Origin: Zancudomyces culisetae HAW-14-8
Taxonomy: Eukaryota; Fungi; Kickxellomycota
Direction of reading: 5' to 3'
Length of the DNA: 64,000 bases
Assembly (NCBI GenBank): GCA_052426225.1
Contig: JBNJNM010000021.1
Location: 1,550,001-1,614,000, forward strand
The notes below the pieces were generated by a model. It did not search any database. It saw only the letters and a program-made list of their open reading frames with translations, and had not been told where the DNA came from. This document shows positions 1-64,000 of the stretch, one piece after another; positions within the stretch are counted from its first letter, which is position 1, and each line of letters begins with the position of its first letter. A program made the position numbers and the translations under genes.

Positions 1-2
1 CA

Positions 3-108
3 GCAGACAGTTTGTCGAGACTTTCAACTGAAACGGCGCCAGACGAGAACGAACCGATAGCTGATTACATTGATTTAAATTGTCTCGAGAAAATAAAAAT
101 ATTATAAT
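3..108 (+). pseudogene. Ty3/Gypsy pol fragment (end of RNase H)
   Basis: Translates ADSLSRLSTETAPDENEPIADYIDLN...; ADxLSR is the RNase H C-terminal motif also seen in the full elements (ADHLSR, ADYLSR). Confidence 0.6.
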
Positions 109-160
109 AGTGAATAATAGATTAAATCCATAAAATTTACATTACAGATTGGAGAATAAC

Positions 161-560
161 TGTCATGATCCAATCATGACATTTTGGGGAAAATCAAAGT
201 TTTAAACGTTTAGGGCAAAACAAAAACGAAATTAATTTTGGGAAAAAACAAAATAAACCACATTTTAGGAAAAATGTAATTATCCATTTATTGGGTAAAC
301 CAAAATTGGTTAATATTTTTTTTCAATTCCCCAACTCTCAACTCCAATTAAATTACATTTAATATCGTTTGTGCTATTTTGTTTCATGCCTAGTTATTTA
401 TTGTCGTTAAATTATTATTTAATTGATAGTGAGATTTAAAACTATAAATACTTAGTGATTTTATTGATAAAGATCTTTAGCAATAAAATATCAACTATCT
501 TTAACTATAGTTTTCAAACATAATTAAATAATACTATCACTCAATTGTCAAGTTCTGACA
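161..560 (+). mobile_element. Isolated LTR related to the chromovirus LTR
   Basis: Starts TGTCATGATCCAATCATGACA and ends GTCAAGTTCTGACA, like the LTRs of 27822-33654; TATA at 443 followed by AGCAATAAAATA at 479-490. No TSD. Confidence 0.7.
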
Positions 561-1013
561 ACTTTTTCGCTTTATTTCACATAGTTCTAACTTCCGGTAA
601 TACTTTCCACATTTGTTGGTCCCAGTTTTCTTTGTTATTAATCATTGTTGTACTAGGGCGTTTTTAATAGTCTGGTTCATGCATTTTTACCTGCCCATTG
701 CTTTGGGGTCGGTAAGCCGTAGTAGGTGTATTTTTTACGCCCAACCACTTGTATACTGCCTTGGTTGCTTCGGACATGAATATCGAGCCTTGATCGGTTA
801 CTAATTGTGTCGGAACTCCGTAGTCTTGCACTATTCATATATAATAAATTTTTAATTGTGCATCTTAATAGTTTCGGTACTGGCATTACTACTGGCCACT
901 TCATACTGTAGTCAATCGCCGTTAAAATGTAGCGGTTTCCGCTCTTCGATAATGGGTTAATTGGCCCCATAGGATCGATTCCCCATATCTCGAATGAGTG
1001 GTTTCCTTATACC
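561..1013 (-). pseudogene. Degraded Ty3/Gypsy integrase fragment (same clade as elements B and D)
   Basis: FEIWGIDPMGPINPLSKSGNRYILTAIDYSMKWP matches the integrases at 25648-27198 and 41303-42274; frameshifted. Confidence 0.85.
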
Positions 1014-1407
1014 TGTCATGTTCCATTCATGACAATAATTCTGTTTTTAATATTATTTTAAAAAATGGCAAATTTTAATTTTATTGACATTTACTCCGCC
1101 TAATTCTTACTCCAATTATTATTAATTATGGAGTAAGAATTAATATTTTATATAATTGGGTTTTACATAAATTATTAAATGTTAACTGTGGAGTTGAATT
1201 ACTTATTATTTAGTAATTTAGTTTATAGTGTTAAGTATAAATTTTATATGATTTCAAGTAATTATGTAAATTGTAAAACTTTATTAGCACAAAGATTTTT
1301 TTGATTTAGGAACTTTAGCAATTTAATATTTTTCATCTCATAGTATTTTATTTAATTAAATCATAGACATAGTAAATACATATAGTAATTAGTGTCAAGT
1401 CCTGACA
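1014..1407 (+). mobile_element. Isolated LTR of the chromovirus family found at 27822-33654
   Basis: TGTCATG...CCTGACA; diverged reverse complement of 27822-28212 along its length. No TSD. Confidence 0.85.
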
Positions 1408-2375
1408 CTAGTACATATTCGCTTGCTTTGGGTTGAAAGCTTTGCTAGACGACCGCGTATATTAGCCGATAAATTGAGTTTCATTGCTGCTTTTATTCTG
1501 CATATTGTTGCTTTTGTAACTCCTTTTTTTATAATGATTTAGTAATACTTTAATTATCAAGTATTGTGTATATTACACTAAGTTAAAGTTGTTAATATAT
1601 TTATTTAAAATATTATCATATCTAGAGTACTTAATAATAATTTTAATAATTTTATAATTTAAACTATAAATTTATATCAACTATTTAAGTTAGATTAAAG
1701 ATGATTATGTCAATATACTAATATTCTAATTAAGAAATTATTCATAATATATTTTCTTGTGAATTTTATCTTATCATTATTAGTAAATCAAATAATCGAA
1801 TTTCATATGAGCTTTATACAATATAAAATTTATTAATTTATTGATTTATTAAACGAGTTGTTACAAATTATAAATATTATAAAAAATTAGACATAATTGT
1901 GTACATTGTTCAAGTATGAGGTGATTTAATAACGTTTATTTCTAAACTTGAATTTGACTAAATTTACTATATAGATCGTTTAAAAACTTTTCGTTTAATA
2001 ATGTCTTTTGCATAGCTTATTTACTTTCATGATGGAACGATAATGTTTAAAATACTGATTTAATCTAGCTATAATTTACTAGAACTAATTATAACATATC
2101 AAATTTTAGTTTGGAAGTTGTTAAATGTTATAGTTATAATTGATAAAATATATGAAACAATAAGATATGTGGAACGCAGTTTTCATATAATTTGAAACCA
2201 TATAACACACTGTATACAGCTCTAATACAGATGTTAATTATCTAAAAGCTTAAATTAACTATCTCTTCAACTGAAACTCTTGATATATCATCAAACTGTA
2301 TGAGTTGACTTCTATCATATAAGAAATAAAGTCTTATTAACCTAATACTTCTATCCCTTAGAGAAATTAACTGCT

Positions 2376-2880
2376 AAACTGTATTCCTCTTAGCTATATG
2401 TGGTTTTATTCGTGCAAGTGATATTGAACGCATATCTGAATCAAGGATCGTTTCCTCCTCTGATTCAATGAAGTTTACTGTTTTTGAAAATAAAGAGTAG
2501 CGCATGGGACTCTGCATCAACAAAGTATTTACACTTATGCACATAGTATAGACACCTTTGTCCCGTATCAGCATATCGCGAATATATTGAAATAATTGAG
2601 ATGGATTCATTTCCTACTCTCAAAGAACACATAAGAAATATTATCAAAAAGATAGTTTATTTAATCAGGAGATATAAATATTAGGCACAAAATATATCTT
2701 CTCAGAAGATATGTAAATAAATCTGTTTTTTATTTTATTAAAATTACCTCAGCGAGTAAAAAAACGGATTCCAGAGCATTTGGTTCGACATTGGCAACCG
2801 AGGCTGGTGCAAGTATTGACGACGTCATCTAAAGGGCCTTTGATCGTCATATACGGATTTCAATTCGTTTTACTGATTTT
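2376..2880 (+). pseudogene. DIRS-type tyrosine recombinase relic
   Basis: Manual translation gives FLLAICGFIRASDIERI, CPVSAYREY and RAFGSTLATEAGASIDDVI*, homologous to LLAVAGFMRPSDI / CPVRTY / RALGATTAFKAG at 61-62.6 kb; stops and frameshifts. Confidence 0.8.
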
Positions 2881-3510
2881 CTTGTTGAGCTTGTCCTATA
2901 TTCACCGAATTGGTCATCAATCGATATAATATTACTCAACCTGAACACAATTTCCATTCATTCGTACAGATTATCATCAATCTCAACTTAATCTACTTTC
3001 ATCATTCAAGTCGACTCGCTATCTTGTCTTTATCTAAAATCATTGCGAAGATTTCTCTCGATCATTCCTAATCCACCATTATTCGTTTGATTGTTGGAAA
3101 ACTGACACGATATTTCGAAAAGTATCTATTAATAGTTATTATTTATTTTTCCACATGGTTTAAATACAATGTTATGGCACATATAACATACTTTTCTATT
3201 ACTGCTATTAAAAATTATATATACTCAACAAATCTATAACTTCATAATGTCTACACTATCAATCAAATTTCCTTATTTCTCTTTTACCAATTAAACGCAG
3301 TATTTTCTTATTTTTTCCACGATCAAACAATTTTTTTATTCACATAATCCTTATGCAATAATTTTAAAAAAAAATTTTCTAAAGCCTAATGTTACTATTC
3401 CAAGTACTAAACTCATTTCAAGAACTCGAATATATATTCATAATTGATTTATGTAATAGGCGAAAGTCTCTTCATTTAGTAGAAAGTATACCGATAAATC
3501 TTATAATACA

Positions 3511-4692
3511 ATGAAAAGGGAGAATACAGAATTAACTGAAACAATAGACAAAAAGGCCAAAGTGGAAACAGACACACTAGAAGAAATGGTGGCGTACGAC
3601 TACTTCAATAAGGTATTAAAGAGCCCCAAGTACATATTGGCGCCGATGGTGGATCAAAGCGAATTGGCCTGGCGAATGCTGAGTAGAAAATACGGGGCAC
3701 ATGTATGTTTTACCCCAATGTTCCATTCCAAGCTTTTTACAACAAAGCAATATTTTGAAGACATGTGGGAGTATGATGAGAAGGATCGACCCTTAATAGC
3801 ACAATTTTGTGGAAATGATCCAAAATATCTGGTAGAAGCCTCAAAACTAATAGAAGATAAGGTGGATGGTATAGATTTAAATCTGGGATGTCCACAACAT
3901 ATAGCAAAGCGGGGGAAATATGGCTCTTTTTTAATGGAAGAGTGGGACCTTATAACTCAAATTATAACAGCACTATGTGCAAATATTAAAGTTCCTATTA
4001 GCGCTAAAATAAGAGTTTTTGAAACCGAAGAAAAAACAGTTGAATACGCAAAAACTTTGGAAAAAGCAGGTGTGAAAATGCTTACTGTTCATGGAAGGCT
4101 ACGCGAGCAAAAGGGACACAAGACAGGTTTATGTGACTGGACCAAGATACGTGCGGTAAAACGCGCTCTCAAGATTCCAGTGGTGGCAAACGGTGGAATT
4201 ATGTACAATGAAGATATAGATAGGTGTTTAGAATTTACGGAATGTGATGCAGTAATGGTTGCAGAAGGTAGCTTGTACAACCCAGCTATATTTTGTGAAA
4301 AGGATGAACATGTTAACCAATGGGAAATAGCACAAGAGTACTTGCAAATAGTAAAGGAAAATTATCCTGGTACAAAATCGGGCTACATAAAGTCGCATTT
4401 ATTCAAAATATTCAAACCTAGCCTGGGTCAATTTGTTAATACCAGAGAGCAACTCGGAAAGGCCAAATCGCTTGAAGATTTTGAAAATGTAGTATCACAA
4501 ATGAAGAGCAACTTAACAGGGCTAAAAGATTCTTCGGGTGTCGAACAGAATGGCACAAATTATCATATTGATGCGTATGGATACCGAACCCTTCCTGTCT
4601 GGAAATGTCAGCCTGAAATCCGAAAATGTTTTGACTCTAAAAACTCGACCAATGGGCTGCCATTGGGAAGAAAACACTTTGGCTCTGATTAG
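3511..4692 (+). CDS. DUS1: tRNA-dihydrouridine(16/17) synthase
   Basis: 393-aa intronless ORF with LAPMVDQSELAWR, DRPLIAQFCGND, IDLNLGCPQHIAKRGKYGSFL, LTVHGR, VVANGGI. Confidence 0.93.
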   Translation: MKRENTELTETIDKKAKVETDTLEEMVAYDYFNKVLKSPKYILAPMVDQSELAWRMLSRKYGAHVCFTPMFHSKLFTTKQYFEDMWEYDEKDRPLIAQFCGNDPKYLVEASKLIEDKVDGIDLNLGCPQHIAKRGKYGSFLMEEWDLITQIITALCANIKVPISAKIRVFETEEKTVEYAKTLEKAGVKMLTVHGRLREQKGHKTGLCDWTKIRAVKRALKIPVVANGGIMYNEDIDRCLEFTECDAVMVAEGSLYNPAIFCEKDEHVNQWEIAQEYLQIVKENYPGTKSGYIKSHLFKIFKPSLGQFVNTREQLGKAKSLEDFENVVSQMKSNLTGLKDSSGVEQNGTNYHIDAYGYRTLPVWKCQPEIRKCFDSKNSTNGLPLGRKHFGSD

Positions 4693-4743
4693 AAATTACA
4701 TTTTTTTATTTATTAAAAAACAACTAAACACTAGCAGGTAAAG

Positions 4744-7522
4744 CTAGTTTGTACTGTGTTTTAGGTGATACTGCTCAAGCTCCTTGTCGCTCACCGGGGC
4801 AGGTGAGTTCAAAAATAAATCTTTACCCTCTTTTGATTTTGGAAAAGCGATGACATCTCTCAAGCTACTTGCGTTTGTTAGAATAGCAATAAGTCTGTCA
4901 AACCCAAGTGCTATACCTCCATGGGGAGGGCACCCGTGCTCTAGAGCCATCAATAAATGATTAAATCTGGCGCAACTCTCAGGATCCAAATTCAGCATCC
5001 CTTCAAATATGTGTTTTTGCACGTCTTTATCATGATTTCTAATGCTTCCACCTCCCAATTCTACCCCATTTACCACAATATCATAGTGCTGTCCTACTAT
5101 TTCCTTCATTTCTTTGGACGCGAGCTCCTCTACATTTTCCGGTGCTGTAAATGGATGATGTGTTGAGCTAACTGTTTTTTCCCCTTTACCTTCTATTGTA
5201 AACAACGGGAATTTCTCTATCCACACGAATTCGAATTTTTTGGTGTCTGTCAAAGTGAGGCCTCCTATGTAACTTCTAACTCTACCGAGTGTTGTGGTTG
5301 CCGCCTTTTTTTAATAACATGAATCCGTTATTTTTTTTAGTGGTTTGGTCAATTTTTCTTTTGTAGGTCGGTTGGGGTCGTATTTTCTATAATACTGGGA
5401 TATAATTGTACTTACTGTCAATTCCGGATCTCTTTCTGATACTACAACCAAATCTCGGCTAGAAATTTCTTTTCTAATAACATTTTCATTTTCTAAAATG
5501 ATTTGACCATCTATACCTGGATGTGTGATATCCAACAACTCATTGCTTTCTTTATTGATTTTATATATTCTGGTGCACTAGTCGTATTAATGTATCAACA
5601 CAATAAAAGTTAATAATAAGACAAAAATTTTCTCAGTGCCTTAAATAATTATCAGCTAATGTTGCTAGGAAAGTTCGACACTGGCTTACCTTTGACTCGT
5701 TGTTGTTGATACTCTCTCTGATTATCTCTTGAATAGCATTTAAATTAAAATTTTTGGCTCCCTTGACTACCAAGTATTCGATTTTGCCCAACTGCTTGAT
5801 CTACCCACAGTGATTACACAAATTATTATTGTGCTTGCTAATTCTACAAGCTTTTATCCGCGCTGTATATGGTAATTAAATCAAAAATAATGAAATTTGG
5901 TTACCTCCAGGTTAGAAAGCCTTAAATCTGGTTTATCACTTCCATACTACACATATTATCATCCTTTCGTTTTAAATTACAAAGTTCGACATGTTGAAAG
6001 GCATATAAAAGTTGGGAAAAAGTACAACTCAACTAGAGTAAACAAATTTACCTTGTTAATTGCATCATCAAACGTCATCCTGTTTATGGGAACTTGGATA
6101 TCAATGTCCAGTATTTCCTTCCACAAAGCTTTTAATAACCCTTCAACTATCCGTTGAATATCCTTTTGGTCGATAAATGACATTTCTAGGTCAATCTATC
6201 ACATATGTTGTACATTAGTTATTGTAGCCTAGCTAACTTAGATCGACTCATGTTTATATAACCCACCTGTGTAAACTCTGGCTGTCTATCTGCCCTTAAA
6301 TCCTCATCTCTAAAGCACCTTGCTATCTGATAATATCTATCGAATCCGGATACCATTAACATTTGCTTAAACTATTTGTTTTACCATTTATAATTTGTTT
6401 ACTTGAACTATGTCCTAATTTTCTAGTGAGCTGATACTAAACCAAGAAATTGTAGAAGCACTATTAATACCTGCTGCGGGCTCTGTGGCAGCGAATAACA
6501 ATGTCCTGGTAAGTTCCTGCTTGGAACCAAAAACTCCCTAGCGCCTTCAGGTGTGGGCTTAAACAAAATTGGAGTTTCAATATCGTAGAATCCTCGTGAC
6601 TCTAAATATTTTCGAACAATGAACATGACTTTTGATCTTGTCTTGATGTTATTTTGCAGTTCTTTTCTTCGTAAGTCCAAATGTCGAAACTCTAGTCTTT
6701 TTTCCTCTTTTGGCTATCAAGTTATTTCAAGTATGCAAATGGTCTTTAAATCCGTATATTCTCATAATCACTAACATTAACGTTATATTATGCTAAGTAT
6801 TGAGTTTTTACTTACCAGTTTTTCTTTGGTGTGCAAGTTAAATGGCAAATTCCGAGCTGTGTTGAGCACTGTAACATCACTTGCTACAATTTCAACAAGG
6901 CTGTGATCAAAATTCGTCTCATCACCTTTCTTTTTACCACCAGGTTGCTTTTTCACAACTCCTTTTATTTTAACAACACTCTCCACAGGCAAATCCCTGA
7001 GCACCTCCCATATCTGCCCATTATCTTTAGAAAGTGTCTGCTTATCTAACACAATTTGCACGGTGCCATCAATATCTCTTAGTTTAATAAAACTCAACCC
7101 GCTTGATATTGATCTAATGCTCTGAGTCCAACCGCAGACTTCCACAACCTCACCTATCAAGCAAGAACCGACTTGACCGCATGTGTGTGTTCTCATTGAA
7201 GTTGCTTTTACATTATATGAGTTTAAATCTTGTTTGGTAATGTTATCTATTTTCAGAATCATTTGTTGTATATTCAGTTAGTGATATTTTATCAATTAAA
7301 TAATGTACTATACATACTGTACAGTTTGGATATTGTTGATTTTATATAATATAAACAGCACTTGCTTATGATTGAGGTATGAAATTGAGATTCAAGTCTG
7401 GCTAGATTGCTTCTTAAATTTCCTTCTTTGGTTTTAGTTACTCTTGAGGCTATACAAAGTGCCAACGGTTTGTATCGCGTTGATAATCGTCTAGAGATTC
7501 CGGTATGAATTATTCTTAGCAT
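4744..7522 (-). CDS. MSD1: Mitochondrial aspartyl-tRNA synthetase, ~9 exons
   Basis: [75 protein letters not shown]; Arg-rich N-terminus. In-frame GT-AG introns at about 7247-7317, 6714-6815, 6372-6470, 6196-6266, 5947-6051, 5801-5904, 5578-5689, 5305-5415. Confidence 0.92.
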
Positions 7523-10500
7523 TTTGTTAAATGTATCGACTATTCAACATGTTATCTCTGTTATCTTGTTCAAGCAAGTTCGAGGGCAAAGATACAAAAC
7601 CTTTTAAAATCAGGTCAGAAAACTTGATTCGATCATTTCATTCAAACATACTATTGGTTCGATTTCACAATAGAAAATAAAAACATTCGATAAATGTTGC
7701 AGTGTGTAACTCAACAACTAATAACATGCTAACTATCCAGACAAGAAGAAATAGTGCCCACATACTCGTCATTAAAACAACGGCGACTTAAACCGCTATT
7801 TACTACTTTTCACGCTTTTATACTTTGCGCTTTAAACGCATGTACCCTACGTTATTAATTTTTAACTGAAAATATTAATAATTATGTTCAGTTAATTTGG
7901 TATAAAATAGTCTTTTTATTTTGAAATCTAAACTTTGATAATAAAGATAATAAGAATGAAAACCTGAAACACATAAACCCGAGTTTTGAGTTGTAAGTTT
8001 ACTTTTTCGGTGTATAGCTAGATGATAGAATTTGACCAATTCTATTATTCTATTGATATGCTACCACAGCAATTGGGCTGACACCCAAACCATGCGAGCA
8101 AGTGTTAGGTGTTTCGGCTTCCTCATGACAAGAACATTGATGATGGTGGTCGTGATCTACTTGATCGATAACAATGGCAACGGTGACAATGATGACGATG
8201 GCAACATCGATTTACATTTTCTACTGTAACAACACTAGTGGTATACATATCTACACTGTTACTTAAAGGATGTATGTTGTTTGTAGCTACCTCACATTTG
8301 CCCCTTTGTATATTTTGTATTTGGCTAAGGTGGCAATTTTGGGACACATTCAATTATAGATTCAAATGTTTCTTCAAGCCTTTTCTACGCTTTTGCCATT
8401 CTGCGATGAGATCTGTTCAGCTATCTCGAGTTGACAATTTCTTTGTCTTGGAAATGTGCGGACACAGAAAGGAGTGCAATAAGGCACAATAATCTCACTT
8501 TAACCACCATGTACTTTTGGTATGGCTATTTACTTTTGATTTTTTCTATATTTCTTTAACTAGACGCTTTTCTCTTGTGGCTACTAGAATGCAAAAACAC
8601 TAATAATGTCACCAATAGTATTCTTGCCTATGTTCGGTGGTTTTGGCGTGGTAAGTCAATGTTTAAAACAAGATCTGGTGAAAGTTGGCGTTTTATTAAA
8701 CGCTTGTTATGATCGGTATTTATTTGAGTGTAAAACGAACTGATATATGCTACTTTATGGCATTTTTCGACATATCAAAATGATGAGTTTGTTCTTAAGT
8801 ACAAGGGTCGGCACCATAATTGGCTTGGTTCAATTAGTCTAATAGTATTGAGGCTAGTAGCACTGAATCATTTTTTAATAGTTAATATTTAACATATATT
8901 ATGGTTTTTGACTTTGGCCTAAACTGGTGTGCTAACTCCAGAAAATTTTACTCCCATATAACCTGTTCTTCAAAAATTAAGTGATGTACATCGTTATTTG
9001 CTGCTACTTCACTTACAAATGATTGTTTTAGGAAAAAAGATCTTAATTTGACAAAATAGTTTAATAATATCACCATCTCCCCTCTTCGGTTGGAAACCTG
9101 CTTACAGTAAAGACATTAACTACCGATTAAAACCAAGAACTTTTTAATTTGCATTTCACCCGTTCTTATCCTATACCGATTATCTATTTGAGGTATTTTT
9201 GACAGACCAGCTTCATAAAATGTCTACTCAGCATTTTCTCTTATACGTTAGCTATATATTTATGCTTTTATTGACCACTGTTGATTCTTAATATCTCATA
9301 TTTTTGTTTGATGGTAGTGTTTGTTTTAATTTGGTTTGAGTGTGTATTTATTGAGGCTATCAATTGAAACTAGAAAGAGGTTTTAGCTAATTCGCCCGAT
9401 ACCGATATCTAGTGCAATGTGTACTATCTTTTCAGAGAATCTATCTATTGGACATATATAAGGATTAATTATTAAGTGCACTCGGCTTATCAAAAAAATA
9501 GTTTTGTGCTGATCCTGAGGTGTACTAAGGTAGTTTGCCATTTCAAAAATAGAGTGGCATTCTTTCAGAGTAATAGTAGTACATTACTATTAAATGCATT
9601 TATTTTTGCTTTTTGGATCTAGCTATGTGGATACAGCTAGTATTCTAGTACTAACCTAGACAAGTAGACATGCCAGTATTGTCTGTGCAAATGTATACGT
9701 ACGTACTTTTCTATCCAAACTTTCAACTTTAGTTATTGTTGTACATAAAATTAACAATGGTAATCTCCTCTTTTTTGCATACATGTGGGAAAGTACATTT
9801 TATGCAAGAGTATTGGATTTTTTTTCCCTTTTTTTAAATTAAAAGAATATCTACTAGTATTTGCAGAATTGAAGTGCAAAAAGTATAATGCCTTAAATAA
9901 CTAACATGGTACAGATGTTTAAATTAAATAATAATAAACGTGAAATTAAATTTTAAGCTGAACAGTAAGATTCAATTAGATAGTAAAGGAAACTTTCCAT
10001 AGTTTTTAAAATTAAGAGAGAAAGGGAAGGAGAAAGAGAAAGGTGTTGCGTTTGGCTACAAAAGACGAATTATCCTATATATTTTTATGATGTGCAGTTA
10101 TACTGGCCAGCAAGTAAACAAATATGAAATATGCACAGTAATAGGTTGTTTTTCATCTTTATCTAGTGGATAATACATTTCCCATATTTACAGGGGGGTG
10201 GTGGGAGTATGTGATGAAGGCACAACTTTGCTTAGCTGTTGCCTATAGAATTTTTTTTTTATAATCAGAATTAAATTGGCAAAAGAGAATTGACGATAAG
10301 AGCCACGTTTCAGTAACAGATGTTACATAAGTGCGCACTATCTTCACTGCCAAAATAATTATCGATAAACAAATCAGTTACGAACATCTCAAAATAAAAA
10401 AATAGGACAATTAGTTATGGATCATGTCATTTTAAAAAGAAAAATAACTACTCACGTTGCACGTTGGCTAGAAAAGTGAAAATAAATGAACGTGAAAAGG

Positions 10501-11428
10501 TATACAATCATTTTCATGTGAACAGAGGTGTTAGTAAGGCTACCAAAGACAGAGAAACCCACAACACAGTTATCATCCATCCGACTCCCGTGATAACTGT
10601 TGGTCTTTTCTAGACATAACTACTGCCTATTAAGAACTATCTATCTTTTTGCTTATCATTTTTCGGAAAAAGTTTTGAACAAAAAAGGTGCCGCTCGTTC
10701 TGATCCACTCCGTTCCCTTTATATTCATTTCATTAGCTACTCTTCAGAGCCATGGACAGTGTATATGTGTATTTCATTTGTATCTGCTGATTTTAATAGT
10801 GTAGCTAATTGGATTATCCTATCTCTAGTTGTTTCTTTAAAAAAAGTGAAGGGTTTTGAAAATCGTCTTTTTTTCCCGAAAACTCAAAAATTTGAAACAT
10901 CTTGGGTGTTTCCAATTAAAATACAAATGTAGGATTCATATTTATTATTTTTGTTTTTGCTGTTTCAACATAAAAATGTATAAATCATTTGGTGTACTTG
11001 ATTGGGTGAATTTGTAAGTGCATTTTATTTTTTTTACAGATTTTTTTTGGGGGGGGGTAGGAAATCGAATGGTGGGGAATGAGTTTGAATGCTCTTATAA
11101 ACCTTAAAGTAGCATTAAGCAAAAAAAAGGAAAGCCCATACTAAATACAAGATATAATACAAGGGAGTACTCAGGGAAGGGTATATTAAATAGAACTTGC
11201 TCTCCATCTACAAAGTAGAATAAAATCATAGATTATAAGAATCAATGAACACTATTCGGTGATTGGAAACAGCATATTTTGAGGTTTGGAGAATAGGTGA
11301 AACTAAAAAGAAATTGATGGCTTGCTAATTAATCTCCTAAATTAAACACACGGAATCATTTCAAACGAAAATAAATAATATAATAGAACAAGAAGTGGGA
11401 TGGGCTGAAATAGAAAATAGACTTAAAA

Positions 11429-14400
11429 ATGGATTACGAAAAGGAAAAAAAAGAATTAGAAATAGCATGCTACGAATTTCAAACAGCTGTTAATAACAGC
11501 GAGGCGGAACAAAAATTGCTAAAATTTAAGCAACGACAAGATTTGCTGGTGTTTGGTCAATATATAATTAAATCAGCAGACAGTAGTGGTGCCGCCAAAT
11601 TCTTTGCGATACAAGGAATAACCGAAACAATCCTCGAGAGGTATACACAAATGGACTTGAGAGAGGTATTAGAAATTAGGCGACAATTAATAGAATATGT
11701 GATTGGAAACAAGGAAAAAACAGAAGGACAGTTTGTTAGCGAAACTATTTGTTGGAGTATTTCGGTTATTACTAAAAGAAGCTGGCTGGATATCAGTCAA
11801 GAGGATAGAAAGCAATTTATAATTGAAATTTGCAGTATAATAAGTGTAGGAGCAGGGGCTATTGATGTAGGAGAAGGAGAGCGAGAAGGAGTAGAGAGAA
11901 ATGGGTGGAATCAAAAGGAGAAAGAAGCAAGAGATAGGAAAACAGCAATGATGATAGCAATAGTGGTGCAGCTGTTAGAAGAATTTTCGACAAGCACAAA
12001 CCTGAAAAGGTACAAACTACCGTGGGAATTCCATTATAAAAGCAAAAGATTGTTCGAGCAGGAGGGGGCCTTAAGAATGTTATTTGAGGCAAGTTTGGCA
12101 GGTCTGGAACAACAGATACTAAGATCTAAAGATGGGCTGATAAAGAGCAGCGGTGAGGAAATACTGATATGTGAACGAGTGTTAAATTGGGAGTTTACGA
12201 AGAACGATGTGGAATCGGTAATGAGTGAGATGATAATTGAAAAGGGAGCCTTTGGTAGAGAGGGAAATGAGTATGGCAATAACACAGAAGATATGAATAA
12301 CGGAAGTGGAGGACCTGGTAGCAGACAGCCAAGAAACGTGTTTCCGGTGGAATGGGCGGGAGTATTATTTCAGGCAAAAACGTTGCAGATATTTTTGCAG
12401 GTATACTACAAACTTCCCAGAAATAAGAGTGGGTACAACAAAGTGAGACACTCGGCAATGCAATGTTTGGTGCAAATGTGTGGAATGAAAGTTCAAGATC
12501 AAATAGAGGATAAGGCGATGGCAGAAACAGTAGAATCGATGAGACTGTTATATTACGCATCAACAATGGATATGTTAATACAAATGGCCGAGCTAACGGT
12601 GACGCATAGCGATCTTAGCAAAGAAATGGGAGCGGAGGAGTATGTGGGGTTGACAGAAATGAACTTGGGATTTATGGAGATGATTACAATTTACAACCAA
12701 AGCACACGGAAGAGTAATGATGCGGAGAAAAGGTATATTATCAAATATATAACAGAACAATGTGACAATACAGCAAATTACTTCAACTCGGTGTCATTGC
12801 TAACGAGGTTTGGAATACAGGAAATGATGAGGTTAGTGGAGAATGGGGAGGAGGTTGAACAGAGTATAGTAGTTGAAGGGGTGACTAACCTGTTGGATAG
12901 CTGGCAAGTGATTATTGAAGAGGCGGATAATGAGAGGCGGTATTACTACGACTATAACTACAATCAAGGTGAGCAGCAACTAGATCAAAAGATAAATGAG
13001 TTTTGGGAAAAGGTGGTTGTGGTATACACGCGCCCAGTTTATCAAACCTATATAAGTTTATGTTTGAAGGCGGCGAGAACAGGGGTGAATTTTCAAATGG
13101 AGTCTGATGAATATGGTCGTTCCTTGGCAGGATTATCACAGCACCAAAGTGGAATTGGTGGAGAAGATGATGACATTGAAGATGGATATTTTGTAGAATA
13201 TGACTATTTTTATAACCAAGTAAAATTAGTATCACAATTTGCCAGGTTGGTAGACAGCCGAACGATATTACAATATTTGAGCGAGGAAATTAGAAAGCGA
13301 CTGACAGGGATGGTAGAGTTTGGAAACAATAAAATGATACTGGCAAGGGAGCTAAAGTGGTTAATAATGATTTTGGGCCAAGTACTTGCAGATGATAGTA
13401 ATGGTAGTGAACAGGTGATGATTCCTGAAGAGGTTATGAATTGTTCAGTGGAACAGACTAATAGATACATGTTGGATATTGGTACTGAGTGTGAAAATGA
13501 TAGCTTTGTAAATGGTCGCGGTGGTGGTGGTGGCAACAGTAATGGTGTAAATTCAGCAGCAAAAAATCGATTAAGGACGGTCAATGGATTGGCAACAGAC
13601 TATTTAGCATTGGAAGCAGTTAAATGTGATAGTCTGGCTACGTCTATTATAAAGATTCACAAATTGTTAATGATAGTTACAGCAAAGTATGTTGAAATAG
13701 TCAAACAAATACAAATGCAAATGCAAATGCAAATGTCAATACAAGAAACAACAACAACAACAAAGACAACAACAACATCATCTTCATCATCTTCATCATC
13801 AACAGCAACGGCAACAACAACAACAGCAACGGCAAGACTGCGACTATGTGAAGACTTGCTGATTACAATTTATGACTTTTTTGGAAGAATTATTCCAGTA
13901 TATTTTGTGATTGATGAAAATGAGTACGAAATAGTGAGTTTAACGGTTTCAAAGAGCGGGCTATTCGGAAACAAGAATGAATGTATAAGCCTAATAGATG
14001 ATTTGGTGCTACAATGTTGTGAAAGTATAAAGGTACAAGGACTATTAAAACGCAATGATGATGGTAGCAAGATTGATGATGGATCTACTAATACTCCAGT
14101 AACCAATTCTATAGTAAAAATGTTGACCAGCCTTACCAAGTCTCGGCGAATATTGACAGGATTGTTATTTCATAGTGAAAATTTTCAACAAGTGTTGGTA
14201 AAGGAGCTGTTTGATATGTTGTCGTATACAGAGATAATTCCGCGACATTTGACTAGTCAAGTAGTGTATATAATTGGAACTAGTTATAAGTTGCCGCTTG
14301 AAATAATGAACAGCATGTTTACGGTGTATTTTGTGAATATTATTGGCAATGATTTGGGTGCAAGTGGCGATACACAGCTTAGAGAACAGCAGGTATTGTT

Positions 14401-15880
14401 GGCTTTGGATATAGTTGAGGGGCTTTTTAAGTGCTATAATCCGTCTTTGGTGTGGGAGTTGCACAATGTCATTACGATTCCATTTTTCAAAACGATTTTG
14501 TCTCTGAAAGACGGAAATGGTATTCTGACTCAGGGTGTGTTGATCAAGTTGCTGTTGGTAATTGAGACATTTGTCAAGCTGGTTGATTTTTCTTGGTACT
14601 ATGAAACTGAACCTGAACATGTACCTGAACCGCTACCTGGCCAAGGCATTCAAATCCAAAACAGCGTGTTGGAATTCCAAACCAAAGATAATTCAAAATC
14701 TCGATTGGAAAACCATTCACCTGCTTACCATGCTATTCAACAATTAACAGCGTGTATTACTGATTCTATAACCAAAATTTCATTTGCTTGTATTTCGATT
14801 AGTACTAGCAAGATTGAAAATATCAACAACAATAACATCAATACTAACTATCCAATTAATATACCCAAGAACGTAAACCAAAAGCAAAACCTCAACAACA
14901 AACAAACCGATTTGGAAAGGGACAAAAACGAAAGCGACTTATCGTTCATTTTAACCTGTACATTAATTTCAATTACTCATGAACTGTGTTTAAACTTGAC
15001 TTCGACATGTACTCTACTTGGCAAATCCACATACTTCCAAAACCTGGTGCTAAGCACACTAATAACTCTAAACAACACTGCCATTACTCCAACTGTATCT
15101 CAGGAACAACAAAGACAATTGTTTTGCGCAAACCTTGATAGCGCCGGCACTCTTGATCCCTACCTCCTTATGCTCAAGGATATCTTTACCTTTGTTGACC
15201 AAGGCTACGAGTTGCTTGATCCTAAAAATAGCAGCTGTGTAGTATATGCAATTGTGCTTGCTCTTGACATGCCGGTTCCTGATATTGTCATCAATGCATG
15301 TCAACTACTCAACATCCTCTTGTACAAACTCTTTTTCTCTAATTCTGCCTCTCTGAACCCCAGCAGTTTTGCATGCAACTTGAGGCTGCTTTTCTCCAAC
15401 CCGGACGACTTGTCTTCTTCTTCCACCTCGTGTTCGTTTGAGCTTGTTGAAAAGTTGCTTTTTCTTCTTTTGAAATCTCAATTCGATCCTGTAATTCTCG
15501 ATCATGTTGGAACTTCAATTATTCTGTTACATTTGTCTTCATTTCTCAATACTCAAACTTCTCAAATTACAAACCCTATGAACCCAAATACAAATACCTC
15601 TAATCTTTCTAATCAAAACACAAACGCTAGCCATTTAGTCAAACTTGCCTACCAATACTATTCCCAGAATACAAACATCAACCCCATCTCGGCTAACCGT
15701 ATCTTGATCAACTTTGATGCCTACATCTCAAGCATCAACAACCTTAAATCCGTAAACTTTCTGTTTTCCTCAATCTCCTCCGCCAATTCCAATATAGGAA
15801 TAGTAAACGATATCTTTTTGGAACAACGTCCAGTGCTACATGCTTTCTTGGTCGAAACTAGAGCTGTCTTATTGTTGTAG
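11429..15880 (+). CDS. Exportin-4-like karyopherin-beta with low-complexity insertions
   Basis: 1483-aa ORF; importin-beta-type N-terminus (AEQKLLKFK...AKFFAIQGITETIL...ITKRSWLD) and LPWEFHYKSKRLFE, ERVLNWEF resembling exportin-4. Confidence 0.72.
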   Translation: MDYEKEKKELEIACYEFQTAVNNSEAEQKLLKFKQRQDLLVFGQYIIKSADSSGAAKFFAIQGITETILERYTQMDLREVLEIRRQLIEYVIGNKEKTEGQFVSETICWSISVITKRSWLDISQEDRKQFIIEICSIISVGAGAIDVGEGEREGVERNGWNQKEKEARDRKTAMMIAIVVQLLEEFSTSTNLKRYKLPWEFHYKSKRLFEQEGALRMLFEASLAGLEQQILRSKDGLIKSSGEEILICERVLNWEFTKNDVESVMSEMIIEKGAFGREGNEYGNNTEDMNNGSGGPGSRQPRNVFPVEWAGVLFQAKTLQIFLQVYYKLPRNKSGYNKVRHSAMQCLVQMCGMKVQDQIEDKAMAETVESMRLLYYASTMDMLIQMAELTVTHSDLSKEMGAEEYVGLTEMNLGFMEMITIYNQSTRKSNDAEKRYIIKYITEQCDNTANYFNSVSLLTRFGIQEMMRLVENGEEVEQSIVVEGVTNLLDSWQVIIEEADNERRYYYDYNYNQGEQQLDQKINEFWEKVVVVYTRPVYQTYISLCLKAARTGVNFQMESDEYGRSLAGLSQHQSGIGGEDDDIEDGYFVEYDYFYNQVKLVSQFARLVDSRTILQYLSEEIRKRLTGMVEFGNNKMILARELKWLIMILGQVLADDSNGSEQVMIPEEVMNCSVEQTNRYMLDIGTECENDSFVNGRGGGGGNSNGVNSAAKNRLRTVNGLATDYLALEAVKCDSLATSIIKIHKLLMIVTAKYVEIVKQIQMQMQMQMSIQETTTTTKTTTTSSSSSSSSTATATTTTATARLRLCEDLLITIYDFFGRIIPVYFVIDENEYEIVSLTVSKSGLFGNKNECISLIDDLVLQCCESIKVQGLLKRNDDGSKIDDGSTNTPVTNSIVKMLTSLTKSRRILTGLLFHSENFQQVLVKELFDMLSYTEIIPRHLTSQVVYIIGTSYKLPLEIMNSMFTVYFVNIIGNDLGASGDTQLREQQVLLALDIVEGLFKCYNPSLVWELHNVITIPFFKTILSLKDGNGILTQGVLIKLLLVIETFVKLVDFSWYYETEPEHVPEPLPGQGIQIQNSVLEFQTKDNSKSRLENHSPAYHAIQQLTACITDSITKISFACISISTSKIENINNNNINTNYPINIPKNVNQKQNLNNKQTDLERDKNESDLSFILTCTLISITHELCLNLTSTCTLLGKSTYFQNLVLSTLITLNNTAITPTVSQEQQRQLFCANLDSAGTLDPYLLMLKDIFTFVDQGYELLDPKNSSCVVYAIVLALDMPVPDIVINACQLLNILLYKLFFSNSASLNPSSFACNLRLLFSNPDDLSSSSTSCSFELVEKLLFLLLKSQFDPVILDHVGTSIILLHLSSFLNTQTSQITNPMNPNTNTSNLSNQNTNASHLVKLAYQYYSQNTNINPISANRILINFDAYISSINNLKSVNFLFSSISSANSNIGIVNDIFLEQRPVLHAFLVETRAVLLL
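13706..13835 (+). repeat. Coding microsatellites (QM)n, poly-Thr, poly-Ser
   Basis: CAAATG, ACA and TCA/TCT runs inside the exportin ORF. Confidence 0.9.
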
Positions 15881-18616
15881 TACCTTTACAATTATCCATC
15901 CTGCTACAATATCCACCACAAACATTCCTATGTATCTCTTGTAGACTCTTTGTTTGTACTGGATCAGTCCATTTACAATTATTATTATCAGTAATATCGT
16001 CACTATTATCGTTCGTCCATTTTCGTTTCCTTTATCTCGCTCTATCACTTGGCTCTTTATTAGCCCCACAATTTTACTTGTAAATACAACTATTTTTATT
16101 ATTTCTTTACTTTTTTCCCAAGTTTCTACAAATCCAAACATCCTGATTCTGTACCTATTCTCGCCATAACCCATATCCATATCCACATCCATATCCATAC
16201 CCCTATCCATACCCATATCCATATCCATACCTTTATTCTCACCCTTTTCCTCATATCCACTCTTATCTAAATTTTTATTTTCATCACTATACATGCTCTC
16301 GATTGTAGGCAATGCCAATACTCTTCTGCGGCTTTTACCTATTTTCTTATACCTCCCATCATCCCACATCATCCCTGCAGCATCTCTACCACTGTCCTCA
16401 CCGATTTCATACCCTTTCATTATTTCATCTCGGCTATTCACTCCACGACTTTTGATTGGTGTGAATGCCATCATTTTACTTGCCTTTGCACTCTCGTATC
16501 TTTTCTTGCTTACTTGCTCGATTATTTCCTCTACATCTGGTCGCTTTTCCTTATCAACTGATAGTAGTCGCTTTATCAACTCTTTGAGTTCATCACTAAT
16601 TGGACCTTTTCCTCCCCGATCTTTTACTTTTGGAAACCTTACCTTTTTAAATCCCAATATTTGACTTCGTATTTTATCATAATCCTCCTCCTCCTCCTCC
16701 TCCTCCTCTTCTTCTTCTTCTTCTTCCTCCTCCTCCTCCTCCTCCTCCTCCTCCTCCTCCTCATACCGCTTCTCATAATCACCATCGCCATCACCATCTT
16801 CTTCGTTTATAACTAAACCATTAAATTCGTTCCCATTATCATCCCTATTATCAACACTATCTCTACTACTTTTCTTGTCCATTTTTTTATCAGTCTTCTT
16901 TAATTTTCTTACAAATGGTACGGTTGAATAACACAAAAAATACAAAATCGTTCCGAGCGACCACATATCCGCCTTGGTACTATATTCATCATAGTACTTT
17001 CCCTGTTCATTCACTCGCAACAGTTCCGGTGCCATATACTCCAATGTTCCTGTAGCCCCTGTCCGCTTTCCTTGCTGCCGACGACTTTCCTTCGTACTTC
17101 CAAAACCAGTTAATATTTCACACTCACCAAAATCCGACAACAGTACTCTGGGAATACTATCACCAACGCTGTTTTTCTCCCCACCACCCCTGTCCCCACT
17201 TCCAAACTCTCCTGTTCCATCTGGTTTTATTTTATCGCATTGAATTCCACTTACTCTTTCACTATTGTCTTTCCCATATTTACTTTCCGCTTTTAGTAAC
17301 AGATTCTGTGGTTTCAAATCTCTATATATAATTCCCTTTTTGTGTAAAAATAATAATCCTTCACATATATCCGAAAAAAATGCCCATATGTATTCTTCTG
17401 TCAAGTAATTTCGCTTTTTCTTTTTATTTCCCCCCTTATTTAATCCCGATCCCATCTTGTTTTCTCTTTCCAGCATTCTTTTTACTCTCAAGCTTTTCCT
17501 TGCCTTGCGACTCACACCATCTTCTACATCGATCCCACTTTCACCTCTGCCTCGCTTTCTTACACCATAATTGTCCCCGCTTCCATCACCACCACCGCTT
17601 CTATTCCTATCTCCACCCCCCTCAACAAATTCATACAAATTCCCCCCATCTGCATATTCCATCAATATCAAAAGCGTCGGAACTTCAGGTCCGAATTTTG
17701 TCAACCGCTGCATCTCAAGCCAACTGTGCTTGTAGTCAATGATATTCACATGGTTTAACCGTTCCAGAAGTTTTACCTCCTTCAACATTTTTATTAGCCA
17801 CTCATGATCATCCCCAACAGCCACTTTCTTCACCGCATATAACCCTAGCACCACTTCATCCAGTATATGCTGGCATTTATACACACTTCCTCTCAACCCT
17901 CGTCCTAGTTTTTTACCTTCATTAAAAAACCGCTCATAATACCCATTATTAAAAGATAATTGATTTAGTTTGAACCGTCGTTGTGAACTTTCTCCCCCCA
18001 TACTGTTAATTTCTGTAGTTTCCATATCTACTTCTACCCCTAGTTCGGTTGGTTGCTCTTCAGTGCTCTTGTATGGCAATCCCAACTTTTTACTCGTATT
18101 ATACGCCTTTAGTAGATATGTAAAGTACTCCTTGTTCATTATCAGATGATTTCCTCCACCACTTTCGTACCATAAATCCTCCTCCTCAAATTCCCTAAAA
18201 CAGGTAGGACAGTACCTACCACTATGAAGGTTGCCAATCCCACCGATCCCACCAATTCCAGATTCTCCTGCGTTCCCACCGCCGTGCCGCTCAAATGATT
18301 GGTATCTGTACCCAGGCTCTCCACTGCCAAGCTCATCCCTCATCCTCCTACCACTACCTCTTCTTCCTCTAAGCCCACCCATGTCTCTTGCACGACCAGA
18401 CTGAATATTCCTTCTACTTTCTAATTCCGTTGTCATCACATCGCTAGTCCCAAACCTAATCATTTCCTCACTACTCGATCTCACTCTGCCATCAAACATT
18501 TCCCTAACCGCCACCTGAGATGTGTTTGGGTTATACACAACCACTTTTTCGTTTTCTGGTTGGTATAAAATCACCTCTAGCGGATTGTATTTTACTATCT
18601 CCTTTCCCTCCTCCAT
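15869..18616 (-). CDS. IKS1: IKS1-family Ser/Thr protein kinase with hydrophobic C-terminus
   Basis: GYYERFF-LGRGLRGSV, YAVKKVAVGDDHEWL, YKHSWLE, YRDLKPQN, SDFG, GTLEYMAPE, DMWSLG; CPTC in the N-terminal region. Confidence 0.82.
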   Translation of the reverse strand: MEEGKEIVKYNPLEVILYQPENEKVVVYNPNTSQVAVREMFDGRVRSSSEEMIRFGTSDVMTTELESRRNIQSGRARDMGGLRGRRGSGRRMRDELGSGEPGYRYQSFERHGGGNAGESGIGGIGGIGNLHSGRYCPTCFREFEEEDLWYESGGGNHLIMNKEYFTYLLKAYNTSKKLGLPYKSTEEQPTELGVEVDMETTEINSMGGESSQRRFKLNQLSFNNGYYERFFNEGKKLGRGLRGSVYKCQHILDEVVLGLYAVKKVAVGDDHEWLIKMLKEVKLLERLNHVNIIDYKHSWLEMQRLTKFGPEVPTLLILMEYADGGNLYEFVEGGGDRNRSGGGDGSGDNYGVRKRGRGESGIDVEDGVSRKARKSLRVKRMLERENKMGSGLNKGGNKKKKRNYLTEEYIWAFFSDICEGLLFLHKKGIIYRDLKPQNLLLKAESKYGKDNSERVSGIQCDKIKPDGTGEFGSGDRGGGEKNSVGDSIPRVLLSDFGECEILTGFGSTKESRRQQGKRTGATGTLEYMAPELLRVNEQGKYYDEYSTKADMWSLGTILYFLCYSTVPFVRKLKKTDKKMDKKSSRDSVDNRDDNGNEFNGLVINEEDGDGDGDYEKRYEEEEEEEEEEEEEEEEEEEEEEEEEEDYDKIRSQILGFKKVRFPKVKDRGGKGPISDELKELIKRLLSVDKEKRPDVEEIIEQVSKKRYESAKASKMMAFTPIKSRGVNSRDEIMKGYEIGEDSGRDAAGMMWDDGRYKKIGKSRRRVLALPTIESMYSDENKNLDKSGYEEKGENKGMDMDMGMDRGMDMDVDMDMGYGENRYRIRMFGFVETWEKSKEIIKIVVFTSKIVGLIKSQVIERDKGNENGRTIIVTILLIIIIVNGLIQYKQRVYKRYIGMFVVDIVAGWIIVKVLQQ
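16685..16762 (-). repeat. (GAG/GAA)n encoding ~26 Glu in the kinase C-lobe
   Basis: CTC/TTC trinucleotide run; a (ATATCC)n Met-Asp repeat also lies at ~16170-16230. Confidence 0.95.
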
Positions 18617-21600
18617 CTTAGTATACCTTCTACCTCGATCGTATTTTGCTCGAATCTATTAGTTTTACAATTTAGTACACCTTGTTTGTCTTTAATATTA
18701 TGTAAATGAATAACCCAATTCAACATGGATTAAATAGAAAAATCTTTAAAAATATAGTATTCGACTATACCTAAAAAATATAACAATAAATTCAGTTGAG
18801 TATTATATGTTTTGTTTGTTTGAACTTTATTTGCTAGAGCAACCTAGAGTTTGCTATCCGTACCTGTTTTAGCAATAAAAAAAATTATAGATATAGAGTA
18901 TGTAAATATTCGACTTTTTAATATTTATCTTGCTTTGCTCTTTGTTTGTTTTTGAAATTACTAACTATTTATATAAGGAGCATATTATCAGTTATATTTC
19001 AAGGAATCTGCTCTAGTGAATATATTAAATCATAGAATTTCATTTGGCTATTTTATTGGATGAATCTAAAAAAAAAGCCTAAACCATAGACAGGAAACTA
19101 AACTATGCAAAAATTTCACAACCATTAATTAAAAACCAATGAAGTACCAGATATTTAAAGACCATCCAAATCCATAAATATTCAAATGTGGAAACTTGGG
19201 AGTCAAAAGAAGTTCAAAAAGCTTTCACCTAATACAGCTAATTATCTGTGTTAATTGTTTAAACTGTAAATTTTCATATGTTGCATAATGGTAAAACCAA
19301 CACTAGTTTAAATATAATCTTCTATAGTAAATCTACATATGACTAAATACCTCTTTTCAAAATGTAAATGAATAAAGATATTCATTGTTCTGGGAATGTA
19401 TTACTGCAAAACTATCAATTTCTCATTAATATATATTATGGTTATTTAAATAGCATTCAAATAGTTTATGATTAACAAATATATATATTTGCAAAGCTTA
19501 AAACATAATAGATAAAACTATTGTTAATTATTGGAAATATGATTGAAATGAACAAGAAGCTTGATTTAAAACTAACACGATTAATAACAATATTTTATGT
19601 TTAATAGTGTATAACAATATATATAATCTAGTATCAAAAATGCTATAAAAATGAAAACAATAAAGCTAAAATTAAATATTGTAAAATTATAACTACCTCA
19701 ATTGCTGAGATGTAATAAAAATTAAAAATCATATTAGATTAAGGTTGTATAAAGAACATATAGACATGATATTAAATGTTTATAGTTAAATGAGTAATTT
19801 ATGTTACTTGAATAATATTTCAACTTGATTAAAAAAAGTTAAAAGAAAATAGTTATAGTACGAATATAATATACAAGAATACCAGTGTAGTTTTTACTAA
19901 TCATGATAAATATGCAATGAGTCCCAAAAATATCTCAGTTTTACTGATACTTTTCTTATCTTAGATCTCAAACAATAATTGCCATTGTAATATTATAATA
20001 TATATTGTATATTTACCCAATTACTTATAAAACCAAGTAATTTATGATATGTCTTTTAAATAATCAGTGAGAAATTAACAATTTAAAATTATACCAATTG
20101 TCAATTTTGGAACTTTTAAATAATAAACATATAGAAATTATCTTTTTCATTTTTAGATACAAATAGTATATATAGATGTCGTCACATATTATTCATAAAA
20201 CAGTTGATAGTAAAACAAAATTAATAATATTAAAAAACTTTTAATAATATCTTAACCAAAAGCTGATATTTTAAATATTTAAAACAATTTTAACTTCAAG
20301 ATCAATGGTATACTTAATAATTTAAAGAGTAGTTACTAAAGTGTTTTTATAATCATAGAATCATTTCTAATCTTTTAACATTTAGTTAAATACTTTGTAT
20401 GATAAATTAAAATGTAAATTTTGAATTGAAAATTTGGTTGTATCAATAACCCTGAATATCGGATGCATTAGTACTTATGTATACTTGAGTATACATACTA
20501 GTGACGTAAGGGTGCTACTAAAAGAATATGTTAATTAAATAATACGATACAACTCCTATTCATACACATATATTTTTCTGTAGTCATAATTTATTTTAAT
20601 ACGCTATTGTTAAGCCATACAACACTAAAAATGCAAATTTTTATAAGAATATTTTAAATTATTTAATGGTTTCATAAGAGAACAATGTATTAATAGATAT
20701 TGCATCAGTAGCAATATATTATTAAAATAATCACCAAAAATAAATCTATCACAATGCTTTGACGTTTGTGGTGTTGTTAAAAACATTTAATAATAGGCTT
20801 TAGATGAGCAATTAGAATAAAGTTTTATACATCTTCTAATTGATTTAAATATATTCTTTGATGTAGGGATAATGTATAATTTTATTGATTATCCATTACA
20901 ATAATGAGTAGACAAATAAAATTAATGATTAAACTATCTTAGTTTTTCTATATTTTTAAATTTTAGGTTTAGAATATTATATTTCATTCTAGCAACAAAG
21001 GAATAATATGAACATTTAAAATTAAAGCTTTTTAAATTATCATGTACAACTCGAAACGACCTTAAAATAAATTAGCTTAGTAAGTTTTATTTTAAACATT
21101 TTTAGAATAAACATTAATATTCAATGTATATTAAATAGTCCCATAATGTCTAATTGTAATACTATCATGGAATTAATAAACCTTTATATCACATCGATAC
21201 ACGTATTTCTTTGTACAATTACCATGTTAAACTTATAAATTTGTAAAATTAATATACAATTATTGGGTGAAATCTGAAAATTTGCATACTTTTAAAACTT
21301 GTGTCTATTAGGGACACATGTTATACTTCAAGTATACCATTAAGATATGAATAAAAAGATAATTGTAATCAACTATTGAAATTTGCTGATCGTTTGGTAT
21401 TGTAGAATGACTGCTACACATTTTATGCTTGTATATCATTGCGATTCCTCAGCATAACAGGCTACCAATTAACGCATCGAAAATCATTATTAAGTGATAA
21501 TATGATTATATTATTGAAAACCCGAAAAATCAATATGTAGATAGATAGACAGCGGTAAAAGTAATTTTGAGTCTTGCTAACGGATTATACTTGTCTAATA

Positions 21601-22384
21601 CGTTTATATAGTTTTCCTATACTTACAGTAATTTTAAAATTTTATAATATATTTTTGTTTATGTATAAAGGAATAAAAATTATGTAGAAAAAAAAAATTA
21701 ATTCAAAAAGAATAATGGAAGTATTAATGACAAGTGTATAACTGTCATTAACTGACATGTAAAACTCGCAGTAACATTAATAGAACAAATAAAATAACCT
21801 ATTATACCTATATATTTTACAGTTTATATAACTAATTTGAATTAATATTATGTAAATCTGATATTGAAATTAATAATATGAATGATGGAATTATTGTAAT
21901 ATATAGTAGATGTAATAAGTTATCTGATATATTTTTCAGCTAATGTGATGGCTGAGTTTGGTATAGCACTGATTGTGTCAGTTATACTCAGGTCTCGGAT
22001 CACTTCACTAGTTCTGTTTGCCGTAATATGAATGTTTTTAATAACTTTTATTATTGTTGTAATAATAATAAAACACTAAGTAAACTATCTCAATGTAGTG
22101 TTAATTTCAATTACTAAGTATGTAAAAAACGTATATGTAAAGTATATTCTGTTAAGAAAGGCTAAAGATGTTTATTTTCGTTGTCCGCTTCGCTTTTATT
22201 TTACTGATCGTTCAGATATTCAGCTTTACTATTATAAATATTTAAATATAAAATAACTACAAGTTAATTGGTAGTTATATTATGCTAAGGTATCGCAGTT
22301 GATTCGCTAGCAAAAAGTATGTAGCCGTTATACTACATAATGAAGTTAAGCAAAAAATTTGAAATCACATTTGTAAAGGGATTG

Positions 22385-22390
22385 AAAAAA
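22385..22390 (-). terminator. Pol III T6 terminator
   Basis: TTTTTT 8 nt after tRNA-Lys; no T-run between the two tRNAs. Confidence 0.75.
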
Positions 22391-22398
22391 CATGTGTA

Positions 22399-22470
22399 AG
22401 CCCAACGCGGGGGTCGAACCCGCAACTTGAGATTAAGAGTCTCACGCTCTACCGATTGAGCTAGCCGGGC
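22399..22470 (-). tRNA. tRNA-Lys(CTT)
   Basis: GCCCGGC TAGCTCAATCGGTAGAGC G TGAGA CTCTTAA TCTCA AGTT GCGGG TTCGACC CCCGC GTTGGGC T; full cloverleaf with 4-nt variable region. Confidence 0.93.
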
Positions 22471-22472
22471 AG

Positions 22473-22545
22473 TGGAGAACCGGGGTATCGATTCCCGTAC
22501 CTCTCGCATGCTAAGCGAGCGCTCTACCATTTGAGCTAGTTCCCC
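22473..22545 (-). tRNA. tRNA-Ala(AGC)
   Basis: GGGGAAC...CTCGC TTAGCAT GCGAG...GTTCTCC A; G3:U70 pair; one A:C mismatch closing the T-stem. Confidence 0.92.
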
Positions 22546-22547
22546 TG

Positions 22548-23203
22548 TGTCGAGATACTAGATCCGGGTATCACGGCATAGCAACGTGTATTGGATCAGA
22601 TTACACGTTGCTGAACAATTACATTGTTCATTAAAGAAACGTTGAGATATGTATGAATGATTGTTAACAACACATTCATACACCAACGTTTCAACGCAAA
22701 CATTAATATAGTAATATTGTTTTTTATGGATGATAGTTTAGTGATTATTTTTAAAGAGTTAGTTTATATAAATAAAAGACATAGGATGAATTGGAAAGCG
22801 TCATCCATGTCTTAATATACGGACGTATAAATAAAAATCCATGTCTTAATATACGGACGTATAAATAAAAATCTAGTTCATAATAAAAAATTATATCAAA
22901 ACTACAAAAATGTACTACTCAAATGGGTATGAAGATGAGGAGATGGCAATAAGTACCACTTCATCATCTTCCGGAAGAAGTACTGGCAGCAGCATGGATC
23001 AGGATGCTGGGGTATTAAGCCCCCAGACCTTGAAAGATCTGACCACTAGCGTGCGTCAGATACAGATCCGTAGTAGCCTAGGGAGTCCGTCGGGGATCAG
23101 ACTTTCCCCTACACCTCCAAAGGGGTGTGTGTCACCCCATTCTGCGCAAATGGGGATAAGGTTACAGAGCAATTGTGTAACCCCCAGATCCCATATTGCG
23201 ACA
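22548..23203. mobile_element. Solo LTR U1 (656 bp), 2 nt upstream of tRNA-Ala
   Basis: TGTCG...CGACA ends; TSD CCTG at 22544-47 and 23204-07; homologous to U2/U3 in its right half. Confidence 0.85.
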
Positions 23204-23221
23204 CCTGTGTCGCTGTTGTAA
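22910..23221 (+). CDS. LTR-internal Ser/Thr-rich ORF (U1), possibly a Gag N-terminus
   Basis: Shares GSSMDQDAGVLSPxTLxxLTxSVRQxQIRxS with U2/U3, with many synonymous differences; open through the LTR end. Confidence 0.55.
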   Translation: MYYSNGYEDEEMAISTTSSSSGRSTGSSMDQDAGVLSPQTLKDLTTSVRQIQIRSSLGSPSGIRLSPTPPKGCVSPHSAQMGIRLQSNCVTPRSHIATPVSLL

Positions 23222-23901
23222 TTTTAGTTTGCAGAAAATTTCTCAGGAAATTTCCGCAACTAAACCTACAAAAAGTTCTGCTAATAGAGGGGGATTGTTA
23301 CTGGAATAAGTTTTACTTTATTTAACCAGTCAACCCTACCTTTTTAGCTTATATTTAATTTAGTTTTATGTATTTATTACTTCAATAAATGCGATAAAAC
23401 TGGGTAAAATTACGCCCAACTCCTAAAATTTGGTGTGCAAAACAATCAATTTTGGTCCAAAAATTAGACTCTGATACCTTTCTGATACCCTTTGAAAATT
23501 GTGTTACGCTTCACTACCTATGTTTTTTTTTGGTTTTAGGTAGGTTTTTGCTCAAATCACAAATTTCAATTTTATAGAGTAAAATCAAGTATTTTAGAGC
23601 TAATTTGTATTTTATTTAATGAATAACTTTTAAAAATAAAAAGATAAAACCACCAAACTTGTGGTGGGGTTACTAGTAATATACTAGTACCTGACTAGGA
23701 TATTAATTAGAACTTTATTTAATAGAAACATAAAATAAAACAATTAAAACTGAATATTTCTCCAACATTTGGGTAATTTATTACCCAAGAAATCCCAGAT
23801 TTCTTGCTCGAACACCCGAGATAACGGTGGTTATTCGGTGTTTGAGAAGCTGTATGCTGTTCATCCAATAGTTTAGCTTGAGTAGAACTAAGCATACAAC
23901 A
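23214..23901. mobile_element. Solo LTR family A, copy 1 (688 bp), inserted 6 nt into U2
   Basis: TGTTGTA...TACAACA; TSD TCGC; near-identical to 36791-37476. Confidence 0.9.
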
Positions 23902-24174
23902 TCGCATTATTAACAATTTGTACAATAGCAAGTGGATGTGCCTGAAAATGGTACACTCAGTGCGATAATGCAAATTCATTTTTGTTTACTTTTTTTAAAT
24001 AAATTCAAATAATTTTGAGCTCAGTATGCAATCAATTTTTCATACTGAGCTAGTTCAATAATGATGAATGTAAAATGTAAAATGATCCCATGCATTTTAC
24101 ATTTATCATTAATAACAAACAAAAATTAATAATATTATAACAATAGTCATATTTTAGAATTTAGTTTATATATA

Positions 24175-24760
24175 TGTTGCTTTGTTGATTTTCCCTTTGG
24201 CTGGACTATTCTTATTCATCCCGGCTTTACCAAAGGTAGGGTTCGCTCTTTTGTACTTTCTTTGTTAAAAAATGGAGTAAGAGTTTAGTAAAAGTTTGTT
24301 TATTATGAAAAATTATCCTAAAGTGTTTTTAAAACTTGTAAGAAAAACTAATATATTAATGACTGTTTTAACGACTAGGTAATTTGGTAAGCCCCGCTAA
24401 CAATCCTCGTTTTGGGTAAGTATTAGCGTGTTCCAAATCCTGTGTATATTTTCAGTATTTGAGTACTTAGTTTTTTTTTTTGAGATAGCTTTATTTGACA
24501 TTATTTTTTTTTTTTGTAAAACGTAAAATCTGTTTTGTCCCTCTTTTTAATTGCTTTGCCCTCCCCCGTTTCATATATAGAAAGTTTCAAAGCTCTTTAA
24601 AAATAAACTATTAACTTTTAATAAAGCATAAACTGAATAAAACATTAAAAATAAGACATCTTTATACTATATTTGCATCGAATTTTGGCGTTCATTTTAG
24701 TTGAAGTTTTCTGCGTTTTTCGAATTGACAGTGAAAATCAATTAAATTTACATTTCCACA
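24175..24760. mobile_element. Solo LTR (586 bp) nested in U2
   Basis: TGTTG...CCACA; TSD TATA; absent from the equivalent position of U3 (~43595). Confidence 0.8.
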
Positions 24761-24905
24761 TATAGTGGTTTAAAATTTGAATAATATTTTAAAGGAGACG
24801 TATGGATGACATATGATAACCTCATCCATGTCTCGATACGGAATAAAGAAAATATATTTAAATAAATTTATATTATAAAAACCAAAATTAACTCTTTAAA
24901 TTACA

Positions 24906-25280
24906 ATGTTTAACAACAACTGGATTGGAACTGGGGATGACTCCAGGAGGGAGTCATACACTTCTACCAGCATGAGCAGGGGCAGCAGCATGGATCAGGA
25001 TGCAGGGGTATTAAGTCCCCGCACCCTTGGTGAGTTGACAGAAAGTGTCCGTCAACTCCAGATCCGTAGGAGCCCGGAAGAAATGTCGGTGAGTACAATT
25101 TCACCGACACTGTACAGGGGTATTAGCTCACCCGAGCACCCCTCGATGCACATTGCATTACGCAATAGAAGTGCATCAACCATCAGTGATCGTACCAGAA
25201 CCGGTATAACACGTGATGGTAGCGCTAATGGAAGCAGTGATACTTCACATTATGCGACACCTGTGTGTTTTGTCGTATAA
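24906..25280 (+). CDS. LTR-internal Ser/Thr-rich ORF (U2)
   Basis: 124 aa, nearly identical to 43735-44130; reads through the LTR terminus (HYAT = CATTATGCGACA). Confidence 0.55.
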   Translation: MFNNNWIGTGDDSRRESYTSTSMSRGSSMDQDAGVLSPRTLGELTESVRQLQIRRSPEEMSVSTISPTLYRGISSPEHPSMHIALRNRSASTISDRTRTGITRDGSANGSSDTSHYATPVCFVV

Positions 25281-25647
25281 ATGAATTTATTTATACTTTA
25301 TTTGTTTAATATATATATATAATTGTTCAATAACTAGTATTATCGTTATATTTTAAATACTATATAGTCGTTGAATCGCGTAATCAATATATACGTTGAA
25401 TTTCCAAAACCTATTTTTATTGTTTTATCTCGAATCTGATATCTCTCTCTTTTCTCCTTCCTCTAAAATAAATACTAAATATATTTTGAATCGAAACCGA
25501 AATAATTTCACTTATTTACGGTTACGTAATTAAACCAATAAAATTCCTAAAAAATATTATTTCAATTAACCAATAAAACTAAGTATTAATATAACTAAAA
25601 ATGTTAGACTAAAGTCGTATTTGGCACTATACGACAGCACTCCCCCT

Positions 25648-27821
25648 TCAAGCTATAATGTCCTCATTATAACGTGCTTGTTTAAACGTATTTAACTTAG
25701 GTCTCAGGCGACTAGTAATTTCAGGGATCATAAATCTCGATTCGTGATATAGCTTAAGTAAATCTCCATTGACCAAATCTCGGTTCCCAAGCTGGTCTGT
25801 TATAAGGTAGGCACCTTTACTAAACCTTTTTATAATAGTAAATGGACCCTCCCAGAGAGATTCCAATTTACCTCTATCGTATTCTACTACTTTCAAAACT
25901 TTATTTCCGACTTGAAATTTTGTGGGTTTAACAGTCTTATTATATCGAATCTTCTCGGCTTCTTTCGCTGCAACGGCTTTTCGAACACCGATTTTTCGAA
26001 TTTGTGGTAAATCAGATTGCATCAGTTTAAGTCGGTGCTCGATTTGTTCGACGTCGTCTTCGATTATCCCGTTCGTCTTCCACGTCGAAGGCATTTGCAA
26101 TTCGGTTCCATAAAGCATCTCGGCAGGTGTATATCCGGTACTTTTACTGTTCATTGTACGCATAGTAAGTAGTACTTTCCACAAGTACCTATCCCAATTA
26201 TTCTTATCTACTTTGCATATTTTTTGTAATAAACTTACTAATGTTTTATTTAACCGTTCAACTTGTCCATTCGACTGCGGGCGGTAAGAAGTAGTCGGAC
26301 TGTGGTCCAGTTGCAACCAGGAGTAAACTTCCGTCAATACATTACTGACAAAACTCGAACCTCTATCCGTTATTATCTTTTGCGGTACCCCATAGTAAGT
26401 CACAATTTCGTTTATTACAAAATCCACAATAGTCTCACTTAGTAAATTTTCAACTGCAACTGCAATAGGCCATTTAGTACAATAGTCTATTGCAGTTAGT
26501 ATATAGCGATTCCCTGTTTCAGAAACAGGATTAATGGGACCGATTGCGTCCATACCGAATACTTCGAAAGGCCTAACCGCATGTACTGGATTCAAACCGT
26601 GCTTTCGAGTTCTCCCATCCTTGTACGTCTGACAAGTGTGACACCTCTTGACGTAGTCGGCTACCTGCCTGTATAACCCTTTCGAATAGTGATCTCTGCT
26701 CACTCTAGCCCAAGTATTTTCGATCCCCTCGTGTGTTTCCTCATGGACCTTTTTGACTAGTTCGATGCTTTCCGCTTCCGTTAGAACTTCTTTCAACTTA
26801 CCTATTACCCATTTGTAAATAACACCATCTATCACCTTAAAATATTTTGCTTTTTTCTTTATTTTTTCAACTAATTTAACAGTAGCTTCTCGCGGTATAG
26901 TACCGCCTAATAAATAATTTCTAACTAAACTTTCTTCACTGTATACCATTCCGAACACCTCAACATGCTCATCCTCGGTTATCTCATGTATTCCACTTCT
27001 TGACAAATGGTCCGCTGGATTGACCTTTCCAGCTATATGGACTATATCAAACTCAAAGTTACGCAGAAACATAGCCCACCTGGCTAGTCTTCCACTTAGT
27101 TCTTCACCGTTAAACATGTTAAGTAGTGCTTTATGATCCGTCCTAATAATAAATTTTCTTCCGTAAACATAAAACTTGAACTTCTTTACGGCCCACACGA
27201 CCGCCAGTCCCTCCAGGTGACTAATTGAATAATTTCTTTCCGCCTTGTTTGTAGTTCGGCTCGCGTATTCAATCGGTCATTCATTTCCATCAACCTCTTG
27301 CGATAAAATCGCTCCGACTCCACATATCGCTGCGTCCGTTGTTACAATAAAAGTTTCGTCCCAATTCGGATGTGCAAGTACTGGCGTATTTGTCATAGCA
27401 TTTTTCATTCCTCGAAACGCTTCGTCTTGTTCTTTTCCCCATTTCCAACCTGTACCTTTTTTTAATAATTGTGTTAGTGGGTTAGCGACTATAGCATATC
27501 TTTCAATAAATTTTCTATAGTATCCAGTCATCCCTAAAAATGACTGAACTTCCTTCACACAAGTTGGAGGCTTCAAATTCGCAATTGATTCTACTTTTAC
27601 CGAACTTGTAGCTATACCATCACCAGAAATAACGTGCCCCAAGTAGTCAGTTCTATACAATCCTATTTTGCACTTGTCTTTGTGTAACTGTATTTGCCCT
27701 TCTTTTAATAACTCCATAACCTCTCTTAAATCTTCTAAATGACTGTCCTCGCTTTTAGAAAAAATTATTATGTCATCTACAAAGACAACAGCTTTTTTCC
27801 AAAGCACTTTTTTTAACACAG
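25648..27821 (-). CDS. Element B pol, 3' part (RT end, RNase H, integrase), one frameshift near 27276
   Basis: VFVDD, TTDAA, ADHLSR, HEETH...CHTC, ITDRGS, GQVER, WEGPF. Confidence 0.9.
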
Positions 27822-28233
27822 TGTCACGACTTGACACTAAGTACTATATGTTTACTTGGCTATGATTTATTTAATAAAATACTATGAGATGAAAAGTATT
27901 TTATTGCTAAAGTTTCCTAAAGCAATAAAATCCTTGTCCTTATATAGTTTTACAATATACAAAATTAATTGTAAAACATTATAAAAACTATACTTAAACT
28001 ATAACTTAAACTAAATAATATTAACTGTCAACTCCACAGTTAACATTTAATAATATGGGGTAAAACCAAATTATTAAAAATTATTAATTCTTACTCCATA
28101 ATTAATAATTTATGAAGTAAGAATTAAAGCGGAGAAACGTTAATAAATTTAACATTTGCTATTTTTAATAACATATTAAAAATAACAATAATGTCATGAA
28201 TGAATCATGACATCACTCCCCTCTAATGCCTAC

Positions 28234-31200
28234 TCAAGGACCTGGCTGATTCGGATATTGGTTGTGGAAGTCGGCTACAATTTCAGGGGCGTGGACATCT
28301 GATGCGTCTTCCCATGTTCTATCCTCAGGTGCGTATCCTTTCCAGTCGATTAGATATTTCAATTTACCTTTGGATATTTTAGAGTCGAGTATAGCAGCTA
28401 CTTCGTACTCTTCTTGGTTATCAACAATAACAGGTGGAGGTGGTAGTTCTTGAATACGGTTAAACGTTTCTGTGGCCTTGTATGGTTTCAAGAGTGATAC
28501 ATGAAATACAGGGTGTATTCTCATGGTTGCAGGAAGTTTGAGTCTTGCAGCTACTGGGTTAACCATCTCAATTATTTCAAATGGTCCAATGTATTTGAAA
28601 TCCAGTTTTTGAGATGGTCTCATGGTTTTAAGATTAGTTTGAGACAACCAAACCTTATCTCCTGGAGTGAGAACAACTTGAGGGTTTCTTTTGCGATCAG
28701 CAAACCTCTTGTAGTTCTCCTTGGCCTTACTTAGGTGTAGTTTTAACTCAGTTTGAATAGTTTGCAGATGACTAGCAAACTCCTGAGCACTTGGTACATT
28801 GGAATCATTGAGGTTGCTAATCATAAACTGGGGATCATACCCATAATTAGCATGAAATGGACTAACCTTGGTACTAGCGTGAGTTGCATTGTTGTAAGCA
28901 AACTCAGCCATCGGAAGCAACTGACACCAATTATCTTGTTGATAGTTAACAAAACACCTCAAATACTGTTCAAGTATTTGATTGATGCGTTCAGTTTGAC
29001 CATCAGATTGTGGGTGGTATGCAGTAGAGTGATGAAGTTTGATGTTTAGAAGTCGAGAGAGTTCGGTCCAAAACTTGGATACAAACTGTGGGCCACGATC
29101 GGAGACAATGCTGTTGGGAAGTCCATGTAGTTTAAATACATGATCCATAAAACTTGAGGCAGTAACAGAAGCAGATGGTGTACTTTTGAGAGGGATGAAA
29201 TGAGCCATCTTGGTGAGACGATCCACAACAACCAGTACAACAGTGTTGCCCTGTGCACGTGGTAGTTCCACAATGAAATCCATTGATACTGATTCCCAAG
29301 GACGATTGGGAGTATTCAATGGCATTAAGAGTCCTGATGGCTTAGTAGACATGTGTTTTGCTCGGTTGCAGGTATCGCAAGAGTCGATGTAGTCATTAAT
29401 TGTGGCCTTCATCTTTGGCCACCAGAACTGACGTGAAACCAAGGACATGGTTTTAGCGTGACCAAAATGTCCAGCTGGCAGTGAGTCATGACACATGGCA
29501 AGAACTTGAAGACGCAGTGATTCAGGAACAAAAATCCTATCGTTGTACAATAAGATATTATCAGAACAGGAGACTTTTGAGTTGTTTAAAAGTTCTTGAG
29601 CTTGAGTATCAGATTCAGTAATTGGTTTGATTTGAGAAATGATATCACTAGTCTGGCTGGTGTCAATAGCTGCAATTACAAACTTGGGTTGCCAGATAGG
29701 TCTATCCTCAAGATTCACCCCCTCCTTATGCTCATCCTTCCTAGATAGAGCATCTGCTTTACCGTTTTGTGATCCTGGACGGTAATTAACTCGATATCGA
29801 ACCGGGTTAAGAACAGGGCCCATCTTGCTTGACGCTGATTTAGAATCTTGGCGGAGCGAAAATACTCAAGATTCTTGTGGTCGGTGATGACCAAAACCGG
29901 ATGAGAGGCACCTTCTAGATGATGTCGCCACTGCTCGAGGGCTCATTTGATGGCTAGAAGTGCCTTGTCATAGATGTGGTAGTTTCTTTCAGCAGGATTC
30001 AGCGTTCGGGAATAGAAAGCTACAGGATGAGTTTCACCATTGATTTTCTGAGATAACACAGCTTCTAGAGCAAAGTTGGATGCATCACATTCGAGGAGAA
30101 ACTGAGTTTCTGGGTCAGGATGTGAGAGAACGGGAGCTGTGGTACATTGTTCCTTGAGAGTATCAAACGCAGATTGTTGTGCTGAGCCCCAGATAAACTG
30201 GGCATTATTCTTGATTAAGGAGGTAATCGGAGTTACAATACGTGAGAAGTCTTGGATAAAACGGCGATAGAAGTTAACAAATCCAAGGAAGGATTGGATG
30301 TCCTTGACTGATTTTGGTGTATCCCAATCCAATATTGCAGATACTCGAGACGGATCCATGACTAGGCCTGCAGGTGTGATTATGAAGCCTAAAAACTCTA
30401 CTCTTTCTTGGTCAAACTCACACTTTTCAAGTTTGGCGTAGAGTTTGTGAGCGATTAGTCTTTCTAAAACAGTACGAACGTGGGTGGTATGTTCTTCAGG
30501 TGTTGCAGAAAATACCAGAATGTCATCAAGGTATATGACAACATAGACGTCTAGGATATCACGAAAAACGTCATTGACAAATGATTGAAAGGTTCCAGGA
30601 GCATTAGCCAGACCGAATGGCATAACTTTGTACTCAAACTGACCATACTGTGTTCGGAAAGCCGTTTTTTCTTCATCGCCTTTCCTTATGCGTACCAGAT
30701 TGTACGCGCCACGCAGATCAAGTTTGGTGAAGATTTTGGCAGATTGAACTCGTTCCAGTAGCTCAGTCATCAACGGTAAAGGATACCGGTTACGTTTGAC
30801 GACTTTGTTTAGAGCTCTGTAGTCCACAACTAGTCTTAAAGAGCCATCTTTTTTACCTGTGAAGAATACAGGGGCTCCAGCAGGTGATTTCGAGCGGACT
30901 ATGAAACCTTTTGCAAGGTTTTCATCGATGTACTCCTTAAGCGCTGTTCGCTCCTTTGGAGCAAGTGGGTATATTGGTCCATAAGGTAAAACAGAGTTGG
31001 GTAGCAGATCAATTGGGTAGTCATAAGGGCGATGAGGAGGTAGAGTATCGGCCTTTTGTTTGTCAAAAGCTTGGCTGAGGTCTTGATATTTACTTGGAAT
31101 AGTAGCAGTTAAGGAATCAGGAGGTAGTGAAATTGGTTTGGCTTGGTTTATCATGCCTATCAAATGATAAACAGAGTGTTTTAACTTTTTGATAGGCACC

Positions 31201-32368
31201 TTTTGTTGGAACTCAATATCACAAGAACGTTTGCGAATTGGTTCAACCGGATCAGCTGGTGGTGGAGTCATCGGGCGTAACTCTTCAAAAGTTTCCATAT
31301 CAGCACTCTGAATACTATTTTCAGAGTCGGCACTTTGAATTGAGATGTCGCTGATATCGGAACTTGGTGAAAAGTACAGCTCAGAATCCAACGAATACAC
31401 TGATTCAAGTTCATAATCTAAATCTGTTTCATATTCTGGATCAGAAATTTTATCATCATTTTCAGAATATGAGGTGGATTCTTGATCCTGAACTGACTCA
31501 ATGACTTCTTGGTTGTGTACTTGGTTATGGGGATCCTGGTTTAAGTTTTTCTGGCTATTGACAGTAATTTCCTGGCTATTGTAAGTATTTTCCTGGCTAT
31601 GGTTTTCCTGGCTGTGGTTAGTCTCCTGGTTTAAATTTTCCTGGCTGTGGTTATTTTGGCAATGGATAGTCTGACTGTGGTTATCTTTAACATGGTTTTC
31701 CTGGTTGTTAGTTTCCTGACTTTGGGTTTCTTGGCTGAGGTTATTCTGGCTAATTAGTGCTGGTCCTGGTCCTGGTCCTGGTGCTTGTCTTGACATGACT
31801 GAGGTATTAGTCTTGATAATCGTTTGATTGGATCTTTGAGTTGAGAACCTTTTGATATTGCAGTGTTTTTGGCAATATGCATTATCAAAATGAATTAATC
31901 TCTTCTTCCAATTGATAGTGGGCTCATGGTGTTCAAGCCACGGAAGTCCTAAAATCATGTCAACATGGTGGGAGTTTATGATTTCAAACGTGGCTACTTC
32001 TTGGTGAACTCCAATCTTGATTTTGAGCGGGACAGTTTGGTGTGTGATTGGACCGGCAGACATTGGAGTACCATCTACAAACTCCACAGGTATTGGAGTT
32101 GTTTTGGAAATGGATGGAATGGAATGGTTAGATACAAAACCTTGGTTTATGAACAAACCAGAAGCACCTGAATCTACCATGGCGACGATTTGCAACTTTA
32201 CGTTACTTGGGAGTAGTAAGAAACAGTGACAAGAAAACGATGGGGGTTGTAGACGTCTCGGATACTGCTGACTTGATGGACAAAGGATCTGGAACGGGGG
32301 AAGTCTTTGGTTGGGATGGTTTGGTTCAGGATTGGCTTCCCAATTAAGCCTGAACCCGGTGGTTTCCC
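28234..32368 (-). CDS. Chromovirus Pol (PR-RT-RH-IN-chromodomain) with disruptions near 29.8-29.95 kb
   Basis: [23 protein letters not shown]...[25 protein letters not shown]...YLIDWKGY...TWE. Confidence 0.92.
32311..32368 (-). promoter_or_regulatory. -1 frameshift signal: GGGAAAC plus predicted pseudoknot
   Basis: G GGA AAC (32362-68), 5-nt spacer, stem GGTTCAGG/CCTGAACC, loop TTGGGA complementary to downstream TCCCAA; lies in the gag/pol overlap. Confidence 0.8.
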
Positions 32369-33233
32369 TGCTTAGTTTTCTTAAGCTTTTCGGGACAGGT
32401 GGTAACTTGGTGGCCTTCTCCGCCGCAGTAATAGCAGAGACCAAGTTTCATTCTGCGTTCTCTCTCGGTTGGAGAGACGACACGCTGGACAGCATCCACT
32501 TGCATGGGTTCTGGCTGAGAACCGGTGGCTTGTACATAAGGCTGAATGCCTCTTCTTCTTCTGGCTTTGTTCTCCTTGCGCCTGGTTAACCTGGCATCAA
32601 TGAGCATTGCAGCATTGATGTAACCTTCCAAATCATCAGGATTTGGAATAGCGCAAGGGTGTCGAGCACGGCTTCGCTCAGACCCTCGGCAAACTGGGAT
32701 ACGAGAGCTGACTCGTTCCAGTCGAGATCCATCATTAAACGACGGAACTCTGATGCATACATTGAGACAGGTGAGGTGCCCTGTTTCAATGCCCTGATAG
32801 CATCATTGGCTGTTTGAGACCGTTGAGGGTCATCAAACACCTTGGCGAACTCTTTCATAAAGAGTTCGTAGTCCTGGAGCACAGGGCTACCCTTTTCAAT
32901 GTAAGGGCTAGCCCAACGGAGCGCATTCCCTGTGAGAAGGGACATAACAAGACCAACCTTGTTGGTGGCGGACGGGTAGTGGTCTGGGTGGGTAAAGAAC
33001 AGTAGACGGCATTGGTTTACAAAACCACGAAAGTTGCTGCGATCTCCGTCATACCTTTCTGGCATGGCTATGCGGGCAGCGGCTGGCTGGACTGGGATTG
33101 GTACAGGTGCGGCCTGGGCGGACTTTTCTTGTTCTGCTGGCGGATCAGGTGGAGCAGATTGTTGGGATTTCAATCGCTCGTTTTTTTCTTTAAGCCTTTG
33201 ATAATCGGCTAACAATTCACGGTATTTAGACAT
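32344..33233 (-). CDS. Chromovirus Gag (PEG10/RTL1-like capsid plus CCHC knuckle), one frameshift near 32640
   Basis: PERYDGDRSNFRGFVNQC, LTGNALRWA, LKQG, PEPMQVD, CYYCGGEGHQVTTC. Confidence 0.9.
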
Positions 33234-33654
33234 AATAGTAGGTAGTGTAAGAGCAATAAAATAATTCACGACTTGACACTAAGTACTATATGTTTACTTG
33301 GCTATGATTTATTTAATAAAATACTATGAGATGAAAAGTATTTCATTGCTAAAGTTTCCTAAAGAAATAAAATCCATGTCCTTATATAGTTTTACAATAT
33401 ACAAAATTAATTGTAAAACATTATAAAAACTATACTTAAACTATAACTTAAACTAAATAATATTAACTGTCAACTCCACAGTTAACATTTAATAATATGG
33501 GGTAAAACCAAATTATTAAATATTATTAATTCTTACTCCATAATTAATAATTTATGGATTAAGAATTAAAGCGGAGAAACGTTAATAAATTTAACATTTG
33601 CTATTTTTAATAACATATTAAAAATAACAATAATGTCATGAATGAATCATGACA

Positions 33655-35781
33655 CACAGTCTCCATCGTTCTTTGAAAGGTAGAGGGGCTGTTTGTCAAA
33701 CCGAACGGCATGACGTTGTAGAGATAACTCCCCCCTCCTGGCAAAGCAAATGTGGTTTTCTCCTTATCCTCTTCTGACATCTTTATTTGCCAAAAGCCGC
33801 TGAGTGCATCTAATGTTGTAAAGATACACGCACCAGCTAAGGCCATAAAAAGGTCCTGAATGATCGGCAACGGGTACGAGTCTTTAACCGTCACCGCGTT
33901 TAACTTCCTATAGTCTGCGCAGATGCGCAGCTTACCATTCTTCTTCTGGACAACAACAACTGGGGAGCACCACTCGGCGTTACTTGGTGCGATAACTTTT
34001 TGCTCAAGCATCCTATCGATTTCCAACCCTACTTCCTCTTGCAGTCGAAATGGTATCCTATAGGGCCTCTGTTTGATTGGCCTGATATCTGTGAGTACTA
34101 TCTTATGCTCTGCAACGTTAGTTTGTTTTAATTTATCTATATCCTCTACAAATAAATCATCATATTCCTCTAACAGTTCCACTATACCATTATTTAATTT
34201 TCCTTGTGTTCCTATGGGCGCTTCAGAAACTAAATATAAATCCCATTCTTCTTCAACCACCGGCGTCGCTTTGGTTGTTACCAGCGGGGTAACTACTTCG
34301 GCTCTGTCAACTGGCAGTCTCAACTCCGGAATTCCTAGGTTTAGGTTTGCTTTATGCTTAAGCAGCCAGTCCATACCTAAAATTAAGGTAGGTACCTTGT
34401 TGCCCAGCACCACTAAGGATGCAACAAACTCAATTCTACTAATCATAATAGGTACTCCCGTAACTATCCCAAGAGTCTCATGTCGTTTACCATCCGCCGT
34501 GATGATAACATGTGAACTTTTGTGTTTCGGCTCCAAACCAATCTTCAGCAAAGCACCAGTAGTTACGACGGAGCAGGCGGCTCCCGTGTCCACTACAGCT
34601 TTCCACTGTTGTTGGTATATCTCCACAGACATATTACAGTTAGTAGTAGTCTTTTCTTGCAGTCTTATCTCGTTCAGGGCAGTGTTAGGTCCAACCTCGA
34701 CAATGTTTTTCCACTCTTGCGCTATCTTCTCTGAGTTGTGCAACAGCTGTATCATGCTTATTTTAGGGTAAACCTTTTCTAATTCTTCCCTTAAATTAAA
34801 CTTTTTACCTTTATCAATCCTAACAAACTCAGGTTGCACACTCCTCTCAGTTAAGACTTCCGGTTCCTCTGTCTCCCTGGTGTTCCTAACTTTTGCTGGC
34901 CTGCCTACTCTGCCCATTGACTCTACTGCTTTCCGTTTCTCGACTGTAAGTACTTCATCTTCTATAGTGATTTCTTTGTCCATATCTAAGAAATTCACCT
35001 TCTTCTCCGCATGCTCCTTCTGGAACAGTGGACATTCAAATCTCCGGTGACCTTTTTCATGGCAGTAGTAGCACTCCCAAGCGCTTGCCCTTTCCACTTT
35101 TGACTGACTCACGTATTCCTTTTTAGGGGCGACTGTCTTATCCAACTTTTCTAAGAGACTGACGCTAAGCTCCTGGAATGTCTTGAGAAACTCTCCAAAC
35201 TGCCCGGACTCCGTGGTTAACTCTTTAACCGTCTTTCCAGCTCGGGTAGCGGCGTTCTTAGTAGCTGGCTTGCTACTCTTCGCTAACGCCAGAGTATCTC
35301 CCCTACCATTCTTACTTTGCTCCATCTTGGTTACAAAGGTTAGTACCTGCTCTCTATCCAATTCTTCCTTGTCAGATAGTCTTTCTCTAATCTCATCCGA
35401 GAATGTACTCACTAGCGAACCAATCTTTGTCTCTTCTTCTTTTATTCCTACTTGTTCCCAGAGCTTCTCAAGCTCCATCTCTAACTCTTCTAGACTTTCA
35501 AACTCGGTGCGTTTGATAGATCCCAACCTGTTCCAAGCTCCACCTGTGGAGTACACATTGCTGAATTTCTTCCTGAATTCCTTAGCAAAGACATCCCAAG
35601 TCGTAAAGCTCTTCTTGTTTCTCTTGTACCAGATTGTCTCGGACTTCCCAAGCCACAACTTAACTAACCCAACCCAATCCTCAGGGGCCCACTTGTTAAT
35701 CTTAGCAATCAATTGGAAATCATCAATCCAGTCCTCGGCGTTGATTCCTTTTCCACTCTCAAACTTAGTGACTTTGTCCAT
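33655..35781 (-). CDS. Element B gag-PR-RT 5' part (single frame)
   Basis: CYYCHEKGHRRFEC, VDTGA, DYRKLN, LDALSGFWQI, MPFGL. Confidence 0.92.
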
Positions 35782-36191
35782 CGTTAATAACTTTAAATGT
35801 AGATTACGACAGAAGGCACCACTGTCGTATAAATGAATTTATTTATACTTTATTTGTTTAATATATATATATAATTGTTCAATAACTAGTATTATCGTTA
35901 TATTTTAAATACTATATAGTCGTTGAATCGCGTAATCAATATATACGTTGAATTTCCAAAACCTATTTTTATTGTTTTATCTCGAATCTGATATCTCTCT
36001 CTTTTCTCCTTCCTCTAAAATAAATACTAAATATATTTTGAATCGAAACCGAAATAATTTCACTTATTTACGGTTACGTAATTAAACCAATAAAATTCCT
36101 AAAAAATATTATTTCAATTAACCAATAAAACTAAGTATTAATATAACTAAAAATGTTTGACTAAAGTCGTATTTGGCACTATACGACAGTT

Positions 36192-36787
36192 TGTTGTATC
36201 CAAAAGCATCAACTTAAATTTACCGCTTTCATTGCAGCTAAATAGCAGAGAAATCAATTTTGAAAAAATTGTTTCCTGAGCAATTCAATTTAGAGTACAA
36301 AAATTATGACCATGTCATAAATTTTTGTCAACTTTACAGCCAATTTAATAGTACAAATCGATTTATTTTTTAGTCGAATCGATTTTATCCTTTATTAGTG
36401 GATTTATTTTTAATCAATTATATTAGTATATTATTAGTATAAATTGAAAAATTTGTAAATCCGACCAAAACCACACTAAAAGTAAAAATAAACATATATC
36501 GAGAGGCGTAATACTATTTATTTAGTGTAAGGAAAGGGCCATTTTGGCTATATTTTCCAGGTTTTGGGCGGAATTCTTTTATATAAAATTATTTTTACCA
36601 AAAATTGTGGAAATTGTCCAGTTGTGTGCTTTCCGAGGGGGTTTTATAGATAGTGGTTAACTGGCTAGAACTGGTAAATCCTGTGTCAGTAATAACCACC
36701 CTTCTAGGGAACCGTGATTGATATTAGTGGAAGTTTTTTGGGAAAATCCTATTGGACTAGTACTAAAAAATGAAAACGAATTCAACA
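36192..36787. mobile_element. Solo LTR C (596 bp)
   Basis: TGTTG...CAACA; TSD TGTT recovered after removing element B. Confidence 0.8.
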
Positions 36788-36790
36788 TGT

Positions 36791-37476
36791 TGTTGTAATT
36801 TTAGATTGCACAAAATTTCTCAGGAAATTTCCGCAACTAAACCTACAAAAAGTTCTGCTAATAGAGGGGGATTGTTACTGGAATAAGTTTTACTTTATTT
36901 AATCAGTCAAATCTACCTTTATAGCTTATATTTAATTTAGTTTTATGTATTTATTACTTCAATAAATGCGATAAAACTGGGTAAAATTACGCCCAACTCC
37001 TAAAATTTGGTGTGCAAAACAATTAATTTTGGTCCAAAAATTAGACTCTGATACCTTTCTGATACCCTTTGAAAATTGTGTTACGCTTCACTACCTATGT
37101 TTTTTTTTGGTTTTAGGTAGGTTTTTGCTCAAATCACTAATTTCAATTTTATAGAGTAAAATCAAGTAATTTAGAGCTAATTTGTATTTTATTTAATGAA
37201 TAACTTTTAAAAATAAAAAGATAATACCACCAAACTTGTGGTGGGGTTACTAGAATATACTAGTACCAGCCTAGCTATTTTATTTAAACTTTATTTATAG
37301 AAACTTAAAATAAAACAATTAAAACTAAATATTTCTCCAACATTTGGGTAATTTATTACCCAAGAAATCCCAGATTTCTTGCTCGAACACCCGAGATAAC
37401 GGTGGTTATTCGGTGTTTGAGAAGCTGTATGCTGTTCATCCAATAGTTTAGCTTGAGTAGAACTAAGCATACAACA
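36791..37476. mobile_element. Solo LTR family A, copy 2 (686 bp)
   Basis: Near-identical to 23214-23901. Confidence 0.9.
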
Positions 37477-37479
37477 TTG

Positions 37480-40400
37480 TGTCGTGAATTTAAATTACCG
37501 GAAATTATATAAGAGTAAAAATGACTGTAATTTTCAAAATTGGTAATATTAAATTCACGTAACATTGAAGAAATCTGAGAAAGTTACATCTGGAAATCTG
37601 AGAAAGTTACATCTGGAAAATCTGAAAATGTTACAACCACGACATGTGAATTTGATAAGCTGATAAAAGCAAATAATCAACTACACGGGGAAACAGCAAA
37701 ATTTAATTTAGTATGATTTAATTATTAGTTAGTTAAGTATAAATTTATTTTTTAGTAAATTGGTTGCCAAAAAAAAGTATATTAAGGCAACAAAATTCTA
37801 AATAAATTCATCATGGAGTTTCGACTTTAAAAATAATTTATAAATTATACGACAGTATTTATAATAAATATATAATTAATGGTGATCCAGCCAGGACACA
37901 AACAGCAAGGAAATTGAGTAACAAACAGCAAATTTAAGCAAAAATCATGATTGGAAATTCAGCAAGAGTACCAAGACTCGCAGAACCGCCAGTATTCAAT
38001 GGATCCTCAGATCAGAATGCAAACATCTGGATTAAAGGTTTGAACTGTTTGCCCGTAGTGAGAGTTGGACTGATGAACAAAAGTTGGAGTATATTGACGT
38101 CTACTATGACCCGAGAGTTATACTTTGGAATGAGTCCGTGCAAAGTGAAAAAACTACCTGGAAAACGTATAAGAAAGCGTTTTTGAAGAAGTACACAAGC
38201 AAGGAATCCGTATTAAACTCATGGCGTGCACTACAAAGAATCAGACAGTTACCTTCGGAGAATATAGAAGACTTTATAAGTAGACTTGAGAGCCTATTTG
38301 TATCTGCCAAAGTCACGGACAAAGCTATCCAGTATCAATGCCTTATGACTGCCCTGTTACCAAGTTACCAAACTGAGATCCTGAAAAGTCGAATCAACAG
38401 CTATTACGAGGCCATTCAAAAGGCAAAAGACACAGAGGAGTTAGAAAGGTTTATACAGGACAACGTATACACCTACAACCAAAAAAGGGATAAAAGGGTT
38501 TCAGAAGGAAGACAAGAGCCAAGAATTCAGACTCATCCAGGCAAAGAGTTGGCATCCCACCGCACTAAGCCTAGACCTAAAGCTGATACTAACCCTCCAC
38601 AGGCAAAGCCCACCAACCATAGTAGTAATGAAGCTAACATGACCTTCAAGTACACTACACCTACCTGCTACACCTGCAATGAGGTCGGGCATATAAGTCC
38701 GCAATGTCCACTAAAAGCTAGGCCTACCATCCAACCCAGCTTCAACAATAAAGGAAAAGAGCTAAGTGTAGTAGAGTTATTTCAAGACCATCAAAATGAC
38801 TTAGTAGATGATATTGAGCTCCGCTGGAAAGAGCTCAGTATTATCGAGAAGCGTAAACTAATTACAGAAAATGATAAAAATATAAAAAAGAAAAATAAGT
38901 TGGAAAAACATGAAGCAGTAAACGAGGAATATGAAATAGCTAATTCTCTCGCACCGCAGTTTAAAACAGACCAGGAAACACCTGAAGGACAAAGTAAACC
39001 AATGGGAAGAATGATTGCCAAGGCAAGGGACAAGCCAACCTATTCAGTTAAACAAGACTTAGGATCTATCAAAGCTAGTATAACCTTGGAGCAGCTGATA
39101 AAAGTCTCGCCGATGGTCAGGTCAGAACTTAAGGAAGTATGCGGAACGGATAACCTAGAAAATGTCAAAGCCCTAAGCACCATAACTCAGCCTCCTAGCA
39201 CCAACTGCAAAGCCACCATATCTCTGTTCAATTGCGAATGTACAGTGGTAATCGACACAGGTGCAGCCTGTAGTGTGATGACACAAGCACTAGCAGATAA
39301 ATTTCAGTTGAGTATAGATCACTCGGCGCAAGAAATACTCCTCATGGCCGATAGAACCCCACAAGTGACTCTAGGAAAGGTTTGGAAAGTCCCAGTACTC
39401 ATCAAAAACATAAGTTTCCCAGCAGATGTATTGATCATGGCAGGAAATAACAATGATACCTTTGTGCTAGGCGTAGATTGGATAAAGAAACACAACGTCA
39501 TCATCGATTTAAACAATGACAAGGCGTCCATACCTTACAAAAACAGCAATATTTCATGGGATATATCTACTCAGGTCAAATGCAGCGATGAACTGGTAGG
39601 ATGGGCAAAGGAGGTTTCGTTAATTGAAGGCACAGCACAAACCAATACAGAGATCATCCAGTTAATTTCAGACTACAAAATGATATTCGCATCGTCATTG
39701 GAGGAACTCACCAGTACAGATCTAGTTCAGCATGAAATAGACACAGGAGATAGCAAGCCCATCAGACTACGACCTTACAGGGTCCCACAAGCTATGAAAG
39801 AGAAAGTCAGAGAAGAACTCTCAAAAATGTTGGAAAATGGTGTTATTGAAAAGTGCCAATCAGACTGGTGCGCTCCTGTGGTAACCATCTGGAAGAAAAA
39901 CGGTAAGCTCAGGGTGTGCTCTGATTACCGTAAGCTAAATGCCGTTACTAAAAGGGACACGTACCCACTCCCGAACATATCAGATATTTTCAATGCACTT
40001 GCAGGAGCTCAGTATTACACAACGCTAGACGCCCTTAGTGGGTTCTGGCAAGTGAAAATCAGGGAACAAGACAAAGAAAAATCCGCTTTTTCCTTCCCTG
40101 GAGAAGATTGTTTTGTTATAAAGTAATGCCGTTCGGACTGAGTAATAGTCCAGTCACGTTCCAGCGTTTAATGGAGACCGTATTGCAGCCACTTCTTTGG
40201 AAATCAGTAGTCGTCTTTATTGATGACATAGTTGTTTATTCACCTTCTTTTGACCAACATTTAATTGATTTAAAACTAGTATTTGAACTAATACGGAGCG
40301 CAAAAATAAAATTAAACGAGGAGAAATGCGTATTCGCTCAGCAACGCATCTCCTACTTAGGGCACGTAGTTTCAAAGGAAGGAATTGAAACTGACCACAA

Positions 40401-42747
40401 CAAGACCTTAGCTATGGCAAAAGTTCCGTACCCTAAAAACGTAAAAGATGTTCAAAGTTTCTTGGGCATGACCGGGTATTACCGGAAGTTTATTAAAGAT
40501 TATGCAAAGATAAGTAAACCATTGACAAAGTTACTAAGAAAAGATTGTCAGTGGAACTGGGACAGCAGCTGTTCGATAGCTGTAGACACTCTTAAAGAGA
40601 TCCTCATCAATCCACCAGTTTTGAAACACCCAGATTGGGGTATGACCTTTACGATCACTACTGATGCGTCCAAATTAGGTTTAGGCGCAATTTTGAGCCA
40701 AAACTACAACGGAAAAGATTGTCCTATAGCATATGCAAGCCGTACTTTATCAAAGGCTGAAGAAAATTATGCTATAACTCACCTAGAAGGACTAGGTGTA
40801 GTTTGGGGAGTTACTCACTTCAGACATTACTTACTTGGGAGACATTTTAAAATTTTCACTGACCATTCTGCACTCATTAATATCTTTAAGTCCAAAGAGC
40901 CTACGGTCGTCTAGCTAGATGGGAATTGATATTAATAGAGTATGATTACGAGATTGAACATCGCAAAGGGACTAATAATCCCGCTGATTATTTATCTAGA
41001 TCAAGCCCAGATCCACACGTTCCAGAAACTATGAATTCAAACGCATTGTTTGCTATGGACATTCTAAGATACAACTCTCTAGTATCATACCTAACCAATA
41101 GGTCATATCCGTCTGGTATGACTGAAGAAGAAAGAGAAAAGTTTAGAAACAAACTAATCCGTACAAACTGCGTGAAGGAAAACTAGTAACAGTAAGTAAA
41201 AAATTTGGAGAACGGGAAGTTCTTAATGAAGAAAACGCAGAAGAAGTTGTTAGAAGAGTTCATGAAGATGGCCACAGTGGAGTTGGTAACACTTGGGAAA
41301 AAGTGAAGTTGTTATACACTGGTCCAAGAATGTTTGATATAGTAAAAAGAGTCGTAAAATTTTGCGAGTTATGCCAAAAGTACAAAGGGCATGTAAAAAG
41401 AGTTAACCCTTTAAGTCCAATATGTTCATCAGCTCCATTCGAAATACTAGGTATTGATGCAATGGGCCCTATAAACCCAGTATCATCCAGCGGCAACAAG
41501 TATTTATTGACCGCCATGGACTACAACACTAAGTGGCCAATTTCAAGAGCCGTGGCTAACATCACCACAGAAACAGTTATTAATTTCTTAATTTATGATG
41601 TAGTCGCATTATACGGTGTTCCAAAGAGATTGATATCCGATCGCGGTTCAAATTTCATAAGCGAAACGGCTGTTCAATTTTATAAGTTCTTGGGTATTGA
41701 TCACCACCCGACTACGGCTTATAGGCCACAGGCCAATGGCCAAGTAGAAAGGTTTAATCAAACACTCAAAAATGTTTTGTCAAAGTTGTGCTATAAAGAC
41801 AAGACCAATTGGGATAAGTATTTGTGGAAAGTCCTCCTAATTATTCGTTCATCGAAACATCGGAGTATAGGTATAAGTCCATCTGAAAGTCTGTATGGTG
41901 TAAAAATAATAACACCCATATATTGGAATCCTGTGGTAACCAGTGAAAATGAATCAGAAGCTATATTGGAAAGGCTGAAGTTTATCAAAGAAGAGCTTCC
42001 AGTAATAAGAGACCAAGCGTACACTAAGTTGGTAGCAAATAAGCGCTACATAAAGACACATTATGATAAAAAAGTTAGTCCAACAAAGTACAAATTAAAT
42101 GACCAAGTACTTAGAGCCGTGGCGATGACCCAGCACAAATTTTCAGTTCGCTGGGTTGGCCCTTATCGCATAGTTAGGGTACTGGATCATGGTACTTACA
42201 TTATCATGGATAATGAAGGTAACAAGGATCATGTCAATGGTGACAGATTAAAGCCATATAATGACAGAGGATAATGATTCCTGATGTTGCTCCTAGTAAC
42301 CTCCGCACGTCCTTACAGTTCTATAAGTCAATTAACTTGTCAGATCGGGACGTCTGAAATTAAGAGGGGGTCTGTCGTGAATTTAAATTACCGTAAATTA
42401 TATAAGAGTAAAAATGACTGTAATTTCCAAAATTGGTAATATTAAATTCACGTAACATTGAAGAAATCTGAGAAAGTTACATCTGGAAATCTGAGAAAGT
42501 TACATCTGGAAAATCTGAAAATGTTACAACCACGACATGTGAATTTGATAAGCTGATAAAAGCAAATAATCAACTACACGGGGAAACAGCAAAATTTAAT
42601 TTAGTATGATTTAATTATTAGTTAGTTAAGTATAAATTTATTTTTTAGTAAATTGGTTGCCAAAAAAAAGTATATTAAGGCAACAAAATTCTAAATAAAT
42701 TCATCATGGAGTTTCGACTTTAAAAATAATTTATATATTATACGACA
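37480..42747 (+). mobile_element. Full-length Ty3/Gypsy element D (same clade as B)
   Basis: 375-bp LTRs 37480-37854 and 42373-42747 (~3 differences seen); PPT AAGAGGGGG; right flank GTTG; internal ~22-nt tandem repeat in the LTR. Confidence 0.95.
37947..42357 (+). CDS. Element D gag-pol, split by ~5 apparent single-base frameshifts
   Basis: CYTCNEVGHISPQC, IDTGA, VFIDD, TTDAS, HEDGH...CELC, SDRGS, WVGPY. Confidence 0.9.
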
Positions 42748-42751
42748 GTTG

Positions 42752-42973
42752 TGTTGTATAATTACATGTTTAACGTCCTACTGAGTAATATAATTACCCA
42801 GTATTATACAGGACGGGACTTTTATTATTATATATTAGTACTATAATTATTTTGGGTGAAAAAAACAATTTATTTATTATTCAAAACTAGACTATTTAAT
42901 GCATTAAATAATACTATTTAAACTAACCAATAAAATACAAGGAAATACAGGTAGATAATTCCACTATATAACA
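42752..42973. mobile_element. Solo LTR E (222 bp)
   Basis: TGTTGTATA...TATATAACA; homologous to M (46038-46270). Confidence 0.75.
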
Positions 42974-42978
42974 GTCTG

Positions 42979-43311
42979 TGATGTAGAACTTACAAGTTCT
43001 AAATTATTTCTTAATATAATTCTCTATCCGTGTAGTATAAAATTAAGTATTATTTTTTATATGTTTATACTATATTTAACTAATTTTAAATGTGGTTAAG
43101 AGTTATTTTATTCAATTAAGTTGTGGGCGATTGTATTAATCCCAAATATGTCCTATAATTTGTGCTAACTATAATCTAAATTTTAACTATCCTAATTATG
43201 AATGTTGAACAATAACCACAGGGGGAGAAAAAGTCCAATCTAAAAATACTGCTAATTACATAAATTATAAAATAGGTAGATAAATCGTTCCATCGTATTT
43301 CTCATACGACA
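42979..43311. mobile_element. Solo LTR F (333 bp)
   Basis: TGATGTA...TACGACA; shares ACCACxGGGGG...GTCCAATCT with G and I. Confidence 0.75.
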
Positions 43312-43318
43312 TTCATGT

Positions 43319-44088
43319 TGTCGCATTTTTAACAATTTGTACAAGAGATACACGGATGTGCCTGAAAATGGTACACTCAGTACGAAAATGCAAATTCATT
43401 TTTTGTTATTTATTTTTAAATAAATTCAAATAATTATTGAGCTCAGTATGCAATCAAATTTTCATACTGTGCTAGTTCAATAATGATGAATGTAAAATGT
43501 AAAATGATCCCATGCATTTTACATTTATCATTAATAACAAACAAAAATTAATAATATTATAACAATAGTCATATTTTAGTATTTAGTTTAAATATAGTGG
43601 TTTAAAATTTGAATAATATATTAAAGGAGACGTATGGATGACATATGAAAACCTCATCCATGTCTCGATACGGAATATTATAACAAAACAATTAAATAAA
43701 ATTATATATAAAACCAAAAGATATATTAGCAATAATGTTTTTAAACAGTTGGATTGGAACTGGGGATGACTCCAGGAGGGAGTCATACACTTCTACCAGC
43801 ATGAGCAGGGGCAGCAGCATGGATCATGTTGTAGGGGTATTAAGTCCCCGCACCCTTGGTGAGTTGACAGAAAGTGTTCGTCAACTCCAGATCCGTAGGA
43901 GCCCGGAAGAAATGTCGGTGAGTACAATTTCACCGACACTGTACAGGGGTATTAGCTCACCCGAGCACCCCTCGATGCACATTGCATTACGCAATAGAAG
44001 TGCATCAACCATCAGTGATCGTACCAGAACCGGTATAACACGTGATGGTAGCGCTAATGGAAGTAGTGATACTTCACATTATGCGACA
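43319..44088. mobile_element. Solo LTR U3 (770 bp)
   Basis: TGTCGCAT...ATGCGACA; uninterrupted relative of U2; flanks CATG(T)/CATG. Confidence 0.88.
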
Positions 44089-44130
44089 CATGTGTTGTTG
44101 TTAACTAAAATGTTTAGTTTTACTACTTAA
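43735..44130 (+). CDS. LTR-internal Ser/Thr-rich ORF (U3)
   Basis: Near-identical to the U2 ORF up to the LTR end. Confidence 0.5.
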   Translation: MFLNSWIGTGDDSRRESYTSTSMSRGSSMDHVVGVLSPRTLGELTESVRQLQIRRSPEEMSVSTISPTLYRGISSPEHPSMHIALRNRSASTISDRTRTGITRDGSANGSSDTSHYATHVLLLTKMFSFTT

Positions 44131-44428
44131 CTATACTATATAAGTAACTTACTGTATGTTTGGTATTTATACTTATTAAAACTTATATCTATTTTAATAT
44201 ACTGTTAAGCTTGTTTTATAAAATTTCAAGTGGGTGTTTGCTTTAACCCCAAAAACTTTTCGATAATTAATATTCAAAACACTAAGTGTTAAATCCATGG
44301 ACAAAACCACGGGGGGAAAAAAGTCCAATCTAAAAATAAAGATAACTATACTATAATTTAACTACAATAAAATATTGAGATTTGAAATCTCAATGCATTA
44401 AGAGTTCTAATCGTATCACTATACGACA
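44096..44428. mobile_element. Solo LTR G (333 bp)
   Basis: TGTTGT...TACGACA; F/I group motifs, same length as F. Confidence 0.75.
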
Positions 44429-44430
44429 TT

Positions 44431-44797
44431 TTTGTTAACTAATTTGTATATTTATATAGAATATCCGTTTATTTAATAGTTATGTTGGTTTTTAGATATA
44501 TAATTGGCGTCGAATCTACTTGTGGCTTCGATTAATAGGCTCACTTAATCCGTATAATGATCTTAATAAATATCTACTAATGGCTAAATACTGCCAACTC
44601 TTAGTAAATGTGATTTTTTTTCTAAAAAGATAAGATAAGAACCAAAACTTGCTATCGAAATTTCTCACTAAAAAAACCTAACAAACATTGCCAAGGCAAA
44701 AAGAGTCCAATTTCTAAAATAATTTTGATTACGTATTTCCATTGTTTTTCTCAATATCCATACACTATATTTATAAAGTATAAAATATTATACGACT
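44431..44797. mobile_element. Decayed solo LTR H
   Basis: Begins like G (TTGTTAACTAA), ends TATACGACT, retains AAAGAGTCCAAT. Confidence 0.55.
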
Positions 44798-44802
44798 TTG
44801 TG

Positions 44803-45133
44803 TGTTATAGAATTTCACAATTCTAAGAAAGTTAAATATTCTTATTATAATATATGTTTATTACTAAATATAATATTTTTGTATTATTGTTCTTTTTAAT
44901 ACTATATATGTTTAACTTATTATAATGTTAAAATGTATGTATTATTTAATACCAAGTGGGCGGTTGCTTTAACCTCCAGATATTAATATATTTAACGAGG
45001 AAATAAAATGTAAAAAACTACTAAACTATTGGACAAAAACCACAGGGGGAAAAAGGTCCAATCTCAAAACTATTAACTAAAAACCTAATAAATAAATAAA
45101 GCTAATTATATAAAATCGTATCTTCATACGACA
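44803..45133. mobile_element. Solo LTR I (331 bp)
   Basis: TGTTATAG...CATACGACA; F/G group motifs. Confidence 0.75.
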
Positions 45134-45135
45134 TG

Positions 45136-45538
45136 TGACGGAATTTAATTTTTCCTTGTCGGTTTTACCCGACTTTACCGCCATAACAAGTATTTTTAAA
45201 GTGATACTATTACCTAATAACTACCTGAAGACGGTAGGACCCAGATTCAATGGATTAATGTGTATAATTTCGATTATAAACTAAAGAAAAAAGATACTGA
45301 ATTCAGTAGGTCAGATTCTATGCCTTATATCTGATCTCTCATAATTTAAATAAACTAACTATATTATAAATATATAAGAAACATTGATAAAATTAATATA
45401 AAATAAATATAAAATTATTATAAAAATTAATAGAGATTTACACGGGAAAAACCTCATAGGTGAAAACACCGTGTATGTCTTTGCACATCACACGAAAGCA
45501 CCCGTGTGATGTACATCCTGTCGCATATTGATGCGACA
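45136..45538. mobile_element. Probable solo LTR J, hairpin-rich
   Basis: Ends TGCGACA, degenerate start TGACGGA; bounded by neighbouring LTRs. Confidence 0.5.
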
Positions 45539-45543
45539 GTTGT

Positions 45544-45737
45544 TGTTGTGAAATTACTGAAGAATTATAATCCTTTTTCCCACTGGGATTTTTTGATTGT
45601 AAATTCCGATGTAATTTTAAACAATCAAATTCACAATGATGCCATCATATTACATCACAGTGAACGTAAATCAGTTGACGTCACTGTGAATGTAAATCTA
45701 ATGACATCACTGTTAATGTAAATCGATCTAGTTCAAC
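45544..45737. mobile_element. Probable solo LTR K with internal ~24-nt tandem repeats
   Basis: TGTTG...TTCAAC (terminal A missing); three ACRTCACWGTKAAYGTAAATC units. Confidence 0.5.
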
Positions 45738-46033
45738 TGTCGTGAGTCTTTACACTCACACCAATTTAAACAATGTTTTCTGTTTTCATATGAATTAGGC
45801 TATCTTATATAATTTATATTAATAATTATTTAGTTTATTTAAAGTTTATAAAGCGTTTCTAGAAGTATAAAAGACGTTCTAATTCATTCAGAGAAGGAAG
45901 AACAACATTTTTATTTTATAAATTAATTAATAACATATATAACAATATCAATATAAATATAAAATTTAAAATTTAAAATATTAATAGTATCATAATAAAT
46001 TTTAGTATATTAATACAAGCTATTAATACGACA
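45738..46033. mobile_element. Solo LTR L (296 bp)
   Basis: TGTCGT...ACGACA termini. Confidence 0.65.
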
Positions 46034-46037
46034 TTGT

Positions 46038-46270
46038 TGTCGTGTAGTGAAAATGCTTAACCTCCTACTTGGTAACTTTCGCTACCAAGTACTACATGGG
46101 ACGGGTCAATTTCAATATTATATAATTTTATATACTTATTTTATATCTCGGAAAAGAACAATTTATTAATTAATTCCATTCAAATATATTAATAATAATT
46201 CTATAAAATACATAAATAAAACTAAACAATAAAATTATGACAACTCTTCAGTTTAGTTTACTATACGACA
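46038..46270. mobile_element. Solo LTR M (233 bp)
   Basis: TGTCGTGTAGT...ACTATACGACA; homologous to E. Confidence 0.75.
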
Positions 46271-46275
46271 TGTTG

Positions 46276-47127
46276 TGTTGTATCATAACCGGTGAATTTA
46301 TTCTATTGAACTATTCTACTTATAAAATTGTACTAGTTTATTTGCTATTAAAACTTGCAATATACTTATTTTGATCTGGAGTAAAAAGGTTGTTCTTTAT
46401 TTTTCTTCTTTGTTGTTGTTAAATACTATCTAAACTAAACTTAAATAAACGTAAAACTAATCACATTCCAACCAAAAACACTATTGTTAAAAATGATAAG
46501 GATGTGATGAAATTAAACTAGATATGATAACTATTATTCAATAATTAAAAATGGCTATAATTTCTGCTATACAACAGAATTCTTCCGCTCTAAGCGCTAA
46601 TGCCCTCATAGCGTGTGTTTGACTTATATCTTCTAAGTTTAGACTTCAATGGATTAATCGGCTCAGGAATCATATTATCCTTGGTATGATAGGGTTTCAA
46701 ACTGTCTCCATGGACTAAGTCGCGATTATTAAAATCATCTTGTATTACGTATGCACCTTTATCAAGAGCTCTTACTACTCTGTATGGTCCTTCATATAGC
46801 TTTTCGAACTTCGTACGTTCGTATTCTATCAGTTTAAGTACCTGTTCACTTCTTTTAAAAGTACGTTTTACTACTCGTTGATTATACCTGACTTCGCTTG
46901 AAAACTTCCCTATAACCAGCTTTTCCACACATAGCTTTCTCAACTCCGGTAGATGGTCAGTTACAGCTTTTATACGATCGAGTACCCTTACTTCAAATCT
47001 TTCTATTTCACCTGTACGTTGCCATGCATGAGATATTTCGATCTGGTATCCAAAAAGCATTTCTGACGAGCTCAGTCCAGTAGACTTTGATTTCATGGTT
47101 CTAAGTATCAACAGAGTTTTCCACATA
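46276..47127 (-). mobile_element. Truncated Gypsy element N: 3' LTR (46276-46576) plus integrase C-terminus
   Basis: TGTTGTAT...ATACAACA; ORF 46590-47126 (YEGPY, DLVHGDSLKPY) homologous to B and D; cut at a TA by a Tc1. Confidence 0.85.
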
Positions 47128-48687
47128 CAGTGAGTTTCAAAAATGTCTCAAATATTGGAAATAATTTTCAATGTGTAATATCTCGCTCAATAATATCCAG
47201 AAATTATATGTTTTTTATATTATAACATGCACAAATGTTATATGTTAATTTTATATAAACTGTAAATTAATTGGATAAAAATTCATTATAAATTATAAAT
47301 TGAAAAAATTTTAAAAATGAGACAATTTTGGGAATTTTTCAAATAAAAAATTTAAACTATCATAACTTTATGAATTCAAACTTATTAATTTTCAAACTTT
47401 TACATATATTAATTTATATAATTGTCATACTAATCAAAATAATAATTATTAAAAAAATGATATCTGAACAACGTAAACTGGATATTAAAAACGCGTTACT
47501 TGAAGGCAGAAGCATTGACCAAATCATTATAGAAAATGGAGTTAGTAAAGCAACAATATACACAATAAAAGCAGCAATGAATATCAATATACCGGCTAAT
47601 AAACGCGGTCGTTCAGCGAAGCTTTCACCCCAAAGCAAGCGAATATGTACTAGGATGATATTATCTGGAGAGTATCGATATGCTACTTCGATACAAAAGA
47701 AGTTAGAAATGGATAATGTTGTAAGTGCTAGTAAGTCTACAATATATAGGGCTTTTAATGATCTAAAAGCCGTTGCAAAAAAGAAGGCATCCAAACCGAA
47801 ACTGAGCCTTAAAAGTATTGCAAAAAGGTTGAGATTCGCAAAATCTCATCGCCACTGGACTACTGATGATTGGAGACGAGTAATTTGGTCCGACAAAACT
47901 AAAATCAACCGATTTGGATCTGATGGAAATGAATGGACTTGGGTTCGTGATGGTGTGAGTCTACAGCCGCACAATATTAACCAGACCGTAAAACACGGTG
48001 GAGGATCATTAATGATTTGGGGATGCATCACAGCATTTGGAACTGGCTACATGTGCCGAATAGAAGGAATGTTAAACAAGGAAGGTTATTTAAACATTTT
48101 AATAGACGAGCTTAGCAATACAATAAAGTACTACAAGTTGGATCCCAAGTCAATAATATTTCAACATGACTATGATCCTAAACATACCGCAAAGTTAGTT
48201 ACCAGCTGGCTTGAAAACCAGGAATATAATACATTGGACTGGCCGCCACAATCTCCAGACTTAAACTTAATCGAAACTATATGGGCAATCATCAAAAGAC
48301 GCCTAAATAGATACAGTAAACCTCCGTCCGGGATGATCGAATTATGGGAGCGAATAGATACGGAATGGAATTTAATTACAGTGGAAACAATACTTGGTCT
48401 TATAGATAGTATGCCCAAATGAGTTGAGGCAGTTATCAAGTCTAAAGGAAGGTGGACAGTATTTTAAAGTTTTTTTTTGAAAAATTCCCAAAATTGTCTC
48501 ATTTTTAAAATTTTTTCAATTTATAATCTCATAAAGAATTTTAACATTATAATATGTTTATAAAAAATTAAATTTTAACACATGTGCATATATATTATTA
48601 ATCCTTATAATTTCTGGATTTTATTGAGCGAGATATTACACTTTGAAATAATTTATCAATATTTTGAGACATTTTTGAAACTTACTG
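47128..48687 (+). mobile_element. Tc1 (DD34E) transposon 1 with ~220-bp TIRs
   Basis: CAGTGAGTTTCAAAAATGTCTCAAA / TTTGAGACATTTTTGAAACTTACTG; TA on the left only; transposase from ATG 47457 with WSDKTK, KHGGGS, QHD-34-E, premature TGA at 48420. Confidence 0.93.
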
Positions 48688-48797
48688 TGTTGTATCAAAA
48701 ATTTAATAACTAATATACTAAATATTATTTATACTCAATTAGATGGTGGTACATGTATTTTGTTTAAAATAATAATAGTATTTAGTATTTTTATATA
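48688..48797. mobile_element. LTR-like fragment between the two Tc1 elements
   Basis: Begins TGTTGTATCA like LTR N; no other end found. Confidence 0.35.
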
Positions 48798-48799
48798 TA

Positions 48800-50409
48800 C
48801 AGTGACTCAAAAAACTGTTCAAATATTTTTGATGTTCATTTAAAAATTAGTATATCTCACGAATACTATATCGTTTCAGTAAAAATTTTACTAATATTAT
48901 ACATCCATATACAATTATTACCTATCAAAATTTAAGAATACTTGAACCGCCAATCAACTGTAGTTATACTTTTTGTAAAGATATTTTATTTGAACAATTT
49001 TTTGGTTTTAAATTAAATTTATCAATTTTGATGATATCTTTTTCATAATGTTAGATATCATTTAAAAAATTATATGTTACTAGATATAACTAACAAATAT
49101 CTACACAATACATTATTTTATTAAAATACAAATTTTTGATCTATTTAAATACGAACAAAAAACTCAATAATGAAAAATTTTGGAGTGATATATATTTGCT
49201 GGATAATAGATACTCATATAGAATAATTGCATCTAAACTATCTATTAGTAAAGGGACAATATCTAACATAAAAAAAAAGTATCGTACATCATTAAAAAAT
49301 TTATCACCTGGCAGCCCAAATAAATTGACAAAAGCTAATGAGTGGTTAATATTTTGTAAAATTACGTCTGGACAATTTGATATAGCGACAGACGCTACAA
49401 AATTTCTCAAGGATAATGGCATCGTATCTGTGGTTCCTCAAACAGTGCGGAATAGCTCGAAAAACAATGGTTTAAGTGCAAAACCTAAGGTCAAAATACC
49501 TATGCTAAAATTAGGCCATATTTAACAACGACTTGCATTTGCTAAAAATAATCAGCATTGGACTGTAGAAGACTGGAAACGTGTGATATGGTCTGACGAG
49601 ACTAAAATTAACAGATTTGGGTCAGATGGGCGCATGTGGTGCTGGAAAAAACAAGGGAGCCAGTTAAAACCGAACCATGTTAAAAAAACTATAAAACATG
49701 GTGGAGGTTCAATCATGTTATGGGGATGCATGACTTCAGAAGGCCCAGGATATCTTACTAAAATTGATTGCAGACTTAATGCAGAATAGTACTGTGATAT
49801 TCTTGAAGACGAACTGGTAAAATCAATGGAGTGGTACAACTTAGACAGGGAAAGTACAATTTTTCAGCATGATATCGATCCAAAACACACAGCGAAAATT
49901 ACTAAAGAATGGTTGCAAACTAACTTAGTTCAGGTGCTTGACTGGCCAGCACAGTCACCTGACCTAAATCCAATTGAACATCTATGGGTCAATTTGAAAA
50001 AACGGTTGTCAAATCACGAAAATGCACCAAAAAGTATAAACGAACTTTGGGACCGCGTACAAGACGAGTGGAATAAGATATCACGTGACGAGTGTATGAC
50101 GCTAATCAGTAGCATGCCATCAAGAATTAATGCAGTATTGAAAGCCAGGGGTGGATATACTAAATACTAGTTTAATTAAGTTTATAAATTTTTATAATTT
50201 TAGCAAAAAAATAGTTCTAATAAAATAATATTACAAAAAGTACAACTACAGATGATTGGCTGGTTCAAGAATTTAAAATTTTGATAGGTAATACATGTTA
50301 TATAAATGTAAATTGATTGTAATTTTTATAGTGATACGATATTTATTCGTGAGATATACCAATTTTTGAATGAACATCAAAAACATTTGAACAATTTTTT
50401 GAGTCACTG
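48800..50409 (+). mobile_element. Tc1 (DD34E) transposon 2, defective transposase, ~210-bp TIRs
   Basis: TA-CAGTGACTCAAAAAA...TTTTTTGAGTCACTG-TA; WSDETK, QHD-34-E, GGYTKY; internal stops at ~49523 and ~49787. Confidence 0.94.
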
Positions 50410-52165
50410 TATGTCACCAATATAACTCAAATAAAGTTGGAAATACTCAAAAGACATCATGACTCCTCTATTTCTGGACACCTAGGCCGTGCTAAAACTT
50501 ACGAACTTATCTTTAGGAACTACTATTGGCCTAAGATGAGAACAACCATAAATGACTACGTCTCATCCTGCGATCAATGTAACAGATGCAAACCCTCACG
50601 CCACAAACCATATGGCCTATTAAATCCACTTCCAATACCTGAACGCCCGTGGAACTTATCTCGATGGATTTCATCGTTGGACTCCCAAAATCAGATAAGT
50701 ATACTGCTATCCTTGTAATAGTTGACCGCTTTACAAAAATGGCACATTTTTTACATACAATAAACCGTATTGACGCTCCTGGAACTGCCTAACTTTTCTT
50801 TACACACATCTATCGACTTCATGGATTACCTACTGACATTTTATCAGATTGAGGCTCCATATTTACTTCTAAATTCTGGTCTACGCTAATGTCTCTCCTC
50901 CAGATAAAAACAAACCTGTCCACTGCGTTCCACCCTCAATCTGATGGACATACGGAACGAGTAAACCAGGTTGTTGAACAATACTTACGCCTTTACTGTG
51001 ACTACCAACAAACCAACTGGTCTACACTCCTCCCCTTGGCTGAATTCTCCTATAATAATGCTCAACATTCCACTACAAAATTCAGCCCATTTTACGCAAA
51101 CTATGGATAGCACCCAATTTCCCTACCTAACAATATCCCTCACTCCATTCCAAACTCTCCATATGCTCAAAACCTAAGTCAACATCTGTCTCAAACCCAT
51201 AATTTACTTTCCAAAAACATATTCATTGCTAATGAAGCATATGCTAAAGCATACAATAACTAACATCTCCCTAGCCCTAACTTCTCTGTTGGCTCAAAAG
51301 TCTGGCTCACCCGGAAATTCATTAAAATATCCCGACCCAACAATAAACTTGACTTTACAAAGCTTGGTCCTTTTCTCATCACAAATAGAATAGGAGAACG
51401 AGCCTATAAACTAAAACTACCGGAATCTATGAAAATCCACCCGGTTTTTCATGTGTCGTTACTCGAACCGGTTACTGAAAACTTACTAGCAAGTCGACAT
51501 CATGATCCCCCACCACCTATCATTATTAACAATTTTGAAGAATATGAAGTCGAAGAAATTTTAGATAGCAGATTCAATCGCCGAAGTCTAGAATATTTAG
51601 TAGACTGGAAATGATATAATCCCACAGCACGAAGTTGGGAGCCAGCAAGAAACCTAATCCATGCCCCAGAGAAAGTAAAAAATTTCCATAACATGAAATC
51701 CGACAAGCCTAGGCCACGCAGAGCTTGCCCCTAATATGGGAGGTACTGTCATAAATCATAATAATTATTACAAATATTATTTAATTTTAGTGTCAATAAA
51801 CCTATTAGTATTACATGATGTATTTAACTAGTTCAAGAACTATGAATATATTAAGTAAAGTTCAGTTAGTTAGTCATTAGTTTATAGTACTTAATCTAGA
51901 TTGTTTGATTAGTAAGCAACATTATAACCTGCTTACTAATCCACTTTACCTATATGCACTAGAATTTATAAGTTAAATTCTATAGTGATATTTCAGTTGA
52001 TTTTTGATAGTTCAACAACTATAAATAGTTTTTGTATTTTATATTTTATTTATCCTTATCTGACAACAATTTTCGTAACTAAATAAAGTAGTACTCGGCT
52101 AAATCTATACTTCAAATAAATAAATAAATATTACTAGTTAAATATAATCCTTCCTAATCCTGACA
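50410..52165 (+). mobile_element. Chromovirus relic: degraded integrase-chromodomain, PPT and 3' LTR (51747-52165)
   Basis: HDSSISGH...[34 protein letters not shown]; GGGAGG then TGTCA...TGACA. Confidence 0.88.
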
Positions 52166-52262
52166 ATAATATTTGCTATAACTAAATTATAGGCAAAATA
52201 GAAATTGAAACAGGGGTTGATGCAAGAATATGTAAACTATTCCCACTAACATCAACCAATCT

Positions 52263-52368
52263 CCGATAAGTTGAATCCTCATCGCGTACCGCAAGCAATG
52301 CAAACGCTAGTTAGAGAAGAATTAGCACGTATGGAAAAGGCTGGTGTCATTGAAGCATGCATGTCAGA
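52263..52368 (+). pseudogene. Gypsy RT N-terminal fragment (B/D clade)
   Basis: PIKLNPHRVPQAMQTLVREELARMEKAGVIEAC versus PIRLRPYRVPQAMKEKVREELSKMLENGVIEKC in D. Confidence 0.75.
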
Positions 52369-53699
52369 TGTTATGAATAGAACGTAGTTCTATAATTATA
52401 TTTAAATTATTCTATTTCAATTTTTGTTCTATTAAATTAGTCTGTTGAATTTCCATTTAGAAAGTTACATAAATTGATTTAGGTAATAATATATTTAATT
52501 ATTTGCCAAATCGATTTTCAAGTAACAGATAATATTTACAAAAATCAAAACAAATATATGTTGAACTAAACCCCAACATTGAAATCATGAAACTAATCAA
52601 GGGTCAAACTCCTTGAATGTTTCATGAAGTAAGAAAATATTTTTTTTCGTAAACACTGTCTCGCGACCTTGGTTACTTAGATGAAATTTTTCTGAGAAAT
52701 ATATAATAATCAAACAAAATTCGTTGTGGAAATCGAAAGTTTAAAATATTCACTTTAGTTTAAAAAGTTATCATTCTTCTAATTGTAGTTCTATAAAATA
52801 ATATCTTATAATTACATTGGTATAATAATATATCAACATATATGGATATAGATTAATCATTATAATTTTTATAAAATTATTTTACAAGTACAATAATATA
52901 ATAATTTATTTTAATATTTTTTTACAGCCCCTAAACATAATAATATTTATCCAGAATATTTGATAAATGTGTATATTGGTATCGAAATCAAATGTAAACC
53001 GATGATAATTCAGGACTAAATCTGGTAATTAATGTCTATATATGACTTGATATAGGTATTAAGAATAAGGATCTAACCAATAACAATCATTAACTATTAA
53101 ATTATTTCGTAATAATCTTTACTAAAGCTTATTACATAACTTTAATTCATTTAATCTAGTTGTTAATTTTTAAAATTATTTTTAACTTGTGAAGATATTA
53201 TATTGCTGAATTTTCTCATTCAATAAAACTATGGCTATTTATACTTTTCCTAAACTACTTAAAAAGTATGAAAAACATGTTGTACAATAAGAATATACTA
53301 GAAAGTTAGAATTCTATTATGATTACTCTCAATTGTTAGTCATGTAAAAATTGTAAATTGCGCAGAAAAATGTCGTAATTTTAACACGTTTCTAAATTCC
53401 TAATCTACTGCGCAATCAACAAAATTATATTTCCCAAAATGATATTTGAGAAAATAACGCAGCAATTTTCTTAATATATACAACACTTGTATTTATTACG
53501 AATGGCACGATAAATTAAGACATAATTAATTTTTCAGATAATATCATATTTAATTTTCATTTATAATTTACATTACAATTATTTAAACTCAATTAAGTAG
53601 ATATTGTAGTCTAGAAATATATTCTCGCAGTTTAGAGATTAAATTTAATATTAAACTATACAAAAATCCATATTTACATAAAAATCATATGATTTAACT

Positions 53700-56600
53700 T
53701 AGTTAAACCTTGACAGTCGCTGATTCGATCTTGGTGATGGATAGACCCATTCGTTTCTCTTTAGGTTCCATAACCGTGAGCCTTATAAATCTTTCTGTCA
53801 CTGTCGTCATGCTTTGGTCAATCCTTTCAATGTCACTCGGTCTCATGAAGCCAGATATACCGAGAAGGAAACAAAGCTTCTGAGTAAGCTTATGAATACT
53901 AAGTTGTGTGTTAGGTCCCCAGTCCCTTAGAGTTTTAGCTATTGGTGTTATGTCATAGTGATTAGAAGATAGATTAATAGTATTTAAAGTGTTAATTGAT
54001 TGAATAAACTCTTAATACAACCAACTGTCGTTAATGATCCTTCTGTCTGGATGCAAGTTAGATATAGCTGCACATTGTATTTTATCGTATTATAGGACCA
54101 TTTAAAGTTATATCGTCCATCCGATAAGTAGTTTATGACGTCTGAAGCGGAGACCTTGTCCATAGTAATAGATAACTCGCTGATGTAAGCGAGAAACTTC
54201 CTCTGAGCTAGGGAGTAACGTCTATCAAAGTGGATAGACTTGTGATTACTGGTAATAAGCGTCAAGGCATGATCGTTGAGTCCCGCTTCGACATACCGTG
54301 ACCGCTTAACCTCCAAGCGGCTAGCCTCCAGCTCTTGTTCTTGTTCATGAGGCGTTTTCCGCTTGAGGGGTCTGCTAGAACTTTCCGGGTAGGGATCAGA
54401 AGTGGACTGGAGGTCAACAGTGCCCTGAGATCCGGGAACCAAAGGCTCGACTTCCAGTATGGGGTCACCAAGGTCACGGAAAGCTTCTCCCTCCTGACCT
54501 TTTGGATGACCTGGGGTATCAAGTTCCATGGAGGACAGATGTAAGGGTTCCTCCATGGGTTCCAATGGTAACGGAGAGCATTGGAGGCTACCGCCAACGG
54601 GTCCCTGTACCAGGTCATGTACAAGGGAACCTTCTTGTTGGTCGCTGAGGCAAATAGATCGATGTCGTGGGGACCGAGCATCCGATCTATCTTGCTGAAC
54701 ATCCTGGAAGATATCTCCCATTCCACTTGCGCTGTCAGTCTGGATGGCGCATCTGCTGGATTGATCGCTGAAGGGATGTAATCGATCTGTGAGCGTGTCC
54801 TCGACGTCAAACAGAAGTTCCATAAACCTTCGGCTACCTCCAAAAGTTTCGAGGAGCGAGTCCCACCTTGATTCTTGACGTATGCGATCGTCGCATTGTT
54901 GTCGCAATAGAGCAGAATGCTCCTCCCTATGACTTCTGGAAGCCTGAGGGCTATCTGAACTACCTGTAGTTCCTTGACATTGATCGGCTGCTGGCTCCTA
55001 AACTTGTCATATGTCCCACTGTATGTTCTGATGTCTGTCACTATACCCCATCCCTTGTCGCTGGCGTCTGTAAATATCTCCTTGGAGGGAACTTCGGGTA
55101 TAAATGACCTCCCGTTCCACTGTTTGAGCTGTGTAGCCCACCATTTCAGGTTCTCGATGGCTGGAGGAGGTAGAAAAACTGTCGCATTCCAGTCTTCATG
55201 TTCCTTGAGGCCCCTGATCATGGCCTCCTGAAGGCGCCTGAGCCTGAGACGACCCGGGAGCAGCGCAATCGAAAGCGACTGGGCCCTCCCGATGAATGAT
55301 GTCAGGTTTCTGAGGGAAGCTGACCCGCGATTGATCAGCTTCTCGGCTTCCCGTCTGAGATCCCGCTTCTTGTCCTTGGAGACCTTCAGTGACATCTCGC
55401 GGCTGTTGATAGTCATCCCCAAGTGATCGATAACTTGGCTTGGGACTAGGGATGACTTTGACTCCTTGATCAAGAAGCCTACCTTTGCCAGTTTTTTGAG
55501 GAGGAGGCTGACGTTTTGGGCACACCGGTCTTTTGAGTCGCCCAAGACCAGCAAATCGTCTAGATAAGCTGTCAATCTGATTCCTCTCTGCCTCGCCCAT
55601 CTGAGCACGGGCTTCAGGACCTTTGTGAAGGTCCAGGGACTTAAAGAGAGACCAACGGGAAGGACTCGGAACTGGTACAGCTTCCTTCCCCAGGTAAACC
55701 TTACTTATTTTCTTGATGCCTTGTTCAATAATACGTGGAATAAGGCACCTCTTAAGTCGATACTTGCCATCCAGTCCTTTCTCTTGATGATCCTGCAGGT
55801 TTGCTGCAGTGTTTCCATCTTGAAGGACCGGGGAGGGACGTATTGGTTGAGGGGTTTTAGGTTCAAAACCGGTCTCAACTCTCCTGATTTCTTTGGGACG
55901 AGGAAGAGGCTTGAGTAGAAGCCTTTCTGGTTGCTTCTGCCCACTTCCTCGATGGCCCTCTTGGCCAAGAGGCTTATGATCTCTGCCTCTAAGGTCTCTC
56001 TGGCTGCTCTGCTTGCCGGAGGTGGTCTCGACCGTGACTGCGACGTGGTCGGTGGTTGGGTATGGAAGGGAGTTCTGAACCCCTCGGCTATCACGGACTG
56101 TACCCATCTGTCGTCTGTGAGTCTTTGCCAGGCTGCCTGGTACTGGGCAAGCCTTCCTCCTACTGTCTCTTCGTTGCCCTGTGCTTGGATCCAAAAGGGC
56201 GAGGGGCACTAGAGTTGAGAGTTTGAGAGCACTGGGATTGCGTATACCTCTGAACACTCTGCTGAGGCGCCGGAGGCTGGCTTGACTAACCCGGGGTATG
56301 CTGAAACGTGGTAACGGGCTACATTCTGGGTCCCAACTGTCTGGATACATTGGCTCTGGTGTTCTGCTTGGCTTGTGATACTGATTTTCTGAGCTGGTCT
56401 CGTGCTGATATATGCTCGATGATCTTGGCTGGCTCAATATTGAGGTTCTGGTCCTCCTCCCTAAACTTAGGGGTGCTTCCCTGAATTCCCATTGATCTGA
56501 ACATGTAATCAATTCTCTGTTGGGTGATGGTAGATGCCACATCACTGACCAAATCTCTGATATTGTTGGCAAAATCAATGCGTCCTTCCTGCTAACAGCT

Positions 56601-56950
56601 CCATCGCCTTGAATGCACTGGTGGATGAAATAGTCAATCGGTCTAGTAATGCCTGACAGCTTATACTGAAGGTCGTATAATGCTGCGTCTTGGCGCCTAG
56701 TCGATTGACTCTGTCCCATATCTGGAAGGCTTGGCGGTGTATATTCCATGCCCTCGTTGCGTGGACACGAGGCATAAAAGGTTCGCCTATCCGTCTCAGA
56801 TAGTTGACTTTTAAAAAAGTCTTTATCCATGCTTGTAATAGCATGTCTGAGATCAGGATAGAGCTTTAGATCGTAAGTGGCTGGTCTTTCGACCACATAC
56901 TGAACCTCGGGGACCATCTCAGCGTATTCTGAGACTGTAACCGTTGCCAT
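53700..56950 (-). mobile_element. DIRS-like tyrosine-recombinase retroelement 1 (gag, RT, RNase H, Dam-like MT domain, truncated YR)
   Basis: LRPVLNLK, SIDL, YLDD, IFTDAS, ADAPSR, DIDLFAS...CPPW, FLLGISGFMRPSDI; overlapping frames; YR C-terminus missing. Confidence 0.92.
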
Positions 56951-58394
56951 CGCGATACCGATATATTTTGAATTAAATATCAGGGTTATTCAATATTTTA
57001 TGTCAGATTAAAATTTAAAATCAAAAAACTTTTATTCATTGAATTCTTGAATATTTTAATTTTAATAATATATATCTAAATATATAATTAACATCCATAT
57101 TAATAAAATTGAATGTTTTATTCTTATAATTAACAATATCCGAACTATAATTATCTAGATACATCTATTTAAGTATAAAATTGATACATAATATATCTTG
57201 AACTTTAAGTATTAATATGTAATATATTCACATAAAAAATTAATTCATTAACAAATAACAATTATATTTTGATACCTTTAGTAAACTACAATTGTATCTA
57301 AATAACTAATCATTATTATTTATCTATAAATACTAAAATTATAAATGTAATAATATTTGCGAGAATCAACAATAATATTATATTTTAAATGATATTCTAT
57401 TTTTAATTTTAGACTAATTATAATATATTAATTATATATTTATTATGATGTCATTGTAGATATAATATTGTGTAAATATTGGATTATCAAATACTATTCT
57501 AACGGTTTTAATTTATAGTTTCTAAATTATATATATTTTAGAAATATTTTTTTTATTGATTAATTTGTTGTTTCTAAAAATAATAGAATATAAATTTATT
57601 TCATTTAACAAGTAATTTTATATTAAGTAAATTATAATAATTTTTTATATGTATTATTTTATTGCAAATGTATATATATATCTATTTTAATTTAATTTTG
57701 ATTATCGATATTAAGTTTAATGATATACATTTCTAAATATTTATAAATTGTATATGTATTATACTTTGCAATTAAACATAATAGAATTATAGGTTGAGGT
57801 TAAACATATAATTACATTAGTATGACAATTGTCATTATTGAATATATATTGATTATTTATTAGTAATTGCAACAGAAAAAATTCTAACTTCATAAATGTA
57901 CATGTTTTTAATTTATATAAATTATTCAGATAAACTTACTTTCTAATTAATAAATTTAAATATTATCTCTAGATTATCTATAATTATATCATAATGTAAA
58001 AATATAATAACAATATTAACTAAAAAAAAATTTATACTGACATTTCCACAACTCATTTTGTTGTGATTTATAAATTTTCGACATGCAAATTACATAACAA
58101 AATCAAGGTCGTTATAACTTGTTTAACAATTAAATAATATTATTATACTTTAGTAAACATTAATAATGACCTATATTATATTCATTTAATCAATGTTAAG
58201 TTTAAATAAACATTGATATATGTGGTATATGTAAAGTTAACAACAAATATAAATTGAATAGTTATATACATATTTATTCTCTGTACATAACAAGTAACTA
58301 AATTAAATTGTTATAAAACAAAATCGATAATTTAAAGTATTCGGCTATCTATAATTGTGGACTAGAACCTCATCAGTCAACGAGGATAATACCG

Positions 58395-61300
58395 TTGGTG
58401 CTTGAAACAAACAATGTTAGTCGATTCGTACCATCCATTGGAGAGAACTTCTACAAAACCGCGTACACGGGAAAAAAAAGAGCTGAAGTCTACCAAAAGT
58501 TTTATAAAAACACGGACATGAATTATAAGCCCCCGAAGATCAGTGAGGCAGCCAGCCAGTCAGCTAAAAGGTCGGAGACCAACCTTTACAACATCCAGGC
58601 GGGGTTGGCACAGATCACCAGGCCACTCGATACCATGGCCCATAGCATAATCTCCAAGGGCGAGATTACCGACGAGAGAGCCGAATTCCTGTGTTCATCA
58701 ACACAATAAGAAATCTGCTAGGAGACCAGGCCTCGCAGATCACGCAGATGCGTATCGATAACATGTACGCAGGATGAATATAGGCGCAAAACCGAGACAG
58801 ATCATTGACGAAGAAGAAAAAATCTTGGAGACCAAGCTGGTTAAAGAAGACTTGGCCAAGCAAAGGTCCTTCGCTAGGAAGAAGGGCAAGTTTTTTCGGA
58901 AGCGCCAGCAGCAGAGTGCAAATCAATTCCAGCACCAAGGGCAGACAGCTGCACAGGCGCAAAACAATGTGGGAGCCAGGAGCCAGACCCAACCAAGAGC
59001 CCGGCCAAACTTCAGGCAGTACCCAAACAGGGCCAGAAATCAACCCTCAACCAAACAGTAGAGGGCCGGTTGCAGAGATTTCAGAATGCATGGAGGTCAA
59101 TCCCGACCAGCAAGTGGTGCTGGGAGGTGGTCAGCAAGGGGTTCGAGATACTCTTGATACATCGCCCACCAGTGCCGGTGCACCAGGAAACCAACCCGCA
59201 GAGACATCCAGGCAGTCCGGACAAAGAAGCGGTCATAGACCAGGAGGTGGCGGACCTCCTGGGGAACAAGGCCATAGTGAAAGTCGCCGGGGATGCACCG
59301 GGGTTTTACTCCCCAATGTTTTGCATCCTCAAGAAGAACGGCAAGATGCGACCCGTCTTGGACTTATGACGGCTGAACCAGTTCGTGGTGAAACAGAAGT
59401 TCAAGATGGAGTCTCTCAAAAGCATTTGCCAGCTGATCAGGCGGGGAGATTTTATGACCTCCATAGATCTCCAAGACGCCTTCCTCCACATAAAGATGCG
59501 AGAGAAATCTCAGCGTCTATTAAAATTCGTGTGGAAGGGGGTGCACTACCAGTTCACGGTGCTACCCTTTGGACTGACAGCTTCACCTTTGGTTTTCACC
59601 AAGGTGATGCGACCAGTCTTAGCTTGGGCGAGAGGTCTGGGTATGCGAGTCGCGGCATACCTGGACGACCTAATTATATTGGGTCAAACCAAACAGATCT
59701 GCGCAGAGAACACCGCCAGACTGGCCAAGAAGCTAGCAGCACTAGGTTTCTTGGTAAACAAAGAGAAGTCTACCCTGGAGCCCAGCCAGGATATGGAGCA
59801 TCTCGGATTCAAAATCCAGACGCGCCATATGACTCTCAAGGCCCCCATCGAGAAGATCAGAGACGTGAGGAGACTAGCCTCACGACTTCTCGCACAGGGG
59901 GAAACCACTATGAGGGAGATTGCAGCCATAGTGGGAAGGCCCAGGCACTGTCCGCCGCGATTCTTCCGGGTATCCTCCAAACACGGAGGTTACTAGAACT
60001 CAAGAATCAGGCTCTTCAGCAGGGCAAGACATGGGAGAGCAGGGTCAGGAACTCGGAGCCCGCCAAAGAGAACCTCAGCTGGTGGGTTCAGCAGACCTAG
60101 GGGTGGAACGGCAGGTCGTTTCTGCCGGAGAAACCCGAGATCGAGGTGTTTACAGACGCCTCAGACTCAGGGTGGGAGGTAGTGATCAACAGCAGACACT
60201 ACTCCGGGAAGTGGAGCAAGGAGGACAGCCTGCTCCACATCAACGAGAGGGAAATGCGGGCAGTGGAGATAGCCTGCAATCTCAAGAAAGTCCGCGGGAA
60301 GGCCGCGAAGATATATGCAGACAACGTGTCAACGTTTGCATATATGAGGAGGCAGGGGGGTACCAGATCAGCGAAGCTGCTCTCGATAGCGGAGAGGATC
60401 TGGAACCACTGCCTAGCTACTGGGACGCGACCGCAGATGGCATACGTCCCATCGGAGGGGAACCCAGCAGATGCACCATCCAGGCTGAAGAAACAGAACG
60501 AGTGGGCCCTCCACAGAGCAGTATTTCTGGAACTGCAGAAGAGGTGGGGGCCATTCAGCATAGACATGTTGCACCCGAGACGAACCACCAGATGAAGCCA
60601 TTTGCCAGCTGGTACAGGAGTACTAAGGCAGCCTTTGTGGACGCCCTCTCCCAGAACTGGAGGGGGTAGATGGACAGCTACCTCTGCCCACCCTGGAGCC
60701 TACTGATGAGGGTGGTGCAGAAAGTGCAGGAGGAACGGGTGACAGCCACGCTGATAGCACCGAACTGGCCATCAGCAATGTGGTACCCGATTTTGAAACA
60801 GATGGCATCCAGGTGACCGATCCTGATACCGCCTACAGCGGTGATCCCGGACAGCAGCAAGAGCAGGTCCATAATGACCAAGAACAAGGCATGGTCATTG
60901 ATGGCGTGGAGAATAGACGGCGGAGGTTCAGAGATGAGGGACTGTCTGATGCAGCCATCGAGTTTATGGCAGAAAACCCTAGAGCTATTAAGAGAGCCAA
61001 GAGGTACTCGAGCACCCAAGGAAGATTCAAGAGATGATACAAGGATCTCACAGGGCTCGAAGATGAGAACTTCACCCCAATAGACGTGATGAACTTCTTG
61101 TCAGAAATATACAAGTTCAGAAAGTGTGCAGCCTCAACTATATTATCTTACAAGACAGCTCTGATCGGTCTCTTTACGAGTGAAGAGCTGTCGCCTCAAC
61201 ATGTGCAACTCCTCAATATATTCACAAGAACAATCAAGGAGAGTAGATTTAAAAACTTCGTGGACATAAATTATGACATGGCTAAGGTGATCAAAGTGAT

Positions 61301-62671
61301 CAGGGACTGGGGGAACACAGAGGGTTTAGGAATCGTAAACCTTACGACAAAGTTGTGCTGGCTGTTGGCTGTCGCAGGATTCATGAGGCCTAGCGACATA
61401 TACTGGATCGACGACAAGCAGACAACAATCGCGAACTCGGTTCTTGTTCTGGTAGTGGTGGCACCCAAAGAGAAACGGGGCGAATCCCCAATAATCAAGT
61501 CCATAAGGATCAGAGCGCACAAGGACACAATGTTATGCCCAGTGAGAACATACACGGTGTACAAAGCAGCCACGGGGGGTATTAGTTGCACCACGAGGCA
61601 CGACAAATACCCAGAGGTCCTGATAGACAGGTTACTGCGCCATACGAACAACTTTTCAAGGCATCTCTCGACAGACTCAATAGCCAGATACATAAAGCTA
61701 TTAAATGCTCAACTAGATATGCCAGGGATGAATAAAGCATTCAAGGGTAGGGCACTGTTATAAACAATGAGCTGCTTATAACTTGGAGTAGAGATTTGTT
61801 ATGCTTGATTAATATTTATTTAGGGAGAAGTAAGTATTTATGAACTTATAATATTTGATGTGTTGATAAATATATATTTTTCTCTGATGTATCCCAACGT
61901 AATTTCGAAGGGTTTATATAATTTTTCATCAGAGAATTTTACTGTGAAGAAAAACTTAAAGTCAATAAATCTTAGCTATAAAATTTGACTATGTAAAATT
62001 GAACTAGATTAAGGTATCTACTTATCGTGAAACTTGTAATTTTCTTTTGTTGATTTTAACATAGATATGGTTTATCAATTTTAACATTGATTTAGTAATT
62101 GATTTTATCATAGTTTTTGTTTATCGATTTTAGTATTGATTTTGTTCATTGATATTAGCATTGATTTTGTTTATTGATTTTATCATAGTTTTGTTTATCG
62201 ATTTTAGCGTTGATTTTGTTTATCGATTTTATCATGGTTTTTGTTTATCCAATTTTTTCATGGATTTGGTTTATCCAATTTTTTCAAGGATTTTTGTTAA
62301 ATTTAATTATTGGAAAATTTCTTGATTTTGCTTAGTAAATTTTCCCAATAATAAAATCAGAAAATTCATGGTGAATTTTGCAAACTCAATTCCAATGTCG
62401 GAATGGCATATTAGAAAACCGGAAATGAAATAATAAAATAGGTTAGATTATTAGTAGGCCAAAATGTAACTAAAAATTATGTTCCAGGAATTGGCCATTC
62501 CTACAGGCACTAGGAGCGACTACAGCGTTCAAGGCGGGAATCCCAAATGAGCAAATCATTGATCATGCGGGATGGTCGGGTTTGGCAATGTTTAAGGAAT
62601 ACTACAGAATAGATTCCAATATTACAGCCAACATTACAGAGGCGGTTTTACCGTCTGAATCAAACATTTGA
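58395..62671 (+). mobile_element. DIRS-like retroelement 2, YR interrupted by a solo LTR
   Basis: SIDLQDAF, YLDD, FTDAS, YLCPPW, GFMRPSDI; the YR resumes at 62511 to give GRALGATTAFKAG...HAGWS...YYR, stop at 62669-71. Confidence 0.92.
61756..62505. mobile_element. Solo LTR (750 bp) with an internal minisatellite
   Basis: TGTTA...CTACA; 5-bp TSD GGCAC; degenerate GATTTT(A/G)-based tandem repeats at ~62050-62295. Confidence 0.9.
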
Positions 62672-64000
62672 TACCACTCTCAGGTATCTTAGTAGAATTA
62701 AACGATTTTTAGAAGTTTAATTTATATTATACTGAAGCGTGGTTTCAATTTCCTGTCCTCCCAATCCCTAGAAACTTCCTCATAGTTATATTTACATCAA
62801 AAATTTTTATTAAAACGATTCAAGCAATAATGAAACATTTGCTGAGTGGAAAAAAATATAGGCCAATAAAATACAAATCATATAAAAATAACAAAATATA
62901 ACAAAACAATTATTTACTTGATAAATTCTTAGGCTTAACGGTGCAAAATTTTCTGGTCACACTATTCGAAAATTCACCTTACTGCTTGAAGCCTCATGTG
63001 TGATGATGAAGAGGCGGGTGTGTCCGGTACTAGCCCCTAAGGTCGTTAACGCTCACATTGGTCCCCTAAGTTCCTTCACTCGCTTCGTAGTAGCCGATTA
63101 TTAGACTACAATTTTAGCTGCCAAAGATAGTGTTATGAATGGTAAATATTGAGACAATATTATTGTTTAAATATAACTAAATATTAAATTCACTAAATGT
63201 ATATTTCTTTTAGCGATCTTCAGTTTACCAAGCCGACTAAAATTTTTTTTGGTAATTTCCAGAAATGTATATATATTATTTTATTATATCTAAATTTATA
63301 ATTTTGTAAAACTTGTAAGCAAAATATTAATATTGTATTAAATTTATTAGATAATATATACTAGATATTAATTATCGTCAATATTGATATTTATAATACA
63401 ATATTTAAATAATTTTATAAAGATATGTCTATAAAAAATTTATAATTTCTAGTCTTAAACTTCAAATTATTGCTTAATTATTTTTCAATAATGATGATAA
63501 ATTATTATCATTTCCGTATTTATTTATAATATTATACCTAAATATAATCGATAATGATATTGTTAACATACTTAAATAAATAATTTATTAACTAGTAGGT
63601 TATTAGTTTTAAAGAATAAGCTAATTATATTGACTTATATCTTTTATTATACCAAAATCACAGTATATTAATTATCTTACCCTTTCTATATTCGATATAA
63701 TATTATTCGATATATTAATATCTATACAAATAATATAATTTTTAATATTTCTCTTCCTATAATCTAAAATAGCTTCGTAAATTACCTCACTATTCTCAGA
63801 TATAAATAGCACATTTATTTAACATCAAGGCATTATACCTAGAGACCCCGAACTCGCGTATTTAACCCACAGCCTATTCAATAAGTAACTAGAATACCTA
63901 TTAAATGATACTAGTATGTATCACAATTTTAATAATTTTTAATAATTTTAATTTTAAACAATTTAGATCACAATAATAATATATTCCCTTGCATAATATG

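Follow-up and report, generated by a model that had tools for sequence, protein, structure and literature searches.

The genome of the mosquito-gut fungus Zancudomyces culisetae carries a layered, 24-kb pile of LTR elements at one tRNA-Ala/tRNA-Lys gene pair. In the window analysed here (a stretch of 64,000 nucleotides, within which all positions are given unless a contig number such as C21 precedes them), 17 top-level LTR units, each bounded by TG...CA and together representing approximately 13 nucleotide families, follow one another in an unbroken series from 22548 to 46576 (Table 1). It starts upstream of a dicistronic tRNA-Ala/tRNA-Lys gene, at a distance of 2 nt; the members of this gene pair score 50.3 and 64.7 bits, respectively, against Rfam; comparable tRNA pairs, 2 nt apart and with matching scores, are found at several other places in the genome. 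From the tRNA outward the units are ordered U, A, F, B, C, A', D, E, g1, F', G, H0, H, J, K, L and N, with gaps of 0 to 11 nt between neighbours; 15 of the 17 are intact from end to end, and B and N are minus-strand units, D a plus-strand one. The original prediction had described this arrangement accurately (some 17 abutting units, their distance from tRNA-Ala and the orientations of B, D and N).

Its map of the individual units was amended in several places. Two units that had been separated (‘U1’ and ‘U2’) form a single 656-bp LTR, which recurs whole at C12:749616 and C22:254104 with 94% identity and whose 3' half is 77% like F; the F LTR is present twice, with A lying just inside the proximal copy; and two nested guests, a chromovirus in B and a 586-bp LTR in F, were added. 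Beyond the pile, where N is cut short by a mariner element, the sequence is not unique DNA but remains transposon-rich, and contains the mariner, a second TIR element, chromovirus fragments and a DIRS-like element.

Table 1. Features of the tRNA-anchored pile, listed from the tRNA genes outward (TSD, target-site duplication)
Feature	Position	Strand	Description
tRNA-Lys(CTT)	22399-22470	-	ARAGORN; Rfam RF00005
tRNA-Ala(AGC)	22472-22545	-	ARAGORN; Rfam RF00005; 5' end at 22545 is the pile anchor
U	22548-23203	+	656-bp solo LTR, 2 nt from tRNA; TSD CCTG covers tRNA positions +2 to -2
F (proximal copy)	23208-25259	+	~770-bp LTR, interrupted by A and the nested 586-bp LTR; TSD CCTG
A	23214-23901	+	688-bp solo LTR, inserted after 6th nt of F; TSD TCGC
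Nested 586-bp LTR in F	24175-24760		TSD TATA
B	25271-36188	-	Full-length single-ORF gypsy element, 5.09 kb without guest; LTRs 366 bp; TSD GTTT
Nested chromovirus	27822-33654	-	Inside B reverse transcriptase; 5-bp TSD CACAG
C	36192-36787	+	596-bp solo LTR; TSD TGTT
A'	36791-37476	+	Solo LTR, the deeper of two from family A; TSD matches at 3/4 positions
D	37480-42747	+	5.27-kb gypsy element; LTRs 376 bp; ORFs in three pieces; no chromodomain
E	42752-42973	+	Solo LTR
g1	42979-43311	+	Solo LTR
F'	43319-44088	+	Solo LTR of F family (~770 bp); CATGT on each flank
G	44093-44428	+	Solo LTR
H0	44433-44796	+	Solo LTR, final A missing
H	44803-45133	+	Solo LTR
J	45136-45538	+	Solo LTR
K	45541-46033	+	Solo LTR
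L	46035-46270	+	Solo LTR
N	46276-47126	-	301-bp LTR (46276-46576) and C-terminal integrase part; cut by mariner at 47127
Inverted-duplicate block	44430-48688		H0 to N, integrase fragment and mariner (47127-48688); 4.26 kb

By their encoded domains, the families that built the pile are Ty3/gypsy (Metaviridae) LTR retrotransposons: B, C and D each match gag, protease, reverse transcriptase, RNase H and integrase in Pfam, and have LTRs that begin with TG and end with CA. A Pfam Chromo domain was found in none of these three elements, and is present only in the guest nested in B, which encodes gag, PR-RT-RH and an integrase with SH3_Tf2-1 and Chromo (PF00385, E = 3e-13) domains. A single gag-pol ORF spans 1431 aa in B and 1480 aa in the full-length, chromodomain-free element of the C family (at least 39 copies at 91-98%), and relatives align to within approximately 10 residues of the C-terminus. 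An AlphaFold model of the B integrase (residues 1120-1431, mean pLDDT 82.5) predicts a catalytic core, a long helical linker and an SH3-like C-terminal barrel, followed by a tail of approximately 27 residues with pLDDT below 50; the model resembles the Ty3 integrase (7q5b) with a TM of 0.66, and at the level of sequence the similarity to Ty3 is no better than that to a foamy-virus integrase.

An intact 1431-aa copy of B, 99.5% identical, is present at locus L015. The B primer-binding site (PBS) starts with TGG, 1 nt past the 5' LTR, and over some 15 nt is the complement of the tRNA-Thr(AGT) 3' end, CCA included; genes for this tRNA were seen in L012, L013 and L016. The candidate PBS of D, also TGG-initiated, lies at an unusual distance of 24 nt from the LTR. 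Family A numbers at least 40 copies at 95-98%, with full-length elements recognized by coordinates as LTR pairs approximately 5.7-6.1 kb apart, while F is a non-autonomous gag-protease element, whose 826-aa ORF contains only a zinc knuckle and an aspartyl protease. The H LTR belongs to a full-length element located, in L001, 7 nt upstream of a tRNA-Lys.

The order in which these layers arrived was reconstructed by removing the elements one by one from the tRNA outward and checking the TSDs at each step. This restores perfect 4-bp TSDs for U, A, F, B and C in turn (Table 1), and places each of the five insertions between -9 and +2 relative to the tRNA 5' end; CCTG is found three times, as expected from the use of one site twice, by F and later by U. 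Through the TSD chain, an arrival order of C, B, F, A and finally U (the youngest layer of the pile) is well supported for these proximal layers. TSDs by themselves do not suffice to fix an order, and the polar one is the parsimonious choice because it alone places every insertion in its family's usual window. The predicted ‘ordered record’ of invasions stands for these five layers, whereas polar stacking of the distal ten is unproven: the TSDs of A' and D agree at only three of four positions, and part of the far end is an inverted duplicate. Polarity is also not strict, since the chromovirus, whose insertion was not aimed at the tRNA, and the 586-bp LTR both entered away from it.

Whether the layers also grow older with distance was a further element of the prediction, and here the data give a trend only. 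The farther out a unit ranks from the tRNA, the lower is its best identity to any other copy (rho -0.75, p = 0.002), and A' scores approximately 45 bits below A against the same 36 copies; however, private substitutions in the proximal and distal copies of the same family (7 in A versus 8 in A', 6 in F versus 10 in F') do not differ significantly. The ends are decayed in some of the six solo LTRs from G to L. The differences between paired LTRs in B (1 of 366 sites) and D (3 of 376) are in line with the earlier claim. LTR divergence is a noisy clock here, because the LTRs of the nested chromovirus differ at 6-8 sites, against the single site in the B element that hosts it.

A different origin for much of the pile, and for its distal half especially, would be segmental duplication or inversion, or unequal recombination among piles that are linked to tRNAs, rather than a chronology laid down in situ. 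The block from 44430 to 48688, which takes in the distal 2.1 kb of the pile, recurs in inverted orientation approximately 20 kb farther along (C21:1619040-1623300) with 99% identity and with boundaries at element ends, so that the distal layers may have come by rearrangement; the adjacency of g1 and F' is repeated at C2:4942-6040 and C21:1299921-1300928 (94%), tandem LTR-internal-LTR arrays of F and B show that recombination is active, and a matching TSD is missing from the B copy in L015. Set against this, rearrangement would not yield a coherent TSD chain through five proximal layers, and the duplication spans the last six layers only. Moreover, A and A' (97%) and F and F' (93%) are independent insertions, because the members of each pair are no more alike than random members of their family. 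As an account of much of the pile, rearrangement is considered unlikely, and stepwise insertion is preferred.

Across the genome, the LTR families of the pile (approximately 12 to more than 40 copies each) are strongly concentrated upstream of tRNA genes, as had been predicted. Of 130 copies of the A, F, C and B LTRs, 25 are found upstream of a known tRNA gene and 3 downstream of one, counted out to 10 kb, where 2.8 would be expected per side (p = 8e-17 for the enrichment and p = 3e-5 for the asymmetry, values that overstate independence because the tRNA list, with 63 genes scored, is partial and the LTR copies cluster). No known tRNA occurs within 10 kb, on either side, of any of 38 other chromovirus LTR copies, and the control DNA transposons (mariner and the second TIR element, 42 copies) show no association, with 2 upstream and 3 downstream at the same distance. 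Many of the chromovirus LTR copies are found 2-3 kb from contig ends. Six 5S genes were found, all within regular 13.2-kb rDNA repeats and none beside a listed LTR copy.

Contrary to the original prediction of a single re-used site, this site is not special: at 11 of 20 sampled tRNA loci a repeat ends 1-10 nt upstream, and several of these carry piles; some tRNA loci have repeats downstream as well. Singly occupied loci display the same offsets and likewise 4-bp TSDs, with A in L017 (AACA) at a gap of 8 nt and H in L001 (ACAA) at 7 nt, and an F array in L014 (ACTG) lies 3 nt from its tRNA; gaps read from coordinates alone are 3, 7, 7, 8 and 9 nt. The TSD is thus 4 bp in eight clean cases (U, A, F, B and C, together with L017, L001 and L014), F' alone having a 5-nt match. 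Measured to the mature 5' end, the gaps are 2-10 nt at these 11 loci and at the pile, and the elements target the tRNA 5' end throughout the genome. The TSD chain, the offsets of 2-10 nt elsewhere and the asymmetry all bear out the central claim that gypsy elements lacking a chromodomain re-use such a site and push older copies out.

The tRNA could in principle be a bystander in a generic transposon-rich, possibly pericentromeric, island, where elements accumulate through random nesting and relaxed selection. The contig is 3.4 Mb long and the locus sits close to its midpoint, further tRNA genes being found at distances of 28 and 46 kb, transposon-rich DNA runs on from 46.6 to approximately 62 kb, and the occurrence of repeats downstream of some tRNAs would also fit. 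Random nesting, however, would cut LTRs anywhere, rather than leave nearly all units whole and abutting; every reconstructed insertion point falls within 10 nt of the tRNA, the same families adjoin tRNAs at otherwise simple loci, upstream copies outnumber downstream ones, and it is the chromovirus and mariner, nested away from the tRNA, that have no association with tRNAs. This explanation is already largely refuted, and we regard it as very improbable. Even less credible is a concatenation of repeats by the long-read assembler, for which it can be said that the only public run found consists of contigs holding 14% of the sampled words. Misjoins would yield neither a succession of junctions with matched 4-bp TSDs nor an LTR interrupted precisely behind its 6th nucleotide with TCGC duplicated; comparable piles are seen at numerous loci spread over several contigs, and the same LTR-tRNA adjacency is seen in an independent, older short-read assembly (LSSK01001220.1, L036), where a B-family LTR ends 6 nt before a tRNA-Gly.

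The pile is, very probably, the product of repeated position-specific integration at the tRNA-Ala/tRNA-Lys 5' end by a radiation of single-ORF, chromodomain-free Ty3/gypsy elements. Integration takes place in a window of approximately 10 nt at the 5' end of this Pol III-transcribed gene (between -3 and +2 around the mature 5' end for the F and U families, and between -4 and -9 for A, B, C and H). Each new cDNA would be joined between the tRNA and the preceding element, generating a 4-bp TSD and, because it enters at that point, pushing older elements outward; most elements have since been reduced to solo LTRs by LTR-LTR recombination, and the tRNA gene would have had to remain a live Pol III target throughout all of these hits. 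The chromovirus in B, the 586-bp LTR in F, the DNA transposons and the 4.26-kb inverted duplication at the far end represent a later overlay that was not aimed at the tRNA. A Pol protein, probably the integrase, may be tethered to the Pol III initiation complex, through TFIIIB or TFIIIC.

A bolder possibility, which we put forward tentatively and consider somewhat doubtful, is that in the Harpellales a third way of targeting Pol III genes has evolved independently of the Ty3-TFIIIB and DGLT-A-TFIIIC routes. More than ten gypsy families, together with the gag-protease-only parasites of these, would use it, with strand transfer at the first tRNA nucleotides and with piles that are layered records. 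If so, tRNA-anchored piles across the genome would constitute layers that can be cross-referenced, because insertion is so precise and polar, and would give the order in which transposon families invaded.

The Ty3 integrase binds the TFIIIB subunits TBP and Brf1. Ty3 itself is a Ty3/gypsy element of Saccharomyces cerevisiae that integrates within a few bp of the point at which Pol III begins to transcribe tRNA genes, irrespective of orientation, and whose solo LTRs remain upstream of these genes (PMC5911963, PMC8632968), habits that the pile families share; grouped with it are Ty3p, Tj1 of S. japonicus, Tyl3, Ylt1 and Tyl6 of Yarrowia, and Beta and Tca8 of Candida albicans. The pile families differ from Ty3 in their 4-bp TSD (5 bp in Ty3), in the spacing between LTR end and mature tRNA 5' end (2-10 nt, against approximately 15 in Ty3), in the duplication, by the F and U families, of the first 1-2 nt of the tRNA itself, in their single gag-pol ORF, and in their number (more than ten families in Z. 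culisetae, versus one). In Ty3, a vestigial chromodomain that follows the C-terminal domain binds Brf1, whereas the B model has no folded domain there; contact with the Pol III machinery cannot be made through a Ty3-type vestigial chromodomain. The chromoviruses (Tf1/Tf2, MAGGY and Skipper-1) accommodate the guest in B but not the pile-building families, which have no chromodomain.

A likeness in organization exists to DGLT-A of Dictyostelium and other dictyostelids, a single-ORF, chromodomain-free gypsy element that occurs upstream of tRNA genes, for the most part in solo-LTR form, with several related families per genome and non-autonomous or ORF-less relatives that have the same preference. 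It inserts farther away (10-34 bp upstream, a distance also given as 13-33 bp from the mature tRNA, and 55-65 bp in D. lacteum), is present in tens of copies per genome, and inhabits an amoebozoan, while the host of the pile is a fungus of the Zoopagomycota. DGLT-A binds Tfc4, a subunit of TFIIIC, through its RNase H and through the N-terminal domain of its integrase (PMC6101501). The contrast drawn earlier with Ty3 and DGLT-A, as elements usually found in isolated copies, was overstated, since repeated integration at one tRNA gene has already been noted in dictyostelids (PMC5006619, Table 1 footnote). The principle is known from yeast Ty3 and amoeba DGLT-A, and the pile of Z. culisetae is an unusually deep case of it, in a new lineage.

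The pile was divided into units by comparing the window with itself, by searching the genome and by inspecting the junctions; 17 top-level units were recognized, separated by spacers of 0-11 nt, each of which begins with TG and ends in CA save where an end has decayed (for example, in H0). The unit count and coordinates of the original prediction were, after corrections, borne out. A 586-bp TG...CA unit within the proximal F carries a 4-bp target-site duplication (TATA) and has no second copy among the genome matches listed for the region. Self-comparison first suggested that an A-X-Y block (23214-25266) had been duplicated to 36791-37477 and 43321-44095; this reading was rejected because X and Y together form a single LTR family (F, present in over 40 copies) and because the copy pairs (A and A', 97% alike; F and F', 93%) are no closer than random members of their families.

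Features of the pile and of related loci (plain positions are those of the window; C numbers with coordinates, contigs of the assembly; L numbers, individual loci extracted for inspection; ranks are counted from the tRNA, and primes mark second copies of a family)
Feature	Position	Strand	Description
tRNA-Lys(CTT)	22399-22470	minus	1 nt from tRNA-Ala
tRNA-Ala(AGC)	22472-22545	minus	5' end 22545, start of outward ranking
Rank 1, U	22548-23203		656-bp solo LTR
Rank 2, A	23214-23901		688-bp solo LTR
Rank 3, F	23208-25259		interrupted by A and by 586-bp LTR (24175-24760)
Rank 4, B	25271-36188	minus	nested chromovirus 27822-33654; primer-binding site 35808-35822
Rank 5, C	36192-36787		solo LTR
Rank 6, A'	36791-37476		family A, second copy
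Rank 7, D	37480-42747	plus
Rank 8, E	42752-42973		solo LTR
Rank 9, g1	42979-43311		solo LTR
Rank 10, F'	43319-44088		family F, second copy
Rank 11, G	44093-44428		solo LTR
Rank 12, H0	44433-44796		solo LTR
Rank 13, H	44803-45133		solo LTR
Rank 14, J	45136-45538		solo LTR
Rank 15, K	45541-46033		solo LTR
Rank 16, L	46035-46270		solo LTR
Rank 17, N	46276-46576 (LTR)	minus	interior to 47126; cut by mariner 47127-48688
Second DNA transposon	48797-50412		terminal inverted repeats
Reverse transcriptase ORFs	53984-56950	minus
A at another tRNA	L017		gap 8 nt; duplication AACA; singly occupied
H at another tRNA	L001		gap 7 nt; duplication ACAA; singly occupied
F array at another tRNA	L014		gap 3 nt; duplication ACTG, tRNA nucleotide +1 included
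B at another tRNA	L015		gap 7 nt
B beside tRNA-Gly	LSSK01001220.1		gap 6 nt; independent assembly
C at another tRNA	C15:1841406		gap 9 nt
Other tRNA piles of these families	C15:1841396 onward; L013, L014, L016		C15: C element, 1 nt, A element
Empty tRNA sites with upstream motif	L003, L004, L005, L010, L011, L012, L018
tRNA pairs like that of the window, by spacing and score only	C21:1544206-1544352, C21:2949540-2949686, C10:644242-644388, C12:2075927-2076073		tRNA types unassigned
g1-F' adjacency elsewhere	C2:4942-6040, C21:1299921-1300928, C12:504080-505193, C12:510318-511432
LTR-sharing tandem arrays	C6:1371390-1377951 (L014), C12:1000162-1014661, C23:322268-325929, C9:182199-185863
Chromovirus LTRs near contig ends (examples)	C15:2280, C12:2265, C6:1961, C9:2662, C22:3227, C8:13270, C11:5236742, C6:2914444-2920414, C21:3418246

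The order in which the proximal layers arrived was read from their target-site duplications by removing the elements stepwise (plus strand, tRNA at left). A CCTG duplication flanks U (its left copy being made up of the first two tRNA nucleotides and the 2-nt spacer), and the removal of U leaves an 8-nt spacer between the tRNA and A. A is flanked on both sides by TCGC, and the 6 nt to its left are a genuine F LTR start (compare the start of F' at 43319), which places the insertion of A within F, at a distance of 5 to 8 nt from the tRNA. With A taken out, only 2 nt separate F from the tRNA, and F too has CCTG on both sides; since U has the same flanks, one site received two insertions, and three copies of CCTG are now seen. 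Removal of F then places B 9 nt from the tRNA, flanked by GTTT, and removal of B places C 8 nt from it, flanked by TGTT. The removal order U-A-F-B-C thus puts every insertion at -9 to +2 relative to the mature tRNA 5' end, and any alternative order would require at least one insertion hundreds of bases away from the tRNA, yet only a few bases from a junction. The duplications of A' and D match at three of four positions, and those of E, g1 and the layers beyond D are ambiguous owing to TG-rich spacers.

A comparable offset is found elsewhere in the genome. Among 20 additional tRNA loci that were sampled, 11 have a repeat end 1-10 nt upstream of the tRNA, including singly occupied sites and further piles of the same families. 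Seven of nine empty tRNA sites carry ACA, a run of 5-8 A and then (G)TT or GTG just before the mature 5' end (-14 to -1), a shared motif that may mark where Pol III starts; the LTRs, which end in ...ACA, place ACA about as far from the tRNA as it is in this motif. In Smittium culicis (L035), a polycistronic tRNA cluster is preceded, at less than 500 bp, by an element whose two 442-bp LTRs are identical; an assembly gap covers the junction.

The genome-wide distribution of LTR copies agrees with the original prediction of enrichment next to tRNA genes. When search-output coordinates were compared with a partial list of 63 scored tRNA genes, 25 of 130 LTR copies of families A, F, C and B were found within 10 kb upstream and 3 within 10 kb downstream, against a chance expectation of 2.8 per side. 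No association with these 63 genes was seen for 42 copies of the mariner and a second TIR element (2 upstream, 3 downstream), and none of 38 chromovirus LTRs lay within 10 kb on either side; the 11 D-like LTRs gave none upstream (four lie at 10-18 kb) and one downstream. The 5S rRNA genes, examined as further Pol III targets, are located in rDNA arrays. At least 10 of the 38 chromovirus LTRs lie near contig ends (positions 2-15 kb from an end being strikingly common), which suggests that this family, unlike those that target tRNA genes, prefers subtelomeres or heterochromatin.

The tRNA-Lys/tRNA-Ala pair that anchors the pile resides in a 27.1-Mb assembly of 25 contigs, and an older, independent Zancudomyces culisetae assembly (LSSK01001220.1) shares with it DNA that is 99.7% identical. 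A dictyostelid origin, considered at first in view of the transposon repertoire, was rejected once a full-length element of the genome proved to have a 99% identical protein named from Z. culisetae, a gut fungus of mosquitoes (Harpellales). Pairs with the same spacing and matching scores occur at several other sites, tRNA-Thr(AGT)/tRNA-Thr(TGT) pairs are likewise recurrent (L010-L016), and the window pair and its counterparts look like dicistronic Pol III units. Tight pairing, with 1-6 nt between members, is common in the genome, and a Smittium culicis contig carries Val-Glu-Met triplets with spacers of 2-3 nt (L035:6446-6673 and 10766-10993); these arrangements are probably polycistronic Pol III units. 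The anchor tRNA-Ala scores 50.3 bits in Rfam, as compared with 65.9 bits for one member of each similar pair (not typed as Ala), and its acceptor stem is intact, including the G3:U70 pair.

The age gradient of the original prediction fared less evenly. The farther a unit ranks from the tRNA, the lower its best identity to another copy (rho -0.75, p = 0.002, with distal units searched less deeply), and A' scores about 45 bits below A against the same copies. However, private substitutions (7 in A versus 8 in A'; 6 in F versus 10 in F') differ in the expected direction without reaching significance. The LTR pairs of B, D and the nested chromovirus differ at 1, 3 and 6-8 sites, respectively. A guest is necessarily younger than its host; by LTR divergence the chromovirus looks older than B (a difference that is not significant), so that this clock should be treated with caution here: either homogenisation has acted on the LTRs of B, or LTR divergence keeps time poorly at this locus. 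The piles themselves offer an internal relative clock of transposon history that is independent of LTR divergence, which looks noisy at this locus.

Not every layer need have arrived by independent, targeted insertion. The segment 44430-48688 has an inverted copy, 99% identical, about 20 kb away, so the last six layers may be a copy taken from another pile or the template for one. The g1-F' adjacency (42979-44088), including its 7-nt spacer, recurs elsewhere at 85-94% identity, which would be unexpected from independent insertions and could reflect a composite LTR or a segmental copy. Finally, the pile also receives insertions that are not aimed at the tRNA, as the nested chromovirus and the 586-bp LTR demonstrate.

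Elements B, C and D encode gag, aspartyl protease, reverse transcriptase, RNase H and integrase, and a domain search returned no Chromo domain match in any of the three. Intact single ORFs are present in copies of B (1431 aa, at L015) and C (1480 aa, at L009), and there are LTR pairs with only 0-1 differing site. F is a 2.9-kb non-autonomous unit, the 826-aa ORF of which begins within the LTR and encodes only a zinc knuckle and a protease. Tandem arrays in which successive interiors share LTRs (LTR-interior-LTR-interior-LTR) have periods of 2900 bp (F) and 4712 bp (B); the F array at L014 contains three identical LTRs, and a single 4-bp duplication flanks it as a whole. B has a primer-binding site complementary to the tRNA-Thr(AGT) 3' end, and 7 nt separate the intact B copy at L015 from the tRNA-Thr(AGT) gene downstream of it, so that this tRNA serves the family both as primer and as one landing site. 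Both SH3_Tf2-1 and Chromo domains are present in the guest of B, a chromovirus that has a 5-bp duplication. Among the neighbouring elements, that which cuts N is a Tc1/mariner with terminal inverted repeats (DDE_3, HTH_Tnp_Tc3_2; 29 or more copies at 88-95%), the second DNA transposon has at least 13 copies, and the minus-strand ORFs join a Dam-type N6-adenine methyltransferase domain to a reverse transcriptase and an RNase H-like region, the signature of a DIRS-like retroelement.

The precision of insertion, its occurrence in both orientations and its dependence on tRNA genes match a model in which the Pol III initiation complex would tether the pile elements, as it does Ty3 and DGLT-A (PMC8632968, PMC6101501). 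In the modelled integrase of B (pLDDT 82.5), a long helical linker joins the catalytic core to an SH3-like C-terminal domain, beyond which about 27 residues are disordered; the model superposes on the integrases of Ty3 and foamy virus. In Ty3, a vestigial chromodomain of the integrase touches Brf1, whereas the B model has no domain at that position; the duplication is 4 bp in the pile elements rather than 5, and they sit closer to the tRNA. The missing chromodomain counterpart and the 4-bp duplication imply that contact with the Pol III machinery probably differs from the Ty3 type.

[quoted passage not shown] A fungus that diverged early and in which many families are, or recently were, active provides a natural comparative system for the tethering of integration machinery to the Pol III apparatus, and for how a tRNA gene can remain functional while its entire upstream region is repeatedly replaced. 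It combines intact ORFs and nearly identical LTR pairs with a duplication length, an insertion offset and an integrase architecture that all depart from those of Ty3.

Follow-up and report, generated by a model that had tools for sequence, protein, structure and literature searches.

Ty3/gypsy elements nested in front of a tRNA gene of Zancudomyces culisetae, and loose, family-dependent distances between LTRs and tRNA genes

Targeting of tRNA genes is a standard example of how retrotransposons choose "safe" sites for integration, and, to our knowledge, its mechanistic detail is understood only for Ty3. Here, we have analyzed a stretch of 64,000 nucleotides (hereafter the window; contig JBNJNM010000021.1, positions 1,550,001 to 1,614,000, assembly GCA_052426225.1) from the fungus Zancudomyces culisetae HAW-14-8, in which Ty3/gypsy elements and solo LTRs form a nested stack upstream of a tRNA-Ala(AGC) gene. 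Each family in this stack has a preferred distance from tRNA genes, which is kept as a loose tendency and not as an exact one-base ruler. The stack is likely to be explained by RNA polymerase III (Pol III)-directed integration of the Ty3/Tj1 type with loose, family-dependent offsets. A preliminary description of the same DNA had proposed that interlocking 4-bp target-site duplications (TSDs) record the order of insertion and that each family is placed by a fixed ruler; the main result of the present analysis is a correction of the latter proposal.

Composition of the stack

The target gene, tRNA-Ala(AGC), lies on the minus strand (22472–22545, identified by ARAGORN), and its first base, G1 (the complement of C22545), was confirmed with the T8 anchor. 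It is followed, after a spacer of 1 nt, by tRNA-Lys(CTT) (22399–22470, minus strand, ARAGORN), the second gene of a tRNA-Ala/tRNA-Lys pair that recurs at another locus (L053) with an LTR stack of its own. Element boundaries were defined by self-BLAST combined with a read-out of the junctions. The element nearest to the tRNA gene, and apparently the newest, is U1, a solo LTR of 656 bp (22548–23203, plus strand) at an offset of 2 nt, whose proximal TSD copy (CCTG, 22544–22547) takes in tRNA bases +1 and +2; full-length U1 elements elsewhere in the genome (~5.8 kb) encode an integrase. Further copies of CCTG are present at 23204–23207, where the copy is common to U1 and U2, and at 25260–25263. 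U2 is a solo LTR (23208–25259, plus strand), likewise with the TSD CCTG and an offset of 2 nt, and is interrupted by two other solo LTRs. One of these, A1 (688 bp, 23214–23901, minus strand, TSD TCGC), sits 6 nt inside U2, corresponding to 8 nt from tRNA G1. The other, F (586 bp, 24175–24760, TSD TATA), was recognized from the alignment gap between U2 and a second U2-family LTR (U3), from its junctions and by peeling back the insertions; it is a sixth clean insertion that was absent from the preliminary list and lay ~277 nt from the tRNA on arrival.

Beyond the junction TGTGTTT (25264–25270), where D, A2, C and B have their left TSD copies, follow the full-length element B (25271–36188, minus strand; LTRs 25271–25636 and 35823–36188), the solo LTRs C (596 bp, 36192–36787) and A2 (36791–37476, minus strand), and the full-length element D (37480–42747, plus strand; LTRs 37480–37854 and 42373–42747). 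As assembled, their offsets from the tRNA are 6 nt for D, 7 nt for A2, 8 nt for C and 9 nt for B. Farther out lie the solo LTR E (42752–43311) and U3 (43319–44088, plus strand), beyond which older LTRs run on to at least ~46.3 kb. In addition, a chromovirus (27824–33657, minus strand) is nested in the reverse transcriptase region of B. Neither this chromovirus nor F was targeted to the tRNA, which is a counterpoint to the tRNA aiming of the other elements.

Both B and D possess LTR pairs with TGTCG...CGACA termini and the Pfam domains Retrotrans_gag, RVP_2, RVT_1, RT_RNaseH and rve in Ty3/gypsy order; with their TG...CA LTRs and this order of domains, they are Ty3/gypsy (Metaviridae) LTR retrotransposons. 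The integrases of B, D and U1 are homologous over their whole length (46% identity between B and D, 40% between U1 and D, and 37% between U1 and B). Pfam detected rve and Integrase_p58_C in the integrases of D, U1 and B, followed by approximately 5–36 residues to the protein end and by no Pfam chromodomain, whereas the integrase of the nested chromovirus has one; it should be borne in mind that sequence methods also missed the chromodomain of Ty3.

Interlocking duplications and the order of arrival

A script was used to strip the newest insertion first and to compare the 4-mers flanking each element. Exact 4/4 duplications were recovered for U1 (CCTG), U2 (CCTG), A1 (TCGC), B (GTTT) and C (TGTT), as had been described. 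At B, C and A2, the duplication takes in the initial T of the next LTR. All clean insertions in the window have TSDs of 4 bp, and duplications of that length also occur at other loci (for example, L009, L024, L034, L040, L070, L071, L076 and L078), i.e., the duplication is short and of fixed length, as expected for Ty3/gypsy elements. That of Ty3 is 5 bp.

Two of the duplications are imperfect by one base in the assembled sequence: A2 is flanked by GTGT (left) and TTGT (right), and D by TTTG and GTTG, respectively. The preliminary description had raised the possibility that one T was lost in the junction at 25260–25270, and its conditional arithmetic holds: with one extra T beside position 25266, A2 (TTGT) and D (GTTG) become exact, and the recomputed offsets are 2 nt for U1 and U2, 7 nt for D, 8 nt for A2, 9 nt for C and 10 nt for B, identical to the figures proposed. 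The junction would then read TGTGTTGTTT; without the additional base it reads TGTGTGTTT, and the TSDs of A2 and D stay imperfect. Since a single event mends both TSDs, a candidate lost T is the most economical repair. Substitution would take two events, one for A2 and one for D, and neither a TSD length of 3 or 5 bp nor an insertion on the right side fits. Of seven sequencing runs, three contain part of the stretch; in the four runs compared with it, matching contigs cover only the U2-family LTR, up to position 25259, and none crosses 25260–25270. One of them continues into an unrelated flank, i.e., it represents a different U2-family copy. The clean chain ends at E, as had been noted: the flanks of E (GTTG/TTCA) and of U3 (ATGT/CATG, one base out of register) do not match with or without the extra T, a counterpoint to the clean register of the elements closer to the tRNA.

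Nesting gives the order of arrival D, A2, C, B and U2, followed by A1 and U1. The last step of the order first proposed, A1 before U1, involves two targets without overlap and is therefore not given by the TSDs; it would follow from the targeting rule set out below. The identity of the LTR pairs (99.2% for D and 99.7% for B) agrees with this order. Ordered stacks of this kind are a record of relative insertion times.

Mis-assembly or recombination between repeats as the source of the apparent nesting and TSDs is scarcely credible: the LTRs of the nested chromovirus are indeed more diverged (98.2%) than those of its host B, and E and U3 have no matching TSDs, but six exact TSDs were found in the correct nested register against only 0–1 of six in shifted-register controls, many independent tRNA loci on other contigs show this architecture as well, and matching 4-mers are not produced by recombination.

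Distances at other tRNA genes

A total of 124 LTR-flank regions were listed, and 80 loci around LTR copies were examined, followed by IUPAC pattern searches for LTR-to-tRNA junctions, which require an exact LTR end and the canonical T8–A14 tRNA motif and missed some copies. Pattern matches that did not resemble tRNAs were discarded by eye (three in one search and two in another). With the T8 anchor, the +1 position given by ARAGORN was corrected at six genes where it was off by one, and an intron-bearing tRNA-Tyr called "His" was reassigned.

At approximately 20 of the 80 loci, the tRNA 5′ end lies 2–14 nt from an LTR terminus. The tRNAs with adjoining LTRs belong to at least 15 species, and where the tRNA genes form a dicistronic pair, the LTR invariably precedes the first of them. 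Outside the window, all 34 offsets of families other than U1 and U2 fall between 6 and 10 nt (6 nt in three cases, 7 nt in 13, 8 nt in 12, 9 nt in four and 10 nt in two), a narrow window upstream of many tRNA species such as characterizes Pol III-directed integration of the Ty3/Tj1 type. Within it, offsets depend on family. D-like elements were found at 7, 6, 7 and 7 nt, and family C at 7, 8, 8, 8 and 9 nt; mean offsets are 6.75 nt for D-like elements, 7.36 nt for A and 8.0 nt for C, which is the predicted rank. With small samples (four D-like and five C copies), the dependence of offset on family has a Kruskal-Wallis p value of 0.045 and the D<A<C trend a Jonckheere permutation p value of 0.007. 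Tabulation at other loci therefore upholds a dependence on family and the rank of the means but yields no single value per family, with a spread of ~1 nt either way.

The U2 family shows a different distribution, with nine copies at 3, 3, 3, 3, 4, 6, 6, 10 and 12 nt (mode 3). Offsets of 4 nt or less were observed in five of these nine copies versus none of the 34 copies of other families (Fisher p = 1e-4). At offsets of 2–3 nt, the U2 duplication takes in tRNA bases (+1 or +2); such tRNA-reaching TSDs of the U2 type are CCTG, twice in the window, ACTG at L024 and TATC at L070. U2 encodes no integrase and is non-autonomous. U1 is the most obvious candidate for its autonomous partner, although the offsets of U1 (2, 9, 13 and 14 nt) do not mirror the U2 mode of 3. 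With regard to orientation, family A is inserted in the direction of the tRNA in all 13 cases, while C and U2 occur in both orientations. Because U2 lies at 3–4 nt and A, B and C at 7–8 nt from the same tRNA species (Thr-AGT, Tyr and Ile), it is the family and not the tRNA species that sets the offset.

What fixes the insertion site

It might be supposed that the integrase prefers the terminal TGT/ACA of the resident LTR and lands ~1 nt inside it, so that the series 7, 8, 9, 10 is a ratchet. Three consecutive insertions in the window landed 1 nt inside the predecessor, ACA-like remnants make up many gaps, and among the spacers between adjacent LTRs genome-wide the commonest class is that of 3 nt, which corresponds to 1 nt inside (19 of 76 junctions). 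However, spacers of 4 nt are almost as common (15/76), those of 0–2 and 5–8 nt occur too, and a peak at 3–4 nt is also what a narrow shared window predicts. With a probability of ~0.25 for landing 1 nt inside, three such events in a row have p ~0.016, for a pattern that was noticed post hoc. Even deep stacks keep offsets within 6–10 nt, and U1 and U2 bypassed the adjacent LTR edge to insert at 2 nt. Moreover, the same offsets, including those of 7–8 nt, are found where the gap contains no remnant of an LTR end (for example, TTAATAT, GCCAATT and CATTATAT), which argues that distance, and not the neighbouring LTR, sets the site. We therefore regard site choice by the predecessor's sequence as improbable.

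A hard ruler, with one fixed distance per family (2 nt for U, 7 nt for D, 8 nt for A, 9 nt for C and 10 nt for B) and deviations ascribed to mutations or assembly errors, fares still worse. It accommodates the fact that, once the extra T is allowed for, every TSD as far as D matches and both A copies of the window lie at 8 nt, a coincidence from which the ruler had originally been suggested, and the D<A<C rank does recur in the means at independent loci. However, loci with intact 4-bp TSDs place A outside the window at 6 nt once, 7 nt five times and 8 nt five times (n = 11), C at 7–9 nt (n = 5), B at 7 and 9 nt (n = 2) and U2 anywhere from 2 to 12 nt (n = 10), a spread that the ruler could explain only if over half of the junctions carried an indel. 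Neither the 8-nt value for A nor a fixed ruler for any of these families is supported by this comparison; the hard ruler is largely refuted and, as a complete explanation, very improbable.

Proposed mechanism and comparison with known systems

The preferred reading remains Pol III-directed integration with loose offsets, and it builds on duplications, nesting, offsets, orientation bias and element domain content that were all observed directly. The families of the stack (U1, U2, A, B, C and D, among others) would be related Ty3/gypsy elements without a recognizable chromodomain that integrate, with 4-bp duplications, into a few bases immediately ahead of the leading tRNA gene in a Pol III transcription unit, at a site determined by the distance to that gene. 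By analogy with Ty3 and Tj1, the integrase may be tethered to the Pol III initiation complex (TFIIIB or Pol III itself). A newcomer would land on the tRNA side of its predecessor, or within the predecessor's first bases, and push older ones outward, a rule that would account for the interlocking of the TSDs as well as for the order that can be read from the stack (D, A2, C, B, U2, A1, U1). Preferred distances would be near 6–7 nt for D-like elements, 7–8 nt for A, near 8 nt for C and 7–9 nt for B, with ~1 nt of spread to each side, and differences among integrases may cause the shifts between families. For U2, mostly at 2–4 nt, the staggered cut would span tRNA base +1 or +2, which the duplication would restore.

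[quoted passage not shown] Families A to D resemble Tj1 in their offsets of 6–10 nt, and family A in its uniform orientation. In contrast to Tj1, the TSDs are 4 bp, C and U2 are inserted in both orientations, U2 reaches 2–4 nt, and the target interval is used by many families of the same genome, whose preferences are slightly shifted against each other; moreover, the activity of Tj1 was demonstrated by experiment, whereas the present elements are known from genomic copies alone. Ty3 of Saccharomyces cerevisiae integrates in a 2–3 bp window at the Pol III transcription start through binding of its integrase to TFIIIB, and a vestigial chromodomain of this integrase, missed by sequence methods, was described as a "ruler" (bioRxiv 10.1101/2021.07.27.453949). 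The same idea of an offset set by the integrase would apply here, but Ty3 keeps ~15 bp away from the end of the mature tRNA (PMC5006619), compared to 2–10 nt in the present families, and the integrases of B, D and U1 end shortly after p58_C. In dictyostelids, DGLT-A is found ~15 bp (13–33) and Dp_NLTR-A 2–6 bp upstream of tRNA genes (PMC5006619). As in Z. culisetae, retrotransposons that share a genome differ in the distance that they keep from tRNA genes, and Dp_NLTR-A comes as close to the tRNA as U2. However, the dictyostelid elements belong to different classes or distant lineages, Dp_NLTR-A being a non-LTR element, whereas the families described here are related Ty3/gypsy elements whose distances differ by 1–5 nt.

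We would suggest, tentatively and with some doubt, that closely related integrases here differ measurably in how far from tRNAs they place their elements (~6.7 nt for D-like elements, ~7.4 nt for A, ~8.0 nt for C and ~3 nt for the U2 type), that the cut of the U2 type spans one or two bases at the start of the mature tRNA, which the duplication restores, in what would be the closest approach of an LTR element to a Pol III gene known to us, and that these families might form a natural series for the geometry between integrase and Pol III. The presence of many related families in one window of a few bases, with small but reproducible shifts and with one non-autonomous family (U2) reaching into the first bases of the tRNA, offers comparative material on what in an integrase sets the distance.

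LTR element stack and target-site duplications

Two tRNA genes predicted by ARAGORN on the minus strand, tRNA-Ala(AGC) (22472-22545) and tRNA-Lys(CTT) (22399-22470), are separated by a spacer of 1 nt, and an unbroken pile of LTR elements extends rightward from 22546, i.e., upstream of tRNA-Ala. Element borders were drawn from self-BLAST and junction read-outs. U1 occupies 22548-23203 and U2 23208-25259, the latter split by A1 (23214-23901) and by F, a solo LTR of 586 bp (TGTTGC...TTCCACA; 24175-24760). A 7-nt junction, TGTGTTT (25264-25270), is followed by full-length B (25271-36188, minus strand, LTR pair 99.7% identical), C (36192-36787), A2 (36791-37476), full-length D (37480-42747, plus strand, LTR pair 99.2% identical), E (from 42752) and U3 (43319-44088), and solo LTRs beyond U3 reach at least ~46.3 kb. 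Pfam identified the Ty3/gypsy gag-PR-RT-RH-IN order in B and D, while the only chromodomain within the stack belongs to a chromovirus nested in B (~27824-33657). The LTRs of this chromovirus are 98.2% identical, including one indel, versus 99.7% in its host B, opposite to the expectation from the order of nesting. This could reflect an assembly error, gene conversion or substitution at unequal rates.

Target-site duplications (TSDs) were checked with a script that followed the proposed order, peeling one element at a time and comparing the 4-mers on either side. Six TSDs are exact as assembled (U1 CCTG, A1 TCGC, F TATA, U2 CCTG, B GTTT and C TGTT), compared with only zero to one of six in shifted-register controls. 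The chain given in the preliminary description, which had listed all of these except F, was thereby reproduced and is correct in every particular. In U1 and U2, the CCTG is made up of tRNA bases +2 and +1 and two bases upstream of the gene; B, C and A2 have TSDs that each take in the T with which the next LTR begins. The two flanking 4-mers differ at a single base both for A2 (GTGT/TTGT) and for D (TTTG/GTTG), and an extra T beside 25266 renders both exact, as had been proposed, with offsets (nt between LTR end and tRNA +1) of 7 for D, 8 for A2, 9 for C and 10 for B, rather than 6, 7, 8 and 9 as assembled. Judged from the sequence, a single lost T near 25266 would be the economical repair of both mismatches, because substitution requires two events. 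Contigs in the available sequencing runs carry other copies of the U2-family LTR, and none of them extends across 25260-25270. The flanks of E and U3 show no TSD match in either version, and the clean chain ends at E, where the earlier reading had placed its end.

The overlooked F, whose TATA duplication is clean, lay ~277 nt from the tRNA at the time of insertion and was therefore not aimed at it. No F copy was found among the 80 loci fetched elsewhere in the genome, and its family seems not to be aimed at tRNA genes.

Offsets at other loci

LTR families were located across the window's own genome and 80 flanking loci (L-numbered) were fetched, in which ARAGORN predicted 33 tRNA genes, many only a few bases away from an LTR terminus. 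The tRNA +1 position was set via the T8 anchor, pattern searches joining an LTR end to a tRNA box-A motif listed every exact junction genome-wide, and two additional offsets were obtained by peeling L076 and L078. Inverted-duplicate junction pairs, each counted once in the statistics, were observed for tRNA-Glu/Met with U1 (L010 and L011, 15 kb apart; G000:C10:1277359 and 1292186) and for tRNA-Ile with C (72 kb apart; G000:C11:1960868 and 2033481). An 83-nt gene called tRNA-His(gtg) by ARAGORN (L070 3200-3282 and L071 912-994) looks like an intron-bearing tRNA-Tyr, since it starts with CCGAGAA and its ninth reported base is T8, and its +1 was shifted to fit.

Outside the window, family A lies at 6 nt once, 7 nt five times and 8 nt five times (n=11), C at 7, 8, 8, 8 and 9 nt (n=5), D-like elements at 7, 6, 7 and 7 nt (n=4), B at 7 and 9 nt (n=2), and mixed families ending TTATACGACA at 6-10 nt (n=14). 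Non-U cases number 34 (A, C, D-like and the mixed group, in which B at L023 is counted and the peeled B from L078 is not) and are all confined to 6-10 nt: 6 (3), 7 (13), 8 (12), 9 (4) and 10 (2). A fixed offset per family, with A at 8 nt and B at 10 nt, had been suggested, and neither holds as a fixed value at these loci. The suggested rank D<A<C persists, with independent means of 6.75, 7.36 and 8.0 (Kruskal-Wallis p=0.045; one-sided Jonckheere permutation p=0.007). Thus, a hard one-base ruler fails, and there is instead a loose family-dependent preference, a trend in small samples.

U2 was found at 3, 3, 3, 3, 4, 6, 6, 10 and 12 nt (n=9) and U1 at 9, 13 and 14 nt (n=3). Offsets of 4 nt or less occur in five of nine U2 cases versus none of the 34 non-U cases (Fisher p=1e-4), and U2 is clearly a different offset class, closer to the tRNA. 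At matched tRNA species (Thr-AGT, Tyr and Ile), U2 lies at 3-4 nt versus 7-8 nt for A, B and C; therefore, element family rather than tRNA decides the offset. Where U2 lies 2-3 nt from the tRNA, its TSD contains tRNA bases (CCTG twice in the window, ACTG at L024 and TATC at L070).

Orientation and coding content

The same end of A faces the tRNA in 13/13 cases (binomial p=5e-4, computed for 12/12), and the polypurine tract GGGGGGGAGG precedes the tRNA-facing LTR in full-length copies, showing that A and the tRNA are transcribed in the same direction. Both orientations were found for C and U2. Many tRNA genes lie in tight pairs (spacers: Glu-Met 2 nt, Thr-Thr 5, Ala-Lys 1, Pro-Cys ~4 and Ser-Gly 3; located at L010, L023, L053, L064, L067 and window 22399-22545), where the LTRs invariably sit upstream of the first gene, with none between the two.

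The U2-family element (3.67 kb; L021 1001-4670, L024 1001-7562) has a single 826-aa Gag-protease ORF, with a CCHC knuckle and an aspartyl protease, that starts within the 5' LTR; it has neither RT nor integrase, and it must therefore be mobilised in trans. L024 is a tandem LTR-body-LTR-body-LTR array with a spacing of 2,900 bp and one ACTG duplication flanking the whole. Four B-family LTRs ~4,712 bp apart (L060-L063; G000:C12:1000162-1014660) likewise form a tandem array, in which three B elements share LTRs. U1 is autonomous, with an rve plus Integrase_p58_C integrase, and integrase identity is 46% for B-D, 40% for U1-D and 37% for U1-B. No chromodomain was detectable downstream of the integrase C-terminal domain; the 'ruler' chromodomain of Ty3 is likewise reported to have escaped sequence methods (bioRxiv 10.1101/2021.07.27.453949).

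Interlocking of duplications

All families target one narrow window, so that the 4-bp target of a newcomer usually overlaps or abuts the edge of the preceding LTR and interlocking TSDs result. The fetched loci contain 76 LTR-LTR junctions, with spacers most often of 3 nt (1 nt inside; 19) or 4 nt (flush; 15), and three successive insertions 1 nt inside in the window, a pattern spotted after the fact with a chance of roughly 0.25 cubed, are therefore unremarkable. Offsets of 7-8 nt are also seen with gaps free of LTR remnants, which argues that tRNA distance, not the neighbouring LTR's sequence, sets the site. At several junctions (L025 3459, L076 1624, L055 1001, L052 1001, L080 1001 and L045 1001), an LTR end (...ACA) directly abuts another LTR whose initial T is missing (...ACA|GTTG... 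or ...ACA|GTCG...); the junction at L076 is explained by the U1 duplication GTTG, which equals bases 2-5 of A.

Comparison with known systems

Insertions of Tj1 lie 5-11 bp from the mature tRNA end and share one orientation (PMC4600332), a bias like that of family A. For Ty3, integration takes place 2-3 bp from the Pol III start via TFIIIB, and a domain of its integrase has explicitly been termed a ruler (bioRxiv 10.1101/2021.07.27.453949); its distance from the mature tRNA end is ~15 bp, and in dictyostelids the distance is characteristic of each element, one of them, a non-LTR element, lying at 2-6 bp (PMC5006619). No paper dealing with retrotransposon targeting in Zancudomyces turned up in a full-text literature search. 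In general terms, the phenomenon represents a new lineage of an already known type of system, to which the present analysis contributes the verified chain of TSDs, the correction of a one-base ruler to a loose family preference and the nearer position of the U2 class.
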